From a bacterium (GTDB taxonomy: Bacteria > Patescibacteriota > Microgenomatia > UBA10105 > UBA927), in contig JAKAFY010000003.1 in the NCBI GenBank assembly GCA_021817785.1, positions 4,376 through 68,375 of the forward strand: a stretch of 64,000 nt of DNA, in the 5' to 3' direction. Numbering within the stretch: position 1 is the stretch's first letter; the number at the start of each line of letters is the position of its first letter. This document shows, piece by piece, positions 1 to 64,000 of the stretch. A model generated the notes under the pieces. The model was not told the DNA's origin. It made no database searches and worked only from the letters and a program-made list of their open reading frames with translations. Position numbers and translations under genes: made by a program.

Positions 1-401
1 CGCGGTTTCAACAAACGCAGGACGTTTTTGCCGACCGGTGCCAGATCCGCCACGTACTGCAGCACCATAGTGGCAATGACGATATCGGCAATACCCGCAT
101 CCAACGGCAGGGATTGTGTGATATCGGCGGCAACAAATCGGGCAGATAGATCGGTCGTGCGAACTGCGGCTTTCGACAACAGCGTTTTCGCATTGTCGAC
201 TCCTATGTATGTCGTACCCGGAATGAGTTTGTGAAACAGATATCCATTGCCGCACCCCACGTCAACGACGTTTTTATCCGACGTGTTGCCGGTATACCGG
301 GCGATAAGCGGATCGATACAGGCAATATGTAGCGCGTCTCCGCCGCTGCCCACACCGTCATCAAATATATCTGCATACTGATCCCATTGATTTTGGCTCA
401 T
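1..401 (-). CDS. class I SAM-dependent methyltransferase (N-terminal part; gene runs off the window start)
   Basis: Reverse-strand translation from ATG at 401 gives MSQNQWDQYADIFDDGV...VVDVGCGNGYLFHKL with the Gly-rich SAM-binding motif I; no in-window stop; not listed in the ORF track because it is truncated. Confidence 0.6.
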   Translation of the reverse strand, partial: MSQNQWDQYADIFDDGVGSGGDALHIACIDPLIARYTGNTSDKNVVDVGCGNGYLFHKLIPGTTYIGVDNAKTLLSKAAVRTTDLSARFVAADITQSLPLDAGIADIVIATMVLQYVADLAPVGKNVLRLLKP

Positions 402-405
402 GTGG

Positions 406-1824
406 TTAGTCCAGTGCCGTCGTGTTTACACCGGAGGCAAAGTCGATGTCCGGGAACTGATGCAGGATCGTATTGACCTGTTTTTTGAGTACGTCGTACG
501 CTTCCTGCGTTTTGCCCTCAAATTTCACCGTAAGATACGGTCCGTTTTGACTCGCGCGCACGATCATCATTTCTTTTTCCGTATCCATGCGCACGCCGTC
601 GATCTCCACATAGGTTGCCGTAGGATACAGTTTTTTTATCTCGGCGCCGATGTGATCGGACACCAGCGCAAATTTGACCGCATCCGGGCACCCCACTTTT
701 ATTTCCGGACTGGAGACATATTTGGGCAGCTCGTCTACCGCTTCCGCCAGCGATTTGTCCACGCGGGTAAGATACGCCAACAACCGCAGACTGGCGATGG
801 CTCCGTCGTCATGCCCGTAAAAATTATCGACAAAATAAATGTGTCCGGAAAGCTCGCCGCCGAACGGCGCGTGTTCTTCGTGTACTTTGGCTTTGATAAA
901 CGAATGCCCGGTCTTCCACATAATCGCCTTCCCGCCTGCGTCACGGACCACGTCGGACACAATCTTCGAGCACAACGTATTAAAAACAATTTTCGATCCC
1001 GGCAGCGATGCGATAACGTCTTTGGCAAAGAGCGCTACCAACACGTCATTCCAAATCATGCGGCCGGTGCCGTCCACGATACCGATACGATCGCCGTCGC
1101 AGTCATAGGAAAACCCGAGATCCGCTTTGGCTTTGAGTACGCCGTCAGCCAGGCGCTGCTGCACCTCGTGTTCGGTGGGATCCGGCGTACCGACCGGAAA
1201 ATTGCCGTCGGGCGTGGTATTTTGTTCGATGACTTCGCAGCCTACCGAGCGCAATATGTCCGGAAGATATATTCCGGTGGTGGCCGCACACGAATCCACG
1301 ACAACTTTAAACCGCTTTATGGGATCAATGCGGCGCTTCAGATCGTCTATATAGTCCTGCTTGATATCTTTCTGGATGACGACGCCCTTGGGAGACCGCG
1401 TCACGAATGCGCCGCGTTTGACCAGCTCGCGGAACTCTACGATGTCTTCCGTCAGCATGGTTTCGGAATACCCGGTACCAAATTTAAACCCGTTGTATTC
1501 CTTGGGGTTATGGGATGCGGTAATCATGATCATGCCGCGCGTGCGGAAATAGTAGCACGCAAAATAGGCAATCTGGGAAAGCGTCATGCCGATGTCATAG
1601 ACGGTAATCCCCGCGTCCGTCAATTCTTTAGCCATGATATCCCGGAAATGCGGGCTCGACAGGCGGCAATCGTAGCCTACGACGCAGTCGTATATACGCC
1701 GCTCCAAAAGCCACGTGGCATACCCTTTTCCCAAAAGCGATACGGCTTCATCGTTTAATTCGGTACCGACTAACCCGCGCAGGTCATATCCACGAAACAC
1801 ATGATCCGGAATGGTTGTTGCCAT
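406..1824 (-). CDS. phosphoglucomutase/phosphomannomutase family (alpha-D-phosphohexomutase)
   Basis: 472 aa; active-site loop TASHNP and surrounding PGM/PMM motifs. Confidence 0.85.
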   Translation of the reverse strand: MATTIPDHVFRGYDLRGLVGTELNDEAVSLLGKGYATWLLERRIYDCVVGYDCRLSSPHFRDIMAKELTDAGITVYDIGMTLSQIAYFACYYFRTRGMIMITASHNPKEYNGFKFGTGYSETMLTEDIVEFRELVKRGAFVTRSPKGVVIQKDIKQDYIDDLKRRIDPIKRFKVVVDSCAATTGIYLPDILRSVGCEVIEQNTTPDGNFPVGTPDPTEHEVQQRLADGVLKAKADLGFSYDCDGDRIGIVDGTGRMIWNDVLVALFAKDVIASLPGSKIVFNTLCSKIVSDVVRDAGGKAIMWKTGHSFIKAKVHEEHAPFGGELSGHIYFVDNFYGHDDGAIASLRLLAYLTRVDKSLAEAVDELPKYVSSPEIKVGCPDAVKFALVSDHIGAEIKKLYPTATYVEIDGVRMDTEKEMMIVRASQNGPYLTVKFEGKTQEAYDVLKKQVNTILHQFPDIDFASGVNTTALD

Positions 1825-1833
1825 AGGCCTCCT

Positions 1834-2520
1834 TTATAAAGAAACACAAAACTGTTCTATGAGTTGGGCAAGGGAAAATGGGGTAGCGCCTGTTTTGATA
1901 CTGATATCCATATCGAGTAACTTCGTGTGCATGCTGACAAGTTCATCCATGGTAAATAATCGGGCTTGTGCTGTCAAGCGTGCGGCCTGCCACGGCGCCA
2001 ATCCGTCGGGCGTGACATGGTCGGCCGCTTGAATGAGCTGGCGCACGCGGCGCACGAGCAGTGTATACGAGATCTCCGCAGGCTGGCTTGCTGCGACTTT
2101 GCGAAACAGCGGCACGAGGGTGGCTGCTGATTTCGGACGCAGTCCATCCAAAAACTGGAAGATGATGGTCGGTGTTTTAAACGTGCGTACGGTCGCGCCA
2201 CCCAGTGTTTTGACCACGGAAGCGGTGAGTTCTTTATCTTCCCATAAAATCACGTCATTGGCGTTTGCCGCGTTGAGCAATATGGCAGACAGCGCCCCGA
2301 TTTTTTTGATCTGACGGCCTAGTTTCCCGAATAGGTTTTCTATGACGACCAGTGTATCCCCACCGAACAATGATGACGATTCCATGGCCTGCACCAGCTG
2401 GCTGGGTTCGATGGATCTGCCGGACAGCTGCCGGATTTCTTTGCCTTTAGCAACGCCGATCATGCGCAGAAGTTCCGCGCGGGACGCATCGATATTATCG
2501 CCGTGCAACAATATAATCAT
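1834..2520 (-). CDS. holA: DNA polymerase III delta subunit-like (HolA)
   Basis: 228 aa; N-terminal LLHGDN...SLFGG...LVVIENL pattern resembles the delta N-terminal domain; weak similarity by eye only. Confidence 0.45.
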   Translation of the reverse strand: MIILLHGDNIDASRAELLRMIGVAKGKEIRQLSGRSIEPSQLVQAMESSSLFGGDTLVVIENLFGKLGRQIKKIGALSAILLNAANANDVILWEDKELTASVVKTLGGATVRTFKTPTIIFQFLDGLRPKSAATLVPLFRKVAASQPAEISYTLLVRRVRQLIQAADHVTPDGLAPWQAARLTAQARLFTMDELVSMHTKLLDMDISIKTGATPFSLAQLIEQFCVSL

Positions 2521-2522
2521 AG

Positions 2523-2900
2523 CTATATCGAATCTTTATATTTCCGAAACAATACCTCTACGGTGCGACTGTCTATCCTGGCGTGTCTTCCCCGGTGGGG
2601 GACCAGTGCCCCGGAAAAATTTTTGGGGATGTGCATGAGCTCATGGATGATGACCCGCGTTTTATCATCGTCCGACAAATGGTCAAAATGCTGGGAAAGC
2701 ACCTCGATGACATAATGGGCAGGCAGATCGAGCGCCATCTGCCAGATTTTGGGGAAACTCCAGATACGCGCGCGTGCGCGGCTGGTCGCATGGGTGCTGC
2801 GCATACAGACAATGCGGGATGCCGTGACCTGATCAAACAGGTTGGTCCGCAGAATATTTTTCATGATCTTCTGTACGTCAGGCGCCGGAGCTATATCCAT
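2523..2900 (-). CDS. putative HExxH zinc metallopeptidase-like protein (SprT/YgjP-like)
   Basis: 125 aa with IIHELMHIPKNFSGALVPHR zincin-like motif. Confidence 0.4.
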   Translation of the reverse strand: MDIAPAPDVQKIMKNILRTNLFDQVTASRIVCMRSTHATSRARARIWSFPKIWQMALDLPAHYVIEVLSQHFDHLSDDDKTRVIIHELMHIPKNFSGALVPHRGRHARIDSRTVEVLFRKYKDSI

Positions 2901-2909
2901 ACAGATATA

Positions 2910-3356
2910 TTATGACAGCGTTCGGAGAATTTTGTCGACCTCGGAAAGGAGCGGCCGGTTGGACGTAGGATAGCCGATCAGCGTCATGGCCTGTGCAAAG
3001 GGTACCCAGCAGGCTTCCGTGATTCCTTCTTCCGTCTGCACGACCGGAACGGCTCGCGTAGGCGACATGTACAAAAAGAAATGCACGGTTTTTTTGATAG
3101 AGCCGTCACGAAAATAATAGTATTTGTTCGGAGTCAGCGTGGCCACATAGGACAATCCGTCTATATGCACTTCTTCCTGTATCTCCCGGACGGCTGCTGC
3201 CCGGTGGGTCTCCCCTTTTTCTATTTTCCCCTTCGGGAACGTCCAGTTGCCCCCGCGGTCTTTCATCAGAAGCACCCACCAGCCGGCACCTACTTTCGAT
3301 ACGATGATGCCGCCTGCGGAGGTTTCTGTTTTTGCCCGTGTGGTTGGATTTTTCAT
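2910..3356 (-). CDS. NUDIX hydrolase
   Basis: Nudix box GKIEKGETHRAAAVREIQEEVHI. Confidence 0.8.
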   Translation of the reverse strand: MKNPTTRAKTETSAGGIIVSKVGAGWWVLLMKDRGGNWTFPKGKIEKGETHRAAAVREIQEEVHIDGLSYVATLTPNKYYYFRDGSIKKTVHFFLYMSPTRAVPVVQTEEGITEACWVPFAQAMTLIGYPTSNRPLLSEVDKILRTLS

Positions 3357-4534
3357 TTTTTTAAATACTGTTTGCCTTTGAGCTTGTCCGGTAGCAGACT
3401 GTCGTTGCCGTATGCGTGGTATCCTTTTCCATAGTCCAGTTCCTTCATCAGTTTTGTCGGTGCGTTTCTGATGATAAGCGGTATAGGAAGGTTCCCGTGC
3501 TTTTTTACGTCGTCTACTGCCGCAAAGTATGCATCATAGGCACTCCGGTCTTTTTTCGCAAGGGACAGATACGCGACCCCGTGGGCTAAATTTTCCTGGC
3601 ACTCGGGATAGCCGATTTTGTTACACGCATCAAACACTGCGTTGGCAACGACCAGTGCGGTAGGTTGCGCGAGCCCTATGTCTTCACTGGCAAACACTAC
3701 CATACGCCGCGCGATAAACAACGGATCTTCACCGGCTGCTACCATACGCGCCAGATAGTAGAGTGCCGCATCAGGGTCGCTTGCCCGCATGCTTTTGATG
3801 AACGCGCTGATCGTATTGTAGTGTTCCTCCCCTGTGCGGTCGTACTGGAGCATTTTCCGCTGGGCTGCTTCTTCTACATCTGCTGCCGTAAGCTTTTTGC
3901 TTTTCGTGAGGGTTGCCGCTATTTCGAGTGTCGTCAGTAACGCACGCGCATCTCCGTTGGCTATTTCAAAAAGAAATTGCGCTCCCTCTTTGTCTATCGT
4001 TTTTTTGATATAGCCGAGTCCTCGTTGCATGATCTCTTCGAGTTCGGATTGTTCCAACGGCTTTAACACCAGTACCCTACATCGGGATAACAGCGGGGAT
4101 ATGACCTCAAATGACGGGTTTTCTGTGGTGGCACCGATAAAAATCACCGTCCCGTGCTCGACTGCCGGAAGCAGCGCGTCCTGCTGGGCTTTATTAAACC
4201 GGTGGATTTCGTCGATAAACAGGATCGTCCGTTTGCCGTCTCGGGTCGTCCGTTCCTCCGCTTCATGGATGACGCGGCGTACATCCGATAACGTAGACGT
4301 TACCGCTGAATGGGATTCAAAATAACTGTCGGTGAGGGTTGCCAGAAGTTCCGCGAGCGTCGTCTTGCCGCATCCCGGGGGTCCCCACAAAACCAGCGAC
4401 GGCAAAAATCCGGACGCGAGCAGTTTACGGACAATGCCCTGGTCCCCGACAAGGTGCGTTTGTCCTACGACATCGTCTAAGGACGCGGGACGAAGTATAT
4501 CGGCAAGCGGACGGCTGCTTCTTCTGTCTGTCAT
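3353..4534 (-). CDS. rarA: replication-associated recombination protein A (AAA+ ATPase RarA/MgsA)
   Basis: Walker A GPPGCGKTTLA, Walker B ILFIDEIHRFNK, MgsA C-terminal helical domain. Confidence 0.9.
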   Translation of the reverse strand: MTDRRSSRPLADILRPASLDDVVGQTHLVGDQGIVRKLLASGFLPSLVLWGPPGCGKTTLAELLATLTDSYFESHSAVTSTLSDVRRVIHEAEERTTRDGKRTILFIDEIHRFNKAQQDALLPAVEHGTVIFIGATTENPSFEVISPLLSRCRVLVLKPLEQSELEEIMQRGLGYIKKTIDKEGAQFLFEIANGDARALLTTLEIAATLTKSKKLTAADVEEAAQRKMLQYDRTGEEHYNTISAFIKSMRASDPDAALYYLARMVAAGEDPLFIARRMVVFASEDIGLAQPTALVVANAVFDACNKIGYPECQENLAHGVAYLSLAKKDRSAYDAYFAAVDDVKKHGNLPIPLIIRNAPTKLMKELDYGKGYHAYGNDSLLPDKLKGKQYLKK

Positions 4535-4578
4535 CGCTGGTATTTTACCATGCCCGGCAATGCGCCGCCGCCCATGAT

Positions 4579-4593
4579 CAACCCCAGGGGTTG
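4579..4593. repeat. REP-like palindromic unit CAACCCCAGGGGTTG (copy 1 of 5)
   Basis: Exact 15-mer in the rarA-metK intergenic gap; same unit as the copies around the RAYT gene. Confidence 0.7.
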
Positions 4594-4597
4594 AAAA

Positions 4598-5713
4598 CTA
4601 TGAGACAATTTTTTCCCAGGGAAAGCCGGTGCGCCCAAAGTGGCCGTAACGCGCCGTTTCTCGATAGATGGGCCGTCGGAGATTCAATCCTTTTAAAATC
4701 CCCGGCATGGAAAGATCCAGGAGTGACCAGGCGAACGCTTCGATGTCTGCCAATGGCTTTTTTTCCGTGCCAAACGTCTCTATGGCTTTCGCCAACGGCT
4801 CGCGTTGGCCGATGACGTATGCCACCCGTACTTCCGCTCTATCAGCAAGCCCTTTGGCCACTATGTTTTTGGCGATATAGCGGGCAGCATACGCACCGCT
4901 CCGGTCGACTTTGGTGGGGTCTTTACCGGAAAATGCGCCGCCGCCGTGCCGCGCAAACGCGCCATAGGTATCCACAATGATTTTTCTGCCGGTGACACCG
5001 GTATCGGATGCGGGACCGCCGATGGCCCATTTCCCTTTACTACCATTGACGATAACGTTTTCTATGGGTGGAGCTTTCATGTTATATTTCTTCAACACCG
5101 GCTTGACCACTTTTTCGTACAGAGCGACTTTTAATTTCTCGTTGGTCATAGTGGTGTCGTATGGCACGGCCAGCACGATCCGATCTACCGCCACCGGCTT
5201 GTCATTTTCGTAGATTACTTTTACTTCGCTTTTGCCGTCTGGACGCAAAAACGGGAGAATTTTTTTCTCCCGCGCTTCATCCATACGCTCTACCAGACGA
5301 TGGGCCAAAACTAATGGCAGCGGCATATACTCCGGCGTTTCATTGGTGGCGTACCCGAACATCATACCCTGGTCGCCTGCCCCACCGTCATCTACACCCA
5401 CGGCAATATCGGGAGACTGCTGGTGGATGTAGACCGAAATCGGTGATTTATCCGTAAAGTTGTAGATCGACTTGGTGTATCCTAACGACTTGATCGTTTT
5501 CCGGGCGATCACCTCATAATCCAGCTTTTTCTTGCAGGTGACTTCTCCGGCCAACACGATGCGGTTGGTCGTCACCAACGTTTCAACTGCTACACGAGCC
5601 ATGGGGTCTGCCGCAAGCGCCGCGTCTACGATGGCATCGGAAATCTGGTCGCAAATTTTGTCGGGATGGCCGGAAGCTACGGATTCGGATGTAAAATGGG
5701 TGAGTTTTTTCAT
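4598..5713 (-). CDS. metK: S-adenosylmethionine synthetase
   Basis: GHPDKICDQISDAI and other MetK signatures; start placed at ATG (MKKLTHF) preceded by AAGGAGGG RBS. The ORF track extends upstream to a GTG at 5761. Confidence 0.95.
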   Translation of the reverse strand: MKKLTHFTSESVASGHPDKICDQISDAIVDAALAADPMARVAVETLVTTNRIVLAGEVTCKKKLDYEVIARKTIKSLGYTKSIYNFTDKSPISVYIHQQSPDIAVGVDDGGAGDQGMMFGYATNETPEYMPLPLVLAHRLVERMDEAREKKILPFLRPDGKSEVKVIYENDKPVAVDRIVLAVPYDTTMTNEKLKVALYEKVVKPVLKKYNMKAPPIENVIVNGSKGKWAIGGPASDTGVTGRKIIVDTYGAFARHGGGAFSGKDPTKVDRSGAYAARYIAKNIVAKGLADRAEVRVAYVIGQREPLAKAIETFGTEKKPLADIEAFAWSLLDLSMPGILKGLNLRRPIYRETARYGHFGRTGFPWEKIVS

Positions 5714-5732
5714 ATGTTTCCCTCCTTTGGGG

Positions 5733-5826
5733 CAAATCTCAGCCAAAGGCTGATTGTGCACCGTGGTCCGCCTATGGCGGAATCGGTTGCTGGATGTCCG
5801 AGTATATAGGACATCACTCTTGATTT
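5733..5826 (-). ncRNA. candidate SAM riboswitch (SAM-I / SAM-I-IV-like) in the metK 5' leader
   Basis: Minus-strand leader reads AAAUCAAGAGUG-[GAUGUCC..GGACAUC hairpin]-CCAGCAACC-[GAUUCCGCC..GGCGGA hairpin]-GGUGCACAAUC-[AGCC UUUG GCU]-GAGAUUU. It has the SAM-I junction signatures (AUCAAGAG, GCAACC, GGUGC), a P1 closure AAAUC/GAUUU and a 4-helix layout. CCUUUGG in P4 can alternatively pair with CCAAAGG overlapping the AAAGGAGG RBS. The P2 kink-turn is absent, as in SAM-IV. Confidence 0.4.
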
Positions 5827-5837
5827 ATAATTTATCT

Positions 5838-5867
5838 ACATTACTCTGGAAAACTTCTTCGTGTCAA
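5838..5867 (-). promoter_or_regulatory. sigma70-like promoter for metK leader (TTGACA-18-TAATGT)
   Basis: Minus strand reads TTGACAcgaagaagttttccagagTAATGT about 10 nt upstream of the proposed riboswitch 5' end. Confidence 0.35.
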
Positions 5868-6167
5868 GAAGGTAAAATGCCCCGCATGACTCCTGCAATT
5901 GAGGCGGAAAAGATATGTGTTGCACCGTAGAGGTATACTTTCTTTGTATATGCCATTTGCTGACGGCCATGTCGTTAACGCACAAGGAACCCCTGTTGAA
6001 ACAACCGGTGAGGCAATTGCACAAGCACGAGCAGAACGGCCAAGAATCATTTTAGTTCGAGATGGCAAAGGCGTATACAGACTTCCAAAATCAGAACGAG
6101 ACGCGCCTGGGTGTTTGTCTCTACTTTTCCGTTTTGGCCCTTTTGGTCGCAAAGAAAAATAACACAT

Positions 6168-6182
6168 CAACCCCAGGGGTTG
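6168..6182. repeat. REP unit CAACCCCAGGGGTTG (copy 2)
   Basis: Exact copy 90 bp upstream of the RAYT gene. Confidence 0.7.
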
Positions 6183-6243
6183 CACGCCTTGCTATTGTTA
6201 TATATCGTACTGACATATGAAGCTAACAGGTGTAGACTCATAT

Positions 6244-6258
6244 CAACCCCAGGGGTTG
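6244..6258. repeat. REP unit CAACCCCAGGGGTTG (copy 3)
   Basis: Exact copy 14 bp upstream of the RAYT start. Confidence 0.7.
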
Positions 6259-6271
6259 GCTACTATAAGCT

Positions 6272-6901
6272 ATGAGCACGCCGGTTCGATATATTCAGAC
6301 AAACGTACCGTATCATATTTATAATCGGGGCAATCGTAAGTCCGAAATATTCCTGCATCAAAAAGATTATCTGCGATTCCTTGATCACATACGGGAGTAT
6401 AAGCAGCAATATAATGTGCGGATCTATTGCTACTGCCTGATGTCGAACCATTTTCATTTGCTCGCTTCATCCTCCGAAGAATCCGGGCTTACTACTTTTA
6501 TGCTTCGTCTGTCCACGAGTCACGCTAAATACTTCAACATGAAATATCACATGGTAGGCAGGCTGTTCCAAGAGCGTTTCCGCGCCAAGCCAGTTGAGTC
6601 CGACGAATATTTCCTCCATCTTTCCCGGTATATACACTTAAATCCCGTATCCGATGATATCGAAACGCTCACCGCGTTATATACAAAGCCATATGAAGAA
6701 TCCAGCAACGTACGAGCAGCACTTCTGGAATACCCCTGGTCTTCGTATCACGAGTATCGCACGGAATCAGCGGATATATGCGATATACACACCATACTGA
6801 ACTATTTTTCAAAAACACATGCCAATCTCTCGTACACCAATTTCGTCGAATCGAGTATTCCTTCTGAATCCAGCCCTATAGTTAGCAACCCCTGGGGTTG
6901 A
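6272..6901 (+). mobile_element. REP-associated tyrosine transposase (RAYT), IS200/IS605-like Y1 HUH transposase
   Basis: 209 aa; YHIYNRGNRK, HUH motif YCLMSNHFHLL, downstream catalytic Tyr region (YIHLNP); flanked by inverted REP units. The last 5 codons (SNPWG) are encoded by a REP copy. Confidence 0.75.
6886..6900. repeat. REP unit, inverted orientation CAACCCCTGGGGTTG (copy 4)
   Basis: Overlaps the RAYT 3' end. Confidence 0.7.
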
Positions 6902-6937
6902 AATGGATAGTTTGAGATATTTTTATGGCTGGGAAAT

Positions 6938-8275
6938 TCAACCCCTGGGGTTGAGAGGAGTGAAGCCGGCTTTGCCGAAGGCGATGCGGTCGAGGACCCG
7001 CTGTTCCATGTCGAGCATCCGGCCTGGAGTGACGACGAAATTGCCAAACCGATCCGATACCCGGTCTATGGCCGCCGTAAGGCTGCGTTTTTTGTCGTCT
7101 TCCGGAAGAAGCGACAATTGTGCCGCTTCCCGCTCCAGATGATAACTATAGATAGCCAGTATGCGCACGGGATTTTCCGGAGCGGCAGCAAGCATGCGGC
7201 GGTACCATTGGTAAAAGTCCATATCCGCGTAGAGGGCAGCAGACAGTTTTTGCTGCGTATGCCAGTGGGTGTGATCGGCAAACAATAACGATATCCCCAC
7301 TCCGGATGCCGTGCAGCCGTCGTCCCGGAGGCGTTTGCCCATTTTCATGGTAAGCTGCGAAAGAATCTGCCACAGCCGGGGATCTGTCGCTGTATACGAT
7401 TTTGGCAACGCATACGACTGACCGAAGCTCTTCTGAAGCTCTTCCTTTTCATCAAATGTCTTGTACATCACGCCGTCTTCCCACCCGTGAAGCCTCTGCC
7501 ACCAGTGATACCCCACGATCGAATGAAACGCCCGCCCTAACGCTTCCTGCGACGCAGAGAGCATCGCCAACGGCGTGGCTATACCGCCATAGCGCAACCT
7601 GGTTGCGTTTCCTTCCTTGATGCCGCATAAATCTTCCAGCTTGAGTGTGCTAAATACGTCTTCTATGGTTTCCCGGGTGATCCACCGCAGCCCGTCCGGC
7701 TTTTCTAGCCCGGATGCGACTTTGGCCAGATACCGGTTGGGGGCTATCCCTATGGACACCGTAAGCCAGTCTCCGATTTCATCCCGGATGCGTTGCTTTA
7801 TGTCCCTGCCGATGTCCTGCATGGCTGGAATTGTTTTCTGAATCATGAATTCAGAATCAGGAATTATGGGAATATTGTTTCTATATTTTTTTAGACTTCG
7901 ATAGAGCGCTGGCGTATTTTTTACATCCAGCACCATTTCATCGATGGATTCCACGCTGAGCGCATCGGTGTAGCTTCCCAAAAGTGCCGTGAGCTGGTGG
8001 TTGACCAGCCGGTATTTGTCGGGATCCGGCGGCAGAATTATTAACCGGGGATACATAAACTGCCCTTCACGCACGGACATACCGGTTTTGATCCCCAGAC
8101 GTTTGGCTTCTTTGGACGCAGCTAATATGCAGCCGTTGCCCGTAGCATACGCCGCAACGACCAGGGGTTTCCCGCGAAACAACGGATTGGCCTGCTGTTC
8201 TACCGTGGCAAAACAGGAATTCAAATCCACATGCATGACGGTCGGAGGTGCAGGGTTAAATTTCATAATTTTCAA
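6938..8275 (-). CDS. dinB: Y-family DNA polymerase IV
   Basis: MHVDLNSCFATVEQ catalytic N-terminus, UmuC/DinB palm-finger layout, little-finger domain. Confidence 0.9.
   Translation of the reverse strand: MKIMKFNPAPPTVMHVDLNSCFATVEQQANPLFRGKPLVVAAYATGNGCILAASKEAKRLGIKTGMSVREGQFMYPRLIILPPDPDKYRLVNHQLTALLGSYTDALSVESIDEMVLDVKNTPALYRSLKKYRNNIPIIPDSEFMIQKTIPAMQDIGRDIKQRIRDEIGDWLTVSIGIAPNRYLAKVASGLEKPDGLRWITRETIEDVFSTLKLEDLCGIKEGNATRLRYGGIATPLAMLSASQEALGRAFHSIVGYHWWQRLHGWEDGVMYKTFDEKEELQKSFGQSYALPKSYTATDPRLWQILSQLTMKMGKRLRDDGCTASGVGISLLFADHTHWHTQQKLSAALYADMDFYQWYRRMLAAAPENPVRILAIYSYHLEREAAQLSLLPEDDKKRSLTAAIDRVSDRFGNFVVTPGRMLDMEQRVLDRIAFGKAGFTPLNPRG
6939..6953. repeat. REP unit, inverted orientation (copy 5)
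   Basis: Overlaps the dinB stop codon; the dinB C-terminal residues LNPRG are REP-encoded. Confidence 0.7.
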
Positions 8276-8334
8276 TTTTTAATTCGAAATTTTTATTGAA
8301 AATTGATTGCAAATTGAAAATTTTAAATTAGAAA
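8276..8334. repeat. 60-bp pure A/T tract with phased GAAAATT/AATTTTC motifs upstream of dinB
   Basis: aattttcaatttttaattcgaaatttttattgaaaattgattgcaaattgaaaattttaaattagaaattaatttt; about 10-bp phasing suggests intrinsically bent DNA or a UP-element region. Confidence 0.4.
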
Positions 8335-8583
8335 TTAATTTTCTATGTCCATCAATTTCCACCCCAATGTCTCGGCATTCATTTCCAGCCGGAAAAAATT
8401 GATGCCGTCCGTCACCGAAAAGACATGGATAAGGACGCGCCCTTCCCGATACATATGGTGCAGCCCGACCTGCTTGATCTGGTACCGTCTGCCATGCCAG
8501 TAGAGGCCATAAGGAATGATTTTATGTGTGATATGATTACTCCACAGGGTGACGGATACGGGTTCATTAATGGCTTCTGACAT
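8335..8583 (-). CDS. small hypothetical protein (82 aa)
   Basis: In-frame ATG (MSEAINEPVSV...) gives a non-overlapping 82-aa ORF divergent from the GT2 gene; no recognisable motif. Confidence 0.3.
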   Translation of the reverse strand: MSEAINEPVSVTLWSNHITHKIIPYGLYWHGRRYQIKQVGLHHMYREGRVLIHVFSVTDGINFFRLEMNAETLGWKLMDIEN

Positions 8584-8634
8584 AGGACTAAATCCATAAT
8601 AAACCCGAAAATATATATCGTCAACTATATATAA

Positions 8635-9357
8635 ATGATACAAAATATGAAAATAAACCGAAAACGCGTATCTACGTCTCTGGTCATCCCCATGTACAAC
8701 GAGGCTACGTATATGCCAAAACTTCTGGCGTCTATCCGCGCATCTACCGTGCTTCCTGACGAAATCATCATCTGCGACAACGGATCTACCGACGACAGCG
8801 TGGCCATCGTCCGGCATGCCATGCATACGCTTCCCATCCGCGTCGTCCATGAACATAACAAAGGCATACGCCATGCCATAGACCGCGCATGGAGGGAAGC
8901 ATCCGGAGATATCATTTTCCGTACCGATGCGGACTGCGTACTGCCCCCACAGTGGATGGCACACGCCCTTTTGCATTTTGCGAACGATCCGCTTCTTATG
9001 GCCTGTACCGGTCCGCTCAAAAGTCCGGACGGCAGCCGGCTGGATATATTCCTCACATTTGCCTGGACGCGCTACCCTGCCATCGCATTTACCTGGCTCC
9101 AAGGCTATCCGCTGCTCATCGGCAGTAACTCCGCGTTCCGGAAAACTGCACTGATCGCAGTAGACGGATACACGACAAAGAAACACGTATTAGAAGATCA
9201 GCTCATAAGCAGGAAGCTTGCCGACGCGGGCATGAAGACCCGGTGGTTTTGGGACATGAGCATGTACCACTCGTCGCGCCGCTTTCACGGCAAGCCGCAC
9301 GCGTATATCCCCTATGTCCTCTCCCTCGTCCACCCCGCGTTCTATGCGGAAAAGTAA
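8635..9357 (+). CDS. family 2 glycosyltransferase (GT-A fold)
   Basis: VIPMYNEA...ICDNGSTDDS...TDADC (DxD) motifs. Confidence 0.85.
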   Translation: MIQNMKINRKRVSTSLVIPMYNEATYMPKLLASIRASTVLPDEIIICDNGSTDDSVAIVRHAMHTLPIRVVHEHNKGIRHAIDRAWREASGDIIFRTDADCVLPPQWMAHALLHFANDPLLMACTGPLKSPDGSRLDIFLTFAWTRYPAIAFTWLQGYPLLIGSNSAFRKTALIAVDGYTTKKHVLEDQLISRKLADAGMKTRWFWDMSMYHSSRRFHGKPHAYIPYVLSLVHPAFYAEK

Positions 9358-9391
9358 CCATCCCAACTCTACAACGATATACTGCATGTAT

Positions 9392-9823
9392 CTAACGTAT
9401 ACGATCCTCAGGAATCATCAATCCAACCGTATCGATATGCCATGCCGCGACAATCCGGTCAACTCGCAGAGCAGATTGAGCAAGTTTCTCTTGCAACCAT
9501 AATTCATCCACAGGACCATTTCGTCCTTTTCTTGCGTGTGAAAGTGCTGCGATTTTAGCTACTCCGGGTATGACGATACTGTCTCGTACTCCTCCTGCAA
9601 TAATGGTCGATCCCTGAGGATCCACATACACCCAAGCCCCACGCAAAGTGCGTAATACACCCGTTGCTAGCTTCCGCGCCAAGTATTCATCACACAGATC
9701 ACCAAGTCTACCTCTGCCAATTGCGCCAAATCCATGTATTAACGTGCGAGACAGCCTGTCGGCGTCCGGTCCACATGCACGGGCTATTCCTAGTAAAATT
9801 CGTTTTTCCTCCCCAGTTTGCAT
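9392..9823 (-). CDS. hypothetical protein (143 aa)
   Basis: Clean ORF with coding-like composition; no motif recognised by eye. Confidence 0.35.
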   Translation of the reverse strand: MQTGEEKRILLGIARACGPDADRLSRTLIHGFGAIGRGRLGDLCDEYLARKLATGVLRTLRGAWVYVDPQGSTIIAGGVRDSIVIPGVAKIAALSHARKGRNGPVDELWLQEKLAQSALRVDRIVAAWHIDTVGLMIPEDRIR

Positions 9824-9942
9824 ATCAGGTAGTATATCAGACTACATCAAGAATACAGTATACCCAGATGCTCGTTAGCACGAATTGACCATGGACACCT
9901 CTATTTCCATAGCTATCGTTCGTGATATAATTAGATTCTGCC

Positions 9943-10019
9943 GCCCCCTTCGTCTAGCGGCCTAGGACAACGGGTTTTCAGCCCGTGAATCGCCGGTCCG
10001 AATCCGGCAGGGGGTACCA
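9943..10019 (+). tRNA. tRNA-Glu (UUC)
   Basis: Cloverleaf by hand: acceptor GCCCCCT/AGGGGGT, D arm GTCT-AGCGGCCTA-GGAC, anticodon stem ACGGG/CCCGT with loop TTTTCAG, T arm GCCGG-TCCGAAT-CCGGC, discriminator A, encoded CCA. Confidence 0.85.
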
Positions 10020-10070
10020 CGCACCATTCGGTGCATGGCTACGCAGTAGACATGCGACGAAGGCAAGTGA

Positions 10071-10106
10071 GGGGTGCACCGTATGGTGCGCCCCTTATTT
10101 TGTTTT
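10071..10106 (+). terminator. rho-independent terminator after tRNA-Glu
   Basis: GGGGTGCACC-GTAT-GGTGCGCCCC followed by TTATTTTGTTTT. Confidence 0.7.
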
Positions 10107-10138
10107 ACTAAACAGTGAAAAGCTCGTATCTTTGAAGT

Positions 10139-10158
10139 AAATCCGGCAGGGGTACTCA
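10139..10158 (+). repeat. degenerate direct copy of the tRNA-Glu 3' end (att-like)
   Basis: AATCCGGCAGGGGTACTCAC versus tRNA 3' end AATCCGGCAGGGGGTACCAC, 120 bp downstream. Confidence 0.6.
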
Positions 10159-10164
10159 CAAAAA

Positions 10165-10190
10165 GATCCCGTCTCATGCGGGATTTTTTG
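10165..10190 (+). terminator. second rho-independent terminator
   Basis: ATCCCG-TCTCATG-CGGGAT then TTTTTT. Confidence 0.6.
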
Positions 10191-10317
10191 ACACTATGCG
10201 TTGGCGGATAAGGACCGGGTACTGTGCAAGAAACGTAACATATAATAGACCTATAGTTGTATTATCCTTACAGGTATAGTATACTATTCCCCACTTTTCT
10301 ATCCGAATTCGTCGGAT

Positions 10318-11001
10318 ATGAGAGGCAACACACATCTCTCTATGCCGACACTCACGCTCGAGGCCCAATGGCCCGAATCTGCCACTGTCCACACCTTCCG
10401 CTTTTCTGCGGATCGGCCCGTCCGCTATGACGCCGGCCAGTACGCCCATTTCCTGATACCGTCTGTCCTGTTGTCTTTGGGCAAACCGACCCGCAAATTC
10501 TCGTTTGCCTCTGCTCCCAATGACCCGGATATCCGTATTACAGCCGATATATCTTCCCACAGCGCGTTTAAGGAGACGCTTCGTTCGCTTAAAACCGGAG
10601 ATACCGTCTCTCTCTACCACGTAGAAGGAGAAATGGTCCTCCCCGATACTGCTGAAGGCACGTATGTGTTTATTGCCGGCGGCATCGGCATGACGCCGTT
10701 TCGGTCGATTCTCCGCGATGTCGAGCAACGGAAGCTTCCGGTGACGCCCGTATTAGTCCAGGTCGGCCACCCACCGTATCTCTATGAAGGGGAATTCCGG
10801 GGCAAACCGTTTGAACAGCACCGTATCGGCCGCACGGATGTGGAGAGCACGTTGCAGGATGTTCTGTCCCGCCATGCGGATTCGCACTATTTTATCGCAG
10901 GCTCCTCCGCGTTTGTCCGCGACACTGCCAATCTGCTAGAGCGCCACGGCGTCCCGGCAGACCAGATACGCAGTGATGAATTTGAGGGGTTGAAAGAATG
11001 A
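10318..11001 (+). CDS. FAD/NAD(P)-binding oxidoreductase of the ferredoxin-NADP reductase / siderophore-interacting family
   Basis: RKFSFAS (RxYS FAD motif), FIAGGIGMTPF NAD(P)-binding motif. Confidence 0.75.
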   Translation: MRGNTHLSMPTLTLEAQWPESATVHTFRFSADRPVRYDAGQYAHFLIPSVLLSLGKPTRKFSFASAPNDPDIRITADISSHSAFKETLRSLKTGDTVSLYHVEGEMVLPDTAEGTYVFIAGGIGMTPFRSILRDVEQRKLPVTPVLVQVGHPPYLYEGEFRGKPFEQHRIGRTDVESTLQDVLSRHADSHYFIAGSSAFVRDTANLLERHGVPADQIRSDEFEGLKE

Positions 11002-11081
11002 TACCTCCGAAGATCATCAGACGAAACATAATCCACCAATAGGCTGTCAGCACCGAGGGTTGGTAAAGACTTCGGTTAGTA

Positions 11082-11119
11082 TGTACATGTGTTCGTCGCC
11101 CACACACCGGGGTGTGTAA
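11082..11119. repeat. 38-bp direct repeat DR1 (TGTACATGTGTTCGTCGCCCACACACCGGGGTGTGTAA)
   Basis: Near-identical to DR2 at 12014; contains the hairpin ACACACC-GG-GGTGTGT; lies about 65 bp upstream of the 11186 ORF. Confidence 0.75.
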
Positions 11120-11185
11120 TTTATGTCTAAATTTGGTAAGCTACAAACTATATAAATTTATAACAGTCAGTTCATTCGCTCAAAT

Positions 11186-11863
11186 ATGGCATCGGGAAAC
11201 AAAAACGAGTTATTCAAATCTAGACCTGGGTTTCTTAGTGAAATCGATAGCTTCAACCGATTTTTATATGAAATACACCCACCAAAACTGGAAGAATTAC
11301 AAACCGTTAGAGATGTTCTTGGAGATAGATTTACTGCTCATTTAGCCGACTTACACGCACCATTGTATGTCTTCAATGGACAATCAGGTCTCAACACAAT
11401 TAGTTATCAAAGTGAAGAACGCGGCTCTAATACCCATTCCTTCTTTCACAAGTATCGCAGAACTAACTATGCATCCATCATAGACGGATGGATTGTTTTT
11501 ATAAATACTTGGAAATCAAATGCCAGTTCAAAATTTCGTCCAAATAAAGCCGCAAGATTTGACTTTATGTTGCTAGACGATTGGATGAATGAAGACAACT
11601 TCCGTTTGGCCAATACAAAAAAATTGAAAGCGGATGTGCGGTCAGCCGGCTTATTTACTAGAGGCTCAAGCGTACTTAGAAAAATTCAAAGCTTAGTATT
11701 AAGTGTGCCCGAAGATTGCAGAATAGACATATATTCAGCAAATCTGCAAAGAGAAAAAATATATAGAAAAATGGTAATGAATCATAATAATATTATTGTT
11801 CACAAAAATTATGAAGATGCGGCATCACCCCTCACTAAGCTGATCAGAAGATTAAATCAATAA
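11186..11863 (+). CDS. hypothetical protein (225 aa), low-GC, bracketed by DR1/DR2
   Basis: About 38% GC against about 55% genome background; no recognisable domain. Confidence 0.5.
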   Translation: MASGNKNELFKSRPGFLSEIDSFNRFLYEIHPPKLEELQTVRDVLGDRFTAHLADLHAPLYVFNGQSGLNTISYQSEERGSNTHSFFHKYRRTNYASIIDGWIVFINTWKSNASSKFRPNKAARFDFMLLDDWMNEDNFRLANTKKLKADVRSAGLFTRGSSVLRKIQSLVLSVPEDCRIDIYSANLQREKIYRKMVMNHNNIIVHKNYEDAASPLTKLIRRLNQ

Positions 11864-12013
11864 TTTTGATAATAAATTTACCCTAATCAACTCCACAACT
11901 CAACAAACAATTTATTACACAATGACGTTTCTAATCCTCTCGACAACTGATAGCTTTTGTATTGATCTACGCTGCACATGGCCGTCCGAGGTGGCCATGA
12001 CTTCGATTCGTTT

Positions 12014-12051
12014 GTACATGTGTTCGTCGCCCACACACCGGGGGTGCGTAA
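12014..12051. repeat. 38-bp direct repeat DR2
   Basis: TGTACATGTGTTCGTCGCCCACACACCGGGGGTGCGTAA; differs from DR1 by one inserted G and one T/C. Confidence 0.75.
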
Positions 12052-12070
12052 CATTCGGTTACTCTCTAAT

Positions 12071-13066
12071 TCATCTTTTCTTCTTTTTCTTCTTTTTACC
12101 AGACCATGTTTGGATGTCAGGATACGACATCGACATTTCCGATCCAGCAGACGGAGGACCTATCTTAAAAGCACGGCGTGCGTTTTCTAAATTTGATAAT
12201 TTTCTGGAAACCACGCCGCCCGCTCCGACCGAAATGCGCTCGTAGATAAACTGATCAGCTTTCATCATGCGGCCGTGCCATGTCCCAGGGTCTTCACCCA
12301 AATCTGTTGACGGTCGACGATGCACTCCATGCTCATCCACGATAAAACCGTCGTCTATAGCCTTTCGTAAGTTGGGAGCCATACGGCTCAATATATCCTC
12401 TCTATCCGCTACTGGCAGCATAAAAAAACGTTGAATTGTCTGGGAAACGCGTGGTTCTTTTCGTTTACGTGCACGAGCACTACCAACTGGATTTAATGAA
12501 TTTATATCCTTAGTTCTTTTCGTTCCCCTGGTCACTAAAAATGCAGGAGCCGGCCTCTCTGCTAACTTGGAAGGCATGTATGTAAAATCAGGCTGTCTCA
12601 GCTCTCCCCGAAAAAATGTGAGTGAATGACCAACGTTTCCTGGTAAATTACGTAGAAATTGTAATAACGGCATATCACCATCTGCCGATTGGATCATGAG
12701 ACTACTCGCTCCCTGCTCTTTCGGAAAATAATATTTGTATGGGACCCCTACCATCCTTTCTCCCCCTGCAGTCACTCGCACTACACCGCGCCCCTGTCCC
12801 TTTGAGTCAGGATGATAGTCTGCTTCTGGCATCCAGTGGTATAACTGAGCAGGCTCTTTGGAACGGTTAGTCACAAGGGTAGTGACTATTTTTCGGAATT
12901 GACCCTCTACAGTGAATACCGTATCCGATGCTGCTGCCGTTATGACACCAGTGGCCCCCATACGCTCAAGCGCGGTAGTCATAACATCAGCCGCATTCGT
13001 TTCTACAGACGTAAAATTTGAAGCACCAAAACTCGAATGATCGTCTATTTCCTTTAGTACTGACAT
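12071..13066 (-). CDS. hypothetical protein (331 aa)
   Basis: Long ORF with no recognised motifs; C-terminal KKKKKKKR arises from a ttttcttctttttcttcttttt tract and may reflect a slippage-prone or artefactual end. Confidence 0.5.
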   Translation of the reverse strand: MSVLKEIDDHSSFGASNFTSVETNAADVMTTALERMGATGVITAAASDTVFTVEGQFRKIVTTLVTNRSKEPAQLYHWMPEADYHPDSKGQGRGVVRVTAGGERMVGVPYKYYFPKEQGASSLMIQSADGDMPLLQFLRNLPGNVGHSLTFFRGELRQPDFTYMPSKLAERPAPAFLVTRGTKRTKDINSLNPVGSARARKRKEPRVSQTIQRFFMLPVADREDILSRMAPNLRKAIDDGFIVDEHGVHRRPSTDLGEDPGTWHGRMMKADQFIYERISVGAGGVVSRKLSNLENARRAFKIGPPSAGSEMSMSYPDIQTWSGKKKKKKKR

Positions 13067-13138
13067 GTCCAGAATTATACTATAGGTTCATAATTTGAAC
13101 AACAAGACGCTTTATACATACCTGATAACCTATCTACG

Positions 13139-13152
13139 CCGGGGGTGAGTAA
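13139..13152. repeat. partial third copy of the DR core (CCGGGGGTGAGTAA)
   Basis: About 70 bp upstream of the 331-aa gene start; same promoter-proximal position as DR1. Confidence 0.4.
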
Positions 13153-13175
13153 TCCTTTACTGATTCGCATACTTA

Positions 13176-13592
13176 TCATCGTCTTCGCGCTTTTACGTCA
13201 GCTTTTGCTTTATTCCAGACTTTTGTAGGAGTCACGATTATACGCGGATCATCAATATCCATAAAATAGCTTAAAACTAGCGCAAAATCGTGTGCAACGT
13301 CTGCCAAGGTATTACCATTAGAGCCTGCGATATTATTGAGTGGGGCAACACCTTTCAGCGCGCCAGCCTTCATTGCTCGGGCAAATCCTATTGGTGCACA
13401 ATATGAAGAGGATGCACCATTAATAACAAATATTTTACCACCCGAATCATTGATTGCGTCCTTTAATTCGGAGTCATCGTCTATACTGGCCCCCACCACC
13501 CAGCCTTGCTTACGACGTTTTTTAGCTAATTCATTTTGACTCGGAACTTCCCCTTCACCGACAAAAACTTTTATAACCTCTGATTTTTGCAT
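13176..13592 (-). CDS. hypothetical protein (about 138 aa), possible Rossmann-like small protein
   Basis: Start placed at MQKSEVIKVFVGEG; alternating beta-alpha pattern (KVFVGEG...KIFVINGASS...) with no firm family assignment. Confidence 0.4.
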   Translation of the reverse strand: MQKSEVIKVFVGEGEVPSQNELAKKRRKQGWVVGASIDDDSELKDAINDSGGKIFVINGASSSYCAPIGFARAMKAGALKGVAPLNNIAGSNGNTLADVAHDFALVLSYFMDIDDPRIIVTPTKVWNKAKADVKARRR

Positions 13593-13764
13593 ATTGCTAC
13601 GGGTAGCGTAACATATTTGCCCATTCCTCACCCGCTTTCATTTTGATTCTCTTCCCCTTCCAAAACAGGATGAAACACGGAAGGGCTGTCGCAGGTTCGA
13701 AGACTCACCCCTGACCCGCATCAGGGCGGCGACGCGAGGTTTGGAGTATAATGCCATTGTATTT

Positions 13765-15210
13765 ATGTCACTAAAGGATTATTTGGATTTTGATCTTCTT
13801 TTTGATTACTTAGAACGAAATATCTATTCTAAGCGGTCTCTAGTTCTCTTCTGTTTTTTATTTCCAGTTATAAGCAGTCTCGCTTTAGACATACTTAAAC
13901 TTTCTCTTAACAATTTCTATTGGTGGATTACTGTTGCCATAGTAGATGTTATCTGGGTGATATTCTGGATTGCGCATCGCAATAAGTATCCCAAGGTGAC
14001 AAAGGGGAAAATTGGAGTAGTGCTAGCCATAGAGACCGAAAATAATCTTATTAGAACAAAAGTTTATAAGGATTTTGTAAATCACTTTAATAAGTTAATC
14101 TTAGAGAACGGTTTAGCGAACTATATTCAACTTATAGAACTTAATGAGTATCAATCCTCAATTTTATCCAACGTCTTAATAAAACATTCGGAATATTTAT
14201 CTCAATTTAGAAGAGATGGATACTTTGATAAAACATCAAGGCCTCAGGACTTGGAAAAAATGCAAGGTAAAATAGGAGGACATTTCTATATATGGGGGAA
14301 AATACGAAAGAGATTAGATAAAGAAAGCAAGTATTTCTTGGATATTGATGGGCTAGTCAGACACATCGGAATTGGAGTAGAAAAACATAAATTAGTTACA
14401 AATAATTTTCTTGAAGCGTGGTTTAAACGGATAGAATTTAGCGAAATATTTGAACTAAAAGGTTTCGAGATCTCTGCTGAACTAGTGTTTCTAGTAGCAA
14501 AGTATATTGTAGGTGTTGCTGCACTTGTATCCCATGACCCCTTGTTAGCACTGACACTTCATTCAAAGCTAAAGGGCGAACTTGCGGATATTTTAACTAA
14601 ATTCAATCCACCACCTCAAAATCTTATTACTATTAGTAAAAAACTAGATTCGTTTATCGCGGAAGAAAATTCATTACTGGCAACTTGGTACATTAGAAAC
14701 GGAAGACCTGACTTATGCGACAAGTATATTCAAGATAGTTTTGCTGCAAAAGCTGAAAATTATTCTGGCTATATTCTTAAAGCATTAAGAGGTTTCCAAG
14801 AAGGGAATATAAAGGAATCTTTTGATTATGTAATGAAGGCGAAAAAAATAGCGGTAAATAACCAAATATGGAGATATGACCTTGCATTCCTTTATATGTG
14901 GGCTGATGATTATAAAAAGGGACTTGCAGAATACAAAAAAATTGCAGAAAAAACTTTTGCAGGAGAAGTTATTACAGTATCGGAAATTATTGACTTTCAA
15001 AAAAAGCTACTAACAACTAATCCAAAATTTGCAGTGAGTTATTTTATATTGGGCTTTCTGTATTATAAAAAATTAAGTAATTTACCAAACGCGCTAGAAA
15101 ACTTTGAAACATTTATGGCTGAAACTAAAAAAATCCCTGCATTCAAGAACTTACGCGAGGTAACGCAGTCGTATTTGTCCGAAATTTCTAAAGGAATGAG
15201 TCTAAAATAG
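13765..15210 (+). CDS. membrane-anchored TPR-like repeat protein (2 N-terminal TM helices), very low GC
   Basis: About 33% GC; N-terminal hydrophobic helices (LVLFCFLFPVISSLAL, WWITVAIVDVIWVIFWIA); Lys-rich C-terminal region with TPR-like helical repeats; TATAAT box just upstream. Confidence 0.55.
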   Translation: MSLKDYLDFDLLFDYLERNIYSKRSLVLFCFLFPVISSLALDILKLSLNNFYWWITVAIVDVIWVIFWIAHRNKYPKVTKGKIGVVLAIETENNLIRTKVYKDFVNHFNKLILENGLANYIQLIELNEYQSSILSNVLIKHSEYLSQFRRDGYFDKTSRPQDLEKMQGKIGGHFYIWGKIRKRLDKESKYFLDIDGLVRHIGIGVEKHKLVTNNFLEAWFKRIEFSEIFELKGFEISAELVFLVAKYIVGVAALVSHDPLLALTLHSKLKGELADILTKFNPPPQNLITISKKLDSFIAEENSLLATWYIRNGRPDLCDKYIQDSFAAKAENYSGYILKALRGFQEGNIKESFDYVMKAKKIAVNNQIWRYDLAFLYMWADDYKKGLAEYKKIAEKTFAGEVITVSEIIDFQKKLLTTNPKFAVSYFILGFLYYKKLSNLPNALENFETFMAETKKIPAFKNLREVTQSYLSEISKGMSLK

Positions 15211-15314
15211 TTCCAATTTCGTCCCAACACCTGTACCATCGTTATCACATTCCCCACCCTTGACTCCAAAAATTGTCCTAGTATATGATTGAACAGTTGT
15301 TCAATTAAACAAGT

Positions 15315-15665
15315 ATGCTTACCACAGAAGATATCAACACTATCAAAGCCGCCGTGGCACGTACCGCGGGCATAGACGCACGTGCGGCGCTGGCCAGGTG
15401 CCTGGCAGACCCAACGTCTCTCAAAATCCTCTATGTGCTGACCCGGAAAAACAATGTGTGCCCCAGCGATTTGGCAGCCATACTCTCACTATCCCTGTCT
15501 ACCGTGTCCCACCAGCTTTCCAAATTAAAGCAGATGGGCGTCGTATCCACTATCCGCCACGGACACATGATATGCTATTCATTGGAACCGACAGAGAAAT
15601 CGGACCTGATCCGAAAGCTCGTGACTATGATCATGGACGGGAAACTCAACGGAGGAGTGGTATGA
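15315..15665 (+). CDS. ArsR/SmtB-family transcriptional regulator
   Basis: Winged HTH: VCPSDLAAILSLSLSTVSHQLSKLKQMGVV. Confidence 0.85.
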   Translation: MLTTEDINTIKAAVARTAGIDARAALARCLADPTSLKILYVLTRKNNVCPSDLAAILSLSLSTVSHQLSKLKQMGVVSTIRHGHMICYSLEPTEKSDLIRKLVTMIMDGKLNGGVV

Positions 15666-15925
15666 ACATAACATTCTATGGGGCGACGTGGTGCCCGGAT
15701 TGCCGCCGGTCAAAAGAGTATCTGGATACACATAACATCCCCTATGACTACATAGATTTGGAAACCGTGCCGGAAGCGGCAGATGAAGTCGTGCGGATAA
15801 ACCATGGGCTGCAATCTATCCCGACCATCGTGTTCCCAGACGGCACCGTATTGGTAGAGCCAACCAATGCTGCGCTGGAAAATGCCGTAACAGCAAACAA
15901 AGATACACTCTCGCACTACGTATGA
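15662..15925 (+). CDS. glutaredoxin-like / NrdH-like thioredoxin-fold protein
   Basis: ATGA start/stop overlap with the ArsR gene, GGAGGAG RBS; MNITFYGATWCPDCRR with CPxC redox motif, 87 aa. Confidence 0.8.
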   Translation: MNITFYGATWCPDCRRSKEYLDTHNIPYDYIDLETVPEAADEVVRINHGLQSIPTIVFPDGTVLVEPTNAALENAVTANKDTLSHYV

Positions 15926-16545
15926 AACTCTTTTACCTGCTTATCGGCATGGTAGCCGCGCTGGCGCTTGCGCTCGTGTCCTACGGGATGCTGCGCGCTA
16001 ATTCCAGCTTGGGACTGCTCTATGTGCATACGTCGGCAACGTATGTGTTTTGGTTTGTAGCGCTTTCTGCCATGTCCGCCATATTGTTTGGCATCAATAC
16101 CGCGCTTTTTGTCTATGAATGGCGGAGGTTCGGTCTGACACGGTTTTTCCACTACGGCGGGGGCGGCATCGGCGCGGTATTTAGTGTATTTGCCTCGGTG
16201 TGCCCGGTGTGCGGGTCTGCCGTGGTGTCTGCTATAGGAGCCATAAGCGGACTGGCCACACTCCCCTTTCAGGGATTGGAAGTAAAAATAGCGGCAACCC
16301 TCGTATTGGTTGCCGCCACAATCTATTCCGTGATACTGCTGCGGCAAAAAAACTGCCATGGCGCCCATTGTCCTGCCCCGCGGGACGATCGGCTGAAACG
16401 CTGGGAACAACGTATATACATCCCGCTTCTCGTTACCAGTATGGCACTCTGTATAGTGGCCGGATGGCAATGGTTCGCGGGAGACAGCATACGCTCGCCG
16501 GAGGCCATGGCGCAGGCGCGGTATAGTTGCACTGCAAAAAAATAA
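15922..16545 (+). CDS. polytopic membrane protein with intramembrane CPVC and C-terminal CHGAHC cysteine pairs
   Basis: About 5-6 predicted TM helices; ASVCPVCGSAVVS motif inside a TM helix; translationally coupled to the Grx-like gene. Confidence 0.55.
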   Translation: MKLFYLLIGMVAALALALVSYGMLRANSSLGLLYVHTSATYVFWFVALSAMSAILFGINTALFVYEWRRFGLTRFFHYGGGGIGAVFSVFASVCPVCGSAVVSAIGAISGLATLPFQGLEVKIAATLVLVAATIYSVILLRQKNCHGAHCPAPRDDRLKRWEQRIYIPLLVTSMALCIVAGWQWFAGDSIRSPEAMAQARYSCTAKK

Positions 16546-16582
16546 TACGGAATAGACACGGAGGATACGCGGTGCGCAATCT

Positions 16583-16864
16583 TTAGATCTTTATCTTCTT
16601 TCGTGGGACATCTTTCGTTTTTTCGTACCAACGATAAAAATCCGCGACATTGGCGTCGGCAGTAAGTAGCAGAGAGAGAACTTTGTCCCGGATGAGCAGC
16701 GACGACACCGATGCATCGGGCACCGTGCGGATCCAGGTAGATACCTGAGCGGCAAGCGCTTTGGCTTGTTCGTCCGGCAATCCCGCGGCTTGTACCACAC
16801 GGACGACTTTGGCTTCTTCATACGCCTCCGTACTTCCGTCGCGTTTCAGAACTTTTTTATCCAT
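16583..16864 (-). CDS. ATP-cone domain protein
   Basis: MDKKVLKRDGSTEAYEEAKVVRVVQAAGL matches the ATP-cone N-terminal pattern (V-KRDG-E-F). Confidence 0.55.
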   Translation of the reverse strand: MDKKVLKRDGSTEAYEEAKVVRVVQAAGLPDEQAKALAAQVSTWIRTVPDASVSSLLIRDKVLSLLLTADANVADFYRWYEKTKDVPRKKIKI

Positions 16865-16995
16865 AAGGATATAGTTATACCATACCTGGCGCTGCGTCGT
16901 GAATAGCGATCGTATCCGGAAGCCACACTATAATATGAAAGCTGACGCAATCTACACAACTGGCATAGAATGAATAACGAGCCGAGTGCAATCCG

Positions 16996-17310
16996 TTAGG
17001 CGAGCGTGGCGTGTTTTGAGAGTTCCGCTGCCGCGGACTTCAGTTCACCGGCCCATACGCGGTGATCGGTGATCCCTTTTTGGTATTCGGTTTCCAGCTT
17101 GTCGTAGACTTTGCAGAATTTCTGGAACTTGGGCTCAAATGCCGCAGTCAAGGGAAAGCGCGTTAGCTGCTTGACGTCTTTGCGGGTAAGTTTCAGAAAC
17201 AAGGTGATGTGCTCTTTCCGCTCCTGAAACCCTTTGAGCGTCCAATCGCTTACCTGCTTTAAGTTATCCACGATGTCCAACACGATTTCTCGCTGATTGG
17301 TGGGAGGCAG
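16996..17310 (-). CDS. hypothetical protein (start uncertain)
   Basis: ORF track extends to 17442 but that part overlaps the HAD gene; the conserved-looking part begins near VTLPPTNQREIVLDIV. Confidence 0.3.
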   Translation of the reverse strand: MPPTNQREIVLDIVDNLKQVSDWTLKGFQERKEHITLFLKLTRKDVKQLTRFPLTAAFEPKFQKFCKVYDKLETEYQKGITDHRVWAGELKSAAAELSKHATLA

Positions 17311-17371
17311 GGTGACATGGTGCGGTTGTCTATTTATAGCTCGTAGTATACCGCATCCGGGCCGGTGTCCG

Positions 17372-18166
17372 CTAGTGACGAAGCGCCGGCGAAGCGAAAA
17401 GCGCCGGTATGACGTCGGCAATAGCGTCCGCACGTATGACATCGTCCGGTATCCCGCCGTTCCGGTAGAGATCCCAAGGGCTTGGTAACCACACTGTATG
17501 CGCTACCCCAGCGGAGCGTGCGGCCAAAATATCGCCGGTCAGATTATCGCCTATGACCAGCACGTCTTCGGGCCGAACGCCAAGCGTGTCAATCGCACGC
17601 TTCCAATCTTCTGGTCCTTTATACCCCCACGGATCAGCGAGCGTTACCGTGTCAAAATACTTTCGTATATTATGGCCATCCAACTTTACCGCGGTCCATG
17701 CCTCGTCCGCGTGGGTGACCACACCAAGATGTGCTGCAGCTTGATGGAATTGTTCCAGCGTCTCTACCGCTCCCGGCATGAGTTCGGCAGGCTCGTCATA
17801 CACGCGGTACAGAATATCCTTGGCCTCGTAGAGTGCCGGCGTGACGCGAGCACCGTACTTTTCAGCCATGAGTGACACGACCGCATTCCACCGTTCGCGG
17901 TGGACGGAATGCGTCGCATAGACATGATCGCTTAAGGAATTAAACGTATCGGAAAGCTCCTTGGGATCCAGCTCTGGATTTGCCTGGGCGACGGATGCGA
18001 TAAATTGTGCCTGAAGTTCCCGATGCTTTTTGTGTGTGTTGAGCAGCGTGTCATCCAGATCGAAGAGCACAGCCTTGATGCCATGGGTATCCAGCCATTC
18101 CCGAAGGGCACTCGCACCCACCTCTTCTCGGGTATTTTGCACCGGTAATCGCTCCGTAGCTAACAT
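17372..18166 (-). CDS. HAD-superfamily hydrolase
   Basis: Motif I VLFDLDDTLL, motif III/IV VIGDNLTGDILAARSAG. Confidence 0.8.
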   Translation of the reverse strand: MLATERLPVQNTREEVGASALREWLDTHGIKAVLFDLDDTLLNTHKKHRELQAQFIASVAQANPELDPKELSDTFNSLSDHVYATHSVHRERWNAVVSLMAEKYGARVTPALYEAKDILYRVYDEPAELMPGAVETLEQFHQAAAHLGVVTHADEAWTAVKLDGHNIRKYFDTVTLADPWGYKGPEDWKRAIDTLGVRPEDVLVIGDNLTGDILAARSAGVAHTVWLPSPWDLYRNGGIPDDVIRADAIADVIPALFASPALRH

Positions 18167-18269
18167 AATCAGCGCATTATAGCAATCCAACCCTATGTGT
18201 ACAACGCATGTCATCTCTGTTTACTACCCGCACATTGCATAGGACGAAGAAGCCGGTATAATAGAACGT

Positions 18270-18677
18270 ATGAAATATTCGAAATTATTTCTGGCCGTAA
18301 GCTACCTTTCGTTTATCGGGGTACTGCTTGCCGTCTACCTATTGTGGGAACAATTTTTTCACCCGGCGTTTCAGCCGTGTAACATAAACAGTTTCATAAA
18401 CTGCAATGCCATTATTTCCGGGGCGGTGGCCAATACACTCGGCATCCCGACGCCGATCTACGGACTCATCGGCTATATTGTCCTGATGATCGCAGGCCTG
18501 ATGCACCAAAAGAAGCTCATCCTGGGGACAGCAAGTTTCGGTCTCGTGTTTTGCCTCTATATCGCGTTCCGCGAGCTGGTACAGCTCCGGGTCATCTGCC
18601 CGGTGTGCATCACCTGCCAGGTCGTCATGATCTCGGTATTTACCATAGGCGTCATCCTCATCCGCCGCAAAGACTGA
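18270..18677 (+). CDS. vitamin K epoxide reductase (VKOR)-like membrane thiol oxidoreductase
   Basis: 135 aa, 4 TM; loop Cys pair (QPCNINSFINCNA) and intramembrane CxxC (ICPVCITC). Confidence 0.6.
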   Translation: MKYSKLFLAVSYLSFIGVLLAVYLLWEQFFHPAFQPCNINSFINCNAIISGAVANTLGIPTPIYGLIGYIVLMIAGLMHQKKLILGTASFGLVFCLYIAFRELVQLRVICPVCITCQVVMISVFTIGVILIRRKD

Positions 18678-18700
18678 ATAGGGTATAATAAAACGCTCCT

Positions 18701-20128
18701 ATGAAAAAACTACTCTTATTTTTCTTCATCTTCGCCGTCCTTTTGGGCATTGTGGGATATCTCTGGTACCACCGGGTCACCAATAAAATTTTCGTAAAAT
18801 CCGGCACGCAGAAGGCGGCGGTCAATCTACCCACAACGCTCAAAGGATACTTTGATACCAAAACGCCGTTTACCGTGCTGGTGGCAGGCTACGGCGGGGG
18901 CACCCATGATGGAGCGTATTTAACCGATACCATGATCGTGGTGCACGTAGACCCCAAAACGCAAAAAATATTTTTGATCTCTATCCCCCGGGACATCTGG
19001 ATAAAAATCCCGACCGACGGCACCAACGGCAAATACTGGAAGTTAAACGCCGCGTATACGCTCGGACTGGATAACACGCAGTTTCCGAATAAACTGCCGG
19101 AATTTAAAGGTACAGATGGCGGCGGCAGGCTTGCCGAATATGCGGTGGGGCAAGTGACGGGACTCACCATCCCTTACTTTGTGGGACTCGACTTTTCCGG
19201 GTTTACCCATACGATAGACACCCTGGGCGGCGTGGATATAAACGTCAATCCCGCATTTACCGATCCGGAGTACCCCATAGAGGGCAAGGAGGCGGATTTA
19301 TGCGGACATACGCCGGAAGAGATTCCGGCGCTGGACGCGCAAGTGGCAACGACTGCGGCAGAACTCGTGTATCCCTGCCGGTACGAAACGCTGCATTTTG
19401 ACAAAGGCCTGCAGCATATGGACGGAGCGACTGCGCTAAAGTATGTGCGGAGCCGCCACTCCATGGAGGACGGCACGGATTTTGGCAGGGCACAGCGCCA
19501 GCGCAAACTCATATTGGCAGTCAAACAAAAAGTATTTTCCATAGGATTTGCCTCGCGGGTGATTCCGTTTATTTCTTCGCTGGGGGACGATTTCCGCACA
19601 GATCTGACGCCAGATGACGTCAAAACCATCCTGGAACACGCGACGGAACTCAATGGCTACAGCGTGGATACGATGGCGCTGACCGACCAAAATTATCTGA
19701 CGGACACGTTTTCCGCGGATAACCAGAGCATCCTCGCCTCGATCGACGGACTGGACCGTTGGGACAGCGTACACACGTGGCTTGCCAATACGTTTGCCGG
19801 ATTACCGGTACCCGTGCTTCCTGTGGTGCGCGTGTTAAACGGCACGAAGACCCCCGGTCTTGCCCAGTATGCAACCGACCAGCTGTCCGCCATGTATGTC
19901 CAGACACGGGCTCCGGGCAGCGTAACTGACCACGCGACGCCAAAGACCACGATTACCGTGTATACTCCAAACGTGCCGTCCGACGCTCTTTCCGCGCTTA
20001 TGAAAACATTTCATGTGACCAGCGTAAATATGGCGCAAAGCGGCACGCCGTCTGCGTATAATATAGAAGTCGTCCTGGGAACCGATTACCAGCCTGCCAT
20101 ATCCCCGACTAGCGCGCCTACGCCATAA
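18701..20128 (+). CDS. LytR-CpsA-Psr (LCP) family cell-envelope phosphotransferase
   Basis: N-terminal TM anchor, then the LCP core DTMIVVHVDPKTQKIFLISIPRDIWIKIP ... KLNAAY. Confidence 0.85.
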   Translation: MKKLLLFFFIFAVLLGIVGYLWYHRVTNKIFVKSGTQKAAVNLPTTLKGYFDTKTPFTVLVAGYGGGTHDGAYLTDTMIVVHVDPKTQKIFLISIPRDIWIKIPTDGTNGKYWKLNAAYTLGLDNTQFPNKLPEFKGTDGGGRLAEYAVGQVTGLTIPYFVGLDFSGFTHTIDTLGGVDINVNPAFTDPEYPIEGKEADLCGHTPEEIPALDAQVATTAAELVYPCRYETLHFDKGLQHMDGATALKYVRSRHSMEDGTDFGRAQRQRKLILAVKQKVFSIGFASRVIPFISSLGDDFRTDLTPDDVKTILEHATELNGYSVDTMALTDQNYLTDTFSADNQSILASIDGLDRWDSVHTWLANTFAGLPVPVLPVVRVLNGTKTPGLAQYATDQLSAMYVQTRAPGSVTDHATPKTTITVYTPNVPSDALSALMKTFHVTSVNMAQSGTPSAYNIEVVLGTDYQPAISPTSAPTP

Positions 20129-20144
20129 TGCTATACTGGGAATC

Positions 20145-20567
20145 ATGAGCTGGTTACCGTATGCGCTTCTTTCGGCATTTTTTGCGGCCCTTACGGCAAT
20201 ACTTGCCAAAATCGGCATCAAAAACGTGGATTCCAACCTGGCGACCGCCATACGCACCGTCGTGATTTTGATTTTTGCCTGGGGTATCGTATTTTTCCAG
20301 GGCACGGCAAGCAAACTCGGCGGGATTTCCAAATTTTCGCTGCTGTTTCTCGTGCTTTCCGGCGTTGCCACGGGACTGTCCTGGTTATTCTATTTCCGGG
20401 CCCTGCAGCTTGGGGAGGCAGCCCAGGTATCGCCGGTTGATAAATTAAGTTTAGTCATCACGATCGTCCTGGCAGCGATCATCCTCAAGGAAAAAGTGAC
20501 GCTGTCGATCGTCCTGGGGGCGCTCCTTATGTCTGCGGGCGCGATCCTCGTGGTGCTGGGGAAATAA
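20145..20567 (+). CDS. EamA/DMT-superfamily small membrane protein (4 TM)
   Basis: 140 aa; four hydrophobic helices, EamA-like half-transporter pattern. Confidence 0.7.
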   Translation: MSWLPYALLSAFFAALTAILAKIGIKNVDSNLATAIRTVVILIFAWGIVFFQGTASKLGGISKFSLLFLVLSGVATGLSWLFYFRALQLGEAAQVSPVDKLSLVITIVLAAIILKEKVTLSIVLGALLMSAGAILVVLGK

Positions 20568-20576
20568 GACGTGTTT

Positions 20577-21218
20577 TTATTTTACGATAATATCGACCGA
20601 TGTGACGTGTACCGGCACGTCCGGCGTAGAATCTTCTCCCGACGCTCCTGCGTGTACCGGAGCCGTCGCGATGGCATCCACCACATCCATGCCCCGGGTG
20701 ACGTTGCCGAAGATGACGTAATTTTTCGGTAAGTCATAATTCGCATGCATGATAAAAAATTGGCTGCCGTTGGTATTGGGCCCTGCGTTTGCCATGGCCA
20801 CGGTGCCACGGGTGTAACTGCCGGTAAACGGTTCGTCGGCAAATCGGTATCCCGGCCCGCCGGTGCCGTCCCCTTTCGGGTCGCCGCCCTGGATCATGAA
20901 TCCTTTGATAATGCGGTGGAATATGGTGCCGTTATAGAATCCCTTGTTGGCAAGATAGACGAAGTTATTGACGGTTTTTGGCGTATCAGTGCTGTGCAGC
21001 GCTATCGTAATATCGCCTTTGTCCGTGTGGAGGACTGCCGTATACGTTTTGGACGTATCGATCGTCATGTCGGGAGGCTGGTCTACGGCAGACGTCGGTT
21101 GTGGTTGGGATGATTTCGGCATAGGTGTTGTATGTTCGGACGCTTTCCCCAGAAATTGCCAGGCCAGGACGCCGCAGGCGATTACCAGGACTATGATCAT
21201 ACCATAGTGGAATTTCAT
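20577..21218 (-). CDS. cyclophilin-type peptidyl-prolyl cis-trans isomerase, membrane-anchored or secreted
   Basis: FHRIIKGFMIQGGDP, GTGGPGY, QFFI motifs; N-terminal hydrophobic anchor; start placed at MKFHYGM. Confidence 0.9.
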   Translation of the reverse strand: MKFHYGMIIVLVIACGVLAWQFLGKASEHTTPMPKSSQPQPTSAVDQPPDMTIDTSKTYTAVLHTDKGDITIALHSTDTPKTVNNFVYLANKGFYNGTIFHRIIKGFMIQGGDPKGDGTGGPGYRFADEPFTGSYTRGTVAMANAGPNTNGSQFFIMHANYDLPKNYVIFGNVTRGMDVVDAIATAPVHAGASGEDSTPDVPVHVTSVDIIVK

Positions 21219-21296
21219 ACAATATATACTACCGCAGTCGGACGTCGATGAAAAGATTGTATTGTATTCCCATACTATCCCTGTATACTGGGTAGT

Positions 21297-22574
21297 ATGA
21301 GTGAAGTGACCCCGGACGTACGACCTATAGGGCGTTACGAATATCCCACGCATCTCCAATGGAAGGAAACCAATCCGGCAGCTCTAGCGGAATTGGCCGC
21401 GACACTTTCCAAACACGATCTCAAACTTCCGGATCCATTGGTCGCTATGCGGGGAGGCGGCATGATGGAACCCGTAACCAATGATCTGGCGCCCCGGTAC
21501 AAAGCATTTCTGTCTAATGACCGGCCCATTGCCGTGCTACCCGTCAAGGAAGAAGCGGGCGGGAAACTTACGGATGTCGTACATTTCCCCGCGAAAAAGG
21601 AAGGCGGCGCTATCCGATTTGACGCAAATCTGGCAGCCTATAAATTTCATGTCGGGCAGTATGTGTACGAACACTGGGACAAAGCGAACGGTCCCCCGCC
21701 GCTGACCCAAGTGCGGGCAGTCGATGAATTGCCGGACGGCAGGTTTGTCACCATAGACCGGCACCGGCCGTATCTGCGCGGCATAGGCAAGGGATCGGGA
21801 ACACTGGGCATGCACGAAATGGATACGGCTCGCATCTCGCCGCAGGAAACAAGACAACTGGTACACGTGCTGGATGCCCTGCACCCTACCGTATCGGATT
21901 TCCGCACGTGGCTGTCCGATAAACAACTGGCGCTGCCCCAGGAAAGCCTGTTACACGAACACAATCCGCTGACTGCCCTGCGCGGCCAGGAATGGTGGAT
22001 AGACCCCGATGCCGGCATGGACCGGTTGCGGGAACTCGGGGCTAAAGCGGAGACGCTCCAAAAGGAATTCAGCGCGATAGATCCCGCATTTCATGCCAAA
22101 GATGCCGTCGAACAGATGATTCACAATAATGTTGGCATCTTCCCCCACCGTGACGGACACACAGATACGGCGGCTCAGGTAGCGAGTCTGCATGTCGTCC
22201 ATGGAACGCTTTACCCGGATAATATCCACAGATCGCAAACCCCGGACCGCATGAAAACGTACGTTACCGTGACCGGCGGCGACCGCGCGCACATAGGACT
22301 GGCCGGAGAATCCATCGACTGGCTCGTGTCGGCAGCTGCCGAATCCCCGGCACACCAGGAAGCGTTGATTTCCGAATTTCTGACACTGCATCCGACCGAC
22401 ACGGACAAACGCGGACTTGCCATGCATGTCCTCTACCGGACGCTTTCAGAAGCATCCTGGTTTGCCTCCCAGGGAAAAACCGCGGAACTTTCCAACCTCA
22501 CCAAATTAAGTTATGACATCATGAATGGTAACGGCGTCTGGCAGGGTGTGAATACGCCGTATAGCAGTTCATAG
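21297..22574 (+). CDS. hypothetical protein (425 aa)
   Basis: Long ORF with host-like composition; no motif recognised. Confidence 0.5.
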   Translation: MSEVTPDVRPIGRYEYPTHLQWKETNPAALAELAATLSKHDLKLPDPLVAMRGGGMMEPVTNDLAPRYKAFLSNDRPIAVLPVKEEAGGKLTDVVHFPAKKEGGAIRFDANLAAYKFHVGQYVYEHWDKANGPPPLTQVRAVDELPDGRFVTIDRHRPYLRGIGKGSGTLGMHEMDTARISPQETRQLVHVLDALHPTVSDFRTWLSDKQLALPQESLLHEHNPLTALRGQEWWIDPDAGMDRLRELGAKAETLQKEFSAIDPAFHAKDAVEQMIHNNVGIFPHRDGHTDTAAQVASLHVVHGTLYPDNIHRSQTPDRMKTYVTVTGGDRAHIGLAGESIDWLVSAAAESPAHQEALISEFLTLHPTDTDKRGLAMHVLYRTLSEASWFASQGKTAELSNLTKLSYDIMNGNGVWQGVNTPYSSS

Positions 22575-22598
22575 TTCATCGTTCATAGTTCATAGGCA
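22567..22598. repeat. heptad tandem repeat (GTTCATA)x4
   Basis: gttcatagttcatcgttcatagttcatagg right after the stop; shares the GTTCAT core with the 9-bp repeat family. Confidence 0.5.
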
Positions 22599-22706
22599 AC
22601 AGCTCGCAGATAACGCGAGAGAAATAATACCGAAGACAGGATATTTGGTTTCGCCGCAAATTTCCCCCTTGCGCCGGACCCATGGTTTCCGTTTAAATAG
22701 GTAGAT

Positions 22707-23165
22707 ATGGATAACACACCTGATGCGTCTTCTGTCCCCGATACAACTATGTCCGCAGCGCCTTCCGAAACGGTCAGCGCCGATACCGTGTTGGAGCTGG
22801 AGTCGATGATCAAACAGGGCATGACGACGATCGACCGCAATAAGTCGGAACTCAAAAAATTAAAGGAAATGATGGAAAGTGCGCTGTTAAACGATGAGCC
22901 GTACCGCACCGCCGCAGAAAAAGCGAAAGAAGCCGCCAAAGAAAAAGGGAAAGCAAAAATGAACGTGATGAGCGTGCCAGCCAACAAACAGCTTGAGGAA
23001 AAGATCAAGGACCTCACCCAGGAAAACAAGGATTTGGCGGGCGCCCAGTCCGAATACCTCCGGGAATATGCCCGATTGTCCGGCACCAACGAGATAGAAG
23101 GCGAAGACGGAGAGGTACGCGAAATCATCTATGTCGCCAAACTCGTCAAAAAAGCAAAGCGCTAA
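22707..23165 (+). CDS. hypothetical coiled-coil protein (152 aa)
   Basis: K/E-rich heptad-like sequence (ELKKLKEMMESALL...KEKGKAKM); the opposite-strand ORF is Ser-rich and looks like an antisense artefact. Confidence 0.4.
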   Translation: MDNTPDASSVPDTTMSAAPSETVSADTVLELESMIKQGMTTIDRNKSELKKLKEMMESALLNDEPYRTAAEKAKEAAKEKGKAKMNVMSVPANKQLEEKIKDLTQENKDLAGAQSEYLREYARLSGTNEIEGEDGEVREIIYVAKLVKKAKR

Positions 23166-23839
23166 AGCGTAAAACTGCGACGTTTCGTGACCAGATACAG
23201 TTCTTCTTTAGGCATCTTCTGCCACCTGGCGGTCACCCGCAGGACGTCTTTCATCTGGGTATCGTGACAGCGAGCTGCGGCAATCTTTGTATCCAACACG
23301 TCGGAGATGTCCACGATTAGATCTACGTCTTTCCGCTCAAATCCCGGAGGGAAGTAGATAAAATAGTCGGCCATGGCATCGCTTGCCGTTTTGGTGGCCA
23401 CGTTATACAAAATCGCATCGATAAACGGAAGGTTTCTATAGACAAAACTGGCAATCATGGACACGGCCACATGATCCAGATGCCCGGACACACCGCGGTT
23501 TTCCATGGTGATAATAAACGTCGGATGGATTTCTTCTGCAAGCCTGGTCATTTTTTCCGCGATCTCGTGATACAGATTATTGGAAAGCGAGCCGTCCTGG
23601 TAGTTGAAAAAATGTACCTTTTTCACGCCTAAAATCGCGGCAGATTTTTTCAACTCTTCTTTGCGGATGGGTCCGAGTTTGGCCCCCATGGCGTGGAATC
23701 TGCTGTCGGACGCCCCGTCGGTGACGCACACCAGGTGTACGTCATAACGGCCGGAAATTTTGGCAATAAGCCCGGACGGACCGAATGCTTCGTCATCGGG
23801 GTGTGCCGTCACTACCAGTACCGTCTTTTTGGTCGCCAT
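23162..23839 (-). CDS. PIG-L/LmbE-family N-acetylglucosaminyl deacetylase
   Basis: VLVVTAHPDDEAFG signature; start placed at MATKKTVLVV. Confidence 0.85.
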   Translation of the reverse strand: MATKKTVLVVTAHPDDEAFGPSGLIAKISGRYDVHLVCVTDGASDSRFHAMGAKLGPIRKEELKKSAAILGVKKVHFFNYQDGSLSNNLYHEIAEKMTRLAEEIHPTFIITMENRGVSGHLDHVAVSMIASFVYRNLPFIDAILYNVATKTASDAMADYFIYFPPGFERKDVDLIVDISDVLDTKIAAARCHDTQMKDVLRVTARWQKMPKEELYLVTKRRSFTL

Positions 23840-23857
23840 GTACGTTATAATACAGGG

Positions 23858-24787
23858 ATGGATGTCTTTTCGCAATTCACGCCCGGCCTTGCTGTTGCCT
23901 GGCAGGACGCCCTGGCACACGAGCGTGCTGCATATCCGTTTTATACCGATGCGTGGCATACGCAGTGGTTTGCGTCACTGGGTACGGGCGAACAGCCCAT
24001 GATACTTGCGGACGTACCGACGCATACCCTCATCCCGCTCGCCGTCAAGGACGGCCACGCACACTTTAGCGGGGGCGAGGAGATAGCGGACTATCTGGAT
24101 GCTGTGGGGTCGGAAGCCGCAAAGGCTGCCATCTGGCAGAAAGCGTTGGGTATTATAAAAATGCAGGGTGCGACCCAGCTGGTGTTGCGTAACATCCCGG
24201 AGGACTCCGAAACGCTTTCGTTTTTCCGGTCCGTCTCCGGCGCCGCCATAGAACAGGAAGATACGACGCCGCGTCTTTCTTTGCCGGACACCTTTGATGC
24301 ATATACTGCCTCGCTCGGGCGCAAAGACAGGCACGAACTCCGGCGCAAGCTCAGAAAATTTGAAGCCGCGTATCCCGGAAACGCCATTACAGTCGCAGCC
24401 GGGGAAGATACGGACATGATGCAGCTCATGTCGCTCATGGCACGCGATGAGGACAAACAGGCATTTTTGACTGATGCCATGAAGCAATTTTTTCAGAACC
24501 TGCCGGATACTGTAGGCCACGCACTTACTCAGCACACGCTTTCGCTTGACGGCAATGCGATCGCCACTGCCGTTTCGTTTCATACCGGCGATGCGTTACT
24601 TTTATATAACTCCGGTTACAATGCTGACTACGTAGGAGCCGGATTGTACCTGAAAACGAAAATGATCGAATGGGCCATAGCCCAACACATACATACCTAC
24701 AATTTTCTCCAGGGCAACGAGCGGTACAAATATGAGCTTGGCGGCAAAGATTTTTTCGTCTACCGTGTCACCTACACGCTGCGATAA
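23858..24787 (+). CDS. FemAB-like GNAT acetyltransferase-fold protein
   Basis: C-terminal LYNSGYN...GAGLYLKTKMIEWAI...YNFLQG...YKYELGG pattern typical of the Acetyltransf_6/FemAB family; divergent from the PIG-L gene. Confidence 0.55.
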   Translation: MDVFSQFTPGLAVAWQDALAHERAAYPFYTDAWHTQWFASLGTGEQPMILADVPTHTLIPLAVKDGHAHFSGGEEIADYLDAVGSEAAKAAIWQKALGIIKMQGATQLVLRNIPEDSETLSFFRSVSGAAIEQEDTTPRLSLPDTFDAYTASLGRKDRHELRRKLRKFEAAYPGNAITVAAGEDTDMMQLMSLMARDEDKQAFLTDAMKQFFQNLPDTVGHALTQHTLSLDGNAIATAVSFHTGDALLLYNSGYNADYVGAGLYLKTKMIEWAIAQHIHTYNFLQGNERYKYELGGKDFFVYRVTYTLR

Positions 24788-25180
24788 TATCCGTCAACGC
24801 ATGAGAAAAATGCGTTAAAATACACAAAGATAATCCTGAATCCTGCTATGCCACCTTCTTACAAGCCATAATTTTTACCCGAAATGATATAATCTGATAT
24901 ATGGGCAAGTACCCTGATTCTGAATTGTTCATACTACCTGATGGCTTAGTACCACCTTTCTTATGCATCGCAGATAAGTATGGGGTACTACTAGGAGCGT
25001 TTGCCGGCAGACCGGGTGATCGGATTACTCTAGAGGGGCGCCAACGGCGCATTAGAAAAGGACACATAGCCCTTGCCATGCAAATAAATCCTGATGATAT
25101 GACCGGAATGCGCATTCTTAAAGCTGCTGTTTATTATATCGCACACCCCTCAAAACCTCCGACGGTTCTCTACAAAAACC

Positions 25181-25891
25181 ATGAATATACACATCATCCT
25201 GCACGAATCATTTGAAGCGCCTGGGGCCATCGCGACGTGGGCCGGAAGCCGCGGCCACTCGATAACATATACGCGTTTATATGATAAAGAGCATCTTCCG
25301 AAGGATGCTTCTGGTTTTGATTTTCTTGTGATCATGGGCGGGCCGCAGTCACCTGCTACTACAACAGATGAGTGCTCATATTTTGATGTAAAAAAAGAAA
25401 GTGCACTCGCAAAAAATGCAATTAATAATGGCAAATATGTATTTGGCGTCTGCCTCGGAGCTCAAATCATCGGAGAAGCACTTGACGCCATATTTGACCA
25501 CAGCCCGAATCGAGAAATCGGATTTTTCCCAATTGCACTTACTGAAGTGGGCAAGAATGACCCGTTACTTCAAGGATTTCCTGATACGTTTGTCGTCGGC
25601 CACTGGCACGGCGATATGCCTGGGCTCACGTCGACCTCTCAAATACTGGCAACCAGTGTCGGGTGCCCGAGACAAATCGTTCGGTACACACCAAAGGTCT
25701 ACGGGTTCCAGTGTCATTTAGAATTTACGTCAGAATCTATTGAGGGCATGATAGCAAACAGCGGCAAAGAGTTGTCTGACAACGCGGGATTGCCGTATGT
25801 CTGGCCTGCGGCAAAACTCCGGGGGCATGGTTGCAAACCCATGAATGAGCTTTTGTTTACTTTCCTCGACCGGCTTACCCAACAACCATAA
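25181..25891 (+). CDS. class I glutamine amidotransferase-like protein
   Basis: GVCLGAQ nucleophile elbow, later His in a GATase1 layout. Confidence 0.8.
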   Translation: MNIHIILHESFEAPGAIATWAGSRGHSITYTRLYDKEHLPKDASGFDFLVIMGGPQSPATTTDECSYFDVKKESALAKNAINNGKYVFGVCLGAQIIGEALDAIFDHSPNREIGFFPIALTEVGKNDPLLQGFPDTFVVGHWHGDMPGLTSTSQILATSVGCPRQIVRYTPKVYGFQCHLEFTSESIEGMIANSGKELSDNAGLPYVWPAAKLRGHGCKPMNELLFTFLDRLTQQP

Positions 25892-25938
25892 AGGAATGCT
25901 CTGGCACGCACGATCGCGCTTTGCTATAATTGCTCCAT

Positions 25939-26010
25939 GGGTCGGTAGCTCAATGGTAGAGCAGTAGCCTTTTAAGCTATTGGTTCTGGGTTCGAGCCCC
26001 AGCCGACTCA
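25939..26010 (+). tRNA. tRNA-Lys (UUU)
   Basis: Acceptor GGGTCGG/CCGACTC, D arm GCTC-AATGGTA-GAGC, anticodon loop CTTTTAA, T arm CTGGG-TTCGAGC-CCCAG, discriminator A; TATAAT 9 bp upstream. Confidence 0.85.
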
Positions 26011-26017
26011 CTAGATA

Positions 26018-26048
26018 AAATATGCCGCCTTGTGTGGCATATTTTATA
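26018..26048 (+). terminator. rho-independent terminator after tRNA-Lys
   Basis: AAATATGCC-(9-nt loop)-GGCATATTT then T-rich. Confidence 0.6.
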
Positions 26049-26087
26049 TAATGCATTGGGGCGAGATGTTTATCCCGCCAAGCGGGA

Positions 26088-26104
26088 AGCCCCAGCCGAC
26101 TCAC
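26088..26104 (+). repeat. direct copy of the tRNA-Lys 3' end (AGCCCCAGCCGACTCAC)
   Basis: 17/17 identity to the tRNA T-stem and acceptor 3' strand, 78 bp downstream, preceded by the hairpin TCCCGC-CAA-GCGGGA. Confidence 0.65.
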
Positions 26105-26192
26105 AAAAATTTATAGTCGCAACGCTTATCCGGTCGAATAATAGTATACATACACGACCGACTTATATAATCCATTAAAACTCATCTTCGTT

Positions 26193-26435
26193 ATGCCAAA
26201 AGTTACAGTTGAAATACCATCAAATTTAAGAAGCGTGCTACAAACGCTCGGCATCGAGGTCGACCAAAATAAACCAGTAACATGTCGCGATCCATCCTGC
26301 AGATTGCGAGGATGCCGTTTGGTACGACAAATGGTTGAAGAGTTTTCACACGCAAAGGGTCTGAAAAACCAGCGGAGTTTTCTTTTGAGTCTTCGTGATG
26401 CTGCACGCGAAGACAATTGTGAGGTTATTTCCTGA
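26193..26435 (+). CDS. hypothetical small protein (80 aa)
   Basis: ORF only; several Cys (CRDPSCRLRGC). Confidence 0.3.
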   Translation: MPKVTVEIPSNLRSVLQTLGIEVDQNKPVTCRDPSCRLRGCRLVRQMVEEFSHAKGLKNQRSFLLSLRDAAREDNCEVIS

Positions 26436-26534
26436 TTAAACTTGCAAGAAGTTGACGCATTTACGCGTAATACACCTCAGGTCAAAGACTTGCGTCGAGA
26501 CAAAATATCTCCGTCTACAACCCTATAATATTTC

Positions 26535-26565
26535 CAAGGACAGTCTTCCATAAGGACAGTCCCTG
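26535..26565. promoter_or_regulatory. operator-like tandem site AAGGACAGTC-N7-AAGGACAGTCCCTGA overlapping the nuclease promoter
   Basis: Immediately downstream of TATAAT (26524-26529); contains the palindromic core GGACAGTCC; a near-identical site recurs at 27369. Confidence 0.5.
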
Positions 26566-26637
26566 ACGGCGCTGGGTATGCGCAGATTTTGTAATCTACC
26601 ATACTGAACCAATTGATCATCGCTGGTATGATAGTAT

Positions 26638-27312
26638 GTGTCACGCAAAAAAAGGAAAAAGAATATATCACTACCGCGGAGCATACTGACCCGCCTGGGG
26701 CTTACAGCCATAGGGACAGGTATGGCCATCCTCATCGGATCAAACGTACTTTCTGTCCCCTCCTCTACCGCGATCTCCGCCTTTGACGGCGATACCTTTG
26801 TCACCAAAGAAAAGCAGTACATCCGGCTTTCGGGAATCGACGCGCCGGAGACGGGTCGCTGCGGCAGCACCGAAGCCAAAAAGGCACTGGAATCGCTAGT
26901 CATCGGAAAACCGCTGTATATCAAAGTTCTCTACCACACCGGCGCCCGGAGCAACGGATTAGTCTACGGCAAATCCGGACTCGTAAACGCCGAAATGCTG
27001 CGGCAGGGCTGGGCTATATACAATGATCGGGACAACGTGGATCTGCCGGAGCTGGCCAAAGCCACCAAAGAAGCGCGGGAGAACAAGCGCGGGATATTTA
27101 GCAGTCTGTGCACCCAAACGGTAAACGCCGAAAAACCATCCTGCGACATAAAGGGGAATGTCCTGGAAAACGGGGACAAACGGTACCACCTGCCTAGCTG
27201 CGCGTCCTATGCTGCGACGGTCGTCCAGCTGTATAACGGGGACACATGGTTTTGCACGGAGACGGACGCAAAAAAAGCTGGGTTTACTAAATCCGATCGG
27301 TGCTTTCCGTAA
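26638..27312 (+). CDS. secreted or membrane-anchored staphylococcal-nuclease (SNase/thermonuclease)-like nuclease
   Basis: N-terminal Lys-rich region plus TM helix, SNase motifs DGDTF...IRLSGIDAPE...R, C-terminal Cys-containing extension (CDIKGN...YHLPSC). Confidence 0.75.
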   Translation: MSRKKRKKNISLPRSILTRLGLTAIGTGMAILIGSNVLSVPSSTAISAFDGDTFVTKEKQYIRLSGIDAPETGRCGSTEAKKALESLVIGKPLYIKVLYHTGARSNGLVYGKSGLVNAEMLRQGWAIYNDRDNVDLPELAKATKEARENKRGIFSSLCTQTVNAEKPSCDIKGNVLENGDKRYHLPSCASYAATVVQLYNGDTWFCTETDAKKAGFTKSDRCFP

Positions 27313-27368
27313 CAAGCCTATCTGTAAATATCACATTGAACCACTCGTAACTGCACAACAATTTCTAC

Positions 27369-27399
27369 AGGGACAGTCCCCTACAAGGACAGTCCCTGA
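27369..27399. promoter_or_regulatory. second copy of the GGACAGTCC tandem site
   Basis: AGGGACAGTCCCCTACAAGGACAGTCCCTGA, same orientation as the site at 26535, about 830 bp away; followed by the palindrome GCAAAGATCTTTGC and a 26-codon ORF. Confidence 0.5.
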
Positions 27400-27752
27400 A
27401 GCAAAGATCTTTGCGACGGCTATGGCTACTATCTTCCCCATCTTGGAATTCATAGACCAACCCAACTTTCTCAGCCTCTGCAAAGATTTGGCTACCAAAT
27501 AGCGTCATACGCTACGCCCGTCGTACGATACGCCGTTTATTCGGCAGCTATCCTACTACGAAGTCGTAAGCTGATCGAAAGCATGATGAAAAACTTCACA
27601 AATATAAAGCAGGATAAATGATTTTGATGGACAAGCCCGTTAACTTCCATTATGAACTCACCCTTATCAGGTGTGCTTTCTGTCACTGTTGCTTACACTA
27701 TAGCCACCATCATTCTGACGATTTATAGCATTACCGCTTCATTATAAGAAGT

Positions 27753-28229
27753 TTACCCATCATGAGAGCTAGGCGTACGCAGAGAAAGAATTTTTTGGAT
27801 AAGCAGGAGGTCTTTTTCCCGGATGATCGGCAGATTTTCAAACGTAAAAAACTTCGCATTCACAACTTCTGTCGAGGGGGTAAATGTCCCACCAATAAAG
27901 GCACCGATATAGACAATGTCTAGTCGAGCTGTTTCTCGGTCTGTGCGGATGTTATACCGGGTATCAGCGCTTATAACCAATCCGGTTTCTTCTTTAACTT
28001 CCCGCTCCAACCCTTCTTTGGGATGTTCTTTCGCTTTGATATAGCCCCCGGGCAGACCCCAGGAAACCGCACGGTAGCTGTGTTTGAACAAAAGCACTTC
28101 GTGTTTGTCGTTAAAAATCACACCGGTCACCCCTACCAAAAATTGATCCTGGAACACCCTCATGAGCATAAGCTGAAGGTTTTTGGGCAAATGAAGTGCT
28201 TTCCACAGTTTGGCGAGTAAGCTACTCAT
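27753..28229 (-). CDS. NUDIX hydrolase
   Basis: Nudix box GGYIKAKEHPKEGLEREVKEETGL. Confidence 0.8.
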   Translation of the reverse strand: MSSLLAKLWKALHLPKNLQLMLMRVFQDQFLVGVTGVIFNDKHEVLLFKHSYRAVSWGLPGGYIKAKEHPKEGLEREVKEETGLVISADTRYNIRTDRETARLDIVYIGAFIGGTFTPSTEVVNAKFFTFENLPIIREKDLLLIQKILSLRTPSSHDG

Positions 28230-28579
28230 AGCGACTCATCGTCGGTGTCTTGTTCCCCATTTTTTGCCCTGAGCTTGGTATTGTCCAATTCCAATTCGTG
28301 GATGCGTTTCGTCAACTCGACGATTTCTTTTTTCTTCTCAGAAAGTTCTTTTTCCTTTTTGCCGAAGGCAAACATCCCGGGGATGGATTTAAAAAAATAG
28401 AAAAGCGAGGTAAAAATAATGCCGATGCCAAAGGATGCTAAAACGACGAAATACATGGGGATACTGGAAAGCGTGGATATACCAAAATGGACGGAAACCA
28501 GCGACGTATTCATCGTGGCAAAGTACCCGAAGAGTAGTCCAAATGCGATAAACAGCATCAGAGCTATCATAGAATTCAT
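28226..28579 (-). CDS. LapA/YciS-like small inner-membrane protein with C-terminal coiled coil
   Basis: Two N-terminal TM helices, then KKEKELSEKKKEIVELTKRIHELELDNTKLRAKN. Confidence 0.5.
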   Translation of the reverse strand: MNSMIALMLFIAFGLLFGYFATMNTSLVSVHFGISTLSSIPMYFVVLASFGIGIIFTSLFYFFKSIPGMFAFGKKEKELSEKKKEIVELTKRIHELELDNTKLRAKNGEQDTDDESL

Positions 28580-28620
28580 TCTACCATACCCGTATACCCG
28601 TAGCCTACATGACGCACGTA

Positions 28621-29094
28621 TTATTCCATCGCCTTACCTAATTGTTCCATAGCCCGAACAAGCGAGCCATTCGTGTATTTGGAAAAATCCACGTGTTTCT
28701 GATGGCCCTCCATAAGTCCTGCAAGGATACGCCGGGCTTTTTTGGCTTGGTGCTTCCATAAAAATACAATCTGTAATGTTTGTTCCAACGGACCCTGCGG
28801 AATAATCTCCAGCGTCGCAAAAAACGGATTATATTGTATAGATACCTGTCGGATATCGGGCAATTGTACACGAGTACTCGTGGCAGACCAAAAAAATAAC
28901 CCATGAATGACATCTATGTGGTTTGCCCGAATGATCACTTTATCGGTAAATAATACAAACGGGAAAACCGTTTTGATGACATACAAAGGTTCATTTGCTT
29001 CCTGAAGAAGTTCGGGGAGTGGATCCGGAAGGCGTACCTCCCTTCGAGCTGTCGTAGGAGTTATTTGAAATATGGTACCTCTCGGTTGTACCAT
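28621..29094 (-). CDS. hypothetical protein, possibly bacterial PH-like domain
   Basis: 157 aa; alternating beta-strand pattern; no firm assignment. Confidence 0.35.
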   Translation of the reverse strand: MVQPRGTIFQITPTTARREVRLPDPLPELLQEANEPLYVIKTVFPFVLFTDKVIIRANHIDVIHGLFFWSATSTRVQLPDIRQVSIQYNPFFATLEIIPQGPLEQTLQIVFLWKHQAKKARRILAGLMEGHQKHVDFSKYTNGSLVRAMEQLGKAME

Positions 29095-29152
29095 AATATG
29101 TATTATACATTACAAAACAAAATTATACTGGGATCCGTTATACTATATCCAT

Positions 29153-29794
29153 ATGACCAAACAACAAAAAGCTCTGGAAATATATAAACGACTGCTTAAG
29201 GATAATCCCCATCCCAGGGTAGAACTCCACTATACCACTCCCTTTGAACTGTTGGTGGCTACCATTCTGTCCGCCCAGTGCACCGACAAACTCGTCAACC
29301 TGGTCACTCCTGCCCTATTTGAAAAATATAAAACCATACAGGCGTATGCGGATGCGACGGTCAAAGACATAGATACCATGGTCGGGAAAGTAAATTTCCA
29401 TTCCAACAAAGCCAAAAATATCCAAGCCGCGGCCAAGATGATCATGAACGACTTTGGCGGCAACGTCCCTAAAACCATGAAAGAGCTGGATGCGTTGCCC
29501 GGGGTCGCGCGAAAGACGGCAAACGTCGTCCTGGGGAGCGCCTTTGGCATAGCCAGCGGCATCGTCATCGACACCCACGGCATACGCCTGGCAAACAAAC
29601 TGGGACTTACCACATCCAAAGATCCGGTTAAAATCGAACAGGACCTCATGAAGATTCTGCCCCAGGACGCATGGATTCAGTTTGGCAAGCTTTTAACCCT
29701 GCACGGGCGGTACGTCTGCACCGCGCGTCCGCATACGTGCGAGCCGTGTCCGTTAGGCGATCTGTGCCCGGAGTATGCAGCAAAGACACGCTAA
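29153..29794 (+). CDS. nth: endonuclease III (DNA glycosylase/AP lyase)
   Basis: HhH-GPD (LPGVARKTANVVL), catalytic Lys and Asp, C-terminal 4Fe-4S cluster loop C-X6-C-X2-C-X5-C. Confidence 0.9.
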   Translation: MTKQQKALEIYKRLLKDNPHPRVELHYTTPFELLVATILSAQCTDKLVNLVTPALFEKYKTIQAYADATVKDIDTMVGKVNFHSNKAKNIQAAAKMIMNDFGGNVPKTMKELDALPGVARKTANVVLGSAFGIASGIVIDTHGIRLANKLGLTTSKDPVKIEQDLMKILPQDAWIQFGKLLTLHGRYVCTARPHTCEPCPLGDLCPEYAAKTR

Positions 29795-30990
29795 TGCAGT
29801 ATCCTTCCGGTCGCCTGTTCAACCACATGCATGAATAACTTCGTGTCATATGCCGGCGTAAAGTGCGACGCTTCCGGCACGATGAATACCTTTGCCACGT
29901 GTTTTACCTGCTTATTTGCTTTTCGGACATGGGATACTTTCATAAACCGGTCGTTTTCCAAATAGACGAGACTGGTATGTAAGCGTATGTTCTGTTTGGC
30001 AAGCGTATCCGTCACCTTTTGGAGTTGGGTATCCATCCCGCCGGAAATCATTGCAGCCATTTTAAGGCGTGTGACCCAGATATAGGGCAATAATGAATAC
30101 CACGCGACATGTTCCGACGGGTTATAGAGATCGTGCATAAATCCTTTCAGCGACGGATCGATGAGGTCGCCGCTTAGCAGCGTAGGAATATATGGTTTGA
30201 TGAGCGCGTTGCGTTCGGCAAGTAATTTCTGATCTACCGTGCCGGTGCTGGCAACAGCCTGGGTGAGTGATGCATCAATCGTTTCTAGTCGGGACAATAA
30301 TTGGCCTGCATCCTGCGGCGGCAGCCTAGTACGGGCGAATGTATGAAATTTCTTTTGGAGCTCCGTCGACTTCGGCGGCTTTTGTGCTACGGCCAAACGC
30401 AGAAGGGCTTTGCGTGCGTTTGGAATCTCCTTTGGCACCGGAATCGTCTGCATATCCCCGGCAAGCGGTAGCTCCGGCACTATTTTTGCAGCCACGGCAG
30501 GAGGCAGTGGATAGGCGATATGCGCCTCGAACGTATCCCGGTTATGAAGTATGCGCGCCGACCCGGATACCAAATTCCCCAACGCATCCAACCCTTTGGA
30601 TCCGTATTCTATGGGAGACACCACCGCAAGATCTATTGTTTTCCCTTTATACCGGTCGTCTTTGGCTATGGCATTCAGAAATGCCACCGCCTCGACACCT
30701 CCCATGGAATGCGCGATGATCACAATCTCCTTTTTATTTTTCACCTTCTGAAACAGTGTATCGGCCAATCGTTCGTAGCGTTTTGTAGTAAATCGATCGC
30801 GTTTGGCCGCGGTAGCAGACGTAATGGATTCTTCGTAATGAAAATCGGAGCCGAAACGTTTTTTGGCCTCGGCTGCCCCCGACCACATCCCTTTCCCCGA
30901 CGCGGGAGCCCCGGGGAACATGACGACAAAATAATCTTTCGTCGTCTTGGCGCCCTCGACAAATGGTGACAGGCGGGTTTGTTCAGCCAT
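29791..30990 (-). CDS. alpha/beta-hydrolase-fold protein (lipase/esterase-like) with C-terminal extension
   Basis: Nucleophile elbow IIAHSMGG; about 200-aa C-terminal helical region of unknown function. Confidence 0.55.
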   Translation of the reverse strand: MAEQTRLSPFVEGAKTTKDYFVVMFPGAPASGKGMWSGAAEAKKRFGSDFHYEESITSATAAKRDRFTTKRYERLADTLFQKVKNKKEIVIIAHSMGGVEAVAFLNAIAKDDRYKGKTIDLAVVSPIEYGSKGLDALGNLVSGSARILHNRDTFEAHIAYPLPPAVAAKIVPELPLAGDMQTIPVPKEIPNARKALLRLAVAQKPPKSTELQKKFHTFARTRLPPQDAGQLLSRLETIDASLTQAVASTGTVDQKLLAERNALIKPYIPTLLSGDLIDPSLKGFMHDLYNPSEHVAWYSLLPYIWVTRLKMAAMISGGMDTQLQKVTDTLAKQNIRLHTSLVYLENDRFMKVSHVRKANKQVKHVAKVFIVPEASHFTPAYDTKLFMHVVEQATGRILH

Positions 30991-31053
30991 ATAGTGTCAG
31001 TTATACCATACGCACAATTTCCCCGTACACCGCAAGTATTGTAAAATGACCGT

Positions 31054-31944
31054 ATGCAGTTTAACAACATCGCCGTGGTCGACAAACTGAGCATCACCGA
31101 AGATGCGAAACAAAAAATCCAAACGTTTTCCGCATCCCCCATGACGTTTCCTGCGACGGACGCTACTACCGATGAAGCGCGCATACAACGTATCGGAAAT
31201 GCCGATGCGGTACTCGGGTCCTGGATGACTGCCATAAACCAAACGGTGTTGGATGCTTGTCCTCATATACGCTATATCGGCATCTGCGGTACCAACCTCA
31301 AAAATATCGATCTGGATGCGGCAGCCGCACGCGGGATTACCGTCAAAAATGTCCTCGACTACAGCGATGAAGCCACGGCAGAATACGTATTCACCCAACT
31401 GTTTATGCTCGCCAGAGGCATGGGTCCGTACCAATGGAAATCCGAGCCCTGTGAATTAAACGGCAAGACCATGGGAATTATCGGCCTGGGAGCCGTGGGC
31501 CAGGAAACCGCGCGGCTCGCGCTGGGATGCAACATGAAGGTGGTATACAACGCACGGAGCCGTCACGAGGATTGGGAACGCAAAGGGCTTGTCTATGCCA
31601 GCATACCGGAATTGCTGGAGCAGAGCGATATCGTAAGTTTGCACGTTCCCAAACATACCCTGGTGCTTACCGAAAAGGAATTTGCCCATATGGCACGCGT
31701 ATCGGTACTGGTGGAAACTTGCCTGGGCACGATCTTTGATATGGCAGCATTTAAACGCTGGATGAAACAAGGTACGCATTTTGCGATCTTTGACCACAAG
31801 TTGGATATCTATGATGACGTAAAGGATATGGAACGGGTCATCGGCGCAAATGCCGGGCAGGCGGGTATCACCCTGGAGTCCCGGCAGCGGCTCAGCAACA
31901 AAGTCATCGGGAACATAGAGTCGTATATGCAATCCCACATATGA
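31054..31944 (+). CDS. D-isomer-specific 2-hydroxyacid dehydrogenase family
   Basis: NAD-binding GIIGLGAVG; catalytic Arg/Glu/His pattern. Confidence 0.85.
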   Translation: MQFNNIAVVDKLSITEDAKQKIQTFSASPMTFPATDATTDEARIQRIGNADAVLGSWMTAINQTVLDACPHIRYIGICGTNLKNIDLDAAAARGITVKNVLDYSDEATAEYVFTQLFMLARGMGPYQWKSEPCELNGKTMGIIGLGAVGQETARLALGCNMKVVYNARSRHEDWERKGLVYASIPELLEQSDIVSLHVPKHTLVLTEKEFAHMARVSVLVETCLGTIFDMAAFKRWMKQGTHFAIFDHKLDIYDDVKDMERVIGANAGQAGITLESRQRLSNKVIGNIESYMQSHI

Positions 31945-32815
31945 ATATCATAGCGGGCATCGTCGGATTATTTGTTCTCACTGCCGGTTTTCTCTTCGCA
32001 TATGCCTGGTTCCGATTACACGCTTCGCTCCACGTCCACACAAATGAACATGAAGACTTACTCAGAACCTACCCGCTGAAACATACGGACGTACATCTGA
32101 CAACCAGGGACGGATTTAGTATAGCTGCGTGGTACATTCCCGTTCCGAAACCCAAAGCGGTCGTCATATTGCTTCACGGATTTACGGATGTAAACGGAGG
32201 CAAAGCACTCATGCTTCCGCATGCCGCGTATTTACATGCGCACGGATATACCACGCTCCTTATCGATTTCAGAGCCAACGGCGACAGTGATGGCACCCAC
32301 TGTACACTGGGCGTTACCGAATGGCAGGACGCAGAAGCCGCATTTGACTATGCAGCAAAACAACCCGAAAACACAAATGTTCGTATCGGATTTTTTGGCA
32401 TTTCTATGGGAGCCGCTACAGCAATCATCACCGCGGGAAAAACCGGAAAAGGCGATTTTGTCATCGCCTCGGTGCCATATGCAGGATACCACGCAATGTT
32501 TGCCTATCAGAGCGCAAAAGAACATCTGCCCCTTGGCTCATTGTCCCATTTCTTTCACTGGCCGCCCGGATAGAACTTGGCGTTTCGTTTCCATCATACG
32601 ATCCTTCCAAATGGATTCCCCGTGTTCATGTGCCGTTTCTTGTATTCGCAGCCAAAAGGGACCGCGACGTAGGGTACCGCCAACCGGAGTATCTGTACCA
32701 GCTGGCCCACGCCCCGAAAACGCTGTGGTCACCCGATACCCAGCATGACATACATGCGGAAAAACCAAAAGAGTTTGAGAAGCATATACTATCTTTTCTC
32801 GATAAAATCCGATAA
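31941..32815 (+). pseudogene. alpha/beta hydrolase interrupted by a frameshift near 32560-32575
   Basis: Frame 0 ends ...HFFHWPPG* at 32573, yet the +2 frame stays open across the same region and continues as ...PFLVFAAKRD...LYQ...H..P.EF (the normal hydrolase C-terminus with catalytic Asp and His). GxSxG is GISMGAA. Confidence 0.5.
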
Positions 32816-32829
32816 TATAGCCTACGAAT

Positions 32830-33591
32830 ATGGCCGTACAGGAACTTACGAAGCGAAGCGCCGGTGAACTGATGCCTCCCCCGCATGCCTATGGCCCCGA
32901 GGCAATCCGCAATATAAACGGCAAGTTTGTATGTGATATAAACTTGGGCGGCAATGCCGTGACCCTTCCGCTCATCAATGTGGGAAAGGACAAACCAAAC
33001 TGGGTAGCATATGCCGATGTACGCCAAAACGTAGAACTGGCTATGGCAGCCCTTCCCGAAATGGTAAGTCGTATTTATACGGCTATCCAAAACGGAGCGT
33101 CCATAGACGCCATTGTCACCCCGCAATCAGACAAATCCGAGGCATTTATCCGCTCCGTCACGCTCGAGCTTTCGCGTCGCCTGGGTCGGGTCATCCCACT
33201 TATTCAGCTTGTGGGCAGTATAGATAATCCGGAATTTGTCAAAAACAAGTCCGCTCCGGGATTGACGACCGAATGCGTGTCCGTCGTCTCCAAAGCCAAG
33301 GGCATCACGAAAACGATCGGCATGACGGAAAAAGATGCGCAGATTTTAAAAGCCGTCGACGGCAGGGTCGCGTGGGTGGACGACGTCCTGACCACCGGTA
33401 CCACGCGGGAAAAGTCATTTTATCTTATAAATAAAGCACTCGGAAAACCGGAGGATACGACGTACCCCACGTTTGTGATCGCCGTGGAAAGCGAATGGGG
33501 GCCCGCGTATCCGAAAGCGTTTCCGGAATACAATGCCATCTACCAGACCCCGGAATTTACTACACTTATCCCTGACATTCTTCGCAAATAA
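32830..33591 (+). CDS. phosphoribosyltransferase-domain protein
   Basis: PRPP-binding motif VAWVDDVLTTGTT in the C-terminal half; N-terminal half unassigned. Confidence 0.55.
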   Translation: MAVQELTKRSAGELMPPPHAYGPEAIRNINGKFVCDINLGGNAVTLPLINVGKDKPNWVAYADVRQNVELAMAALPEMVSRIYTAIQNGASIDAIVTPQSDKSEAFIRSVTLELSRRLGRVIPLIQLVGSIDNPEFVKNKSAPGLTTECVSVVSKAKGITKTIGMTEKDAQILKAVDGRVAWVDDVLTTGTTREKSFYLINKALGKPEDTTYPTFVIAVESEWGPAYPKAFPEYNAIYQTPEFTTLIPDILRK

Positions 33592-33616
33592 ATTGGAAAG
33601 AGTTCCGCGGTGGTTT

Positions 33617-33997
33617 TTACATCGTCACGTTTGGGGTGTGTACGAGCGAAACAATATCGTGTGTGGTACTCTCCAGCACGATACCCACTACGTCTATCCG
33701 AAGCGACCGGGGGACAAGGGGGTGGGTTGCGACATAATACTCCGCAGCACGGATAATGTCCCGCAACTTCTTCGGCGTGACCGCTTCTTCCGGGGTCCCG
33801 AATTCGGCACCAATACGGGTTTTGACCTCGACAAATACCAGCGTTTCGCCGTCTCTGGCGATGATGTCCAGTTCGCCATAGCGGGCTTTGAAATTGCGGC
33901 CAATGATTCGGAACCCTTTGCGGGAAAGATACGTTGCGGCGAGGTCTTCGCCGAGCTTACCCACGGACTGATTATCTGACTTTATGTGCCGCGCCAT
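33617..33997 (-). CDS. YraN-family (UPF0102) endonuclease-like protein
   Basis: GEDLAATYLSRKGFRIIGRN...GELDIIARDGETLVFVEVKTR. Confidence 0.8.
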   Translation of the reverse strand: MARHIKSDNQSVGKLGEDLAATYLSRKGFRIIGRNFKARYGELDIIARDGETLVFVEVKTRIGAEFGTPEEAVTPKKLRDIIRAAEYYVATHPLVPRSLRIDVVGIVLESTTHDIVSLVHTPNVTM

Positions 33998-34024
33998 AGT
34001 AGCCCCCCCGTTCTTCACAGTGTA

Positions 34025-34813
34025 CTACGGGAGGGGTTTGGCAAGAAGTGTAAGGAACGCATACACGTCCGATACATCGCGGAGATAGTATCGGGCGAGG
34101 GATGTGTAACTTCTGCCCACATGGATCGTCAGCGCCGAGGGAAAAGCACGGAAGACATCTTCATCCGTCGTATCGTCTCCGATATAGATGCACACTGTAT
34201 CCTCGGTCCGTATGCCTTCCTCAGAAAGTACGCGGGAAATCACGGATGCTTTGGTCCAGGAGATATTCGGACGGACATCGATGTCTGTCCCCCCCGGGAT
34301 AACCGCAAATAGGCGTGCGTTTTCCGTATGGGCGATACGCTCCAGTATGCCGGTGCGCGCACGGGGCACAGAGACCGGAGATACCGATCGCAACTGTATG
34401 CTGATACTTAGTCCTTTCCAGTCCACATGGGCTCCCGGGTATTTCTCTATATACTGAACGCACGCCGTGTACAGCGCCTGCAACGCTTCCGGATATGCGG
34501 CAGGCACCGCGGCCGTTTCATATGTACCCCGTATGACCCACTCCAGCCCGTGATTACCTGCCACCACAACCGATTCCGGTACCTGTACATAGTGCGACAG
34601 ATCCGCGACCGTTCTGCCGCTTATGATACCGACCGTATATCCCGGACGCGCCGCAAGTGTCTTCAGTATGTGGGGAAGCGTCTCCGGAACACGGATTGCG
34701 TCGGGTGCCGGAGCCAAAGGAACTATAGTGCCGTCGAAATCCAAGAACAACGCGACGCTGGGCGCGCGGATGACGCGCTGCACCATGACCCTGTCGGAGA
34801 GGAGGTAGTTCAT
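34025..34813 (-). CDS. otsB: trehalose-6-phosphate phosphatase (HAD-IIB)
   Basis: LFLDFDGT motif I, IGDDTTDE motif; adjacent to otsA. Confidence 0.8.
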   Translation of the reverse strand: MNYLLSDRVMVQRVIRAPSVALFLDFDGTIVPLAPAPDAIRVPETLPHILKTLAARPGYTVGIISGRTVADLSHYVQVPESVVVAGNHGLEWVIRGTYETAAVPAAYPEALQALYTACVQYIEKYPGAHVDWKGLSISIQLRSVSPVSVPRARTGILERIAHTENARLFAVIPGGTDIDVRPNISWTKASVISRVLSEEGIRTEDTVCIYIGDDTTDEDVFRAFPSALTIHVGRSYTSLARYYLRDVSDVYAFLTLLAKPLP

Positions 34814-37038
34814 CAGGATAATTTGATCATCGACCGCAAAAATTCCGCGGACCAGCGGTACACATTGTATTCTTTGACTAAGCTGCGCATTTTGCGCATC
34901 CTGCGGGTCTGGTCGGATTGCAGCATTTCAAAGCCTTCGCGGATGGCATCCGACACTTCGGCGATGTTATACGGGTTGACGATGAGGGCGTCCCTAAGCT
35001 CCCGGGAGGCTCCGGCAAACTGGCTTAAAATCAGCACGCCTTTTTCATCCCTGTGGGATGCGATGTATTCTTTCGCTACCAGATTCATGCCGTCGTGAAG
35101 CGACGTCACCAGACACACGTCCGATTCCCGGTAGAGTGCGTCGATTTCCTCGTGCGTATGCAGGCGTTTGGAAAAAAGGATCGGCTGCCAGGATCCGCTT
35201 TGATATTTTTTGTTGATCCGGGAAACCGCCGCATCCACTTCGTGTTCAAACTCCTTATATTGTTTGATTTTCGTGCGGGACGGGGCTGCTATCTGTACAA
35301 ACAACGTTTTAGTGCGGTACGCAGGATACGTCTCCAAAAACAGGTCGATCGCCTGCAGGCGTTCCAGTATGCCCTTGGTATAATCCAGCCGGTCGACGCC
35401 GATGGCGACATGCGGCATGGATTTCATGACATCAAATTCTTTCCCGAGGGTATAGCCTTCTCCGCGTGCGGCAACCGAGGTATCGGTAAATGCGATGCTG
35501 ATAGGAAACGGCTTTACCGTCGTCATATGCCCGCCGCGTACCACCGCAAACTGCTGCCAGTCGATCAGCGATTCCAGTTCTTTCCCCACCGTGTCGACGA
35601 AGTTATTACAATGGAGCTGGGTATGAAAACCCAACAGGTCAGAACCCAACATGCCGTCCAGCAACTCTTTGCGGTACGGGCATACGCTGAAGGATTCCCA
35701 GTTCGGCCACGGGATGTGCCAAAACAGTCCGATGGTCGCATCCGGCCGCGCACGCTTGACCATGCGCGGCAATAGCGCGAAATGATAATCCTGGATAAAC
35801 AGTATCGGCCGGTGGACGTCTTTGATTTCGGATAATACTACCTCGGCAAATTTGCCGTTGACCGCTTTGTATGCCTCCCAGTCCTCTTTGCGGAACATGG
35901 GGCGTGTATGGGCAATATGGCATAGTGGCCACAGCCCTTCGTTGGCAAAGCCGTAATAATACCCGTTTTCTTCCTTTTCGGTAAGCCATACGCGGCGCAG
36001 CGTATACTTGGGGTCATCCGGCGGCACCCTTATACGGTCGTGGGCGTCAACCACTTCCCTATCCCCGGAGCCGCTGCCGTGGGCTATCCACGTCCCGCCG
36101 CAGGCATGCATCATGGGTTCTATGGCGGTAGCCAACCCGCTCGCCGGCACATGATACTGGGTGATGCCGTTTTCTTTGGTATGGATATATGGCTCACGGT
36201 TGGAGATCGTATATATTTTGCGGCCTTTGACGATGTCTTTAACAAATTCGCTGAGCCGCTCCGCCGTCCAGGGCGTATCCAGTTTTTCCAGCCGCAACCG
36301 CGCTTCTACCTGCGCCCGCACGTTGGCTTCCGACAAACTCCGGCGTACGTTTTCGACCTCCACGGCAAGCGGCCGCAAAAACGGATTGTTCGGCAGTTTG
36401 CGCTCCGAGGGTTCGGATGACGAGTTTCTCACGGCTTTCAGGGAGAATACGAGCGCACGCACCGGCTCATAGATCACCCACTGCAATACCATGAGCACGG
36501 CGAGGGATAATAAAAATGCCTGGGTAAACAGGCGGATGACGTTGTTGCGCCATATGGCAAACAGCCGGGAATCGATATAGGAGGCGTTTTGGGCTACCAT
36601 GAGTGCTCCGACCACGCTTTTGGTGTCATGCAGCGGCAATGCAAATATGTACACCTTGCCGCTGGGGAGCGTCACAAAATCCCCGTTTGCTTTGTCCGCG
36701 TCCATGACCTCGGACACGATCGTCGTAATCTGTTTGTCGTTGGGGGGGATGGCCGCGGAGGCGGCGACAGTCGCCGTTTTGTTGTCGTAGATCGCCAGTC
36801 CCGCAAACCGTTCTTTGGTGGCAAAGCGTTCGACGACGTTTTGCAGATAGGTATTGGATTTATTGATAAAATTGGGTTCTACGGATTCCCGGAGACTGTC
36901 GGCGACTAGGGTGGAGCGGTACTGCAGATCCGTCTGTAGGCTTTTTTCCTCCTGGTTTACCTGATTGACCGTAAACGTGACGGTGATCAGTGACGCAACC
37001 AGGATGACAAACAGGATGGAACCGATAATTCTCTTCAT
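34813..37038 (-). CDS. otsA: trehalose-6-phosphate synthase (GT20) fused to an N-terminal membrane-flanked extracytoplasmic domain
   Basis: C-terminal 470 aa carry OtsA motifs (GLFWHIPWPNWE, GT-B fold). The N-terminal 280 aa hold TM1 (IIGSILFVILVASLITV), a 150-aa exported domain and TM2 (LFTQAFLLSLAVLMVLQWVIY). Start taken at MKRIIG; an upstream GTG/ATG at 37089 is possible. Confidence 0.85.
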   Translation of the reverse strand: MKRIIGSILFVILVASLITVTFTVNQVNQEEKSLQTDLQYRSTLVADSLRESVEPNFINKSNTYLQNVVERFATKERFAGLAIYDNKTATVAASAAIPPNDKQITTIVSEVMDADKANGDFVTLPSGKVYIFALPLHDTKSVVGALMVAQNASYIDSRLFAIWRNNVIRLFTQAFLLSLAVLMVLQWVIYEPVRALVFSLKAVRNSSSEPSERKLPNNPFLRPLAVEVENVRRSLSEANVRAQVEARLRLEKLDTPWTAERLSEFVKDIVKGRKIYTISNREPYIHTKENGITQYHVPASGLATAIEPMMHACGGTWIAHGSGSGDREVVDAHDRIRVPPDDPKYTLRRVWLTEKEENGYYYGFANEGLWPLCHIAHTRPMFRKEDWEAYKAVNGKFAEVVLSEIKDVHRPILFIQDYHFALLPRMVKRARPDATIGLFWHIPWPNWESFSVCPYRKELLDGMLGSDLLGFHTQLHCNNFVDTVGKELESLIDWQQFAVVRGGHMTTVKPFPISIAFTDTSVAARGEGYTLGKEFDVMKSMPHVAIGVDRLDYTKGILERLQAIDLFLETYPAYRTKTLFVQIAAPSRTKIKQYKEFEHEVDAAVSRINKKYQSGSWQPILFSKRLHTHEEIDALYRESDVCLVTSLHDGMNLVAKEYIASHRDEKGVLILSQFAGASRELRDALIVNPYNIAEVSDAIREGFEMLQSDQTRRMRKMRSLVKEYNVYRWSAEFLRSMIKLS

Positions 37039-37130
37039 CGTTTTTTTGGCGGTGTACCTACAAACAAAAGGAATACTATTGTACCGCACACCCTATGGGG
37101 GTTGTCAAACAAAGGGAATGGTTTGGGGCG

Positions 37131-37532
37131 TTATGACGCGTTGCCGGTCTGAGTGACGCGGGTCGCTTCCTTGCCGAGCTTTCCGCGGAGGAAATATAAT
37201 TTCGCGCGGCGTACTTCTCCGTGTTTTTTGACTTCCATCTTGCGGATCCATGGGGATACTAACGGGAAAATGCGTTCAATGCCTACTGCCGCCGCTCCGA
37301 TTTTCCGCACCGTAAACATGCAGTCGGCACCGCTTCCTTTGATGGCGATGACGATGCCTTCAAATACCTGGATACGTTCGCGGGTCTCTTCTTTGACTTC
37401 GCGTTTGGTTTTGCCGGCGACTTTTTCCTTTTCGATGAGTTTGTAGTGGACGCGCACCAGATCGCCGACGTGAAAGTCGACTGAGAGATCTTTATCCCCG
37501 TCTTTGCCGGTCCAGGTAGTCATGTTTGCCAT
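37131..37532 (-). CDS. rplS: 50S ribosomal protein L19
   Basis: [16 protein letters not shown]...[11 protein letters not shown]...FTVRKI...GIERIFPL...RRAKLYFLR. Confidence 0.9.
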
Positions 37533-37540
37533 AAGAGTAC

Positions 37541-39223
37541 CTATTTTATCAATTTTGCGCGGTCGTTACAAGCTCGAATGTAATCGATGAACAGGGGGTG
37601 GGGCGTCAGCGGCTGGGAGCGGTATTCCGGGTGGTACTGTGTGCCCAGGAAAAACGGGTGTACATTGGTCGGAAGTTCGATGATTTCCGCCAGGTTTTCT
37701 ACGGTGGAACGGCCGGAAATGATAAGCCCGTGATCTTCCAGGGCTTTGGCATAGTCGTCGTTAAACTCGTATCGGTGGCGGTGGCGTTCCCATACCAGCC
37801 GCTGTGCGGGATCGGTATACCCGCCGTGGGCCACATAACTTTTGTCGGCTATTGACCCCTCTTTGACGTTGCATTCCCAGCGGCCTAACCGCATGGTACC
37901 GCCGTATGCCCTGCGGGATTTGTTTTCTTCCTGCAGTTTGTTCATATGGATGACGGGGTTGGGCGTACGCTCGTCACACTCGGTCGTATTGGCGTCGGTA
38001 AGTCCCAAGACATTGCGCGCATATTCCACCGTGGCAAGCTGCATGCCGTAGCAAAGCCCGAGATACGGAATTTTGTGTTCCCGGGCGTACCGGATGGCAA
38101 CCAACATGCCCTCGACGCCGCGGGCGCCCCAGCCTATGGGCACGATGACGCCGGACACGCCGTCCAGGAGTTTTTCAATGGGTTCCCCTTTTTCGATTTT
38201 CTGAGAGTTCACCCAGCGCGTCTTTACCTGCACGCCTTCGTGCCATCCTGCGTGATCCAACGCGTCCATAAGCGCGGCATACGAATCCCGAAGTTCGTAG
38301 TCCCCGGTACCGAAATATTTGCCGACGATGGCTACTTCTACCGTTTTCTTTTTGCTTGTCTTCACCGTATCCAGAAACGCATTCCAGTGGGTTAGATCGG
38401 GCGCACGGTCGGGCAGATTGAGGAGCGATAATATCTTTTGCGCAAACCCCTGTTCTTCAAACGTCTGCGGTACGGCGTAGGCCGTGGATTCATCCGGATT
38501 GTTGATGACGTTTTCGGGACTCACATTGCAAAACATCGCCACGCGTTCGCGGCGTCGGATATCGATGGGTTTTTCACTGCGGCAGACGATGAAATCGGGC
38601 TGGATACCCATGGACAGCAAAAACTTCACGGACAATTGTGTGGGCTTGGTCTTGGGCTCACCCAGGTGCTGAGGCGTGGGCAGGTAGCTCACGTGGACAT
38701 GGACGACCGTTGCTTTGCGGACTGTTTTTAAAATCCGGGACGCTTCGTAGTAAAGCATGTTCTGGTATTCGCCTGCCGTCCCGCCAAGCTCTACGACCAC
38801 GATTTCCGCGCCGTCTTTTTTGGCCGCTTCATCGATGCGCTTCAATATCTCATCCGTTATGTGGGGGATAGCTTCCACGTCTTCGCCTTTGTATTCGAAA
38901 TTCCGTTCGCGGGCAATCACCGAAGAGTAAATCTGGCCCATGGTGATAAAGTTATGCCGGTAGACGTTTTTCCCCAGGATTTTTTCATAGGTACCCATAT
39001 CCATATCGGCCTCGGTCCCGTCGTCACAAAGATATGGGTCACCGTGCTCGATGGGATTGATGAGTCCTGAGTCCAAATTAAGGTAATTTTCGCATTTTAC
39101 GGGGGTGACGCTGTAACCTCTCTGCTGAAGGAGTAAGCCTATGGAGGCTGCCGTAACGCCCTTGCCTAAACCGGAAAGGACGCCGCCTGATACAAATATG
39201 TATTTAATCTCGTGAGCGGGCAT
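37541..39223 (-). CDS. pyrG: CTP synthase
   Basis: N-terminal synthetase domain ([14 protein letters not shown]), C-terminal GATase (GLCYGMQ, HRHRYE). Confidence 0.95.
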
Positions 39224-39430
39224 GGCCAAGCAGTAGATTTTCGATATCTCACGATGCAATGAGATACAAATCCACTCCTCCTTTCAATAACGTCAATGGA
39301 AATACCGAAACATTCGGAGCGTAAAATGAGGCTATTGCAATCGAAAATTCACAACTTGGCATGGTTTAAGATACCAAAAAAACACATCGCCGTCAATAAA
39401 GCGAAGAGAAACTATAGATCACCGTATCCT

Positions 39431-39940
39431 TTATTTCCCCGATGATCGTTTCATTTTGGCTGTATGTTTTGGTTCTTTTCGTGCGCTTTGGGGCACCAGA
39501 TGGGTGCGGAACAGGGTGTAAAAGATATCTCCCTTGGTGATTACGCCCATGACGCGGTCGCGCTCGTCTAGGACCGGCAACTGGTCGACGTTTCGTACGA
39601 TCATCCGGGAAAGCACCCGCATGATGAGCGTATCGGCTCGGGTAAACACCACGGTTTTGCTCATGAGGTCTTTGGCCAGCAGTCCCTCGAGATCTTCGAT
39701 TTTATGCTCCATGGCTTCAAAATCCTTGGTGGTTTCCAGGTATTCAAATACATCCTGGTACTGCGGGTATAACGGGCGAAGCAAATCCTCGCGGGTGATG
39801 ATGCCGACGAGTTTGTTTTTTGCATCTACGACCGGAAGCGTATGGATATGTTTGGAAAAGAAGCGTTTCCAAATTTCCTTGTAGGGAGTATTTGGTCCTA
39901 CCGTCACAACCCCTTTGGACATGATCTCGGAGACGATCAT
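39431..39940 (-). CDS. CBS-domain pair protein
   Basis: Two CBS motifs (SEIMSKGVVTV..., DLMSKTVVFT...); start chosen at MIVSEIM. Confidence 0.8.
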   Translation of the reverse strand: MIVSEIMSKGVVTVGPNTPYKEIWKRFFSKHIHTLPVVDAKNKLVGIITREDLLRPLYPQYQDVFEYLETTKDFEAMEHKIEDLEGLLAKDLMSKTVVFTRADTLIMRVLSRMIVRNVDQLPVLDERDRVMGVITKGDIFYTLFRTHLVPQSARKEPKHTAKMKRSSGK

Positions 39941-39996
39941 AATGCGATTCGTGATGAGTATAGTCAAGAGAAGAAGACCTTGTCAATCCCTTTTTA

Positions 39997-40200
39997 TTAA
40001 GATAATATATCATCTTCAGTTTTACTAAGCGCGTTAAGAAGATGCATTAATGAACGAACCCTTCGTTTTAGCTTCTTTTTTGATACAGGATTGGTTGGTT
40101 TATCTTTTGGAAACTGGTTACCTTGTATCCTATGAAGCAAAGTATCAACATGTTTAACCTGGGCCTGAGAATCAACTGATTTTTTTTCTGCCTTAGACAT
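39997..40200 (-). CDS. small basic hypothetical protein (67 aa), low GC
   Basis: ORF only. Confidence 0.25.
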   Translation of the reverse strand: MSKAEKKSVDSQAQVKHVDTLLHRIQGNQFPKDKPTNPVSKKKLKRRVRSLMHLLNALSKTEDDILS

Positions 40201-40229
40201 ATTTTATATACATTATAATCGAGTCGACG

Positions 40230-40664
40230 TTATGAAGACACGCTGCCGCCGAATGGGTGGGTTTTCCGTCGTTTGGCGACTTTGAGCTCCAGTATCGAGC
40301 GGCGAAGGGTCGCGAGCGCCGTCACCAATTCGTCTCCGGTGACCTTGCGCGCGATCAGTGATTTGGCGGATTCCATGGCTTTTTTGATTTCGGCTTCGTT
40401 GACTTCGTCCGCGTGGACCGCGCGGGATACCAATATGGTGACGGTGCCATGCGGCCGCACTTCCATAAATCCCCCGCCGATCGCCAGAAAATACTGTTTG
40501 CCCGCGGCAGAAATCTTCAGCTCTCCTTCGGCCAGGGACGTAAACAGCGCCTCGTGGTGAGCCAATACCTCGATAAGCCCTTCCGGCGTCGGAACCGTCA
40601 CGGCATCGACTTCCTCGGAAAAGGCTTTGCGCTGAGGCGTGATGATATCGAGTAAAAATTTCAT
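40230..40664 (-). CDS. atpC: F1 ATP synthase epsilon subunit
   Basis: Beta-sandwich plus helical hairpin pattern (TPEGLIEVLAHHEALFTSL...); operon position after atpD. Confidence 0.85.
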   Translation of the reverse strand: MKFLLDIITPQRKAFSEEVDAVTVPTPEGLIEVLAHHEALFTSLAEGELKISAAGKQYFLAIGGGFMEVRPHGTVTILVSRAVHADEVNEAEIKKAMESAKSLIARKVTGDELVTALATLRRSILELKVAKRRKTHPFGGSVSS

Positions 40665-40670
40665 ATATAA

Positions 40671-40750
40671 GTCATTGCGAGGAACAACGTGACGACGCAA
40701 TCTCGTTTATGATTGGGATTGCTTCGCCGTCAGAACGGACTCGCAATGAC
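40671..40750. repeat. 80-bp palindromic element between atpD and atpC
   Basis: Outer arms GTCATTGCGAG / CTCGCAATGAC (11 bp, perfect) enclosing imperfect inner inverted repeats. Confidence 0.6.
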
Positions 40751-40757
40751 AGATGAT

Positions 40758-42299
<1,542 letters not shown>

Positions 42300-42306
42300 C
42301 TTTTTT

Positions 42307-43167
42307 CTACACTTCCACCGCCATACGGGCGGTGACCATATCGGTAATTTCGTATGTGATTTTTTCCTGGCGTGCTTTGTTGTACTGGAGGGTCAGTTCG
42401 TCCCGCAGGGTATTGGCGTTGTCCGTCGCGTTGTGCATGGCGATCATCTGGGCGGCATATTCGCTGGCTTCGGACTGCAAAACCGCATCCCGCAGCTGGT
42501 TTTCGACGTAATGCGGCAGTAATGACGCAAATACGTCTTCCACATTGGGCTCGATGACAAATTCGTACGTCTTTTCGCCTTCGGAGGGAAGCTCAGAACC
42601 CGACAGCGTAAGCGGCAACAAGGTCTTTTTGTGCGGAATTTGTTTGACCACGGATACGAATTCGTTGGAGACAACGTCGACGCCGTCATAGCCGCCGGAC
42701 AAAAATGACTGGATCATGAGCTCTACCACTGCCGGCACGACCTGTTCCCGCGGCGTCGTATCGGAAAAATCCGCTTTGACGCTCCGCCCCACACGGGTTA
42801 TGAAATCCGCGCCTTTTTTCCCGACCGTCATCACGTCGCAAGCATTGAGATTGGGATATTCGTGCATCAGAAACCGGAACAGCGTGGTATTGAGCCCGCC
42901 GCAGAGTCCTTTGTTCGTCGACAGCAAAATAATGAGGCGTCTGCCGGTGGGCTTGGGAGCCGTAAGCAGCGGATGGTTCCGGTAGTCCGTACGCTGGGCT
43001 AAGCGCATGACCATCTCATAGATCTTTTCGGCATACAGTTTGCCGGCGAGTGCTGCCGCCTGGGCTTTTTTCATTTTGGCCGCGGCCACCAGTTCCATGG
43101 CTTTGGTAATCTGCGATATGTTTTTGCTCGTTTTGATACGGCGTTTGATGAGACGGATATTGGCCAT
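42307..43167 (-). CDS. atpG: F1 ATP synthase gamma subunit
   Basis: MANIRLIKRRIKTSKNISQITKAMELVAAAKMKKAQ N-terminus and conserved C-terminal helix. Confidence 0.9.
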   Translation of the reverse strand: MANIRLIKRRIKTSKNISQITKAMELVAAAKMKKAQAAALAGKLYAEKIYEMVMRLAQRTDYRNHPLLTAPKPTGRRLIILLSTNKGLCGGLNTTLFRFLMHEYPNLNACDVMTVGKKGADFITRVGRSVKADFSDTTPREQVVPAVVELMIQSFLSGGYDGVDVVSNEFVSVVKQIPHKKTLLPLTLSGSELPSEGEKTYEFVIEPNVEDVFASLLPHYVENQLRDAVLQSEASEYAAQMIAMHNATDNANTLRDELTLQYNKARQEKITYEITDMVTARMAVEV

Positions 43168-43185
43168 ACATCAGTAATAAAGAAA

Positions 43186-43330
43186 TAAGTTCGTAAAGTT
43201 CATAAAGTTCGTAAAGTGAAAAAGTTCATAAAGTTCATAAAGTTCGTAAAGTTTATAAAGTTCATAAAGTGAAAAGGTTCATAAAGTTCGTAAAGTGAAA
43301 AAGTTCGTAATGTTTATAACGTTTGTAAAG
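43186..43330. repeat. 9-bp tandem repeat array A (about 16 units of AAGTTCRTA with interspersed AAGTGAAA)
   Basis: aagttcgtaaagttcataaagttcgtaaagtgaaaaagttcataaagttcataaagttcgtaaagtttataaagttcataaagtgaaaaggttcataaagttcgtaaagtgaaaaagttcgtaatgtttataacgtttgtaaag between atpA and atpG. Confidence 0.9.
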
Positions 43331-43369
43331 ACGTCCTTTATGAACGTTCAAATGTTACGAACATTTACC

Positions 43370-44881
43370 TCATAGTTTAAATGACTTCTTAAAGTCTTTG
43401 ACTGCGGATTCCAATTCCTTTTCGATTTCCGGCGTCAGGACTTTTTCCTTGGCGATCGCTTTCAGCACTTTTTTGTGGCGGCTCTCGAGATACGTGTGGA
43501 GCTGCGTTTCAAACACGGTCACCTGCGGCACCGGCACGTCATCCAGATATCCCTGGGCTCCTGCCCACATGACAGCAACCTGGAGCGCTACCGGCTGCGG
43601 CTGGTATTGTCCCTGTTTCAGAAGCTCCATCATGCGGCTTCCCCGGGCAATCTGCTTTTTGGTCGTTTCGTCTACGTCCGCCGCAAACTGGGCAAATGCT
43701 GCCAAATCGCGGTACTGCGCCAGATCCAGGCGGAGGTTGCCGGCGACTTTTTTCATGGCTTTGATCTGCGCGGATCCTCCCACACGGGATACGGAAAGCC
43801 CCACGTTGATAGCCGGACGCTGACCCGCATTGAACAAATCAGACTCGAGGTAGAGCTGCCCGTCGGTTATGGAAATGACGTTGGTCGGAATATAGGCGGA
43901 CATATCCCCTGCCTGTGTTTCGATAATGGGAAGCGCGGTAATCGACCCGCCGCCTTTTTCTGGGGACAGCCGGCACGCACGCTCAAGCAGTCTGCTATGA
44001 AGGTAAAACACGTCTCCGGGATATGCCTCGCGGCCGCTTGGGCGGCGCAGCGTCAGCGAAATCTGGCGGTATGCCCAGGCATGTTTGGACAAATCATCGT
44101 AGATGATCAACACGTCTTTTCCTTTGTTCATGAAATACTCGCCCATCGCACACCCTGCGTACGGCGCCAGATACTGGTACGTCACGGGGTCGCTGGCTGA
44201 GGCCGATACCACGATCGTATGTGCCATGGCGTTTCGTTCGGAAATATCGGCGATAACCTGGGCCACTCTGGCCGTCTTTTGGCCGATGGCGACATATATG
44301 CAGATCACTCCTTCGTCTTTTTGGTTAATGATCGTATCCACGGCAATGGCGGTTTTCCCCGTGGTGCGGTCCCCGATGATCAGCTCGCGCTGCCCGCGGC
44401 CGATGGGAATCATGGCGTCGATCGCTTTGATACCCGTCTGCAGCGGCGTATTGACCGCCTGGCGGTGTACGACTCCGGATGCGATTTGTTCCATGGGATA
44501 GCGCGTTTTGGAGGAAATCGTGCCTTTGCCGTCGATCGGCTGGCCCATCGGGTTGATCACCCGGCCCAAAAACGCCTCCCCGACGGGAACGGACAACAGA
44601 TTGCCGGTGGAGCGCACTTCATCGCCTTCTTTGATGGCCAGATAATCACCGAGTATGATGATGCCGACTTCTTCTTCCTCCAGATTTACGACCACTCCCT
44701 CGGTGCCGTTTGCAAACGTCACCAACTCGAGGTAGGAAACGTGCGGCAGCCCGGATGCTTTGGCGACACCGTCGGCAATCGTGGTCACGTAGCCCACTCT
44801 CCTGGCCCCGACGGACGATTCAAAGTTTTCCAGTTTTTTGACTAATTCTTTGGCGATAAGCGATGATACATCTGTTTTCAT
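43370..44881 (-). CDS. atpA: F1 ATP synthase alpha subunit
   Basis: P-loop GDRTTGKT, alpha-subunit signature. Confidence 0.95.
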
Positions 44882-44891
44882 AGAATTTAAA

Positions 44892-45248
44892 TTACTCCCC
44901 CTGAAGCATAACGCTCATGTTTTGTAATTCGTTTTTCATACTCGTGTCCATGACCCAGTCGCCCATCTGGATACGCACGCCGGCGATGAGATCCGGCTCG
45001 ATTCTCGTTTCCAGACTGACGTCATGCCCGGACACTTTGGCAAGCAGTTTTCCGACTGCCCGTTCTTCGTCTGCCGTCAGCTTTACCGCAGACAGGACGA
45101 CCGCCTGGCGCTCTTTCCGGGCGCCGGAGGTCATTTTCATAAGTAACGACTGTACCCTGGGCGTCACGGAAGACGCTTTGCCGGTCGCTTTCAGCTGCGT
45201 GACGACTCCGTTAACAAATCCACGCGCATCTTGAGTTAATGATTTCAT
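44892..45248 (-). CDS. atpH: ATP synthase delta (OSCP) subunit, short form
   Basis: 118 aa matching the OSCP C-terminal region ([22 protein letters not shown]); position between atpF and atpA. Confidence 0.7.
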
Positions 45249-45288
45249 ATAGTACGGTGATCCCGCATCTCGGGACTACTACCTCCGG

Positions 45289-45792
45289 TCATACGCGATT
45301 GGCCCACGACTCCAAGTCTTTGACCCGCTTGGCGATATAGGCATGCTGTTCTTTGGCAGACATGATGGACGTAAGCAACCGCCTGGCCATCATGGTCGCC
45401 AGCTCAACTGCTTCCTTGCGGAGTGCAGCCTGTGCCGTTTTATGTACTTCGGCAGCTTCTTCCTTGGCCCGGGTGATGATCGCAGCAGCCTGCGTATGTG
45501 CGTCGGCCACGAGTTCCTTTTCTACTTCCTTGGCCTGCTTTTTGGCTTCTTCGATAATACCCATCGCATCTTCCCGCGCTTTTGCCATGGCTTTTTCCTG
45601 CTTTTCTTTAAACTTTTCTTCCTCGACCCGCATCTTTTCGGTCAGCGAAACGCCTTCGGCGATTTCTTTTTTCCGTTTGTTGATCATGTCGAGAATCGGC
45701 TTATAAAGAAGCTTCTGCAATACAAACACGATGATTGCAAAATTCACGAGCTGTGCGATAAGTAATTTTGGTTCTATCCCTAATTGTTCCAT
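45289..45792 (-). CDS. atpF: Fo ATP synthase subunit b
   Basis: N-terminal TM helix, then long Ala/Glu/Lys-rich helix. Confidence 0.85.
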   Translation of the reverse strand: MEQLGIEPKLLIAQLVNFAIIVFVLQKLLYKPILDMINKRKKEIAEGVSLTEKMRVEEEKFKEKQEKAMAKAREDAMGIIEEAKKQAKEVEKELVADAHTQAAAIITRAKEEAAEVHKTAQAALRKEAVELATMMARRLLTSIMSAKEQHAYIAKRVKDLESWANRV

Positions 45793-45858
45793 GTATATAA
45801 TGACGTCAACCGTGACGGGATGACACTATGGTCATCCCGTGCACGAATGCGTTTTGCG

Positions 45859-46086
45859 TTACGTAAAACGAATAATGAGCCCGATAACCAACGAGTAAAT
45901 GGCGATTGCTTCCGCAAACGCGATACCCAAAATCATGTTGGTTCGAAGGTCGTTGGCTGCCTCGGGATTTCGTCCCATGGCTTCCAATGCTTTGCCGGTC
46001 AATAACCCGATGGCGAGTGCTGGCATACCACCGCCGATTGCGACGGTTAATCCCATCATGACTAAACGAACTGATGTTTGATCCAT
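45859..46086 (-). CDS. atpE: Fo ATP synthase subunit c
   Basis: 75-aa hairpin proteolipid with the conserved carboxylate (IAFAEAIAIYSLVI). Confidence 0.9.
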   Translation of the reverse strand: MDQTSVRLVMMGLTVAIGGGMPALAIGLLTGKALEAMGRNPEAANDLRTNMILGIAFAEAIAIYSLVIGLIIRFT

Positions 46087-46216
46087 AATACACTCACCCC
46101 CTTTGCGTTCCTGTAGTCTTTCGGACTACGGACATAATCGTTACCCTGTAAGTATACGCGATTCCACGCCGCGCTGCCATACATCACCACGCTGCATCCC
46201 CGCCCTCCCCAACCCG

Positions 46217-46936
46217 TCATTCTTCGTGCGCGACTGCGATGGTAAAAAAGGCCGCGGACAGCATAGAAAATACGAGCGCCTGGATGAGTCCCACAAACAG
46301 CTCCATGAACAAAAACGGCAATGGGACGATAAACGGCATCAGAAACGCCATGACCGCCAGCAATACTTCCCCGGCGAATATGTTTCCGAACAACCGGAAC
46401 GCAAACGAGATGATTTTGGACAAATCCGAAATGATCTCCAATATCCCTACGCTGAAAAGGATGGGGTCTTTGAAATTGATATAGCGCTTGGCGTAGTGGT
46501 GCCCCAGATTTTTAAAGCCGTAATACTGCATGGCGAGCACGGAAACGACGGCCAATGCGATGGTCGTATTGAGGTCCGACATGGCACCCCGGAACAGCGG
46601 GATAAACTCTTCACCGTGCCAGAATCCTACGGTACCCACGCCGGGCAACAACCCGATCCAGTTGGCAAGCAATATATAGAGGAATAAACTGCCGACCAGC
46701 GGGAAAAACTGTCCGATAAAGCTGCCGGAGATGGAACCGAAAAAATCGTACAGCCCGCCGACGACTATCTCGGCCAGCGTCTGAAACGTACCCGGTTTCA
46801 TCGAAAGCTTGCGGGTGGCTACGATACTACATACGATGAGGACTGCCATCACGATCCACGTGGTAAGCAGTGCGTTCGATATAGGAAGCCCCCAGAGCGT
46901 CCAGAGCGTTTCCGCGGGTAGTGATATGCGTAACAT
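46217..46936 (-). CDS. atpB: Fo ATP synthase subunit a
   Basis: Conserved Arg-containing helix (FRLFGNIFAGEVLL). Confidence 0.9.
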   Translation of the reverse strand: MLRISLPAETLWTLWGLPISNALLTTWIVMAVLIVCSIVATRKLSMKPGTFQTLAEIVVGGLYDFFGSISGSFIGQFFPLVGSLFLYILLANWIGLLPGVGTVGFWHGEEFIPLFRGAMSDLNTTIALAVVSVLAMQYYGFKNLGHHYAKRYINFKDPILFSVGILEIISDLSKIISFAFRLFGNIFAGEVLLAVMAFLMPFIVPLPFLFMELFVGLIQALVFSMLSAAFFTIAVAHEE

Positions 46937-46967
46937 GTCGGTTTGAGACTAAATAAATACGTTTCTA

Positions 46968-47315
46968 TTATGCCTTACGGATCACATCCCGTACAATGCG
47001 TATCAGTGATGTACATGATAAAGCCAGTCCGAATACAAATAACCCCACGGTCCATCGGGGCGCGGTGCCCCAGCGGGCATCCAGTTTGGTGCCGATGATC
47101 AATCCCCCTACCATAGGAAGGGCGATATCAAATCCCAATTCGCCGGCGAGTGAAAAATATTTCATCCCGCTGGTTTTTGCCTTCGGGACCTTCTTTTTTA
47201 CCCGGGGATGCACGGCGGTATGCCCGTCATCCATCACCAAATCAAACGTTTTTTCGTCTACTTCATCATGCACTGATTTCATAGGTATTGTATCGCGGCC
47301 GCCCAAACCGGTCAA
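46968..47315 (-). CDS. AtpZ/AtpI-like small membrane protein preceding the atp operon
   Basis: Two TM helices (FSLAGELGFDIALPMVGGLIIG, WTVGLFVFGLALSCTSLI); operon position. Confidence 0.55.
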   Translation of the reverse strand: MTGLGGRDTIPMKSVHDEVDEKTFDLVMDDGHTAVHPRVKKKVPKAKTSGMKYFSLAGELGFDIALPMVGGLIIGTKLDARWGTAPRWTVGLFVFGLALSCTSLIRIVRDVIRKA

Positions 47316-47322
47316 CGGGTGG

Positions 47323-50300
47323 TCAGGCCGTAAGTTTGGTCATGGGCTGCAACACCCGCACTTCGTCGGCCAGGATCATGAGCCGGTCTTCTTTCTGATC
47401 TATTTTCCCGCTTACCAGTACGACGCCGTCCCGCACCCATAGCTGGCTGGTCCGCGCGTAGGTTTTGGGAAATATGACGACTTCTATAGAACCCGTCAGA
47501 TCCTCGATGCGGGCAAACGCCATTTCCGCGTTGCTTGCGCGCGTGATAATTTTTTTGACCTGCGTGATCAGGCCGATGACCTGCACGCGCTGACTCACGG
47601 TTTCTTCGGATATGTCGGCTATGGGCGTCATATGGTCTTTGTGCGTAAACTGCGCCATCGTTTTTTCCAACGGGTGGGCGGTAAGATAAAACCCGAGCAT
47701 TTCTTTTTCAAACGCCAGGAGTTCCTGGCTGGAAAGCTCCGCCACCTGGGGCAGGTATTCCGCGTGGGACGCGTCGGCTTTGACGGTCGGCCCGGTGTCA
47801 AACAATCCGACCTGGCCGGCTGCTATTGCTTTGCGTTCTTTGTGGACGACATCGAGCATGGTTTCCAAAGCAGCAAGCAGCGCTGACCGCGATCCGAACG
47901 CATCCATGGCTCCTGCACGGATTAAGCTTTCCAGCGTTTTTTTGTTGACTTTCGATACATCTACCCTGCGCAAAAATTCCGAAAAGCTGTGATAGGGCCC
48001 TTCGGACGTCCGGGACGCCAATATGCTCTCGATCGCAGCTTCCCCCACGTTTTTTATGGCGGACAGCCCGAACCGGATATTGCCGGCTTCTACCGCAAAC
48101 TCGACGGACGACGTATTGATATCCGGCGGAAGCAGGGCCAGGCCCATGCGTTTGCACTCCGAGACGATCATGGCGATTTTTTCGTTTCTGGTGTCACCCG
48201 TATTGGCGCGCGATTCCGCCGTCAGCACGGCCGTCATGTACTCGACCGGATAATTCGCTTTAAGATACGCGGTTTGGTAGGCGATGACGGCATAACAGGC
48301 CGCGTGCGCTTTGTTGAACCCGTAGCCCGCGAACGGCTCGATGAGATGAAATATTTCTTCTGCTTTTTGTTTGGACATGCCGTTTTTGACACAGCCGTCG
48401 ATAAATTTCTCCTGCTGCTTTTTCATTTCGGACGGAATTTTTTTACCCACGGCCTTGCGCAGTTTGTCCGCATCCAGCCAGGAATATCCCGCCAGGGTTA
48501 TGGCGGTGAGCAATACGTCGTCCTGATAGCAGATCAGCCCGTATGAGGTTTTGAGGACATCCTGTAACCGCGGGTCCGGATAGGTGATGCTGGCGGGATT
48601 GTTTTTCCGGGCGATAAACTGCGGGATGACGAGCATCGGTCCCGGCCGGTAGAGCGCCACCATAGCCATAAGGTCAAAGATGGTGGTGGGCTTCAGCTCT
48701 TTTATATACCGGCGCATGCCGGAGGATTCCAGCTGGAATACGCCCGTGGTTTCGCCGATAGAAAGCATGTCAAACGTTTTGGTATCCGTCAGCGGTATGG
48801 AATACAGATCCAATGTTTTTCCTTTTGTGGTTTTGATAAACGCCAGCGCCTGGGACATGATGGTTAAGTTCCGAAGACCCAGAAAGTCCATTTTCAAAAG
48901 TCCCACCCCGTCTTCCCCTACCGTATACATGTCGTACTGGGTCACCACCCGGTTGCCTTTGGATTCGCGCTGCAGCGGCGTGTACTCGACGAGCGGCTTG
49001 TCTGCGATGACGACGCCGGCCGCGTGCACCGATGCATGGCGTGCAACTCCTTCGAGCTTTCGGGCGACATCGAGTAAACGCTTGGTTTCCGGCTCGGTCC
49101 GGTAGGCCGTGGCAAGGTCCGGCGACTGGTCTATGGCTTTGTCTATCGACATGGACGCCCCCTGCGCACCCGGCGGAATCATTTTGGATATGCGGTCGGG
49201 TGCCGCATACGGCATACCCAGCGCCCGCCCCGCATCCCGGACAGCCCCCCGGGCTTCCATGGTCCCGAAGGTGATAATTTGGGCTACTTTGTCGTCCCCG
49301 TAGCGGTTGGTGACATACGCGATTACTTCTTCCCGGCGGTCATCGGCAAAATCCAGATCGATATCCGGAGGCGACGGCCGCAGCGGATTGAGGAACCGCT
49401 CAAACGGCAAGCGGAAATACAACGGGTCGATACCGGTAATGTTTAGAATATACGACACGACGGACCCTGCCCCGGACCCGCGGCCCGGGCCAACCCCGAT
49501 ACCGTTTTCTTTTGCCCAGTTGACGAAATCCGACACGATTAGAAAATATGTGGAATATCCTTTTTTGACGATGATATCCAGCTCATACTCGATGCGGGCG
49601 GTCAGTTCCGGCGTGACCGTTTTGTACTTTAACGATATACGCTCGTTGATAAGCTGCCGCAGATAGTCCTCCGGTTTTTTGTCATCCGGGACGGGAAATT
49701 TCGGCAGAATCCATTTTCCGACGGATAGCGTGATGTCGCACATATCCGCGATTTTTACGGAATTTTCTATCGCTTCGGGATACTGCATGAACAGCTCCTC
49801 CATTTCGTCGGGACTGCGGAGGTAAAAATCCGGCGACCCGAGCATGGACAGCGGCCGATTTTTTTCGACGATGGTGCGTTGGGTCTGGACGCAGAGCAAT
49901 ATTTCCTGTGCTTCGGCGTCGTCGGCCCGCACGTAATGCACGTCGTTGGTGGCCAAAAGCGGCAACCCGAGCTTACGGGACAAGGCAACAAGCTTTTCCG
50001 TCACCTGGCCCACTTCGGGGATATGCGGGTGTTTTTGGATTTCTATATAATAATGATCCGGTCCGAACAGATCTGCGTATTTGAGTGCGACTTCTTCTGC
50101 TTCTTTCTGTTTGTCCTGCAACAGGAGCTGGGGCACCTGACCGGCCAAACACGCACTCGTTGCAATGATCCCCTCGTGATGCTGCTGCAAGAGTTCCCAG
50201 TCGATGCGCGGCTTGTAATAAAATCCTTCCAGATGCGCGTGGGTCACCAACTTCATGAGATTTTTATAGCCTTCGTTGTTTTGGGCAAGCAAAATAAGGT

Positions 50301-50562
50301 GGTACGGGTCCGTATCAATCTTTCCTTCCTTGTCAAACCGGCTGCGGCGGGCCACATACGTTTCTACCCCGATGATGGGCTTGATACCCGCAGCTCGGGC
50401 TTTGAGGTAAAACTTGAAACTCCCGTACATGGCGCCGTGGTCGGTGAGTGCCATGGCGTCCATGCCCAGTTCTTTGACGCGGTTGATCAAAAGATCGAGT
50501 TTCCCCAACCCGTCGAGTAAGGAAAATTCGCTATGGACATGCAGGTGGACAAATTTCGCCAT
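47323..50562 (-). CDS. dnaE: DNA polymerase III alpha subunit
   Basis: N-terminal PHP (HLHVHSEFSLLDG), palm, fingers, OB-fold; 1079 aa. Confidence 0.95.
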   Translation of the reverse strand: MAKFVHLHVHSEFSLLDGLGKLDLLINRVKELGMDAMALTDHGAMYGSFKFYLKARAAGIKPIIGVETYVARRSRFDKEGKIDTDPYHLILLAQNNEGYKNLMKLVTHAHLEGFYYKPRIDWELLQQHHEGIIATSACLAGQVPQLLLQDKQKEAEEVALKYADLFGPDHYYIEIQKHPHIPEVGQVTEKLVALSRKLGLPLLATNDVHYVRADDAEAQEILLCVQTQRTIVEKNRPLSMLGSPDFYLRSPDEMEELFMQYPEAIENSVKIADMCDITLSVGKWILPKFPVPDDKKPEDYLRQLINERISLKYKTVTPELTARIEYELDIIVKKGYSTYFLIVSDFVNWAKENGIGVGPGRGSGAGSVVSYILNITGIDPLYFRLPFERFLNPLRPSPPDIDLDFADDRREEVIAYVTNRYGDDKVAQIITFGTMEARGAVRDAGRALGMPYAAPDRISKMIPPGAQGASMSIDKAIDQSPDLATAYRTEPETKRLLDVARKLEGVARHASVHAAGVVIADKPLVEYTPLQRESKGNRVVTQYDMYTVGEDGVGLLKMDFLGLRNLTIMSQALAFIKTTKGKTLDLYSIPLTDTKTFDMLSIGETTGVFQLESSGMRRYIKELKPTTIFDLMAMVALYRPGPMLVIPQFIARKNNPASITYPDPRLQDVLKTSYGLICYQDDVLLTAITLAGYSWLDADKLRKAVGKKIPSEMKKQQEKFIDGCVKNGMSKQKAEEIFHLIEPFAGYGFNKAHAACYAVIAYQTAYLKANYPVEYMTAVLTAESRANTGDTRNEKIAMIVSECKRMGLALLPPDINTSSVEFAVEAGNIRFGLSAIKNVGEAAIESILASRTSEGPYHSFSEFLRRVDVSKVNKKTLESLIRAGAMDAFGSRSALLAALETMLDVVHKERKAIAAGQVGLFDTGPTVKADASHAEYLPQVAELSSQELLAFEKEMLGFYLTAHPLEKTMAQFTHKDHMTPIADISEETVSQRVQVIGLITQVKKIITRASNAEMAFARIEDLTGSIEVVIFPKTYARTSQLWVRDGVVLVSGKIDQKEDRLMILADEVRVLQPMTKLTA

Positions 50563-50573
50563 GATATTTTTAG

Positions 50574-50645
50574 AGTCATCCCCGACCTAATCGGGGATCC
50601 AGTGTATACTACGCTGGATTTCCGCGTTCGCGGGAATGACAGCCA
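50574..50645. repeat. dispersed double/triple-hairpin element, copy 1
   Basis: GTCATCCCCGAcctaaTCGGGGAT-CCAGTGTATACTACGCTGG-ATTTCCGCGttcGCGGGAATGAC; its reverse complement matches 60002-60055 at about 50 of 52 positions. Confidence 0.75.
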
Positions 50646-50652
50646 TACTCTT

Positions 50653-51966
50653 TTATGTATTATCCAGTTCTTTTTTCAGTGCGTCCAGAATAACCTTTGT
50701 ATCCGCTTTGGGTAACTTTCTCCGCACCAGCCCCATAAGGAACATAGCCGATTGCTGCTTGCCTGCTTTATAGTCTGCCACTGCTTTGGCGTTTTCTGCC
50801 AACACTGTAGATATAATGCCGGACAGGTCGTCCGCTGACACCGCGACCGTCGCCTTTGCGTCTTTGAGCGAGGCAATGAGTGCCGCCGGCAGCACCGTGT
50901 CGATATCCGGTTTTTTGTTGATGATCCAGTTGGCGACATCTTTGGGCGTGAACATGGTTCCTGCGACTTTTACTGCTTCTTCATAATAATCGGCGAGGGC
51001 GCGGGTATCGGTAAGTTGCGCTGCATCGGCAGTATGTAGTCCGTACGTTTTCTCAAAACGCATCCGCTTGACGTCCGGCAATTCGGGGAGCGTACTGCCG
51101 ATAGCCGCGATGTACTGTTTCGTAAACCGCATCGGCGGGATATCCGGCTCCGGGAAATAGCGGTAGTCCGCGGCTTCTTCTTTGGTGCGTTGCGACACGG
51201 TGGCATTTTTGGCTTCGTCCCACCCCCGCGTTTCCTGCGCGGGATTGACGCCGGTATCCAGGATTCTGGCATGGCGTTCGATTTCGTACTTGATCGCCCG
51301 CTCTGCGAATCGGAATGAGTTAATATTTTTTACTTCCACTTTATATGCTGGCAATCCCGTCTCGCCGACTTTGCGCAGCGAAATATTGGGCTCCAGCCGC
51401 ATGCTGCCTTTTTCCATATCCGCATCCGAAATCCCCAGGTACCGCACGATCTGATGCAGCTTTTTCAAAAATTCCTTGGCCGCTTCCGCGCTATGGATAT
51501 CCGCCTCCGTGACGATTTCAACCAGCGGCACACCGGATCGGTTAAAGTCTACGAGCGTCACCTTTTCGCCGTTTACCGTCGCGTGCTGCAATTTGCCGGT
51601 GTCTTCTTCCAAATGCACGCGATGGATGCGCACGGGACCGAACGAGGTTTCAATCTTCCCGCCGCGGCACAGCGGTTGGTCGTATTGGGATATTTGATAG
51701 CCTTTGGGAAGATCCGGATAAAAATAATGCTTGCGGTCGAATTTGGAAAACTCGGCAATCGTGCTTCCGAGGGCCAATCCCAGCATGATCGTCCACTCCA
51801 CGGCCTTTTTGTTGGGAACGGGGGTCGCGCCGGGGAGTCCCAAACATACGGGGCACGTCCCGGTATTGGGCACTTTGGCGAAATGGTCCGCGGGACACCC
51901 GCAGAACATGCCGCTTTTGGTTTTGAGTTCTACATGTATTTCTAATCCGATCACCGGTTCGTACAT
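50653..51966 (-). CDS. gatB: Asp-tRNA(Asn)/Glu-tRNA(Gln) amidotransferase subunit B
   Basis: MYEPVIGLEIHVELKT..., GatB/YqeY C-terminal domain. Confidence 0.95.
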   Translation of the reverse strand: MYEPVIGLEIHVELKTKSGMFCGCPADHFAKVPNTGTCPVCLGLPGATPVPNKKAVEWTIMLGLALGSTIAEFSKFDRKHYFYPDLPKGYQISQYDQPLCRGGKIETSFGPVRIHRVHLEEDTGKLQHATVNGEKVTLVDFNRSGVPLVEIVTEADIHSAEAAKEFLKKLHQIVRYLGISDADMEKGSMRLEPNISLRKVGETGLPAYKVEVKNINSFRFAERAIKYEIERHARILDTGVNPAQETRGWDEAKNATVSQRTKEEAADYRYFPEPDIPPMRFTKQYIAAIGSTLPELPDVKRMRFEKTYGLHTADAAQLTDTRALADYYEEAVKVAGTMFTPKDVANWIINKKPDIDTVLPAALIASLKDAKATVAVSADDLSGIISTVLAENAKAVADYKAGKQQSAMFLMGLVRRKLPKADTKVILDALKKELDNT

Positions 51967-51968
51967 AA

Positions 51969-52062
51969 AATAGTTTGTAAAGTTGAAAGTGTATAAAGTT
52001 TGTAACGTAATTACTTTATGAACTTTCGAACTTTATGAACTTTTTAACTTTTTTTCGCCCAT
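51969..52062. repeat. 9-bp tandem repeat array B (forward units then inverted units)
   Basis: agtttgtaaagttgaaagtgtataaagtttgtaacg | ttactttatgaactttcgaactttatgaactttttaacttttttt; overlaps the last codons and stop of gatA. Confidence 0.85.
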
Positions 52063-53462
52063 TCATTCCAATCCGTTGCCTGCTCGTATGCGTGTGCAGC
52101 CCGAATGACTTTTGCTTCCTGCCACAGGTTGCCCATGATATTTAATCCGATATACAAATTGGTCGCCGGATCGCGGAAACACGGGACATTGATGCCCGGC
52201 AAGCCGGACACGGAACTGGCTTCCAGGAGCATGTCTTCCAGTTCTCCGTACATCGGACTCTGTGTAGACGCCCCAAGTTTTTGGGCAAACCCCGGAGATG
52301 TGGGAGAAATAAGCACGTCATAGTGGCTGAATAATTCATGGAAATTTTGGATGATGAGGCTTCTGACCTGTTGTGCCCGGACATAATATTTGTCTGCGTA
52401 CCCGTGGGACAGTGTAAATGTGCCCAGCATGATGCGCCGTTTGGCTTCGTCGCCGAACGCACCGCGATCGCCGCCGTAGCGCACCCCGTCGTATCGGGCG
52501 AGATTCGAACTTACTTCTCCGCGCTGTACCACCGTATAGACGCCGATGGCATAATCGGGATTTAACATATGCTTGGGCTTCACCTCATCGGACACCGGCA
52601 CCGGCTCTACCACAGCACCCAACTGCTCAAATACTTTTCCTGCGGTAATGACCGCGTCAGCCGCCGGCGTACCTCTCAGCGCATGATGGTCGACATAACA
52701 CAGACCGATCTTCATGCCTTTGACCCCGCCATCGAGCTGTTTCGTAAGATCCGGCACGGGATCGGTGGATGTAGATGCGTTGTATGGGTCATGGCCTGCG
52801 ATATGGTTAAACACCAATGCACAGTCCCGCACGGTTTTCCCTATCGGGCCGGGCGTATCAGTCGAAGATGCCATGGCTACCACGCCATACCGGCTCGTCC
52901 TGCCGTACGTCGGCTTAAGCCCCACGACACCGCACCATGCCGCCGGCTGGCGTATACTCCCCGCCGTTTCGCTGCCGATAGCGGCAATACACAGATTTGC
53001 AGCGACTGCAGCGGCAGAACCGCCACTGGAACCTCCGGGCAGATATTCCGGATTGCGCGGATTTTTCGTGGGACCGAAGTCAGACGTTTCCGTACTGCTG
53101 CCATGAGCCCAGGCATCCATATTGGTTTTGCCAACCACCACACCTCCGGATTTTTTTAATCGGGAGATGACGGTCGACTCGTATGGCGGCATAAATCCTT
53201 TGAGCACGTTAGACGACGCCGTGGTTTCCAGCCCCGGGGTCAGAAAATTATCCTTGACGGCTATCGGTACGCCCGCAAGAGGCGTGTTGAGAAGTTTCTC
53301 CCCTTTGGACACTGCTTCGGGATCGAGCGCTAAATAAATATTAAGCTCCGTGTTTTTCTCCGAGATGGCATCATGGACGTCTTTATACAGTTCCGCATGG
53401 GAAATTTCTTTCTTTTTCAGTTTATCTATGGCTTGGGTAAGCGTGAGGCGGTGCAAGTTCAT
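52044..53462 (-). CDS. gatA: Glu-tRNA(Gln) amidotransferase subunit A (amidase signature)
   Basis: GGSSGGSAAAVAA amidase signature, Ser-cisSer-Lys triad context. Confidence 0.95.
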   Translation of the reverse strand: MNLHRLTLTQAIDKLKKKEISHAELYKDVHDAISEKNTELNIYLALDPEAVSKGEKLLNTPLAGVPIAVKDNFLTPGLETTASSNVLKGFMPPYESTVISRLKKSGGVVVGKTNMDAWAHGSSTETSDFGPTKNPRNPEYLPGGSSGGSAAAVAANLCIAAIGSETAGSIRQPAAWCGVVGLKPTYGRTSRYGVVAMASSTDTPGPIGKTVRDCALVFNHIAGHDPYNASTSTDPVPDLTKQLDGGVKGMKIGLCYVDHHALRGTPAADAVITAGKVFEQLGAVVEPVPVSDEVKPKHMLNPDYAIGVYTVVQRGEVSSNLARYDGVRYGGDRGAFGDEAKRRIMLGTFTLSHGYADKYYVRAQQVRSLIIQNFHELFSHYDVLISPTSPGFAQKLGASTQSPMYGELEDMLLEASSVSGLPGINVPCFRDPATNLYIGLNIMGNLWQEAKVIRAAHAYEQATDWNEWAKKS

Positions 53463-53464
53463 AC

Positions 53465-53770
53465 TTATTCATCCAAAATCTGATCGACGACAAAAAATCC
53501 GTTATGGGTGCGTTTGCCGTTTGCCAGCGCCTGCTCTTGGGTAAACATACGAGACGAATCTATTTCGTCTTCCCGGAATACGTTTTCAAAACCCGTCACC
53601 TGGCTTGTTGGGGTAACCCCTTTGACATCTACCTTGCCGAGCTTGTCAACGACATCCATCGTCGTCGTAAATCCGTGGGCCAATTCACCCGCTTCTTCAT
53701 CGGTAATGGGGATATGCGCGAGTGTCGCAATTTTTTGTACTGTCGCAGCAGTAAACGGAGACGCTTTCAT
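53465..53770 (-). CDS. gatC: Glu-tRNA(Gln) amidotransferase subunit C
   Basis: About 100 aa preceding gatA; start taken at MKASPFTAATV. Confidence 0.8.
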   Translation of the reverse strand: MKASPFTAATVQKIATLAHIPITDEEAGELAHGFTTTMDVVDKLGKVDVKGVTPTSQVTGFENVFREDEIDSSRMFTQEQALANGKRTHNGFFVVDQILDE

Positions 53771-53816
53771 GAGCTCATTATAGCGGAAATGCAAAAGAGG
53801 TGATAGGCTTTATATT

Positions 53817-54104
53817 ATGACCAAATACCGCGAGGCCGTACAACAAATGCTCACCGAAAATAAAGAGCTTTTCGATGAATTCCGTCCGATCCATGATGCG
53901 TATATGCTAAACCCTGCGGTAAACCAGGCAAAATATAACTCCATAGGCAGTACAGTGATGGATACGATACGCGAATATGAACGCAGGCTCTGCGCCAAAA
54001 TGGGCGGCGGTATGTACAGCAAATTTTCGGCCAACCTGTCGGAAAAATTTATGGAAGAAATTAAAAAAACGTTCCCCAAGATTATGTTTATTGGAGTGGA
54101 GTGA
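53817..54104 (+). CDS. small hypothetical protein (95 aa)
   Basis: Clean ORF divergent from gatC; the opposite-strand ORF looks non-coding. Confidence 0.4.
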   Translation: MTKYREAVQQMLTENKELFDEFRPIHDAYMLNPAVNQAKYNSIGSTVMDTIREYERRLCAKMGGGMYSKFSANLSEKFMEEIKKTFPKIMFIGVE

Positions 54105-54687
54105 GCGCGCGTATATCTTCTTGAAGCTGTTTTGGATTTTCAAAAAGTATTGTATGTATTCCCAATTCTTTTGCGGGGATAAGAAAACGAGGTTTGTCAT
54201 CGATATAGATGGTTTCCTGTGGCTTTGATTTCGTTTTGGCCAAGATGAGTGTATATATGTCCGGATTTGGTTTACGTATACCAACTTCATGGGAAAATAT
54301 GCCGCCATCAAACCAGGACAGAAAATGATACTGCTGTTCAAGCCGATCGACCCGCTCTTTCACATTATCGGAAAGATAATAAGTGGCATATCGTTTTTTC
54401 AGTTGAAAGAGAAGTTCTTTTGTATCCTCTATCAATTCATACCCATGTATCCACGCTTCCTCTAGTTCTACAACAGGTTGTGATATACCAAGAATCGCTT
54501 GAAACTGTTTCCAAAACTCATCACGAGAAAGTTTTCCTTCACGATAGGCTGTCCCTATCGTACCGCTTACGACTTTTTGCACGTTATCCTCCGGAATATG
54601 AAATTTCTTGCTTACATACTCTCGAAACGCGCGGGAACCATTGGTAAAAAGCACGCCGCCGAGATCAAAGATAATTGTAGTGATCAT
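54088..54687 (-). CDS. HAD-IA hydrolase
   Basis: Motif I IIFDLGGVL, later YLSDN and IYIDDK. Confidence 0.8.
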   Translation of the reverse strand: MITTIIFDLGGVLFTNGSRAFREYVSKKFHIPEDNVQKVVSGTIGTAYREGKLSRDEFWKQFQAILGISQPVVELEEAWIHGYELIEDTKELLFQLKKRYATYYLSDNVKERVDRLEQQYHFLSWFDGGIFSHEVGIRKPNPDIYTLILAKTKSKPQETIYIDDKPRFLIPAKELGIHTILFENPKQLQEDIRALTPLQ

Positions 54688-55289
54688 ATACCCAATGCAT
54701 CTCGAATATTCTTAACTGACGAAGCAATGTTGTTTGTATCAAATACCATCCCCTGCCAGCCGCGGGATTTGACGATGGCAATATATTCTTCCACATCATC
54801 AATAAATAACATTTCTTCGGGCGAAACACCGGACGCTTGCTCTGCTAATTCAAAAATGCGAGCTTCTGGTTTGACCACTCCAACGGCCGACGAATCAATG
54901 ATCGTATGCCAGGAAATAGATGGGATAAGCCCTTTTTGCATTGCATATTTCATCGATCCGTCCTCAGCATTAGAAAGAAGCCCCAATGTGTATGTGCTTT
55001 GTAGTTCACGCACCAACGCATGCGTTTCGACAATGGGAGCATAGTGATCCGACCAAAAATCAGATGTCGAAGGAAACGGAGGATTCAATCCTAATATTTT
55101 TGCATACTCCGCCATGTATCCCAAGCCAGTAAGTTGCCCCCGTGCTGCTTTTTCCCAATGCCTTTCCAGCACCTTGTAGAGCGACTCTTCCGACACGCCG
55201 TATTTCTTCGCGACACGCGTATATCCGCCTCGCCAATCCAGTAAAACTCCACCGATATCAAAATAAATAAATTTTATGGGTTTTTTCAT
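54684..55289 (-). CDS. HAD-IA hydrolase (tandem paralogue)
   Basis: Motif I IYFDIGGVLL, FIDDVEE; overlaps the previous gene by 4 bp. Confidence 0.8.
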   Translation of the reverse strand: MKKPIKFIYFDIGGVLLDWRGGYTRVAKKYGVSEESLYKVLERHWEKAARGQLTGLGYMAEYAKILGLNPPFPSTSDFWSDHYAPIVETHALVRELQSTYTLGLLSNAEDGSMKYAMQKGLIPSISWHTIIDSSAVGVVKPEARIFELAEQASGVSPEEMLFIDDVEEYIAIVKSRGWQGMVFDTNNIASSVKNIRDALGI

Positions 55290-55293
55290 AGAT

Positions 55294-56013
55294 TTACCGA
55301 AGAATGTTGTTGGCGCTGTGCTCGAGCGAATCGTCCAATGGCGCAAGAGTACCAACAACTTTGCTAATTAACCAGTCAGCAATTTTTGGATTTTTAGGAA
55401 GCAACGGACCATGGAAATAGCAGCCGATGGTATTTTTGTATGTGGCTCCCTCGTACCCATCCTCTCCGTTATTTCCATATCCTTTGATCACTTTGGCGAG
55501 TGGCTGCATTTTAGGACCCAAATGCGTTCGACCGCCGTGGTTTTCAAAACCGACGATGATGGTGCCGGATAACTCGGCAGGCGTAATAATTTCGGCCACG
55601 GTATTGCCGATACATCGTTTTGCCTGATCTCCGGGGTGCACGGTGTAGAGATCCCATATCCCTGCTCCGGGTATAGGCTCACCCTGGTATGGTTTGTAAT
55701 AGGCTCCGACAAATTGGTATGCGGCACAGACAAAGAGCGCTGGGGTACCGTGTTCTATCATTTTTTTGACTACCGGCCCTTTGCGTTTCAGAAAATCTTC
55801 TCCCGCAAGCTTTTGCTGTCGATCCTGGGCCCCGCCCATAAAAATTAAATTACATTGTTCTAACTCTCTTACTGGCGTTTCTAGCGTTACTGGTGTTACT
55901 TGCACATGTATCCCCCGCCATACGCAGCGCTGTTGCAACACGATGACGTTCCCGCGATCGCCATACGTGGACATGAGGTCAGGGTATAACCACGCGATAC
56001 GAATAGAGTTCAT
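55294..56013 (-). CDS. gatD: lipid II isoglutaminyl synthase, glutaminase subunit (CobB/CobQ-like GATase)
   Basis: IAWLYPDLMSTYGDRGN N-terminus and GATase_3 layout; partner of murT. The start codon is supplied by the first unit of repeat array C (GTTCAT). Confidence 0.85.
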   Translation of the reverse strand: MNSIRIAWLYPDLMSTYGDRGNVIVLQQRCVWRGIHVQVTPVTLETPVRELEQCNLIFMGGAQDRQQKLAGEDFLKRKGPVVKKMIEHGTPALFVCAAYQFVGAYYKPYQGEPIPGAGIWDLYTVHPGDQAKRCIGNTVAEIITPAELSGTIIVGFENHGGRTHLGPKMQPLAKVIKGYGNNGEDGYEGATYKNTIGCYFHGPLLPKNPKIADWLISKVVGTLAPLDDSLEHSANNILR

Positions 56014-56052
56014 AAAGTTAAAAGTTAGTAACGTTTATAAAGTTTTAATAAA
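56008..56052. repeat. 9-bp tandem repeat array C
   Basis: gttcataaagttaaaagttagtaacgtttataaagttttaataaag; spans the gatD start and the 4HB gene stop. Confidence 0.8.
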
Positions 56053-56379
56053 GCCCGACAATAATCTTGATATTTCTTCGGATTTGCTGAGTAAATCATC
56101 GCGTCCTGAAGAGGTCACATATTTAAGATCACACGCAAGATATATCATCGACCGTACCTCCCCGCAGGATCCTTTTGCAATAAATAGAAAATTCTTTAAT
56201 TCTTTGTTTCCTTTCCGCTCAAATCCCTCAGCGATATTATTCATAATCGATACAGATGCTCGTTGGATCTGGTCTCGGAATCCGAAATCGCGGTTCGATC
56301 GAAACAAGTGATAGATGGTATTGGTCAACTCTTTTGCCCTTTGCCATGCAAGTATGTCTTCAAATCTATCTATTTTCAT
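56035..56379 (-). CDS. four-helix-bundle protein (23S rRNA-intervening-sequence protein family)
   Basis: ILAWQRAKELTNTIYHLFRSNRDFGFRDQIQRASVSIMNNIAEGFER...FLFIAKGSCGEV matches the TIGR02436-type pattern; flanked on both sides by 9-bp repeat arrays. Confidence 0.8.
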   Translation of the reverse strand: MKIDRFEDILAWQRAKELTNTIYHLFRSNRDFGFRDQIQRASVSIMNNIAEGFERKGNKELKNFLFIAKGSCGEVRSMIYLACDLKYVTSSGRDDLLSKSEEISRLLSGFIKTL

Positions 56380-56383
56380 ATCG

Positions 56384-56583
56384 TACTTTATAAACTTTCT
56401 AACTTTATGAACTTTACGAACTTTATGAACTTTCTCACTTTATAAACTTTATGAACTTTCCAACTTTATAAACTTTATGAACTTTTCACTTTTTCCCCTT
56501 CTCACTTTATAAACTTTCCAACTTTATAAACTTTATGAACTTTCTAACTTTATAAACTTTACGAACTTTCTCACTTTACGAAC
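56384..56583. repeat. 9-bp tandem repeat array D (about 22 units ACTTTATRA / ACTTTCYMA)
   Basis: tactttataaactttctaactttatgaactttacgaactttatgaactttctcactttataaactttatgaactttccaactttataaactttatgaacttttcactttttccccttctcactttataaactttccaactttataaactttatgaactttctaactttataaactttacgaactttctcactttacgaac. Confidence 0.9.
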
Positions 56584-57900
56584 TTATAATATCTTCTTCC
56601 CCGTGAGTATTTCCCGTATATCGAGCATCGCGGAGTACGTCGGCAGCACATACAGCGTTTGCCCTTTCGGAACTCGGGCCAGCGCATCCGTCACGGCCAT
56701 CATGAGGTTTGGTTCGATATCCATGCGTTTTGTATCTACCCCGGCGTATTTTAACCGCAGCGCCATATCGTACACGCGGTCACCGCTTACCGTAACGCGC
56801 ACGGATTTCGGAAGCGTTTCAAAATCCACATCCCAAATCCAGCTTACATCCCGGCCGTCCGGTATACGATCGTTTAATGCAAACAGAAAATACTGTCCCC
56901 GTTGTTCGATGACGGTGCGAAGCGATGCGTTAAACCCGGCCGGATTTTTGGAAAGAAATATTTTGACGGTCCTGCCGTCCATCACGATTTCTTCCTGTCT
57001 GCCGAATGCGGGTTTAAATGATTTCAGGGCGTGGGCTATATCCGTATCTCGGACGGACAACGATCCAGCCACGGCTACGGCAGCCAGCGTATTGTACTGG
57101 TTATAGAGCCCCGGCAATGGATTCGGCCAGGCAGACACGGATGGCACCGGCCGCGTATACCCGCACGCCGGACACGTCCACAAACCCAAGTGAGAAAAAT
57201 AGATGCCGTCGTAACGCAGTCTGTTGCCGCATTTCGGGCAAAAGGTCGAGTCGGTCGCATGCTCGGCTACGTTCAAAAATTTTGTCTTATCTTGGACGCC
57301 AAAGTATATGACGGTTCCCGGCACGGATTTACCCAGATATGCCACACCCGGATCATCGGCGTTTATGATGACCTGGGTTTCTTTCGGAAGCGCGGCAAAT
57401 GCCTTTTCCCATTTTTCTATGATCACGTCTACCTCACCATAGCGGTCCAGCTGATCACGAAAAAGATTCAGAACCACGATCCGCGAGGGTTTCATGTATC
57501 GGAGCACGATCGGCAGCGAATTTTCATCGACTTCAAAAATTCCGACGTCGGCGGTGATCCTCCCCAAAAAATCCGCGTGGCGGATAAACGAAGACACCAC
57601 GCCGTTTAACAAATTGGCTCCCGTGGCGTTATGGATGACGACGTCTCCCACGTGTTCCAAAATAGTCTTCAGCATAAGCGACGTAGTGGTTTTCCCGTTC
57701 GTACCGACCACGAGGATGACGCCTTTTTGAAATTCTTTGGCAAGCGACGCTGCAATATGCGGCCGCAGAGTGAGGGCGATTTCTCCCGGCCACGTGGCGC
57801 CGGCACCCAAATGGAATGTGGTACTTACAAACGAAACAAATTTTGAAAGAATGACAACGAGGCGGTCAATCAAATCCATATCCGTATTATCGCGCAACAT
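56584..57900 (-). CDS. murT: lipid II isoglutaminyl synthase, Mur-ligase-like subunit
   Basis: VVGTNGKTTTS P-loop, Cys4 ribbon CPKCG...CPACG, C-terminal DUF1727-like region; start uncertain (ATGs at 57900 and 57879; the ORF extends to 57990). Confidence 0.85.
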   Translation of the reverse strand: MLRDNTDMDLIDRLVVILSKFVSFVSTTFHLGAGATWPGEIALTLRPHIAASLAKEFQKGVILVVGTNGKTTTSLMLKTILEHVGDVVIHNATGANLLNGVVSSFIRHADFLGRITADVGIFEVDENSLPIVLRYMKPSRIVVLNLFRDQLDRYGEVDVIIEKWEKAFAALPKETQVIINADDPGVAYLGKSVPGTVIYFGVQDKTKFLNVAEHATDSTFCPKCGNRLRYDGIYFSHLGLWTCPACGYTRPVPSVSAWPNPLPGLYNQYNTLAAVAVAGSLSVRDTDIAHALKSFKPAFGRQEEIVMDGRTVKIFLSKNPAGFNASLRTVIEQRGQYFLFALNDRIPDGRDVSWIWDVDFETLPKSVRVTVSGDRVYDMALRLKYAGVDTKRMDIEPNLMMAVTDALARVPKGQTLYVLPTYSAMLDIREILTGKKIL

Positions 57901-57967
57901 ATGTATGGAAGGCAACGTGCCGCACGTATGAAGACTGATACATCGCGACGCTATCACGGTTATTCTA

Positions 57968-58564
57968 TCATCGAATTCCCAGAGACTCACGGAGCCGTTC
58001 TACAGGATGCAAACCACCGTGAGGAAAATCAAATTCATTAACTGTCATTCCGTGAAGCCGATCCGGTAATATAATCTCTTCATCCTGCCAAAGTCGCCTC
58101 GTCACGGCAGGGTGTAGCACGCGTTGTGCGACTAAACGATCCAACGCTCCAACCGGATACCATCGCCATGGGCCATGTTTGTTAGGTTCCCGACGCTCGG
58201 GCGGAGCACCGTCTGTCGCTTCATCATAGTAGATATAAAATATTTGCATCCGACGCCAAAATCCATCTTGATTAACCTCAACTGGTGACCTATGTCTGCC
58301 GATAAGATATTCTGGACTCCATATTCTTCTTCCCGTTTCTTCTGGCATCTCACGCATGGCAGTTTGTTCAAACGTTTCTCCATCCTCCCCTTTTCCACCA
58401 GGAAGGGTAAGCAGCCCCTTATTAACTCCAAGTAAGCGTCTGGCTAGTAATACTTTTGGGTCGCTCTCTGCGTCTTTAATAGCAACAATGGCCGCCACAC
58501 GGGTTGCAAATATTCGAGGAGTCCTGACTGAGCGTTCTCTAATCATTAGCAGACATTCTATCAC
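57968..58564 (-). CDS. NUDIX hydrolase
   Basis: Nudix box LPGGKGEDGETFEQTAMREMPEETG. Confidence 0.75.
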   Translation of the reverse strand: MIECLLMIRERSVRTPRIFATRVAAIVAIKDAESDPKVLLARRLLGVNKGLLTLPGGKGEDGETFEQTAMREMPEETGRRIWSPEYLIGRHRSPVEVNQDGFWRRMQIFYIYYDEATDGAPPERREPNKHGPWRWYPVGALDRLVAQRVLHPAVTRRLWQDEEIILPDRLHGMTVNEFDFPHGGLHPVERLRESLGIR

Positions 58565-58598
58565 TCCTGAAAAGTCGCTTCATATCACGCGATACAGA

Positions 58599-59090
58599 TT
58601 ATACAATTGGCGTGTTCAGAAACACATGGACAAACACATCTTCGCCTTTGTAGCTGATAGTCTCCACGCCTATAGACAACGGCAAGTCAGGATAGTCTTT
58701 CATCGGGGTATAGGTATACTTCCAGTCTCCATCGGGAGCCAAATCAACCGGTTCATGTAGACGTGTGCGATCTGCAACGTTCGGCAATGTTGATTTCAGG
58801 TATGCCATAACCTGCTCTTCGGTTATACCCAACTGTTGTAGTTTTTCCGGCTTTACGATGCCTCCAGCAAACACACGGGTCGCCATCTCATCGCCTGTCT
58901 GCGCTATCTCCTGACCGCCCCCAATCCGCTTCGCAATCCAGTGATCATTGTACTTCGCATCTAATTCGGGAAACGACAATTCAGTGGCTTTCAACGTAAA
59001 CGGGCCACGCGTCACGGTTTGCCGCTGGCTTCCGCCTGCGTATCCCGCTTTCAACCCCATCGTTAATACGTTGTCTGCATTGGACATCAT
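58599..59090 (-). CDS. hypothetical protein (163 aa)
   Basis: ORF only. Confidence 0.4.
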   Translation of the reverse strand: MMSNADNVLTMGLKAGYAGGSQRQTVTRGPFTLKATELSFPELDAKYNDHWIAKRIGGGQEIAQTGDEMATRVFAGGIVKPEKLQQLGITEEQVMAYLKSTLPNVADRTRLHEPVDLAPDGDWKYTYTPMKDYPDLPLSIGVETISYKGEDVFVHVFLNTPIV

Positions 59091-59093
59091 AGA

Positions 59094-59999
59094 TTACATC
59101 GCCCGAAGTCTCTTTATCCGCTCTTCTATGGGCGGATGAGTATCAAAAAGTCCTGCAAACCATGCACCGTAATTTTTCCCCTTAAACGGATTGGTGATAT
59201 AGAGGTGCGCCGTGGCATTGGTCGCCGCTTCTAAAACCTCCTGGTCCTTTGCAAGCTTTTGCAAGGCGCTTGCTAGTCCCGCAGGATACCGCGTCAGGAG
59301 AGCGCCGGAAGCGTCCGCCAGATATTCCCGGTTTCGGGACACGGCAAGCTGGATCATGGTCGCAAAAATCGGAGAAAGGATAGCCAAAATGATGCCGACA
59401 AGCATCATGATTTGCCCTAAATTTCCGTCCCGGTCATCTCGTCTCCTTCCGCCGCCCCACCACAGCGTCCGCATAAAAAAGTCCGCCAGAAATACGATCG
59501 TTCCCACCAGCACTGCTACCACCGCCATAAGCCGGATATCGAAATTTTTTATGTGGCTCATCTCGTGGGCGATGACGCCCTCCAGCTCCCGACGGTCCAG
59601 ACGTGCCAAAATACCGCTGGTGGCACATACCACTGCATGCTCGGGATCCCTGCCCGTGGCAAACGCATTCATCGCGGTATCGTCGATGACATAGAGTTTG
59701 GGCTTCGGGATACCGGCTGCTATGGCCAGATTTTCCGCCACGGTAAAAAAGTCAAAATCCGTTCTCCGGTCGGCGGGTCTCGCGCCGGACATCGCAAGCA
59801 CCATTTGATCTCCCCAATAGTAGCTTGCAAAGCTCGATATCACGGCAAAAAGTACCGCAAACCACATGAATCCGTTGCCGTACCCTAACGCCTGGCCCAT
59901 CACGTATCCCACGACGATCACAAAGGCGATAAACAGCGCCATGATGACATAGGACTTTGTGATATTGCCACGGATAGAAGATTGGATACTCATATACAC
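59094..59999 (-). CDS. htpX: zinc metalloprotease HtpX (M48)
   Basis: TM helices plus VIAHEMSHI HExxH and downstream NREYLADA motif. Confidence 0.9.
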   Translation of the reverse strand: MYMSIQSSIRGNITKSYVIMALFIAFVIVVGYVMGQALGYGNGFMWFAVLFAVISSFASYYWGDQMVLAMSGARPADRRTDFDFFTVAENLAIAAGIPKPKLYVIDDTAMNAFATGRDPEHAVVCATSGILARLDRRELEGVIAHEMSHIKNFDIRLMAVVAVLVGTIVFLADFFMRTLWWGGGRRRDDRDGNLGQIMMLVGIILAILSPIFATMIQLAVSRNREYLADASGALLTRYPAGLASALQKLAKDQEVLEAATNATAHLYITNPFKGKNYGAWFAGLFDTHPPIEERIKRLRAM

Positions 60000-60001
60000 G
60001 T

Positions 60002-60080
60002 GTCATTCCCGCGAACGCGGGAATCCAGCGTATGATACACTGGATCCCCGACTCGCCTCGATTCGGCGGAGCGGGTCAGG
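60002..60080. repeat. dispersed double-hairpin element, copy 2 (inverted relative to copy 1)
   Basis: GTCATTCCCGCGaacGCGGGAATCCAGCGTATGATACACTGGATCCCCGACTCGCC...GGCGGAGCGGGTC. Confidence 0.75.
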
Positions 60081-60093
60081 CCAAAAAATAACG

Positions 60094-60651
60094 TTAGAAG
60101 TTCACTTTCACTGCTTTCCGATCTTCGTCGCTCGCCCCAAAAAATTGCTTTTCGCCGAATCCTAACTGGCTGGCAATCATGGAATTCGGGAAGACTTTGA
60201 TTTTGACGTTGTAGTCCATCACCGTTGAATTGTAGTACTGGCGGCTGTAGGCTACTTTGTCTTCCGTATCGGAAAGCTCTTTCTGAAGCTGCAAAAATTC
60301 ATCATTTGCCTTCAGATCCGGGTAGGCTTCTGCCACGGCAAAGAGTTTGCCGAGTGCGCCGCTTAACGCGTCGCTAGCCTGCGCTTTTCCTGCCATCGTG
60401 GATGCACCCATGAGGGCACTCCGGGCCTTCGTAACATCGGAAAACACGCTTTTTTCATGCTTGGCATAGCCTTTCACCGTTTCCACCAGGTTCGGGATCA
60501 GGTCAGCCCGGCGTTTAAGCTGGACATCGATCTGGCTCCATGCTTCATCTATCGCCATCTTCATCGAGATCAAGCCGTTATAGAGCGACCATACATAGAG
60601 GGCAAGAAGTACTACTATTCCTCCGACGATCCAAAATGTATTCATATACAT
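60094..60651 (-). CDS. lemA: LemA-family protein
   Basis: N-terminal TM plus LemA core (DEAWSQIDVQLKRRADLIPNLVETVKGY); strong AGGAGGAGGA RBS. Confidence 0.85.
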   Translation of the reverse strand: MYMNTFWIVGGIVVLLALYVWSLYNGLISMKMAIDEAWSQIDVQLKRRADLIPNLVETVKGYAKHEKSVFSDVTKARSALMGASTMAGKAQASDALSGALGKLFAVAEAYPDLKANDEFLQLQKELSDTEDKVAYSRQYYNSTVMDYNVKIKVFPNSMIASQLGFGEKQFFGASDEDRKAVKVNF

Positions 60652-60663
60652 CCTCCTCCTACG

Positions 60664-60737
60664 TTGAAAGTTTATAAAGTTTCAAGTTTTTAACCTTATG
60701 AACTTTATGAACTTTATGAACTTTCGAACTTATTATG
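60664..60737. repeat. 9-bp tandem repeat array E (forward then inverted units)
   Basis: ttgaaagtttataaagtttcaagtttttaaccttatgaactttatgaactttatgaactttcgaacttattatg; encodes the polX C-terminus KFESS*. Confidence 0.85.
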
Positions 60738-62519
60738 TAACCAACCGTTAAATTTATTATACTCCAGCGTGTTTACGATGTCATGTTTCGTGCTCCACCC
60801 GCGTCGTGCCACCGATACGCCGTAGCGCATGAGCGTCATGTGCTCCGCAGCATGCGCGTCCGTGTCTATACAAAAGCGGATGCCCATGTTGCGGGCGTCA
60901 TACACCAATGTGTCGGGCAGATCCAGTCGTTCGGGGTATGCGTTTATTTCCAGCGCGATATCGTGTTGTTTTACCACCTCAAAGACGGCGGGCCAGTCCG
61001 CATCTATGCCTTCCCTGCTTCCCAGTAGTCTTCCGGTAGGATGCCCGAAGATCCGGACCTTTGGGTGGGCAGTCAACGCCCGGATCAATCGTGCAGTCAC
61101 GACCTCTCGTGGTTGCGTAAACGCGGAATGGACGGAAACGATGACGGCATCCACATATTCCAGTGCCTCATCCGGCAGAGCGAGTCTTCCGTCAGGCAGT
61201 ATATCCACTTCGCACATGAGGAAATAATGTGTTCGTCCTTTCACGCGGTCTTTCCACGAGGAATATTGGTGTTCATATGCAAGCCTCCGGCGCTTCATTA
61301 TGTCAACAATCTGTTGCTTCGTGTGGTTCGTTATTCCGGGATTATGATCGGAAAATCCGATGTACTCGTACCCCAGGCGTTCTGCCGTCGTCAGCAATTC
61401 CCCTATGGAATCCTTTCCCAAATCATGGGATGGCTCCAGATCATAATTGGAATGCGTATGCAGATCGCCGCGGATATCGCCAAGCTCGACAAGATCCGGC
61501 AATCCGCTGGGTCTCCCCTGTGCCCGACACAGAGAAGCGGATATCTCTCCGCGGTCTTCCCGCAGTTCAGGAGGTATATAGGTCAGCCCGATTGCTTTAT
61601 AAAACGACTCTTCGGTTTCATATTCGGTGAGTTTTCCGGTACGTACGGATTTTATGCCGTGTTCGGAAAGGGACAGTCCCCGGGATAACGCCAGCTCGCG
61701 AAGCTGTATATTGTGGTTTTTGGACCCGGTAAAGTACTGAAGCATGGCGCCGTACGCTTTCGGCGACTGTACCCGCAAATCTGCCTGTCTGCCGTTTGTC
61801 AAAAGCAGCGTCGCCCCGCGCGTACCCTGATCCACGATGCGCTGATGCGGAAACGAAACAAATTGTTCGATGATCGTTTGTGGCTCAGTCGTGGCTACTG
61901 CTATATCGATATCCCCGATCGTCGATACCTGCCTGCGCAGACTCCCCAACACGTCATATCGGGTGGCTTTTCCTTTCTTTTTTAGGTGAGCGATAAGTTC
62001 CTGCGCGATTTGGTCAGCATACGGCAATGGCATCCGGTTTTCTTTGATCTGCCCGCGCTTATAGATGGCTATAGACTCCAGGATGACACCCTGCGACTTC
62101 TCGCCGAATCCCTCAAGCGGCGCTATTTTCCCGGATTTTGCCGCTTTTTCGAGGTCGGAAACGACGGTTTTTGCGTTATCGAGCTTCAGCGTGGTTACCA
62201 ATGTGTATGCTTTCTTGGGGCCGATACCGGGAACCAGCAGCAATGGAAATATTGCCTGTGGTACTTTTGCGAACACACTCTCCCAATGTTTGGACTTGCC
62301 GGTTTTAAACAATTCATCCAGATTACTGGCGATTCCTCCTCCCACACCGGGGATATCTTCCAGTTTTCCATCATCCCACATGTCTTTGACGTCACTCGTC
62401 AGATGTTCGATGCTGTCGGCAGCCCGTTCATAGGCAATGATACGGAATCTGTTTTCGTTCAGGACTAAGTATGCCGCGGCTACTTTACGAAGCAATTGTG
62501 CGATCTCTAGATTGGTCAT
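60714..62519 (-). CDS. polX: family X DNA polymerase with C-terminal PHP domain
   Basis: N-terminal HhH/8-kDa and pol-beta-like palm (GSLRRQVSTIGDIDIAV), C-terminal PHP (HTHSNYD...). Confidence 0.9.
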   Translation of the reverse strand: MTNLEIAQLLRKVAAAYLVLNENRFRIIAYERAADSIEHLTSDVKDMWDDGKLEDIPGVGGGIASNLDELFKTGKSKHWESVFAKVPQAIFPLLLVPGIGPKKAYTLVTTLKLDNAKTVVSDLEKAAKSGKIAPLEGFGEKSQGVILESIAIYKRGQIKENRMPLPYADQIAQELIAHLKKKGKATRYDVLGSLRRQVSTIGDIDIAVATTEPQTIIEQFVSFPHQRIVDQGTRGATLLLTNGRQADLRVQSPKAYGAMLQYFTGSKNHNIQLRELALSRGLSLSEHGIKSVRTGKLTEYETEESFYKAIGLTYIPPELREDRGEISASLCRAQGRPSGLPDLVELGDIRGDLHTHSNYDLEPSHDLGKDSIGELLTTAERLGYEYIGFSDHNPGITNHTKQQIVDIMKRRRLAYEHQYSSWKDRVKGRTHYFLMCEVDILPDGRLALPDEALEYVDAVIVSVHSAFTQPREVVTARLIRALTAHPKVRIFGHPTGRLLGSREGIDADWPAVFEVVKQHDIALEINAYPERLDLPDTLVYDARNMGIRFCIDTDAHAAEHMTLMRYGVSVARRGWSTKHDIVNTLEYNKFNGWLHNKFESS

Positions 62520-62548
62520 AGTTCTTATAGTATAATGCAAAAGTTAAT

Positions 62549-62561
62549 GGGATCGTAGCTC
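62549..62561 (+). repeat. 13-nt copy of the tRNA-Asp 5' end (GGGATCGTAGCTC)
   Basis: Identical to tRNA-Asp positions 1-13; followed at once by a 34-nt nested stem-loop CCCGTCGTCGAGACCTTCGGTCACGACTGACGGG. Confidence 0.6.
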
Positions 62562-62639
62562 CCGTCGTCGAGACCTTCGGTCACGACTGACGGGCCCGGC
62601 AGCACTACGAAGTTGTGCGTCGGGCAGCCGAGTATAAAT

Positions 62640-62879
62640 ATGTATTTTTATACATATGTACTAAAAAGTAAAAAGGATAATAAACTTTACATCGGTTCAT
62701 CGGGCGATATCAAAACAAGATTAAAAGCACACAATGCAGGAGAGGTAGAATCAACAAAATCGAGAAGACCTTTGGAACTGATATACTTTGAAGCGTGCAC
62801 AAGCAAGAAAAAAGCAGAAGATCGAGAATTATATTTTAAAACAGGATTTGGAAGAAAATTTTTAAAAAATAGATTGTAG
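62640..62879 (+). CDS. GIY-YIG nuclease-domain protein (79 aa), low GC
   Basis: YFYTYVLKSKKDNKLYIGSSGDIKTRLKAHNAG is a canonical GIY-YIG motif; about 35% GC; stop 5 bp before tRNA-Asp. Confidence 0.75.
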   Translation: MYFYTYVLKSKKDNKLYIGSSGDIKTRLKAHNAGEVESTKSRRPLELIYFEACTSKKKAEDRELYFKTGFGRKFLKNRL

Positions 62880-62884
62880 CAATT

Positions 62885-62959
62885 GGGATCGTAGCTCAGC
62901 CTGGTTAGAGCGTCTCCCTGTCAAGGAGAAGGTCGCCGGTCCGAACCCGGTCGGTCCCG
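62885..62959 (+). tRNA. tRNA-Asp (GUC)
   Basis: Acceptor GGGATCG/CGGTCCC, D arm GCTC-AGCCTGGTTA-GAGC, anticodon loop CTGTCAA, T arm GCCGG-TCCGAAC-CCGGT, discriminator G. Confidence 0.85.
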
Positions 62960-63110
62960 CATTGACATTTCTTAACGATCCCGAGTATATCGAGGGAGAG
63001 TTTAGAAATGACAATGCCCACCAACTATCGCTCTGTGAGCCGTTAGGCGAACAGCAAAGATATGGCGGGCTTACCCACTATCACTGCCTGGAACGGAGGA
63101 AATTTTTTAC

Positions 63111-63656
63111 ATGGTAGAACAACTTAAAAAACTTACCAATCCGGACTCACTCGTATCGTTATTTTTAGGTTTGGCAGTCGTGGTCGTCATCGGCGTCATG
63201 ATCGTCAACTACGTCAAAGGCAAACAAGCTCCGGCAACGAAAGACCAGACGACAGAGACGCAGCAAAATGCCACAACCTCCGGAACGTTACCTGCTACCT
63301 ATACCGTCGAATCCGGAGAAACACTCTGGAGTATCGCGGAAAAAACCATCGGAAGCGGGTATAACTATGTTGACATCGCAGAAGCCAACAAACTCATGAA
63401 TCCGAATCAGATCTCCGCTGGGGAAACCTTAACCATTCCGAATGTACCCAAACGGGAACCGGGACAGGTTTCATCGGCATCCGTGGAAACCCATAGACCG
63501 GCAGACGGCAAATATACCGTCCAAAAAGGAGATTCGCTTTGGAGTATTTCCGTCGCCGTATATGGCACCGGATATCGATGGAGCGAAATTGCGACACTCA
63601 ACAAACTGGAAGACCCGGGGCTTATCTTTAGCGGCAATGTTCTGATGCTGCCCTGA
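63111..63656 (+). CDS. LysM-repeat protein with N-terminal membrane anchor
   Basis: TM helix, then two LysM motifs (YTVESGETLWSIA...ISAGETLTIP; YTVQKGDSLWSIS...IFSGNVLMLP). Confidence 0.85.
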   Translation: MVEQLKKLTNPDSLVSLFLGLAVVVVIGVMIVNYVKGKQAPATKDQTTETQQNATTSGTLPATYTVESGETLWSIAEKTIGSGYNYVDIAEANKLMNPNQISAGETLTIPNVPKREPGQVSSASVETHRPADGKYTVQKGDSLWSISVAVYGTGYRWSEIATLNKLEDPGLIFSGNVLMLP

Positions 63657-63686
63657 GACAGTTTGCGAACCGTTTGTATTTGATAT

Positions 63687-63714
63687 AATCCTGATAGACT
63701 GTCAGGATTGTTTT
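63687..63714 (+). terminator. rho-independent terminator (or leader hairpin) after the LysM gene
   Basis: AATCCTGA-TAGACTG-TCAGGATT then GTTTT. Confidence 0.5.
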
Positions 63715-63717
63715 AGT

Positions 63718-63788
63718 GCGGGTATAGTACACTGGTAGTATGCGACCTTCCCAAGGTTGAGAAGAGGGTTCGATTCCCTTTACCCGCT
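63718..63788 (+). tRNA. tRNA-Gly (CCC)
   Basis: Acceptor GCGGGTA/TACCCGC, D arm GTAC-ACTGGTA-GTAT, anticodon loop TTCCCAA, 4-nt variable loop, T arm GAGGG-TTCGATT-CCCTT, discriminator T. Confidence 0.85.
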
Positions 63789-63795
63789 CAAAAAG

Positions 63796-63825
63796 AAAAT
63801 GGGTTTCTGCCCATTTTCCTTTTTG
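63796..63825 (+). terminator. rho-independent terminator after tRNA-Gly
   Basis: AAAATGGG-TTTCTG-CCCATTTT then CCTTTTT. Confidence 0.7.
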
Positions 63826-63893
63826 ACAGGGAAGGGATGAATACCTGATTGGTTCGACCGTGTCCCTCGTAGCCAGAATGGCGAAGTGGGATA

Positions 63894-63907
63894 CCCTTTA
63901 CCCGCTC
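63894..63907 (+). repeat. direct copy of the tRNA-Gly 3' end (CCCTTTACCCGCTC)
   Basis: 14/14 identity to the tRNA T-stem 3' strand, acceptor 3' strand and discriminator, 106 bp downstream, preceded by the small hairpin GCCAGAATGGC. Confidence 0.6.
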
Positions 63908-63962
63908 CAAAACAGACAGAAATGTGCATAAATTGACAGAAACGTTACACTAAATATCTAGT

Positions 63963-64000
63963 ATGGACATCAACAAGTTCTTTAGTCCTTCTAAGAAACA
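63963..64000 (+). CDS. start of an unidentified gene (MDINKFFSPSKK...), truncated by the window end
   Basis: ATG at 63963 preceded by TTGACA-N16-TATCTA; only 12 codons visible. Confidence 0.2.
   Translation, partial: MDINKFFSPSKK

Follow-up and report, generated by a model that had tools for sequence, protein, structure and literature searches.

The locus lies in a 64-kb stretch of bacterial DNA (the window), in which a RAYT-like Y1/HUH nuclease gene (6272..6901, forward strand, 209 aa; Pfam Y1_Tnp, 47.6 bits) has metK and dinB as its neighbours by Pfam. dinB, for DNA polymerase IV (6938..8275, reverse strand; Pfam IMS and IMS_C), converges on the Y1 gene across a gap of 36 nt. Around these genes a short palindrome, CAACCCCWGGGGTTG, occurs in five exact copies at 4579, 6168, 6244, 6886 and 6939, all inside 2.4 kb. 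A sequence-only reading of this DNA had described two units upstream of the gene, two inverted units downstream and a fifth at 4579, and the exact copies are confirmed; shuffling gives an expectation of 0.12 copies, and five were reached in 0 of 100 shuffles. No further copy is found in the other ~60 kb of the window, even at two to three mismatches, and in a de novo scan of the 64 kb the palindrome was the sole recurring hairpin with a stem of at least 6.

The two upstream units are on the forward strand and have a central A. The distal one, TCAACCCCAGGGGTTGC (6167..6183), has a DNA hairpin dG of -4.8 kcal/mol; the proximal one, TCAACCCCAGGGGTTGG (6243..6259), lies 13 nt 5' of the Y1 gene ATG, and a promoter-like site (6210-6238, a consensus match only) lies just 5' of it. 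The downstream units, proximal (6885..6901) and distal (6938..6954), are on the reverse strand and have a central T, the distal one being a 17-nt perfect palindrome. The satellite unit (4578..4594, forward strand, central A), also a 17-nt perfect palindrome, lies 4 nt past the metK stop, in the 63 nt that separate this stop from the rarA start. The core of the unit is a palindrome of 15-17 nt, with a true extent of 17-19 nt, (C/T)TCAACCCCWGGGGTTGA(G/A), and as single-stranded DNA it gives a hairpin with a 6-7-bp stem and a 3-nt loop. With its right flank, GCTACTATA, the 6244 unit matches the 6886 unit as an inverted repeat of 29 nt (6239-6267 and 6877-6905; 86% complementary). Adjacent units can also pair with one another, in a stem of 15-16 bp (dG about -16 kcal/mol, z -4.8). 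The units are palindromic and irregularly spaced, and an array of CRISPR-like or tandem type was rejected for that reason. At the gathering threshold Rfam matched only four tRNAs in the whole window, and a permissive scan of 5600-7100 matched only the metK SAM-I/IV leader; the palindromes therefore fall outside known RNA families. The small ORFs 5899-6162 (+) and 5841-6185 (-), located between the metK leader and the first unit, have no Pfam match and are treated as non-coding.

That a short GC-rich palindrome should recur here by accident, or through misassembly, might be argued from the size of the unit, just 15-17 nt, and from the single exact matches to it that are scattered through many unrelated taxa. 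The number of copies relative to the shuffles speaks against this, as does the five-unit layout, which is identical in six independent assemblies of the source species (L001-L006). Orthologous loci that have diverged moreover keep the same palindrome at matching positions, and its flanks are complementary in Patescibacteria copies but not in the other matches. We regard chance and artefact as refuted. The identical layout in the six assemblies also indicates that the palindrome has not moved recently.

Two of the units are coding sequence, as the sequence-only reading had noticed. The last residues of the Y1 protein, NPWG, and its TGA stop (6887-6901) are the 6886 unit, and the last codons of dinB, LNPRG and TGA, are the 6939 unit, so that each of the convergent genes has its 3' end encoded by a palindrome. 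The position over the dinB stop is kept in the orthologous loci L008/L092 and L011. The closest homologue of the Y1 protein (P0002, 78% identity) likewise ends in NPWG; two others (P0009 and P0004) have other C-terminal ends, with the stop 2 nt ahead of the shared palindrome. The further proposal that these units form a bidirectional terminator is unsupported, because no T-tract lies 3' of the hairpins and a promoter/terminator consensus scan of 4400-7200 gave terminator-like matches without enrichment over shuffles (6 versus 3.5 +/- 1.8).

The Y1 protein contains the motif NHFHLL, with the HUH element at N59-H60-F61-H62, the Tyr motif Y120-IHLNP, F99-Q100 and a WSS tail at 156-158; H60, H62, Y120, N124, P125, S157 and S158 are invariant in 26 homologues. 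Its AF2 model (pLDDT 85.9) has 4er8_A, E. coli TnpA-REP, as best Foldseek match (E 9.6e-7 over 183 columns), whereas matches to insertion sequence (IS) TnpA proteins (IS608/ISDra2) cover the core only, at E 1.6e-5 or weaker over 112-130 columns. A profile search of the PDB agrees, with 4er8 matching positions 6-150 at E 2.7e-4 and ISDra2 matching positions 41-93 alone at about 1e-3; the single-sequence PDB search was weak, with 4ER8 at E 0.41. 4ER8 is the structure of E. coli TnpA-REP (yafM). By profile and fold match, the Y1 protein is predicted to be closer to TnpA-REP than to IS200/IS605 TnpA. The gene is accordingly annotated here as a putative RAYT-like Y1/HUH nuclease gene and not a canonical IS200 tnpA, the assignment first made from the letters and now borne out by the Y---NP motif and the best profile and fold match. 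Its score against the RAYT equivalog NCBIfam NF047646 (REP_Tyr_transpos) is 53.0 bits, under the cutoff of 80.

It is nevertheless worth asking whether the stretch 6168-6953 could move on its own as an IS200-like insertion sequence, its palindromes being subterminal left- and right-end hairpins and its gene a self-moving transposase. IS200/IS605 TnpA acts on subterminal hairpins in single-stranded DNA, and the fold matches the IS608/ISDra2 TnpA core too. The unit of about 790 bp has the size of IS200, and throughout the family the hairpins stand at regular short distances from start and stop. The Y1 clade is found at three or more loci across lineages (metK/dinB, beside glyS-recO and beside gyrB), as a mobile unit might be. 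L008, L012 and L063 have the upstream copy and the downstream one as direct repeats, like IS200/IS605 ends, but the two are inverted in the window and in L011. Other observations fit such an element poorly. Members of the IS200 subclass have a Y---Q motif, whereas the Y1 protein has the class-2 Y---NP, and no tnpB is present at the locus. The gene order metK-Y1-dinB and the same palindrome are kept in orthologues just 59% and 61% identical (L007-L010/L092 and L011), in which the DNA outside the palindrome has diverged. One such syntenic orthologue belongs to Candidatus Gottesmanbacteria UBA5942, which upholds the earlier view that the host is of a reduced-genome lineage. Neither the 64 kb nor any of the loci examined has a second identical copy of the Y1 unit. 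The only paralogue seen in the same genome (L001 1-630) is 40% identical to the Y1 protein and has a palindrome of its own, CCTACGAGGAGAGTCCTCGTAGG, at two sites within its ORF and one past its stop; this palindrome contains CTAC...GTAG and has 0 matches in the window at three or fewer mismatches. Finally, there are solo palindromes far from any Y1 gene and within other genes (see below), which a self-mobilising insertion sequence would not predict. Taken together, we consider the insertion sequence explanation quite improbable.

Copy number varies among related loci, which have two to five copies of the palindrome each. The syntenic locus L008 is missing the units at 4579, 6168 and 6886, and its rarA-metK spacer is 9 nt and without a palindrome; the 4579 unit is thus a gain/loss polymorphism. 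L011 has one internal copy and one distant copy, 6.6 kb away.

The pairing of protein and palindrome extends well beyond this locus. In a set of 79 homologue loci picked on protein similarity alone, 64 have a word of at least 11 nt common to the upstream and downstream flanks, against an expectation for 79 loci of 4.4 from shuffles and 6 from mismatched loci. The shared words are short palindromes that differ by lineage. The flanking copies lie 30-100 nt 5' of the start and 4-34 nt 3' of the stop. Such regular spacing would be consistent with cis-regulatory sites or IS ends as well, and it counts against a REPtron-like reading, as does the inconsistent orientation of upstream and downstream copies between lineages. 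In five lineages a third copy, differing in sequence each time, lies inside the ORF 7-18 aa past the Y motif. Across the relatives the recurrent internal site is a linker 7-23 aa past this motif that is modelled at low confidence; some internal copies lie near the N-terminus. The palindrome-encoded TPGV occurs inside the nuclease gene, with the frame intact, in 34 of the 120 closest homologues; the window's own Y1 gene has no internal copy. Within the 79-locus set the window's palindrome accompanies only homologues at least 47% identical, and it is absent from the 601 kb surrounding the other 77 homologue loci. Private palindromes at 64 of 79 loci suggest that protein and palindrome co-evolve in the manner of REPtrons, and from these sequences we conclude that protein specificity and palindrome sequence appear to co-evolve across lineages.

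Nor is the window's own motif confined to the window, which would have refuted the sequence-only reading. It occurs in many Patescibacteria genomes, including as solo copies: in species-representative genomes, the exact 16-mer has 31 matches in Patescibacteria-labelled MAGs among the at least 118 matches listed, and most of the listed Patescibacteria matches have no Y1 gene within the same 8-kb block. Among the matches listed, the first outer pair is Watson-Crick in 72% of Patescibacteria copies versus 37% of those in other taxa, and the second in 53% versus 32%, with both T-A and C-G pairs seen in the Patescibacteria copies. In 47 Patescibacteria copies the flanking bases do no more than lengthen the palindrome, by T/A and (C/T)/(G/A), and no GT[AG]G foot was seen in them. 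Copies are sparse, with 1 exact copy among the matches listed on a 770-kb Daviesbacteria contig; one MAG has copies on at least four contigs. Some solo copies lie in frame within genes for RecF, RecJ, FolD, Ddl, the CCA-adding enzyme, Dcd and an M24 peptidase, where they read STPGVE or QPQGL(T/S), and others supply a stop codon. The RecF site is polymorphic between close orthologues. This presence/absence polymorphism of in-frame solo copies, together with the differences in copy number between syntenic relatives, indicates that copies are gained at new sites.

A second alternative is that the palindromes are not mobile at all but are cis-regulatory sites of the Y1 gene (operators or mRNA 5'/3' hairpins, to which the Y1 protein or a host factor would bind) and transcript-end structures of neighbouring genes, with the Y1 protein a fully domesticated DNA- or RNA-binding factor. 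The copies do cluster around the gene with conserved spacing, a promoter-like site and the ATG enclose the proximal upstream one, and metK, the Y1 gene and dinB each have a unit at the 3' end. The recurrence of an internal copy at the same linker in five lineages despite a different sequence, the ability of adjacent units to pair in a stable stem and the lack of recent movement across six assemblies can be read in the same way. It is difficult, however, to see why a factor that only binds should keep a complete and invariant HUH/Tyr catalytic set, or how regulatory sites would come to be in-frame, polymorphic solo copies in unrelated housekeeping genes. The variation in copy number between syntenic relatives, the missing T-tract and the near-background count of terminator-like matches also weigh against this explanation, which we judge unlikely as a replacement for a REPtron-like reading. 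The two are compatible, and a cis-regulatory role could be added to such a system.

We therefore favor, as the probable explanation, that the locus is REPtron-like: a fixed, vertically inherited, single-copy gene for a RAYT-like HUH/Y1 single-stranded DNA nuclease, accompanied by its cognate hairpin palindrome. By analogy to E. coli TnpA-REP, the Y1 protein would recognise the hairpin of 6-7-bp stem and 3-nt loop in single-stranded DNA and would cut and rejoin DNA beside it through the HUH metal site and Tyr120. Copies of the palindrome could then be generated, homogenised or lost mainly in cis, around or within the nuclease's own gene, and rare copies may settle elsewhere, either at the 3' ends of genes or in frame within permissive protein loops. 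Each lineage would have its private palindrome in the same upstream, internal and downstream layout. In the source genome copies are very few, and nothing points to recent activity.

A broader proposal can be made only tentatively, and we hold it with less than even confidence. Bacteria of the candidate phyla radiation may have a large, undescribed family of Y1 nucleases resembling subclass 2.1, each co-evolving with a private hairpin palindrome of 13-19 nt. The palindrome would be kept at three cis sites, namely the 5' leader, a disordered linker just past the catalytic Tyr and the stop-codon region. Rarely, it would be sown as in-frame inserts of ~18 nt into loops of RecF, RecJ, FolD, Ddl, the CCA-adding enzyme and Dcd, and onto gene ends. 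In minimal genomes such a family would act as a live element that targets itself and remodels proteins, with TCAACCCCWGGGGTTGA common to several Microgenomates lineages and Saccharibacteria.

Among domesticated transposases, RAYT is the leading case of one that keeps up a population of short repeats (REPs) in bacterial genomes. To our knowledge, the RAYT/REP systems characterised so far come almost entirely from Proteobacteria, Cyanobacteria and Bacteroidetes, and in the literature searched (full text) there was no relevant report of RAYT/REP in the candidate phyla radiation, Patescibacteria or Microgenomates. The same logic of a gene with its cognate hairpin is now seen in the ultra-small genomes of Patescibacteria, which are nearly without intergenic space. 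There the repeats are few, and they adjoin or enter coding sequence, as stop codons and as six-residue loops in repair and metabolic enzymes. The family also offers at least 60 natural protein-palindrome pairs for the study of how Y1 nucleases read hairpins.

Several known systems can be compared with the one described here. The REPtron reportedly consists of a RAYT (TnpA-REP) gene with flanking REPs, as at E. coli yafM (Nunvar 2010, Ton-Hoang 2012, Bertels & Rainey 2011). Like it, the present system has an HUH/Y1 protein with the class-2 Y---NP motif and 4ER8 as its best profile and fold match, at least two flanking cognate hairpin palindromes that are in opposite orientation in the window, a separate palindrome for each paralogue and lineage, and palindromes at gene 3' ends that are able to supply stop codons. 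Judged from the window and related loci, the gene may also be single-copy and held at a fixed chromosomal locus, though other lineages have it at other loci. Unlike in the REPtron, the unit in the window is a short perfect palindrome of 15-17 nt with a 3-nt loop and without a 5' GT[AG]G foot, copies per genome are few versus tens to hundreds, the host belongs to the candidate phyla radiation and the Y1 protein scores under the NCBIfam equivalog cutoff. The protein also has F99-Q100, unlike the REP-associated subclasses (W-Q/E). The description of the locus as a REP cluster thus stands in part: a cognate palindrome does flank the gene in inverted orientation, but it is not high-copy and has no foot, and the protein reaches 53 of the 80 bits of the NCBIfam cutoff. 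Classical extragenic REP families are high-copy, and the palindrome does not belong with them. Similarly, the system shares the HUH/Y1 core fold with IS200/IS605 TnpA (IS608, ISDra2), but the features of that group (Y---Q, no C-terminal tail, near-identical multiple copies and often tnpB) are not seen here.

Y---NP is the class-2 TnpA-Y1 signature, and the second variant of subclass 2.1 (Table 1) is listed with NH[YF]H, FQ in place of W[EQ], Y[IV]HLNP and an SS-containing tail (Quentin et al. 2018, PMC6006769). This subclass corresponds to Bertels group 1 and to the TIRYT of TIRtrons (Di Nocera et al. 2013, PMC3733652). With NHFH, F99-Q100, YIHLNP and WSS, the Y1 protein resembles subclass 2.1/TIRYT, an assignment by motifs and not by phylogeny. 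Subclass 2.1 was reported to be without nearby REP-like hairpins (PMC6006769), whereas hairpin palindromes are the rule here (64/79 loci), and hairpin repeats are thus linked to a protein subclass reported to have none. Some TIRtrons do have low-abundance flanking repeats, some of them self-complementary (PMC3733652), and the flanking repeats in the window are likewise of low abundance and self-complementary. Unlike in TIRYT systems, GGGGTTGA does not fit the TIR consensus GGGGWSAS, and the Y1 protein is shorter (209 aa versus a median of 238) and has no C-terminal HTH (Bac_DnaA_C, HTH_23/28) detected by Pfam, which reports Y1_Tnp alone. In subclass 2.4 (Bertels group 4), REPs lie in frame within tnpA-REP, as the palindrome lies, frame intact, inside the nuclease gene of relatives of the window's locus. 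Unlike that subclass (WQ, YIxNNP), the family here has FQ and YIHLNP, the window's gene has no internal copy and the recurrent internal site is the low-confidence linker 7-23 aa past the Y motif.

The locus is probably best seen as a low-copy form of the RAYT/REP system already known, atypical in its lack of a foot, its sub-cutoff score, its 2.1/TIRYT motifs and its copy number. In its solo copies it also resembles the RPEs of Rickettsia and intragenic REPs (Di Nocera 2013, PMC3733652), with in-frame inserts in housekeeping genes and notably in those of replication and repair (RecF, RecJ and the DinB tail). RPEs, however, are about 100-150 bp, whereas the insert here is about 18 nt (6 codons), and, unlike RPEs, the palindrome here is tied to an identifiable cognate Y1 gene.

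The palindrome CAACCCCWGGGGTTG occurs in five exact copies in the 64-kb window, three with a central A (starting at 4579, 6168, and 6244) and two with a central T (6886 and 6939), against 0.12 copies expected from dinucleotide shuffles, none of 100 of which reached five. There is no sixth copy in the window when 2-3 mismatches are allowed, and a de novo scan (stem of at least 6, loop of at most 5) returned it as the sole recurring hairpin palindrome in the 64 kb. With its flanks the unit spans 17-19 nt, (C/T)TCAACCCCWGGGGTTGA(G/A). Each unit folds as ssDNA into a hairpin of 6-7 bp and a 3-nt loop (dG -4.8 to -6.1 kcal/mol), and an adjacent pair can anneal over 15-16 bp, with a single mismatch at the centre (dG about -16, z -4.8). 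The sequence-only reading, which had placed the gene for the 209-residue RAYT-like Y1 protein amid inverted repeat units with a fifth at 4579, is borne out. The proximal upstream unit lies 13 nt 5' of the Y1 ATG, directly after a promoter-like site, and the 4579 unit lies in the metK-rarA spacer, 4 nt past the metK stop. The repeats also double as coding sequence at the convergent Y1/dinB junction, as had been claimed: the 6886 unit encodes the Y1 C terminus NPWG and its TGA stop (ORF 6272-6901, plus strand), and dinB (6938-8275, minus strand; Pfam IMS and IMS_C), 36 nt away, ends as LNPRG-TGA inside the 6939 unit. The analysis gave no support to a further proposal, that these units form a bidirectional terminator: they are not followed by a T-tract, and the 6 terminator-like matches in 4400-7200 represent no excess over shuffles (3.5 +/- 1.8). 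The units could possibly serve as 3' stabilising hairpins.

Other features of the window deserve brief mention. Upstream of metK is a SAM-I/IV riboswitch-like leader (5704-5831, minus strand; 38.2 bits, E 3.3e-4, just below the Rfam gathering score of 41.1); by implication, metK begins with the ATG near 5713 (371 aa) rather than the GTG at 5761, and the conserved blocks of the leader are visible in two orthologous loci as well (L008 and L011, 59 and 61% identical in Y1 protein). Between this leader/promoter and the first palindrome unit, ~335 nt (5832-6167) hold no called gene; the ORFs 5899-6162 (plus) and 5841-6185 (minus) have no Pfam match, and the corresponding spacer is much shorter in L008 and L011. 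Intergenic arrays of 9-nt units (ACTTTATGA / ACTTTATAA / ACTTTACGA, reverse complement TCATAAAGT) occur at 43187-43323, 52013-52052, 56385-56585, and 60692-60724, with up to 23 tandem copies and higher-order periods of 17, 26, and 84 nt, and bear no relation to the palindrome.

Judged by sequence and predicted fold, the Y1 gene is an intact gene for a putative HUH/Y1 nuclease of the TnpA-REP kind. The protein scores 47.6 bits against Pfam Y1_Tnp, and among NCBIfam models it matches NF047646, the RAYT equivalog, alone, with 53 bits under a cutoff of 80. In an alignment of 26 homologues (35-78% identity), the HUH histidines H60 and H62 (within NHFH), Y120-I-H-x-N-P, and S157-S158 (within a WSS motif) are invariant; therefore the catalytic apparatus is under selection. 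The best solved relative of the alignment profile is Escherichia coli TnpA-REP (4ER8; E 2.7e-4, positions 6-150), and ISDra2 TnpA is matched at positions 41-93 only. The AlphaFold model (pLDDT 85.9) likewise has 4er8_A as its best fold match (E 9.6e-7, 183 columns, TM 0.66 on the target), with IS608 and ISDra2 TnpA behind it (E 1.6e-5 or weaker, 112-130 columns). In the scheme of Quentin et al. 2018 (PMC6006769), Y---NP is the defining motif of class 2, on the TnpA-REP side, and IS200 transposases have Y---Q. By its motif set alone (NHFH, FQ in place of W[EQ], YIHLNP, and an SS tail), the protein is a predicted member of the second variant of subclass 2.1, which equals Bertels group 1 and the TIRYTs of Di Nocera 2013 (PMC6006769, PMC3733652). 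JGI annotation already labels some homologues 'RayT'.

The exact Y1 protein is found in six assemblies (including GCA_027424485.1 and GCA_027341155.1), and in all six the gene order and the five units are identical, so the system may be quiescent in this species. The 59%-identical orthologue, present also in Candidatus Gottesmanbacteria UBA5942, keeps the HAD-PGM-NUDIX-rarA-metK-Y1-dinB context on contigs of up to ~1 Mb, and the 61%-identical orthologue (GCA_040960215.1) too lies between metK and dinB; therefore the slot of the gene has been kept over deep divergence. Further named homologues belong to Gottesmanbacteria, Microgenomates, and Portnoybacteria, and these relatives place the window in a Gottesmanbacteria-like Patescibacteria genome.

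The palindrome persists in these loci in changing arrangements. In L008 and L092, another locus of the 59% orthologue, the DNA has diverged, yet TCAACCCCAGGGGTTGAGGTCAG occurs twice, both times with a central A: 98 nt upstream of the Y1 start and over the dinB stop, where dinB ends as LNPWG. L008 has no counterparts of units 4579, 6168, and 6886. L011 has copies upstream of the Y1 gene, within its ORF (encoding STPGVE), over the dinB stop, and 6.6 kb distant, plus the variant TGACCCCAGGGGTCA directly before the ATG. The locus of a 57%-identical homologue with other neighbours (L012) has a copy upstream, a variant in the ORF, and a copy at the ORF 3' end. The 15-17-nt core is perfectly conserved across orthologous loci; the differing layouts show, therefore, that copy number and position vary. 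TPGV, frame 1 of the palindrome, appears in 34 of the 120 closest homologues, mostly 10-23 residues C-terminal to the catalytic Tyr motif; the matching residues 135-141 of the window model have pLDDT below 50. The window protein and its 78% relative are without the internal copy, and their C terminus NPWG is frame 3.

An unbiased sample of 80 metagenome loci, picked by protein similarity alone, extends this layout to the family. The window palindrome (up to 2 mismatches) accompanies only the three closest homologues (47-53% identity), each in an upstream, internal, and downstream pattern, and is absent around the other 77 (601 kb). The upstream and downstream flanks have a common 11-mer or longer in 64 of the 79 loci with usable flanks, versus 4.4 for shuffled flanks and 6 for mismatched locus pairs. 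These words are short, lineage-specific hairpin palindromes (e.g. GATTCCCGGAATC, AAGACCTGGTCTT, CGACTCCCGGAGTCG, ACACCTCCGAGGTGT, AAGGTCAGACCTT, and CAAGGTTCGGAACCTTG), located 30-100 nt 5' of the start and 4-34 nt 3' of the stop or over it. Five lineages carry a third copy, of five different palindromes, 7-18 residues past the Y motif; other loci have one near the N terminus, and at a few, copies lie at distances of 1-8 kb. Directly upstream of the window, ~9.5 kb 5' of the Y1 gene (1-630 of the retrieved locus L001), is a second Y1 paralogue (40% identity) with its own 23-nt palindrome, CCTACGAGGAGAGTCCTCGTAGG, which is present twice in frame within the ORF and once right after the stop; this palindrome is absent from the window. 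Region 1-660 there has a YIHRNP motif and 31 bits to Pfam Y1_Tnp, and CCTACGAGGAGAGTCCTCGTAGG contains a CTAC...GTAG 'double foot'. The cognate palindrome thus co-varies with protein lineage, and a nuclease with its own cognate hairpin repeat is the REPtron signature.

Copies also occur away from Y1 genes. TCAACCCCAGGGGTTG was found in at least 118 stretches of a species-representative genome collection, where chance predicts ~280 in 596 Gb. At least 31 are in Patescibacteria-type MAGs (labelled Gottesman-, Levy-, Davies-, Blackburn-, Shapiro-, or Woykebacteria, Microgenomates, Saccharibacteria, or 'Patescibacteria group'), which by our rough estimate hold ~1-2% of the scanned bases, so that given this share the enrichment is at least tenfold; the remaining matches among those listed are scattered singles from all phyla. 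Among the matches listed, the first outer flank pair is Watson-Crick in 72% of Patescibacteria copies versus 37% of the rest, and the second in 53% versus 32%; T-A and C-G both occur in the former. Most Patescibacteria copies listed have no Y1 homologue within the same 8-kb block. In one MAG at least four contigs bear copies; on a 770-kb Daviesbacteria contig the matches listed include just one exact copy, adjoining a 33%-identical Y1 gene. Matches labelled Gammaproteobacteria or Pseudomonadales (L015, L079, L123, L125, L056, L063, L086, and L128) include some with flanks identical to Levybacteria or Blackburnbacteria loci and some adjoining Y1 homologues of 31-49% identity; either these bins carry wrong labels or contain contaminating Patescibacteria contigs, or the module exists outside the candidate phyla radiation.

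Several solo copies lie in frame within housekeeping genes (identified by Pfam), as STPGVE in RecF, RecJ, FolD, and Dcd and as QPQGL(T/S) in Ddl, the CCA-adding enzyme, and an M24 peptidase. One forms the C terminus of a 499-aa protein as SNPRG-stop; the sole Pfam match of this protein, to PEP-utilizers_C, is weak (20.9 bits, under a cutoff of 22.8). The Gottesmanbacteria RecF insert occupies the loop between GPHRDD and FGSRGEQR, which reads STPGVE in 7 of the 60 closest orthologues and STPGIE in 1; the others have different loop sequences, some also palindrome-like. This loop is hypervariable among the 60 (P0121-P0180, 60-77% identity), and further inserts (SNAPRPPL..RGGEGEL, repeated RIKN/ELRIKN peptides) resemble translated palindromic or tandem DNA of other kinds, which suggests that several small repeat families target one RecF loop. 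The gene for an M24 Xaa-Pro peptidase contains, in frame within its N-terminal domain, the inverted doublet CAACCCCAGGGGTTG-ACGCACNN-AACCCCTGGGGTT (encoding QPQGLT..TPGVLG), a REPIN/BIME-like pair within coding sequence that is kept in four genomes (L029 ~1850-1900, L071 ~5000-5060, L015, and L123). In-frame intragenic REPs, stop-supplying REP termini, and REPs inside tnpA-REP genes are known in other phyla (PMC3733652, PMC6006769).

Palindrome copies have been both gained and lost, in the surroundings of the Y1 gene, within its ORF, and at loci elsewhere. The solo copies, together with the synteny kept at 59-61% identity, the Y---NP motif, the absence of near-identical copies from the 64 kb and the loci compared, and the absence of tnpB, make it unlikely that the unit is an autonomous IS200-like element. 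We keep alive an IS200-like past of the family, however, because flanking copies are directly oriented in some relatives and other lineages occupy different loci. Were the palindromes purely cis-regulatory sites, their regular spacing would be accounted for, but the invariant catalytic residues and the intragenic solo copies would remain unexplained. We favor instead a nuclease acting on its cognate palindrome. By analogy to E. coli TnpA-REP and IS608, the Y1 protein would bind the hairpin extruded in ssDNA, such as the lagging-strand template, and would cut and religate beside it via a 5'-phosphotyrosine link to Tyr120, spreading or homogenising copies, chiefly in cis. Where a genome has so little spacer DNA, copies would survive at gene ends and in permissive loops. 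More speculatively, the proximal upstream unit and the internal copy of relatives may give the protein a means of sensing or regulating its own gene.

Among the papers searched in full text, none connected RAYTs or REPs with the candidate phyla radiation, Patescibacteria, or Microgenomates. The main interest lies, first, in the family-wide, lineage-specific upstream, internal, and downstream layout; second, in the retention of a single palindrome by several candidate phyla; and third, in the inserts that housekeeping genes of minimal genomes carry in frame. Unlike a classical REP, the window palindrome lacks a GT[AG]G foot and, in the 64 kb and the related loci, a high copy number, and the Y1 protein falls below the NCBIfam equivalog cutoff for RAYTs. 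Its motifs fit subclass 2.1/TIRYT, although earlier surveys found no REP-like hairpins for that subclass. Despite these differences, the Y1 locus probably works as a REPtron does, a RAYT gene with its flanking REPs.

Follow-up and report, generated by a model that had tools for sequence, protein, structure and literature searches.

The window, that is, the whole stretch of 64,000 nt of a Gottesmanbacteria chromosome that was analyzed, contains four tRNA genes according to ARAGORN and Rfam (Glu, Lys, Asp and Gly), all of them on the + strand. Behind the Glu, Lys and Gly genes, on the same strand and at a distance of 77-121 nt, there is a copy of the 3' end of the gene itself. The tRNA-Asp gene presents the mirror image, a copy of its 5' end located 336 nt upstream, with hairpins and the ORF of a small GIY-YIG nuclease between copy and gene. 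The features are as follows:

9943-10019, +, tRNA-Glu(UUC), intact, CCA encoded (ARAGORN; Rfam tRNA, 52.6 bits)
10017-10139, +, Glu insert, 123 nt from the live tRNA 3' end to the copy, with a strong terminator hairpin (sequence)
10140-10155, +, tRNA-Glu 3'-end copy AATCCGGCAGGGG-TAC, one G lost, 16/17
10166-10190, +, native terminator of tRNA-Glu, now downstream of the copy: ATCCCGTCTCATGCGGGAT and a T-run (L171 match; hairpin scan)
25939-26011, +, tRNA-Lys(UUU), intact (ARAGORN; Rfam, 72.5 bits)
26012-26087, +, Lys insert, 76 nt, with a terminator-like hairpin and a GC hairpin (sequence)
26088-26104, +, tRNA-Lys 3'-end copy AGCCCCAGCCGACTCAC, T-loop AGC to C74, 17/17
62549-62561, +, copy of tRNA-Asp nt 1-13, directly behind a TAGTATAAT promoter-like box
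62562-62639, +, leader with two long GC hairpins, from the 5' fragment to the ORF (sequence)
62640-62879, +, stand-alone GIY-YIG nuclease ORF, 79 aa (Pfam GIY-YIG, E = 4e-17)
62885-62960, +, tRNA-Asp(GUC), intact (ARAGORN; Rfam)
63718-63789, +, tRNA-Gly(CCC), intact, without encoded CCA (ARAGORN; Rfam)
63790-63889, +, Gly insert, 100 nt, with a terminator and the left part of a ~58-nt element (sequence)
63894-63907, +, tRNA-Gly 3'-end copy CCCTTTACCCGCTC, 14/14
63890-63909, +, tRNA-Gly copy plus CA, which yields CCA as in the tRNA-Gly of the closest relatives

The Glu copy comprises the AAT of the T-loop, the 3' strands of the T-stem and of the acceptor, the discriminator and C74, and the Gly copy can be read in a longer form, GATaCCCTTTACCCGCTC (63890-63907, 17/18). 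No further match of at least 11 nt to the 3' ends of these three tRNAs was found on either strand of the 64 kb; by a rough estimate, chance would place a 14-mer within ~130 nt of a gene about 3e-5 times per tRNA. A sequence-only reading had placed such copies 80-120 bp downstream of three of the four tRNA genes, and this was borne out, far beyond chance, including the exact Lys (17/17 at 26088) and Gly (14/14 at 63894) matches. The Glu copy is present as well, but it starts one base later than had been given (10140 instead of 10139) and one G is missing. The count of three of four holds for the 3' copies, but the fourth gene, tRNA-Asp, has its own copy of the first 13 nt. Positions 62400-64000 are 100% identical across ten independent assemblies; as these agree, the Asp/Gly locus is not an assembly artefact.

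The terminator hairpin announced between tRNA and copy is found at each locus. The terminator scan located it at 10065-10100 (Glu) and at 63795-63818 (Gly); in the Lys insert, where the scanner made no call, a terminator-like hairpin was read from the sequence at 26020-26046. The second small hairpin said to adjoin the copy is present on the 5' side at Lys (the GC hairpin TCCCGCCAAGCGGGA, 26073-26087) and at Gly (63872-63882), but at Glu the hairpin, at 10166-10184, follows the copy and is the native terminator. The inserts show no terminal inverted repeats, and beyond the copies they have no significant similarity to their own tRNA or its promoter. Neither a nuclease gene nor a detectable remnant of one was found in the three of them, and the Glu insert has no GIY-YIG remnant. 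There was no Rfam match for the copy, and no strand complementary to the copy was found that could form a tRNA-like or acceptor-like helix.

Copies were counted in 226 tRNAs of the window and its relatives, using the last or first 16 nt with at most 2 mismatches. The 3'-end copies were downstream on the same strand in 14 cases, with a single case upstream and another on the opposite strand; the 5'-end copies were upstream in 7 cases, against 0 and 0 elsewhere. When 181 tRNAs were scanned by local alignment, 18 same-strand matches downstream and 13 upstream had a score of at least 24, a level that no match reached when the reverse-complement and reversed flanks of these tRNAs were used as controls. 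The boundaries are fixed too. About a dozen copies, belonging to six isotypes (Lys, Gly, Glu, Asp, Thr and Gln), begin in the T-loop, 13-16 nt ahead of the discriminator, and two weaker matches begin a few nt later; in most copies the identity ends one base past the discriminator, so that the block goes from about nt 58 to C74 (~17 nt).

A local tandem duplication of the tRNA gene, by slippage or unequal crossing-over, with later loss of the 5' portion of the duplicate, would likewise leave same-strand fragments, those of the 3' end behind the gene and those of the 5' end in front of it. Longer partial tRNA copies do exist in relatives, e.g. in L004, L044, L045 and L060. However, the breakpoints are not scattered but cluster, with few exceptions, within the 3' half of the T-loop, the window inserts lack significant further similarity to tRNA or promoter, and homologous inserts occur in distant genomes. 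Moreover, the flank of the live tRNA-Glu is unrelated to the flank of its copy, which means that no unit of tRNA plus flank was duplicated. We consider this origin extremely improbable, the last that we would choose.

The Glu locus is the one at which the native flank could be properly tested. The terminator behind the Glu copy matches the one that directly follows the intact tRNA-Glu of L171 in 20 of 23 bases, a score reached by none of 1000 shuffles, and the sequence behind the live tRNA-Glu of the window is unrelated to this L171 trailer (p = 0.3). Furthermore, CCA is absent both from the Glu copy and from the L171 gene, and it is encoded in the live tRNA-Glu of the window. Given the homology of this terminator to the L171 trailer, the copy with its flank represents the native 3' end, and ~123 nt have been inserted in front of it. 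At the Gly locus the same comparison gave a weak result, 76% over 66 nt, part of that stretch being the tRNA end itself.

We favor, with a probability of about 0.65, that the three copies are scars of insertions into tRNA genes accompanied by a duplication of the target type, and that the same process took place on the 5' side of tRNA-Asp. According to this proposal, an ORF-less segment of about 75-125 nt with its own terminator would have entered each of the Glu, Lys and Gly genes, at a point inside the block that goes from the T-loop (~nt 58) to C74, the first base past the discriminator. The insert would come to lie between two repeats of the ~17-nt block, of which the upstream one would complete the working tRNA and the downstream one would be a dead fragment, still joined to the original downstream DNA. 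The block would come from the target, in the manner of a target-site duplication, instead of being carried by the element, and the duplication was probably made at the moment of insertion. Casposons and other transposons that enter tRNA genes toward their 3' end produce a long target-derived duplication, so that the tRNA survives (PMC4779613). The fixed-length block observed here behaves in the same way, as a target-site duplication, but our inserts are of ~100 nt and without terminal inverted repeats, Cas1 or transposase gene, and bacterial casposons have been reported from intergenic regions and not from tRNA genes.

The presence of the copies in relatives is patchy. Orthologous loci in ~65 relatives are mostly without a copy and, where there is one, its distance and the intervening sequence vary; about one sixth of the tRNA-Gly loci carry it, from 28 to more than 250 nt away, with unrelated spacers. 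Empty and occupied versions of one locus were not found within this population, whose ten assemblies are identical. This distribution bears on the possibility that the copy is a selected functional element, which could act as a decoy for an integrase or a nuclease attacking tRNA 3' ends, as a signal for processing or termination, or, on the opposite strand, as a pairing site for the tRNA 3' end. The copies are near-perfect (17/17, 17/18 and 16/17) next to inserts without significant tRNA similarity, the copy of L044 and L049 follows the local tRNA at a variable base, GC hairpins are enriched near tRNAs, and many copies have a hairpin alongside. Nevertheless, the orthologous loci do not keep the copy, the Glu copy has lost one base, and both the complementary strand for an acceptor-like helix and an Rfam match are missing. 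Such a function is very unlikely. In particular, the conserved tRNA-trailer signal for processing or termination, one of the explanations offered by the sequence-only reading, finds no support, since most orthologous loci lack the copy, spacing and spacer content vary, and there is no helix partner.

That reading had also compared the copies with att sites, and the signature was correctly named: they start in the T-loop, finish at the tRNA 3' end and are strictly polar in strand and side. An identity block from the T-loop to the tRNA 3' end was reportedly described by Williams in 2002 as the textbook integrase signature, and nearly all our copies start in the T-loop. As in attL/attR of elements that use this sublocation, the upstream repeat restores the tRNA and the downstream one is joined to the native flank, seen behind the Glu copy. 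Classical att scars would require an element with a tyrosine integrase and a replacement tRNA 3' end in its attP, integrated at the T-loop and later mostly deleted, leaving attL, ~100 nt and attR. Integrative elements of relatives do use tRNA-Lys and tRNA-Glu, and tRNA gene fragments left behind by integration have been documented (PMC9897764). In our case, however, the window loci have no integrase and intervals of only 76-123 nt, and the tRNA-to-copy intervals that were examined, some of them 0.9-2.5 kb long, contained neither an integrase nor a fragment of one. The integrases seen adjacent to tRNAs are large serine recombinases, and the one such element examined, next to tRNA-Lys in L196, leaves no copy at its far end. 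In addition, repeated internal deletions would have had to spare both junctions at three of the four tRNAs, and the mirror-image 5' class (nt 1-13) is, to our knowledge, not produced by integrases. Classical att scars are an unlikely explanation. The idea of scars of integration is supported by the T-loop-to-3'-end copies, their polarity and the native Glu terminator; an integrase as the agent is not supported, and the search in relatives gave copies at some loci with no integrase between tRNA and copy.

A core carried by the element is also expected to be constant within a family of inserts, and the repeats seen here instead follow the local allele and, it appears, the isotype. L010, L074 and L045 have a ~170-nt insert in common, with ATTCCCTTATCCCGCTC as the flanking repeat in L010 and L074 and ATTCTCGTATCCCGCTC in L045. 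L044 and L049 likewise share an insert, and the base at which the two genomes differ is the same in both repeats. The Lys insert of the window is colinear with the insert behind the tRNA-Glu of L171 (z = 5.4 against shuffles), which ranked first among 210 real tRNA trailers from other sources in likeness to it, although the similarity is modest and was not reported by nhmmer. Related inserts with repeats that match the local tRNA suggest that the duplication derives from the target; repeats that follow the local tRNA could also result from gene conversion between live gene and copy. By BLAST, the ~58-nt Gly element (63850-63907) matches a stretch behind the tRNA-Gly of L023 at 86% over 58 nt; the PolX of L023 is 64% identical, and the element is absent from relatives at 71-77%. 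The tRNA-Gly itself is 100% identical to that of the distant relative L045. A tRNA 3'-end copy a short distance behind its own gene is also present in the E. coli tyrT repeats, which start with the last bases of tRNA-Tyr and repeat one 178-bp unit in tandem at a single locus, unlike the single copies with unrelated spacers seen here at many tRNAs of many genomes.

Two features recur at copy-bearing tRNAs that the sequence-only reading had missed, GC hairpins and a small GIY-YIG nuclease gene. At tRNA-Asp the ORF stops 5 nt before the tRNA, and its product is a bare catalytic domain, without a DNA-binding domain, whose nearest solved structure is the UPF0213 protein 1ZG2. The order 5' fragment, ORF and tRNA is also present in L007, L180 and L195, and the leader has homologues in L007 (82% over 92 nt) and in L025. 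The ORF is 81-82% identical to those of L007 and L025, compared with only 73% (L007) and 64% (L025) for PolX. Other CPR genomes have homologous ORFs immediately in front of tRNA-Lys, tRNA-Pro or tRNA-Gly. That of L180 (Daviesbacteria) ends 1 nt before tRNA-Lys and that of L195 (Shapirobacteria) 0 nt before tRNA-Pro, each with a nt 1-13 fragment stranded upstream of the ORF. In ~950 kb, 12 of 16 GIY-YIG ORFs end 9-65 nt upstream of a same-strand tRNA, and a thirteenth at 124 nt.

Under the insertion reading, nt 1-13 of tRNA-Asp would have been duplicated around the hairpin leader and the GIY-YIG gene, which may be transcribed from the tRNA promoter and freed by the RNase P cut at the tRNA 5' end. 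We infer that the nuclease makes the cuts in the tRNA genes, and the ORF-less inserts may be decayed or non-autonomous relatives of these cassettes. As no nuclease gene or remnant lies in the three window inserts, their link to GIY-YIG is an association only; we know of no GIY-YIG enzyme that produces a 17-nt staggered cut, and I-TevI leaves 2-nt overhangs. In fungal mitochondria, free-standing homing-endonuclease genes insert together with a replacement part of the host gene and strand the original fragment, e.g. the GIY-YIG ORF at atp6 of Allomyces. The tRNA-Asp cassette is similar in that the ORF lies beside the working gene with the stranded duplicate on its far side, in its patchy distribution, and in an ORF more conserved than host proteins (81% vs 64% for PolX); the GC-rich hairpins that cluster around the insertions recall mitochondrial GC clusters and double-hairpin elements. 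Unlike those systems, the hosts are tRNA genes of bacteria, the nuclease consists of a bare catalytic domain of 79 aa, one subfamily recurs at a single structural position in the genes for tRNA-Asp, tRNA-Lys and tRNA-Pro, and the Glu, Lys and Gly loci hold no ORF.

In one GIY-YIG subfamily the junction with the tRNA lies at the same T-loop position as in the 3' copies, and in L045 and L004 cassette and 3' fragments are found together at one tRNA. Some of the larger tRNA-to-copy intervals (0.9-2.5 kb) carry cargo, namely a gene pair in L026 that resembles a toxin-antitoxin system by its sequence, and an unknown 228-aa ORF in L102.

The window is a segment of bacterial chromosome of 50% GC that encodes, among other genes, DnaE and a PolX-PHP polymerase. 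This PolX finds its best relatives in Gottesmanbacteria MAGs, with amino-acid identity up to 77% (the host being Candidatus Gottesmanbacteria-like, Patescibacteria/CPR). The window sequence is also present in GCA_021839525.1 and in nine other assemblies, and an assembly artefact can be ruled out because the locus is identical in ten independent assemblies. ARAGORN and Rfam concur in placing four tRNA genes in the window, every one on the + strand, and three of them are followed by a copy of their own 3' end.

tRNA genes of the window and downstream copies of their 3' ends
9943-10019, + strand, tRNA-Glu (ARAGORN, Rfam)
10140-10155, + strand, copy of the tRNA-Glu 3' end, one G missing
25939-26011, + strand, tRNA-Lys (ARAGORN, Rfam)
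26088-26104, + strand, copy of the tRNA-Lys 3' end, 17/17
62885-62960, + strand, tRNA-Asp (ARAGORN, Rfam)
63718-63789, + strand, tRNA-Gly (ARAGORN, Rfam)
63890-63907, + strand, copy of the tRNA-Gly 3' end, 17/18; the next bases are CA, giving CCA

The copies had been described in the sequence-only reading, and the one of tRNA-Lys lies exactly where it was claimed to be. The 14/14 match claimed for tRNA-Gly at 63894-63907 was recovered as well and could be extended from 63890, while the copy of tRNA-Glu is present but starts one base later than proposed and lacks one G. That reading also placed a terminator hairpin between each tRNA and its copy, and a terminator-like hairpin is indeed found there at the three loci (10065-10100 and 63795-63818 by the scanner, 26020-26046 read from the sequence). 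A second, small hairpin said to abut each copy occurs on the 5' side at Lys (26073-26087) and Gly (63872-63882), but at Glu the hairpin comes after the copy. No further match of at least 11 nt to these three 3' ends was observed in the 64 kb, on either strand. Among the four tRNAs of the window, tRNA-Glu is the only one with an encoded CCA; its acceptor stem is topped by a G1-U72 wobble, the same as in L171 (L numbers denote loci fetched from relatives or metagenomes).

Beyond the window, the sample comprised 80 loci around PolX from relatives, where tRNA-Asp, LysM, tRNA-Gly and often tRNA-Thr are syntenic, and 80 metagenomic loci. When 181 tRNAs were aligned locally against their 600-nt flanks, 18 same-strand matches with a score of at least 24 lay downstream and 13 upstream; with reverse-complemented and reversed flanks there were zero at this score. 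Such control scans rule out chance as the source of the copies. Copies were also counted over the whole loci of 226 tRNAs, with up to 2 mismatches allowed.

Copies of tRNA ends in the loci of 226 tRNAs
Last 16 nt copied: 14 downstream on the same strand, 1 upstream on the same strand, 1 on the opposite strand
First 16 nt copied: 0 downstream on the same strand, 7 upstream on the same strand, 0 on the opposite strand

The 3' copy starts in the 3' half of the T-loop, 13-16 nt ahead of the discriminator, in about a dozen cases that cover six isotypes, and in most of the 3' copies compared the identity ends one base past the discriminator. Given the excess in the scan, the polarity and the near-fixed boundaries, the 3'-copy feature is real, polar, position-specific and widespread in the clade. 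The flanking block has a fixed length in six isotypes, from about nt 58 to C74 (16-18 nt), as is characteristic of a target-site duplication; the duplicated 5' block consists of nt 1-13 in tRNA-Asp, tRNA-Lys and tRNA-Pro.

One of the explanations put forward for the copies was a conserved signal in the tRNA trailer, and the comparison of orthologous loci speaks against it. Of about 65 orthologous tRNA-Gly and tRNA-Asp loci, the majority have no copy; where one does occur, the spacers are unrelated and differ in length, the shortest distance being 28 nt, others exceeding 250 nt and the longest reaching 2.5 kb. In the closest relatives (L001-L009), tRNA-Gly is mostly found without the feature, 3' fragments being present in L004 only. 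Inside the inserts we found no 5' partner strand for the copy, the longest complement being 5-6 nt and off the acceptor strand; in the MFE folds there is no acceptor-like helix and the acceptor part of the copy is largely unpaired. Rfam detected no known RNA family in the window inserts or in a ~170-nt cassette from the relatives. We consider it very unlikely that the copy has a functional role, for example as a decoy or a processing signal.

The flank behind the Glu copy can be compared with that in L171, where a homologue of the gene downstream of tRNA-Glu is present. In L171 a terminator, ATCCCGCCTTGTGCGGGATTTTT, directly follows tRNA-Glu. The homologous terminator of the window is located at 10166-10190, after the copy (20/23 match, a score reached by 0/1000 shuffles), and the sequence behind the live tRNA-Glu shows no similarity to the L171 terminator. 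Moreover, the CCA encoded in the live window tRNA-Glu is absent from both the stranded copy and the L171 gene. Since the native terminator follows the copy, and the CCA pattern of the copy matches that of L171, 123 nt and one repeat appear from this alignment to have been inserted into an ancestral tRNA-Glu/terminator arrangement. A local duplication followed by deletion would also place a second tRNA 3' end downstream of the gene. However, the same flank comparison excludes a tandem duplication of the tRNA with its flank at Glu, and duplication is unlikely at all three loci, as the inserts have no further similarity to tRNA or promoter; we regard this alternative as very unlikely. L171 carries a further 3' copy 96 nt downstream of its own tRNA-Glu, behind a terminator and two GC hairpins, and therefore such insertion events recur and stack. 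Behind the native Glu terminator of the window, at 10222-10232, CCGGGTAC shows a very short match to the tRNA-Glu 3' end and might be a third, heavily decayed layer of it, comparable to the copy in L171. At Gly, the flank behind the copy weakly resembles the one directly behind tRNA-Gly in L061. For tRNA-Lys, a metagenome scan through the GATase gene, whose synteny is not conserved, gave no comparable empty site, and a scan of viral contigs with the tRNA-Lys 3' end gave no match; the tRNA-Lys loci reached through SNase neighbours were in other contexts.

The window inserts of Glu, Lys and Gly are unrelated to one another. Terminal inverted repeats are absent, with only 4-8 positions in agreement when the first 25 nt are set against the reverse-complemented last 25 nt, and nhmmer found no dispersed further copies of the inserts in 1.56 Mb. 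The right-hand 58 nt of the Gly insert, copy included, are 86% identical to the sequence behind tRNA-Gly of L023, whose PolX is 64% identical to that of the window. The Lys insert is colinear with the Glu insert of L171, both presenting an A-rich start, the terminator core CCGCCTTGTG, a spacer and a CCCGC...GCGGG hairpin; compared with shuffled sequences this similarity has z = 5.4, and it ranks first among 210 real tRNA trailers taken from other sources; nhmmer did not report it. A terminator module shared behind many tRNAs was discarded, as the CCGCCTTGTG motif stands behind a tRNA in two cases only. The Lys insert had also been seen by eye as a decayed tRNA-Lys with a -10 box, an idea that was dropped when the alignment scores proved no better than those of shuffles.

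Other inserts are shared among the loci: one of ~170 nt by L010, L074 and L045, and one of ~100 nt by L044 and L049. A pseudo-tRNA piece in which the anticodon arm is swapped for a CCCCGCC-NNN-GGCGGGG hairpin is common to L045 and L060, and is also present upstream of tRNA-Gly in L004, L043, L053 and L080; in the partial tRNA-Gly copies of these six loci, the hairpin (16-17 nt) takes the place of a 17-nt anticodon stem-loop. Within each insert family, the flanking repeats are those of the local tRNA and not those of the other members. They vary by local allele (L010 and L074 versus L045; L044 versus L049) and, judging from window Lys and L171 Glu, probably also by isotype. Because the flanking repeats follow the local tRNA, they point to a duplicated block derived from the target, the alternative being a continuing gene conversion with the live tRNA. 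The ~170-nt insert is ORF-less and located behind tRNA-Gly (minus strand in all three loci: L010 4860-5060; L074 4745-4940; L045 4230-4400); its last part is GAGCAAGCTC, after which the tRNA 3' copy begins, and some of its hairpins carry compensatory changes, e.g. GTAACGAAGTTAC versus ATAACGAAGTTAT. It could be a structured RNA. The cargo of longer intervals includes a toxin-antitoxin-like pair in L026, judged by sequence, and a 228-aa ORF in L102. GC hairpins whose stem has 6 bp or more are concentrated near tRNAs, with 69 of 166 within 350 nt against 10% expected (four-fold, p = 6e-26), although part of this enrichment may reflect mere intergenic location. A genome-wide family of GC hairpins was rejected, there being just 7 such hairpins in the 64 kb and a four-fold enrichment near tRNAs across all loci. 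In L051 and L041, the stranded 5' fragment is broken by further GC hairpins.

The main rival to insertion scars of this kind is the classical att scar of a tyrosine integrase whose element has been deleted. The copies are same-strand direct repeats of the tRNA 3' segment and, as at att sites, start in the T-loop, which fits this explanation. However, integrases are absent, a 5' class of copies exists, and the repeats follow the local tRNA, so that the core is not constant within an insert family but differs by local allele, a pattern that gene conversion could also produce. Translation of the ORFs in the intervals, and comparison of the short inserts, revealed no recombinase-like gene. On this evidence an att scar is unlikely. 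An element of ~5 kb lies by tRNA-Lys in L196 (4040-8932), with an HTH gene, a D5-type primase-helicase and a large serine recombinase, whose gene is convergent with tRNA-Lys and overlaps the tRNA 3' end; in L191/L192 (1-677) a recombinase gene is convergent on the 3' end of tRNA-Glu. Large serine recombinases abutting tRNA-Lys and tRNA-Glu do not explain the 3' copies, since the L196 element leaves none at its far end.

The fourth gene of the window, tRNA-Asp, is a mirror image of the other three. Its first 13 nt are repeated at 62549-62561, directly behind a promoter-like TAGTATAAT, and this 5' fragment is followed by two long hairpins, a 79-aa GIY-YIG ORF (62640-62879; Pfam 4e-17) with its stop codon 5 nt ahead of tRNA-Asp, and the intact tRNA. 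Among the four loci of the window, only this one has a GIY-YIG ORF inside the insertion; tblastn gave no significant match to a GIY-YIG remnant in the Glu, Lys and Gly inserts, and no decayed ORFs of this type were found inside them. The 79-aa protein is a bare catalytic domain, and its nearest solved structure is the UPF0213 protein 1ZG2. In ~950 kb of relatives there are 16 GIY-YIG ORFs, 12 of which end 9-65 nt upstream of a same-strand tRNA and a thirteenth 124 nt upstream; a stranded 5' tRNA fragment was present further upstream of the ORF in 10/10 inspected. Homologues with 62-89% identity occur in Daviesbacteria, Roizmanbacteria, Collierbacteria, Shapirobacteria, Parcubacteria and others, and in other CPR phyla they are likewise placed before tRNA-Lys, tRNA-Pro and tRNA-Gly.

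GIY-YIG ORFs in four fetched loci
L180, ORF ends 1 nt before tRNA-Lys
L195, ORF ends 0 nt before tRNA-Pro
L191, ORF ends 75 nt before tRNA-Lys
L188, ORF without tRNA

In L180 and L195, nt 1-13 of the cognate tRNA and a hairpin lie upstream of the ORF. As these loci repeat the layout of tRNA-Asp, one nuclease subfamily occupies a single structural position (13/14) across three isotypes. In other GIY-YIG subfamilies the junction falls in the anticodon loop (L179) or in the T-loop (L004, L043, L045, L053), and the T-loop junction coincides with the start position of the 3' copies. The ORF of tRNA-Asp is 81% identical in L025, whose PolX identity is 64%, and it is absent in relatives with PolX identities of 74-77%. 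That its identity exceeds that of PolX in L025, together with its absence from closer relatives, indicates horizontal spread. The distribution of the GIY-YIG cassettes is patchy and does not track host phylogeny, as is typical of homing cassettes.

The insertions are flanked by two copies of a block that has one end in a cloverleaf loop and the other at the acceptor-stem base: nt 58-74 for those on the 3' side, nt 1-13 for those on the 5' side. The tRNA is left intact and, at Glu, the stranded fragment retains its native outer flank. We read these structures as insertion scars in tRNA genes, with a probability for this reading as a whole of about 0.65. That GIY-YIG is the enzyme of the insertions we hold to be well under half as probable. 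The duplication would be generated at insertion, and the ORF-less inserts would be decayed or non-autonomous kin of the GIY-YIG cassettes, whose ORF may be expressed from the tRNA promoter and released by RNase P cleavage.

A tentative and rather improbable extension is that a family of selfish cassettes of CPR invades tRNA genes of any isotype, recognizing cloverleaf landmarks and not sequence, with the cut made by a structure-reading GIY-YIG nuclease. The breakpoints seen all fall at such landmarks: the acceptor-stem base (0/1, 74/75), the D stem-loop junction (13/14), the anticodon loop (~33) and the T-loop (57/58). The bare UPF0213-type GIY-YIG domain is related to structure-specific nucleases, Slx1 among them; it would act on tRNA-gene DNA extruded as a cloverleaf, cutting once in a loop and once at the acceptor base. 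Insertion followed by fill-in would leave nt 1-13 or nt 58-74 in duplicate. An intact tRNA would be preserved, and the cassette would profit from a strong promoter and from RNase P processing, while the three ORF-less scars of the window would be non-autonomous or decayed members of the family. If it is true that the nuclease reads DNA structure over sequence, this way of targeting would be new among homing-type elements.

In mitochondria, free-standing GIY-YIG genes strand a fragment of the host gene. The insertions in the tRNA genes share this logic, but there is no ORF at the Glu, Lys and Gly loci. Integrating elements leave tRNA gene fragments behind (PMC9897764), again with a common logic, whereas the window loci are devoid of integrase. 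Similarly, casposons insert in tRNA 3' ends with target-site duplications (PMC4779613), but the window inserts carry neither Cas1 nor inverted repeats. GIY-YIG genes have also been reported in rRNA insertions of CPR (PMC11270868). In the literature searched there was no account of GIY-YIG cassettes in CPR tRNA genes, nor of such a tRNA-gene-specific insertion mode. While tRNA genes are already known as landing sites of integrase-borne islands, the insertions observed here are tiny, lack an integrase, and recur at most tRNAs of one stretch of a streamlined ~1 Mb genome, with the same boundaries in unrelated tRNAs. These tiny recurrent scars, together with GIY-YIG genes wedged in tRNA 5' ends in several candidate phyla, suggest that mobile DNA inserts here in a mode particular to tRNA genes. 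Such a mode would account for the high variability of the DNA beside tRNA genes in these genomes; its scars are a source of pseudo-tRNA calls in annotation, and the insertions are a possible route of tRNA allele exchange.

Regarding allele exchange, the live tRNA-Gly of the window is identical (100%) to that of L045, a distant relative with a PolX identity of 58%. An older pseudo-tRNA-Gly lies in L161 about 1.4 kb downstream of the live gene. These observations are suggestive of a horizontal replacement of the tRNA-Gly allele, tRNAs being too short for a firm phylogenetic claim. The pseudo-tRNA-Gly of L161 (8078-8200, about 1.3 kb beyond the right end of the window, whose position 64000 corresponds to ~6890 of L161) is degenerate and lies behind three small genes; it is a different allele, ending in ...ATCCCGCTCCA as in the closest relatives, and its T-loop contains an inserted GC hairpin of ~40 nt.

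Another aspect to mention is the class-I glutamine amidotransferase gene, whose homologue in the window is found at 25181-25891. In distant CPR contigs this gene adjoins tRNAs of varying isotype, and insertions linked to tRNA genes may carry it along as cargo. In L083 (430-1926) it lies between two different tRNA-Gln(CUG) genes, with a GIY-YIG ORF before the second, and in L139, L144 and L102 tRNA-Gln is accompanied by 3' or 5' fragment copies.

What the first reader, a model, noticed from the sequence alone, without database searches (positions are those of the whole stretch)
11002..15300. 4.3-kb AT-rich island of unknown-function genes next to tRNA-Glu, with one gene bracketed by 38-bp direct repeats: candidate novel accessory or defence module
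GC drops from about 55% to about 33-45% across 11.0-15.3 kb. The island encodes a 225-aa protein, a 331-aa protein (ending in a poly-Lys tract from a T/C homopolymer-rich sequence), a roughly 138-aa Rossmann-like protein and a 481-aa protein with two TM helices and TPR-like repeats. None matches a family I recognise. The 225-aa gene is flanked by near-identical 38-bp direct repeats (11082-11119 and 12014-12051) that each contain the hairpin ACACACC-GG-GGTGTGT. A third partial copy (13139-13152) sits at the promoter position of the 331-aa gene. The island starts about 1 kb downstream of tRNA-Glu, which has a duplicated 3' end at 10139. Composition, tRNA proximity, repeats and orphan genes together make this the best candidate in the window for a horizontally acquired system of unknown function. 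A membrane TPR protein with small partners is a typical shape for an abortive-infection or defence module, but that is speculation.
Basis: partly seen in the sequence, partly recalled or inferred. Interest (0 to 1): 0.7.

Follow-up and report, generated by a model that had tools for sequence, protein, structure and literature searches.

The report
Mosaic orphan-gene islet beside tRNA-Glu
The AT-rich stretch and its direct repeat are real, but it is a patchwork of separately acquired, very rare unknown-function genes in a variable slot beside a tRNA gene, not one four-gene defence system.

Summary
The sequence features are mostly real. GC falls to 33-47% over 11.1-15.25 kb. Third-codon GC is 0.28-0.40, against about 0.6 in flanking genes. 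Four ORFs (A 225 aa, B 331 aa, C 138 aa, D 481 aa) match no Pfam, NCBIfam, PHROG or PADLOC family. The direct repeat is longer than reported: about 62 nt with an exact 30-nt core, two copies only, bounding the AT-rich A segment.

The four genes are not one module.
- A and B lie side by side downstream of tRNA-Glu in a related genome, at normal GC and without C or D.
- D belongs to a small family that keeps about 33% GC in every host. Its homologues sit beside a serine recombinase, a PADLOC candidate defence system and another tRNA-Glu, never with A, B or C.
- C has no detected relative (no large-database protein search was run).

Models show B has a sigma-70 region-4-like helix-turn-helix domain and D is a membrane-anchored TPR protein.

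The "third repeat copy" is at chance level. The duplicated tRNA 3' end occurs at three of the four tRNA genes in the window, so it is not specific to this island. No integrase is present.

Verdict: an integrase-less, tRNA-linked variable islet. Only D has a weak, context-based defence lead. Interest is modest.

The parts
9943..10019 (+). tRNA-Glu (UUC). It anchors the variable slot.
   Evidence: ARAGORN and Rfam, 52.6 bits. Relatives L055 and L056 have a tRNA-Glu in the same position relative to the A homologue.
10140..10152 (+). Exact 13-nt copy of the tRNA-Glu 3' end (AATCCGGCAGGGG). It lies after a terminator-like hairpin at 10065-10100.
   Evidence: tRNA-Lys and tRNA-Gly show the same kind of copy, so it is not specific to this island.
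10318..11001 (+). N227, a 227-aa protein with normal GC (0.56) in the tRNA-proximal slot. It has a weak FNR-type NAD-binding signature.
   Evidence: Pfam NAD_binding_1 E = 3e-4, just under the cutoff. The best relatives in 185,579 species genomes are at most 32% identical. It is absent from this position in L055 and L056.
11057..11119 (+). Direct repeat copy 1 (exact core 11083-11112). It contains the hairpin CACACACC-GG-GGTGTGTG followed by AATTTAT, which is terminator-like for N227.
   Evidence: The AT-rich DNA begins at its right edge.
11186..11863 (+). Gene A, 225 aa, GC 0.36. It belongs to a small conserved family of unknown function.
   Evidence: Three homologues at 56-60% identity carry long invariant motifs (LHAPLYVFN, KAARFDFMLL, SVPEDCRID). 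The two with usable context (L055, L056) lie about 1-1.5 kb downstream of a tRNA-Glu. No family or PDB match.
11988..12051 (+). Direct repeat copy 2 (exact core 12014-12043), between the convergent genes A and B.
   Evidence: GC rises again at about 11950, just before it.
12071..13066 (-). Gene B, 331 aa. It has an N-terminal alpha/beta domain of unknown fold (about residues 25-155), a disordered basic linker, a C-terminal sigma-70 region-4-like helix-turn-helix (about 205-300) and a poly-Lys tail.
13067..13097 (-). Promoter region of B. On the minus strand it reads AACCTATAGTATAAT, then 7 nt, then the ATG, which looks leaderless.
   Evidence: A 15-nt exact match to the same position upstream of the B homologue in L056. 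The leaderless reading is inference.
13176..13592 (-). Gene C, 138 aa, with no detected relative outside this strain (limited searches).
   Evidence: No relatives in the JGI metagenome scan, the fetched loci or PDB. Its 90% cluster has one member. It is not related to the genes that flank D homologues. No large-database protein homology search was run for C.
13681..13745 (.). GC-rich (0.62) conserved noncoding element just upstream of D's TATAAT box and start codon.
   Evidence: About 85% identical to L055 10753-10810 (blastn-short E = 8e-7), although neighbouring proteins are only about 60% identical. No significant RNA fold and no Rfam match.
13765..15210 (+). Gene D, 481 aa, GC 0.33. It has two N-terminal transmembrane helices (about residues 23-44 and 50-72), an alpha/beta domain (about 83-235) and a TPR array (about 238-478).
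15315..15665 (+). ArsR-family regulator. It is the first gene with native composition on the right flank.
   Evidence: Pfam HTH_5 E = 6.5e-13. GC3 0.63.

Best explanation
The 4.3-kb stretch is a mosaic variable region ("islet") in a gene-exchange slot downstream of tRNA-Glu. The host is a small-genome bacterium, probably a member of the Patescibacteria/CPR (inferred). It is not a single system. It holds at least three independent units.

1. **Gene A.** A belongs to a small, strongly conserved family that also lies just downstream of tRNA-Glu in two related genomes. Here it is an AT-rich version whose DNA is bounded exactly by a 62-nt direct repeat. I infer that the repeat is a duplicated, hairpin-bearing intergenic junction left by the recombination event that placed this A allele between N227 and B.
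2. **Gene B, possibly with C.** B is a very rare protein with an unknown N-terminal domain, a sigma-70 region-4-like helix-turn-helix and a basic tail. It is most likely a DNA-binding regulator. C has no detected relative.
3. **Gene D.** D is a membrane-anchored protein whose alpha/beta and TPR domains probably face the cytoplasm. It was recently transferred from a low-GC donor and inserted behind a resident promoter element. Its relatives travel as single cargo genes in mobile-element and defence-island contexts. I infer that D is a stand-alone accessory gene, possibly a membrane-tethered sensor or scaffold involved in conflict with phages or mobile elements.

Shown: composition, repeat anatomy, gene distribution and folds. 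Inferred: the insertion history and all functions.
For: **Composition**
- GC3 is 0.28-0.40 for A-D against 0.54-0.69 for the flanks. The dip is the deepest in the window.

**Mosaic structure**
- L056 is syntenic through NUDIX, MgsA, MetK and DinB. It carries an A homologue (60% identity) and a B homologue (47%) in the same convergent arrangement downstream of tRNA-Glu. Their GC3 is near-native (0.58 and 0.63), and C and D are absent.
- L055 has tRNA-Glu, a 161-aa gene and an A homologue, followed by different genes up to EamA.
- The slot next to the tRNA holds a different gene in each genome: N227 here, an AT-rich SRAP gene (GC 0.37) in L056, and a repeat-bracketed 161-aa gene in L055.

**Gene D**
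- Six homologues at 53-60% identity plus one at 24%. None lies near an A, B or C homologue.
- Their neighbours are: an M78 peptidase gene upstream, with a large serine recombinase gene 345 nt downstream, beyond a 116-aa ORF (L046-48); a complete PDC-M33A/B/C candidate defence system ending 41 nt upstream (L049); and a tRNA-Glu with its own 3'-end copy (L050).
- The close homologues have 32-34% GC in every host.
- The GC-rich element and TATAAT box upstream of D are homologous to a site in L055 that precedes an unrelated gene.

**Folds**
- D is TPR. B has a sigma region-4-like domain.

**Repeat**
- Exact 30-nt core, two copies, AT-rich DNA from 11115 to 11950 exactly between them.
Against: - No recombinase lies in or next to the islet. 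No excised or A-less variant was seen in 12 same-strain contigs. The insertion history is therefore inferred from composition and repeats only.
- A and B are syntenic in a relative. Their low GC here could reflect something other than transfer. N143, a syntenic gene upstream of the tRNA, also has low GC3 (0.36).
- The repeat's exact core with more diverged flanks fits a constrained functional element (terminator or operator) as well as it fits an insertion scar.
- The defence lead for D rests on two neighbourhoods only. D has no PADLOC, phage or plasmid match.
- The model confidences are moderate (pLDDT 67 and 74). D's alpha/beta domain and B's N-terminal domain remain unassigned.
Confidence: 0.6

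Rival explanations
1. A, B, C and D form one horizontally acquired functional module, for example an abortive-infection or defence system built around the membrane TPR protein.
For: The genes are contiguous, all have low GC3 and all lack known families. One D homologue lies next to a PDC-M33 candidate defence system.
Against: The genes do not co-occur elsewhere. A and B appear without C and D in L056. D appears without A, B or C in L046-50 and L071. The orientations are +, -, -, +, with separate promoters, so there is no operon. GC-normal conserved elements separate the AT-rich blocks. No PADLOC hit.
Confidence: 0.06
2. Gene A with one repeat copy (about 931 bp) is a non-autonomous mobile cassette. 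It would be inserted and excised by site-specific recombination at the 30-nt core by a recombinase supplied in trans, as with Xer-dependent dif modules or integrase-less satellites.
For: A single gene is bracketed by direct repeats with an identical 30-nt core and less similar arms. The foreign-composition DNA lies exactly between the copies. A second gene, the SNase-like gene at 26638-27312, is bracketed by 40-nt repeats downstream of tRNA-Lys. In L055 a 161-aa gene is bracketed by repeats about 45 nt long.
Against: There are only two copies, and no other copy in 64 kb or in viral contigs. No variant lacking A was found among same-strain contigs. By inspection there is no 11-6-11 Xer-type palindrome and no attC core. 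A homologues occupy the same locus in relatives without such repeats. The SNase repeat has a different sequence and encloses a gene of native GC.
Confidence: 0.15
3. The repeat is a functional regulatory element present twice. It could be a terminator or attenuator hairpin, or an operator pair bound by the neighbouring helix-turn-helix protein B. In that case it says nothing about mobility.
For: Each copy lies in an intergenic terminator position: after N227, and between the convergent genes A and B. Copy 1 scores as terminator-like. The core is perfectly conserved while the flanks have diverged. The core has three GTGT/ACAC arms that could form alternative hairpins (read from the sequence). 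B has a DNA-binding fold.
Against: The fold energies are no better than shuffled sequence, with z between -0.3 and +0.3. L056, which has the A and B homologues, has no comparable repeat. An exact 30-nt match is much longer than an operator needs.
Confidence: 0.2
4. The region is native, vertically inherited lineage-specific DNA. Its low GC would reflect weak selection or low expression rather than horizontal transfer.
For: A and B are syntenic with L056, and A with L055. The syntenic gene N143 also has low GC3. All same-species contigs carry the region unchanged.
Against: The A and B homologues have near-native GC3 in their own genomes. D keeps the same 33% GC in unrelated hosts and is absent from both relatives. 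The composition changes within tens of bases at the repeat copies and at D's start codon.
Confidence: 0.1

Closest known systems
tRNA-linked genomic islands or islets (integrase-mediated insertion at tRNA 3' ends)
   Same: It lies 1 kb downstream of a tRNA gene and has atypical composition. Gene content at the same tRNA differs between related genomes. A copy of the tRNA 3' end lies nearby.
   Different: There is no integrase or other recombinase. No tRNA-derived repeat marks the far end. The 3'-end copy is only 120 nt from the tRNA and is also found at tRNA-Lys and tRNA-Gly. The content is a patchwork of at least three units with different histories.
Defence islands and PADLOC candidate systems (such as PDC-M33)
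   Same: One D homologue lies directly after a complete PDC-M33A/B/C set. Another lies in a mobile-element context, with an M78 peptidase gene upstream and a serine recombinase gene 345 nt downstream. These are typical positions for defence cargo genes.
   Different: None of A-D matches any PADLOC model. D has no recognisable effector domain (nuclease, TIR, NTPase or similar). No phenotype is known.
TPR-repeat proteins (peptide- or protein-binding scaffolds, such as RRNPP-type sensors or membrane-anchored TPR adaptors)
   Different: The N-terminal two-helix membrane anchor plus an unassigned alpha/beta domain of about 150 residues is an architecture that matched nothing as a whole. The window's own D sequence does not reach Pfam TPR thresholds.
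Sigma-70 region 4 and ECF sigma-factor -35-binding helix-turn-helix domains
   Different: There is no sigma region 2 and no Pfam Sigma70_r4 hit. A beta-hairpin is inserted in the domain. It is fused to an unknown N-terminal domain and a poly-Lys tail. B is not a sigma factor.
Recombinase-less gene modules bracketed by short direct repeats (Xer-dependent dif modules, integron cassettes)
   Same: A single gene of about 0.9 kb, without its own recombinase, is flanked by direct repeats that contain an imperfect palindrome.
   Different: By inspection there is no XerC/XerD-type 11-6-11 site and no attC R''/R' core. There is only one unit, no array and no integron integrase.

Membership tests
Classical tRNA-linked genomic island | Lies next to the 3' end of a tRNA gene | tested here: met
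   tRNA-Glu is at 9943-10019. The AT-rich DNA starts at about 11115.
Classical tRNA-linked genomic island | Composition differs from the host genome | tested here: met
   GC3 is 0.28-0.40 against about 0.6 in the flanks. These are the lowest GC bins in the window.
Classical tRNA-linked genomic island | Integrase or recombinase gene at one end | tested here: not met
   No recombinase domain in any ORF from 9.4 to 17.4 kb. The nearest transposase, a Y1 type at 6272-6901, lies on the other side of the tRNA and has different palindromes.
Classical tRNA-linked genomic island | Direct repeats derived from the tRNA 3' end bracket the whole island | tested here: not met
   The only copy is at 10140-10152, before the island. 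None lies at 15.2-15.3 kb or elsewhere nearby.
Classical tRNA-linked genomic island | Present or absent at the same locus among relatives | tested here: inconclusive
   C and D are absent from L055 and L056. A is present in both and B in L056. All same-species contigs are identical. No intermediate relatives were available.
Known or candidate anti-phage defence system (PADLOC-DB v2) | Match to a system's protein HMMs | tested here: not met
   0 families for A, B, C and D at E <= 0.1.
Known or candidate anti-phage defence system (PADLOC-DB v2) | Repeated placement beside defence or mobile-element genes | tested here: inconclusive
   For D only. One close-homologue context of four lies directly after a candidate defence system (PDC-M33 in L049). 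A second (L046-48) has an M78 peptidase gene upstream and a serine recombinase gene 345 nt downstream, beyond a 116-aa ORF. The other two contexts are the window itself and L050.
TPR repeat proteins (gene D) | Tandem helix-turn-helix repeats forming a TPR superhelix | tested here: met
Sigma-70 family sigma factors (gene B) | Region 4 helix-turn-helix fold | tested here: met
Sigma-70 family sigma factors (gene B) | Region 2 (core-binding, -10 recognition) and matches to Pfam Sigma70_r2 and Sigma70_r4 | tested here: not met
   No Pfam hit for B or any of its 5 relatives. The N-terminal domain is alpha/beta, not the helical sigma-2 fold.
Integron gene cassette | attC site with R'' (RYYYAAC) and R' (GTTRRRY) cores, and an integron integrase nearby | tested here: not met
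   By inspection, no such cores lie in either repeat copy. No integrase was found. This is a weak test because no attC covariance model was run.
IS200/IS605-type element mobilised by a Y1 transposase | Subterminal hairpins at both ends, recognised by a cognate Y1 transposase | tested here: inconclusive
   Both repeat copies hold a hairpin in the same orientation. The only Y1 transposase in the window (6272-6901) is flanked by a different palindrome, CAACCCCWGGGGTTG.

The most novel reading that the evidence does not exclude
Single genes bracketed by hairpin-bearing direct repeats of 40-60 nt occur twice in this window, each about 0.5-1 kb downstream of a tRNA gene whose 3' end is duplicated. 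One is A at tRNA-Glu and the other is an SNase-like gene at tRNA-Lys. A repeat-bracketed 161-aa gene lies beside tRNA-Glu in a relative. Together these could mark an undescribed cassette-insertion mechanism in small-genome (CPR-like) bacteria that needs no recombinase in the cassette. D would then be a new single-gene, membrane-anchored TPR defence protein carried by that traffic.
Probability: 0.1. Interest if true: 0.65.

Novelty: new member of a known kind. Interest (0 to 1): 0.35.

Why it matters
The finding gives a concrete, well-bounded example of gene flux at a tRNA-linked slot in a reduced genome that has no integrase nearby. It also defines three very small protein families worth a structural or functional look.
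- The A family has 4 known members.
- The B family has 5 cluster representatives in 1.84 billion. It combines a sigma region-4-like helix-turn-helix with an unknown domain.
- The D family has about 7 members. It has a membrane anchor, an alpha/beta domain and a TPR array, and it lies next to mobile-element and candidate defence genes.

If D proved to be a stand-alone defence gene, it would add to the sparse knowledge of immunity in CPR-like bacteria. As it stands this is a candidate list, not a new system.

Tried and rejected
- **Profile libraries.** Pfam, NCBIfam, PHROGs and PADLOC gave nothing for A-D. Scanning every family member separately gave only weak TPR hits for D.
- **PDB sequence and profile searches.** Nothing meaningful.
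- **Rfam on the region and the whole window.** Only tRNAs.
- **RNA folding of both repeat copies and of the C-D element, on both strands.** No better than shuffled sequence.
- **Genome-contig scan.** I spent it on N227 hoping for syntenic relatives. It returned only homologues of 32% identity or less in unrelated taxa, so it gave no presence/absence test.
- **Metagenome scans.** C gave no relatives. The A alignment gave only a sibling contig of L056.
- **Viral-contig scans.** D, A, B, the repeat core and the C-D element all came back empty.
- **Phage and plasmid tblastn with D.** Empty.
- **A partner for D.** I tested whether the 134-aa gene divergent from D's homologue in L046, or the 136-aa gene upstream of B's homologue in L069, is a C homologue. 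Neither is (no alignment, and pairwise E = 0.023 at 19% identity).
- **A-less variants.** Short Logan contigs break at 11111 and 12013, the edges of the exact 30-nt core. That is what a k = 31 assembly graph does at such a repeat (my knowledge of how Logan contigs are built). It is not evidence of polymorphism.
- **L050 similarity.** A resemblance between the C-D element and the sequence next to the tRNA 3'-end copy in L050 looked suggestive by eye. It did not reach E <= 0.5 in an unbiased search, so I dropped it.
- **After-D similarity to L056 9556-9600.** Marginal (E about 0.07-0.5) and left as a note.
- **afdb50 fold library.** Not available.
- **Literature searches.** Searches for the MAG accessions, PDC-M33 and DUF6339 found nothing.

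Full report
**1. Checking the observation**

The composition dip is real. In 1-kb bins the window averages 0.50 GC. The bins at 11-12 kb (0.373) and 14-15 kb (0.328) are the lowest of all 64. At synonymous positions the contrast is sharper. GC3 is 0.32 (A), 0.40 (B), 0.32 (C) and 0.28 (D), against 0.54-0.69 for DinB, GT2, N227, ArsR, M207, ATP-cone, N148, HAD, VKOR and LytR.

The four ORFs are as described:
- A: 11186-11863 (+), 225 aa.
- B: 12071-13066 (-), 331 aa, ending WSGKKKKKKKR.
- C: 13176-13592 (-), 138 aa from the ATG.
- D: 13765-15210 (+), 481 aa.

None matches a Pfam, PADLOC, PHROG or NCBIfam family. Rfam finds only the tRNA.

The direct repeat is real and longer than reported. It is 52 nt at 88% identity without gaps (11061-11112 / 11992-12043). 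With one indel it is about 62 nt (11057-11119 / 11988-12051). The exact 30-nt core occurs only twice in 64 kb, with none expected by chance.

The "third partial copy" near 13139 is not above chance. The motif is found 5 times against 2.6 expected, and 16 of 100 shuffles do as well.

tRNA-Glu lies at 9943-10019. A 13-nt exact copy of its 3' end lies at 10140-10152. tRNA-Lys and tRNA-Gly in the same window have the same kind of copy 80-125 nt downstream. The feature is therefore genome-wide and not a mark of this island.

**2. Where the sequence comes from**

Exact copies of B, A and N227 occur on 10, 6 and 12 metagenome or MAG contigs. These come from ENA assemblies ERZ272375xx, NCBI MAGs GCA_021839845.1 and GCA_027424465.1, and Logan assemblies. 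All are 99.86-100% identical to the window, so they are one strain or species. No contig lacks A or any other island gene.

Short Logan contigs end at 11111 and 12013, the edges of the 30-nt core. A k = 31 assembly graph would break there (my knowledge of how Logan contigs are built), so this is not evidence of polymorphism.

Three observations point to a Patescibacteria/CPR-type host. The related contigs are 0.29-0.85 Mb long. One D homologue is labelled Candidatus Gracilibacteria. The distant N227 homologues include Adlerbacteria, Levyibacteriota and Saccharimonadales. This assignment is inference and was not tested.

**3. The four genes are not one module**

A has three homologues at 56-60% identity, with long invariant motifs.

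In L056 (JGI 3300013137, a 286-kb contig) the genes NUDIX, MgsA, MetK and DinB are syntenic with the window. A tRNA-Glu lies at 8487-8561. The A homologue (10001-10687, +) and a B homologue (47% identity, about 10771-11730, -) sit convergently, exactly as in the window. C and D are absent. There the A and B homologues have GC3 of 0.58 and 0.63, close to that genome's housekeeping genes at 0.62-0.76.

In L055 (a 730-kb contig) the order is tRNA-Glu, a 161-aa gene, the A homologue, and then unrelated genes up to EamA. EamA corresponds to window position 20142.

The gene nearest the tRNA differs in each genome:
- Window: N227, with normal GC and best relatives at 32% identity or less in other phyla.
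- L056: an SRAP gene with GC 0.37.
- L055: a 161-aa gene bracketed by direct repeats about 45 nt long that contain fragments of the tRNA 3' end.

The interval downstream of tRNA-Glu is therefore a recurrent exchange slot in this lineage. A is its most stable occupant.

B is extremely rare. The word-indexed search of 5.8 billion clusters found two proteins: the window's own cluster representative and one relative at 50% identity. A full HMMER pass over 1.84 billion representatives found five representatives in all, the query's own included. One of them, P0014 in L069, has no A homologue next to it.

C has no relative in the JGI metagenome scan, in any fetched locus or in PDB. No large-database protein homology search was run for C.

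D has six homologues at 53-60% identity and one at 24%. None lies near an A, B or C homologue.

**4. What D is**

An AlphaFold2 model built from the 7-sequence alignment has mean pLDDT 74 and pTM 0.65. It shows:
- two N-terminal helices (residues 23-44 and 50-72) that coincide with the only strongly hydrophobic N-terminal segments;
- an alpha/beta domain (about 83-235);
- an all-helical C-terminal half with pLDDT 83-96.

The basic residues before TM1 (SKRS) and after TM2 (HRNKYPKVTKGK) suggest that both termini, and so the alpha/beta and TPR domains, face the cytoplasm. This follows from the positive-inside rule and is inference. A third hydrophobic helix at 234-258 carries an invariant Lys, so I do not count it as transmembrane. 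The alpha/beta domain remains unassigned because the TPR hits swamp the whole-chain searches.

The contexts of the homologues are informative.
- In L046-48 the gene is preceded by a divergently transcribed pair: a 134-aa gene with no Pfam hit and an M78 (ImmA/IrrE-type) peptidase gene. It is followed by a 116-aa ORF and then, 345 nt downstream of D's homologue, a large serine recombinase gene (Resolvase, Recombinase and Zn-ribbon domains).
- In L049 the gene starts 41 nt after a complete PADLOC candidate system, PDC-M33A/B/C (E = 2e-106, 1.5e-56 and 2.5e-43).
- In L050, a Gracilibacteria MAG, it lies about 300 nt from a tRNA-Glu that also has a downstream copy of its 3' end.

The close homologues have 32-34% GC whether the contig is 38-42% GC or, as here, 50%. 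D is therefore a recently transferred single-gene cargo.

Its upstream 60-nt GC-rich element and TATAAT box are about 85% identical to a site in L055 that precedes an unrelated gene beginning with the same M-S-L codons. The AT-rich coding DNA appears to have been placed behind a resident promoter region.

D has no match in PADLOC, phage genomes, plasmids or viral contigs.

**5. What B is**

There is no sigma region 2, and no Pfam hit for any family member. B therefore works like a region-4-type DNA binder but is not a sigma factor. The N-terminal alpha/beta domain, with invariant HW, GxP and DG..PLL.FLR motifs, has no convincing structural neighbour.

B's promoter (AACCTATAGTATAAT, 7 nt, then the ATG) is conserved with L056 and looks leaderless. 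The leaderless reading is inference. The poly-Lys tail is a conserved basic tail, not a frameshift artefact.

**6. The direct repeat**

The two copies sit in terminator positions. Copy 1 follows N227 and scores as terminator-like. Copy 2 lies between the convergent genes A and B. The AT-rich DNA (about 11115-11950) lies exactly between them.

The identical 30-nt core contrasts with about 73% identity in the 22 nt to its left. This fits two readings:
- an att-like core left by a recombination event that inserted this A allele; or
- an old duplication whose core is kept by function, as a hairpin terminator or an operator.

RNA fold energies are no better than shuffled sequence. The relatives that carry A, or A with B, have no such repeat. 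No second family member was found in the window or in viral contigs.

I favour an insertion footprint, but only weakly.

There is a parallel elsewhere in the window. A 224-aa SNase-like gene (26638-27312) is bracketed by 40-nt repeats (26527-26566 / 27360-27399). Each copy has two GGGACAGTCCC palindromes. The gene lies 0.5 kb downstream of tRNA-Lys, which also has a duplicated 3' end. That gene has native GC, and its homologue lies next to the A and B homologues in L056.

**7. Comparison with known systems, and verdict**

The region has the adjacency, the composition and the between-genome variability of a tRNA-linked genomic islet. It fails two defining features of a classical island: it has no recombinase, and no tRNA-derived repeat lies at its far end. 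It matches no known defence system.

The four-gene "module" reading is not supported. A horizontally assembled patchwork is supported. Only D retains a context-based, untested defence lead.

I rate it as a new member of a known kind, an integrase-less variable islet built from very rare hypothetical genes, with modest interest (0.35). The most novel reading still open is a recombinase-less cassette traffic at tRNA-proximal, repeat-bounded sites, with D as a new single-gene defence protein. I give that reading about 10%.

Noticed in passing
window 10140-10152, 26088-26104, 63894-63907: Three of the four tRNA genes in the window (Glu, Lys, Gly, but not Asp) have an exact 13-17-nt copy of their own 3' end 80-125 nt downstream, after a hairpin. 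The same feature appears at a tRNA-Glu in a Gracilibacteria MAG contig (L050, copy at 1654-1669). Several copies lie downstream of tRNA-Glu in L055. They could be integration scars or a functional feature.
   Followed up: partly
window 26527-26566 and 27360-27399 (gene 26638-27312): This is a second gene-bracketing direct repeat: 40 nt at 80% identity, each copy with two GGGACAGTCCC palindromes. It flanks a 224-aa SNase-like gene of native GC, 0.5 kb downstream of tRNA-Lys. The homologue of that gene lies next to the A and B homologues in relative L056 (11836-12516).
   Followed up: partly
window 43182-43330, 52013-52051, 56385-56585, 60667-60741: Arrays of a 9-bp tandem unit (AAGTTCATA, or ACTTTATGA on the other strand) run to 15-23 copies at four intergenic sites within 18 kb. 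They could be iteron-like or DnaA-box-like binding-site clusters. Their function is unknown.
   Followed up: no
window 4577-4604, 6166-6269, 6884-6964; ORF 6272-6901 (+): A 209-aa Y1 (IS200/IS605-type) transposase gene is flanked by two copies on each side of the palindrome CAACCCCWGGGGTTG. A fifth copy lies 1.6 kb away. This looks like a REP/RAYT-like or IS200-like arrangement.
   Followed up: no
L055 9255-9294 and 9885-9930 (gene 9365-9850): In a related genome, the 161-aa gene between tRNA-Glu and the A homologue is bracketed by direct repeats about 45 nt long that include fragments of the tRNA-Glu 3' end. Further 35-42-nt repeats cluster at 8801-9268.
   Followed up: partly
window 13681-13745 and L055 10753-10810: A GC-rich noncoding element is about 85% identical between two genomes whose neighbouring proteins are only about 60% identical. 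In both it is followed by TATAAT and a start reading ATGTCACT (M-S-L) of unrelated genes. It has no Rfam match and no significant fold.
   Followed up: partly
L056 8792-9523: In the relative, the slot right after tRNA-Glu holds an AT-rich SRAP-domain gene (GC 0.37, GC3 0.29, in a 54% GC contig). This is another foreign gene at the same hot spot.
   Followed up: no
L049 707-4161: A complete PADLOC candidate defence system, PDC-M33A/B/C (the C protein is DUF6339), lies immediately upstream of a D homologue on a 6.6-kb Logan contig. A VRR-NUC-like 156-aa gene follows the D homologue.
   Followed up: partly
window 9392-9823 (-): The 143-aa gene just upstream of tRNA-Glu has low GC3 (0.36), although it is syntenic with a 38%-identical gene of normal GC in L056. 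The compositional anomaly therefore extends to the other side of the tRNA.
   Followed up: no
window 15205-15250 and L056 9556-9600: The roughly 42 nt right after D's stop codon resemble (about 83% identity) an intergenic site between the SRAP gene and the 97-aa gene in L056. The match is statistically marginal (E about 0.07-0.5).
   Followed up: partly
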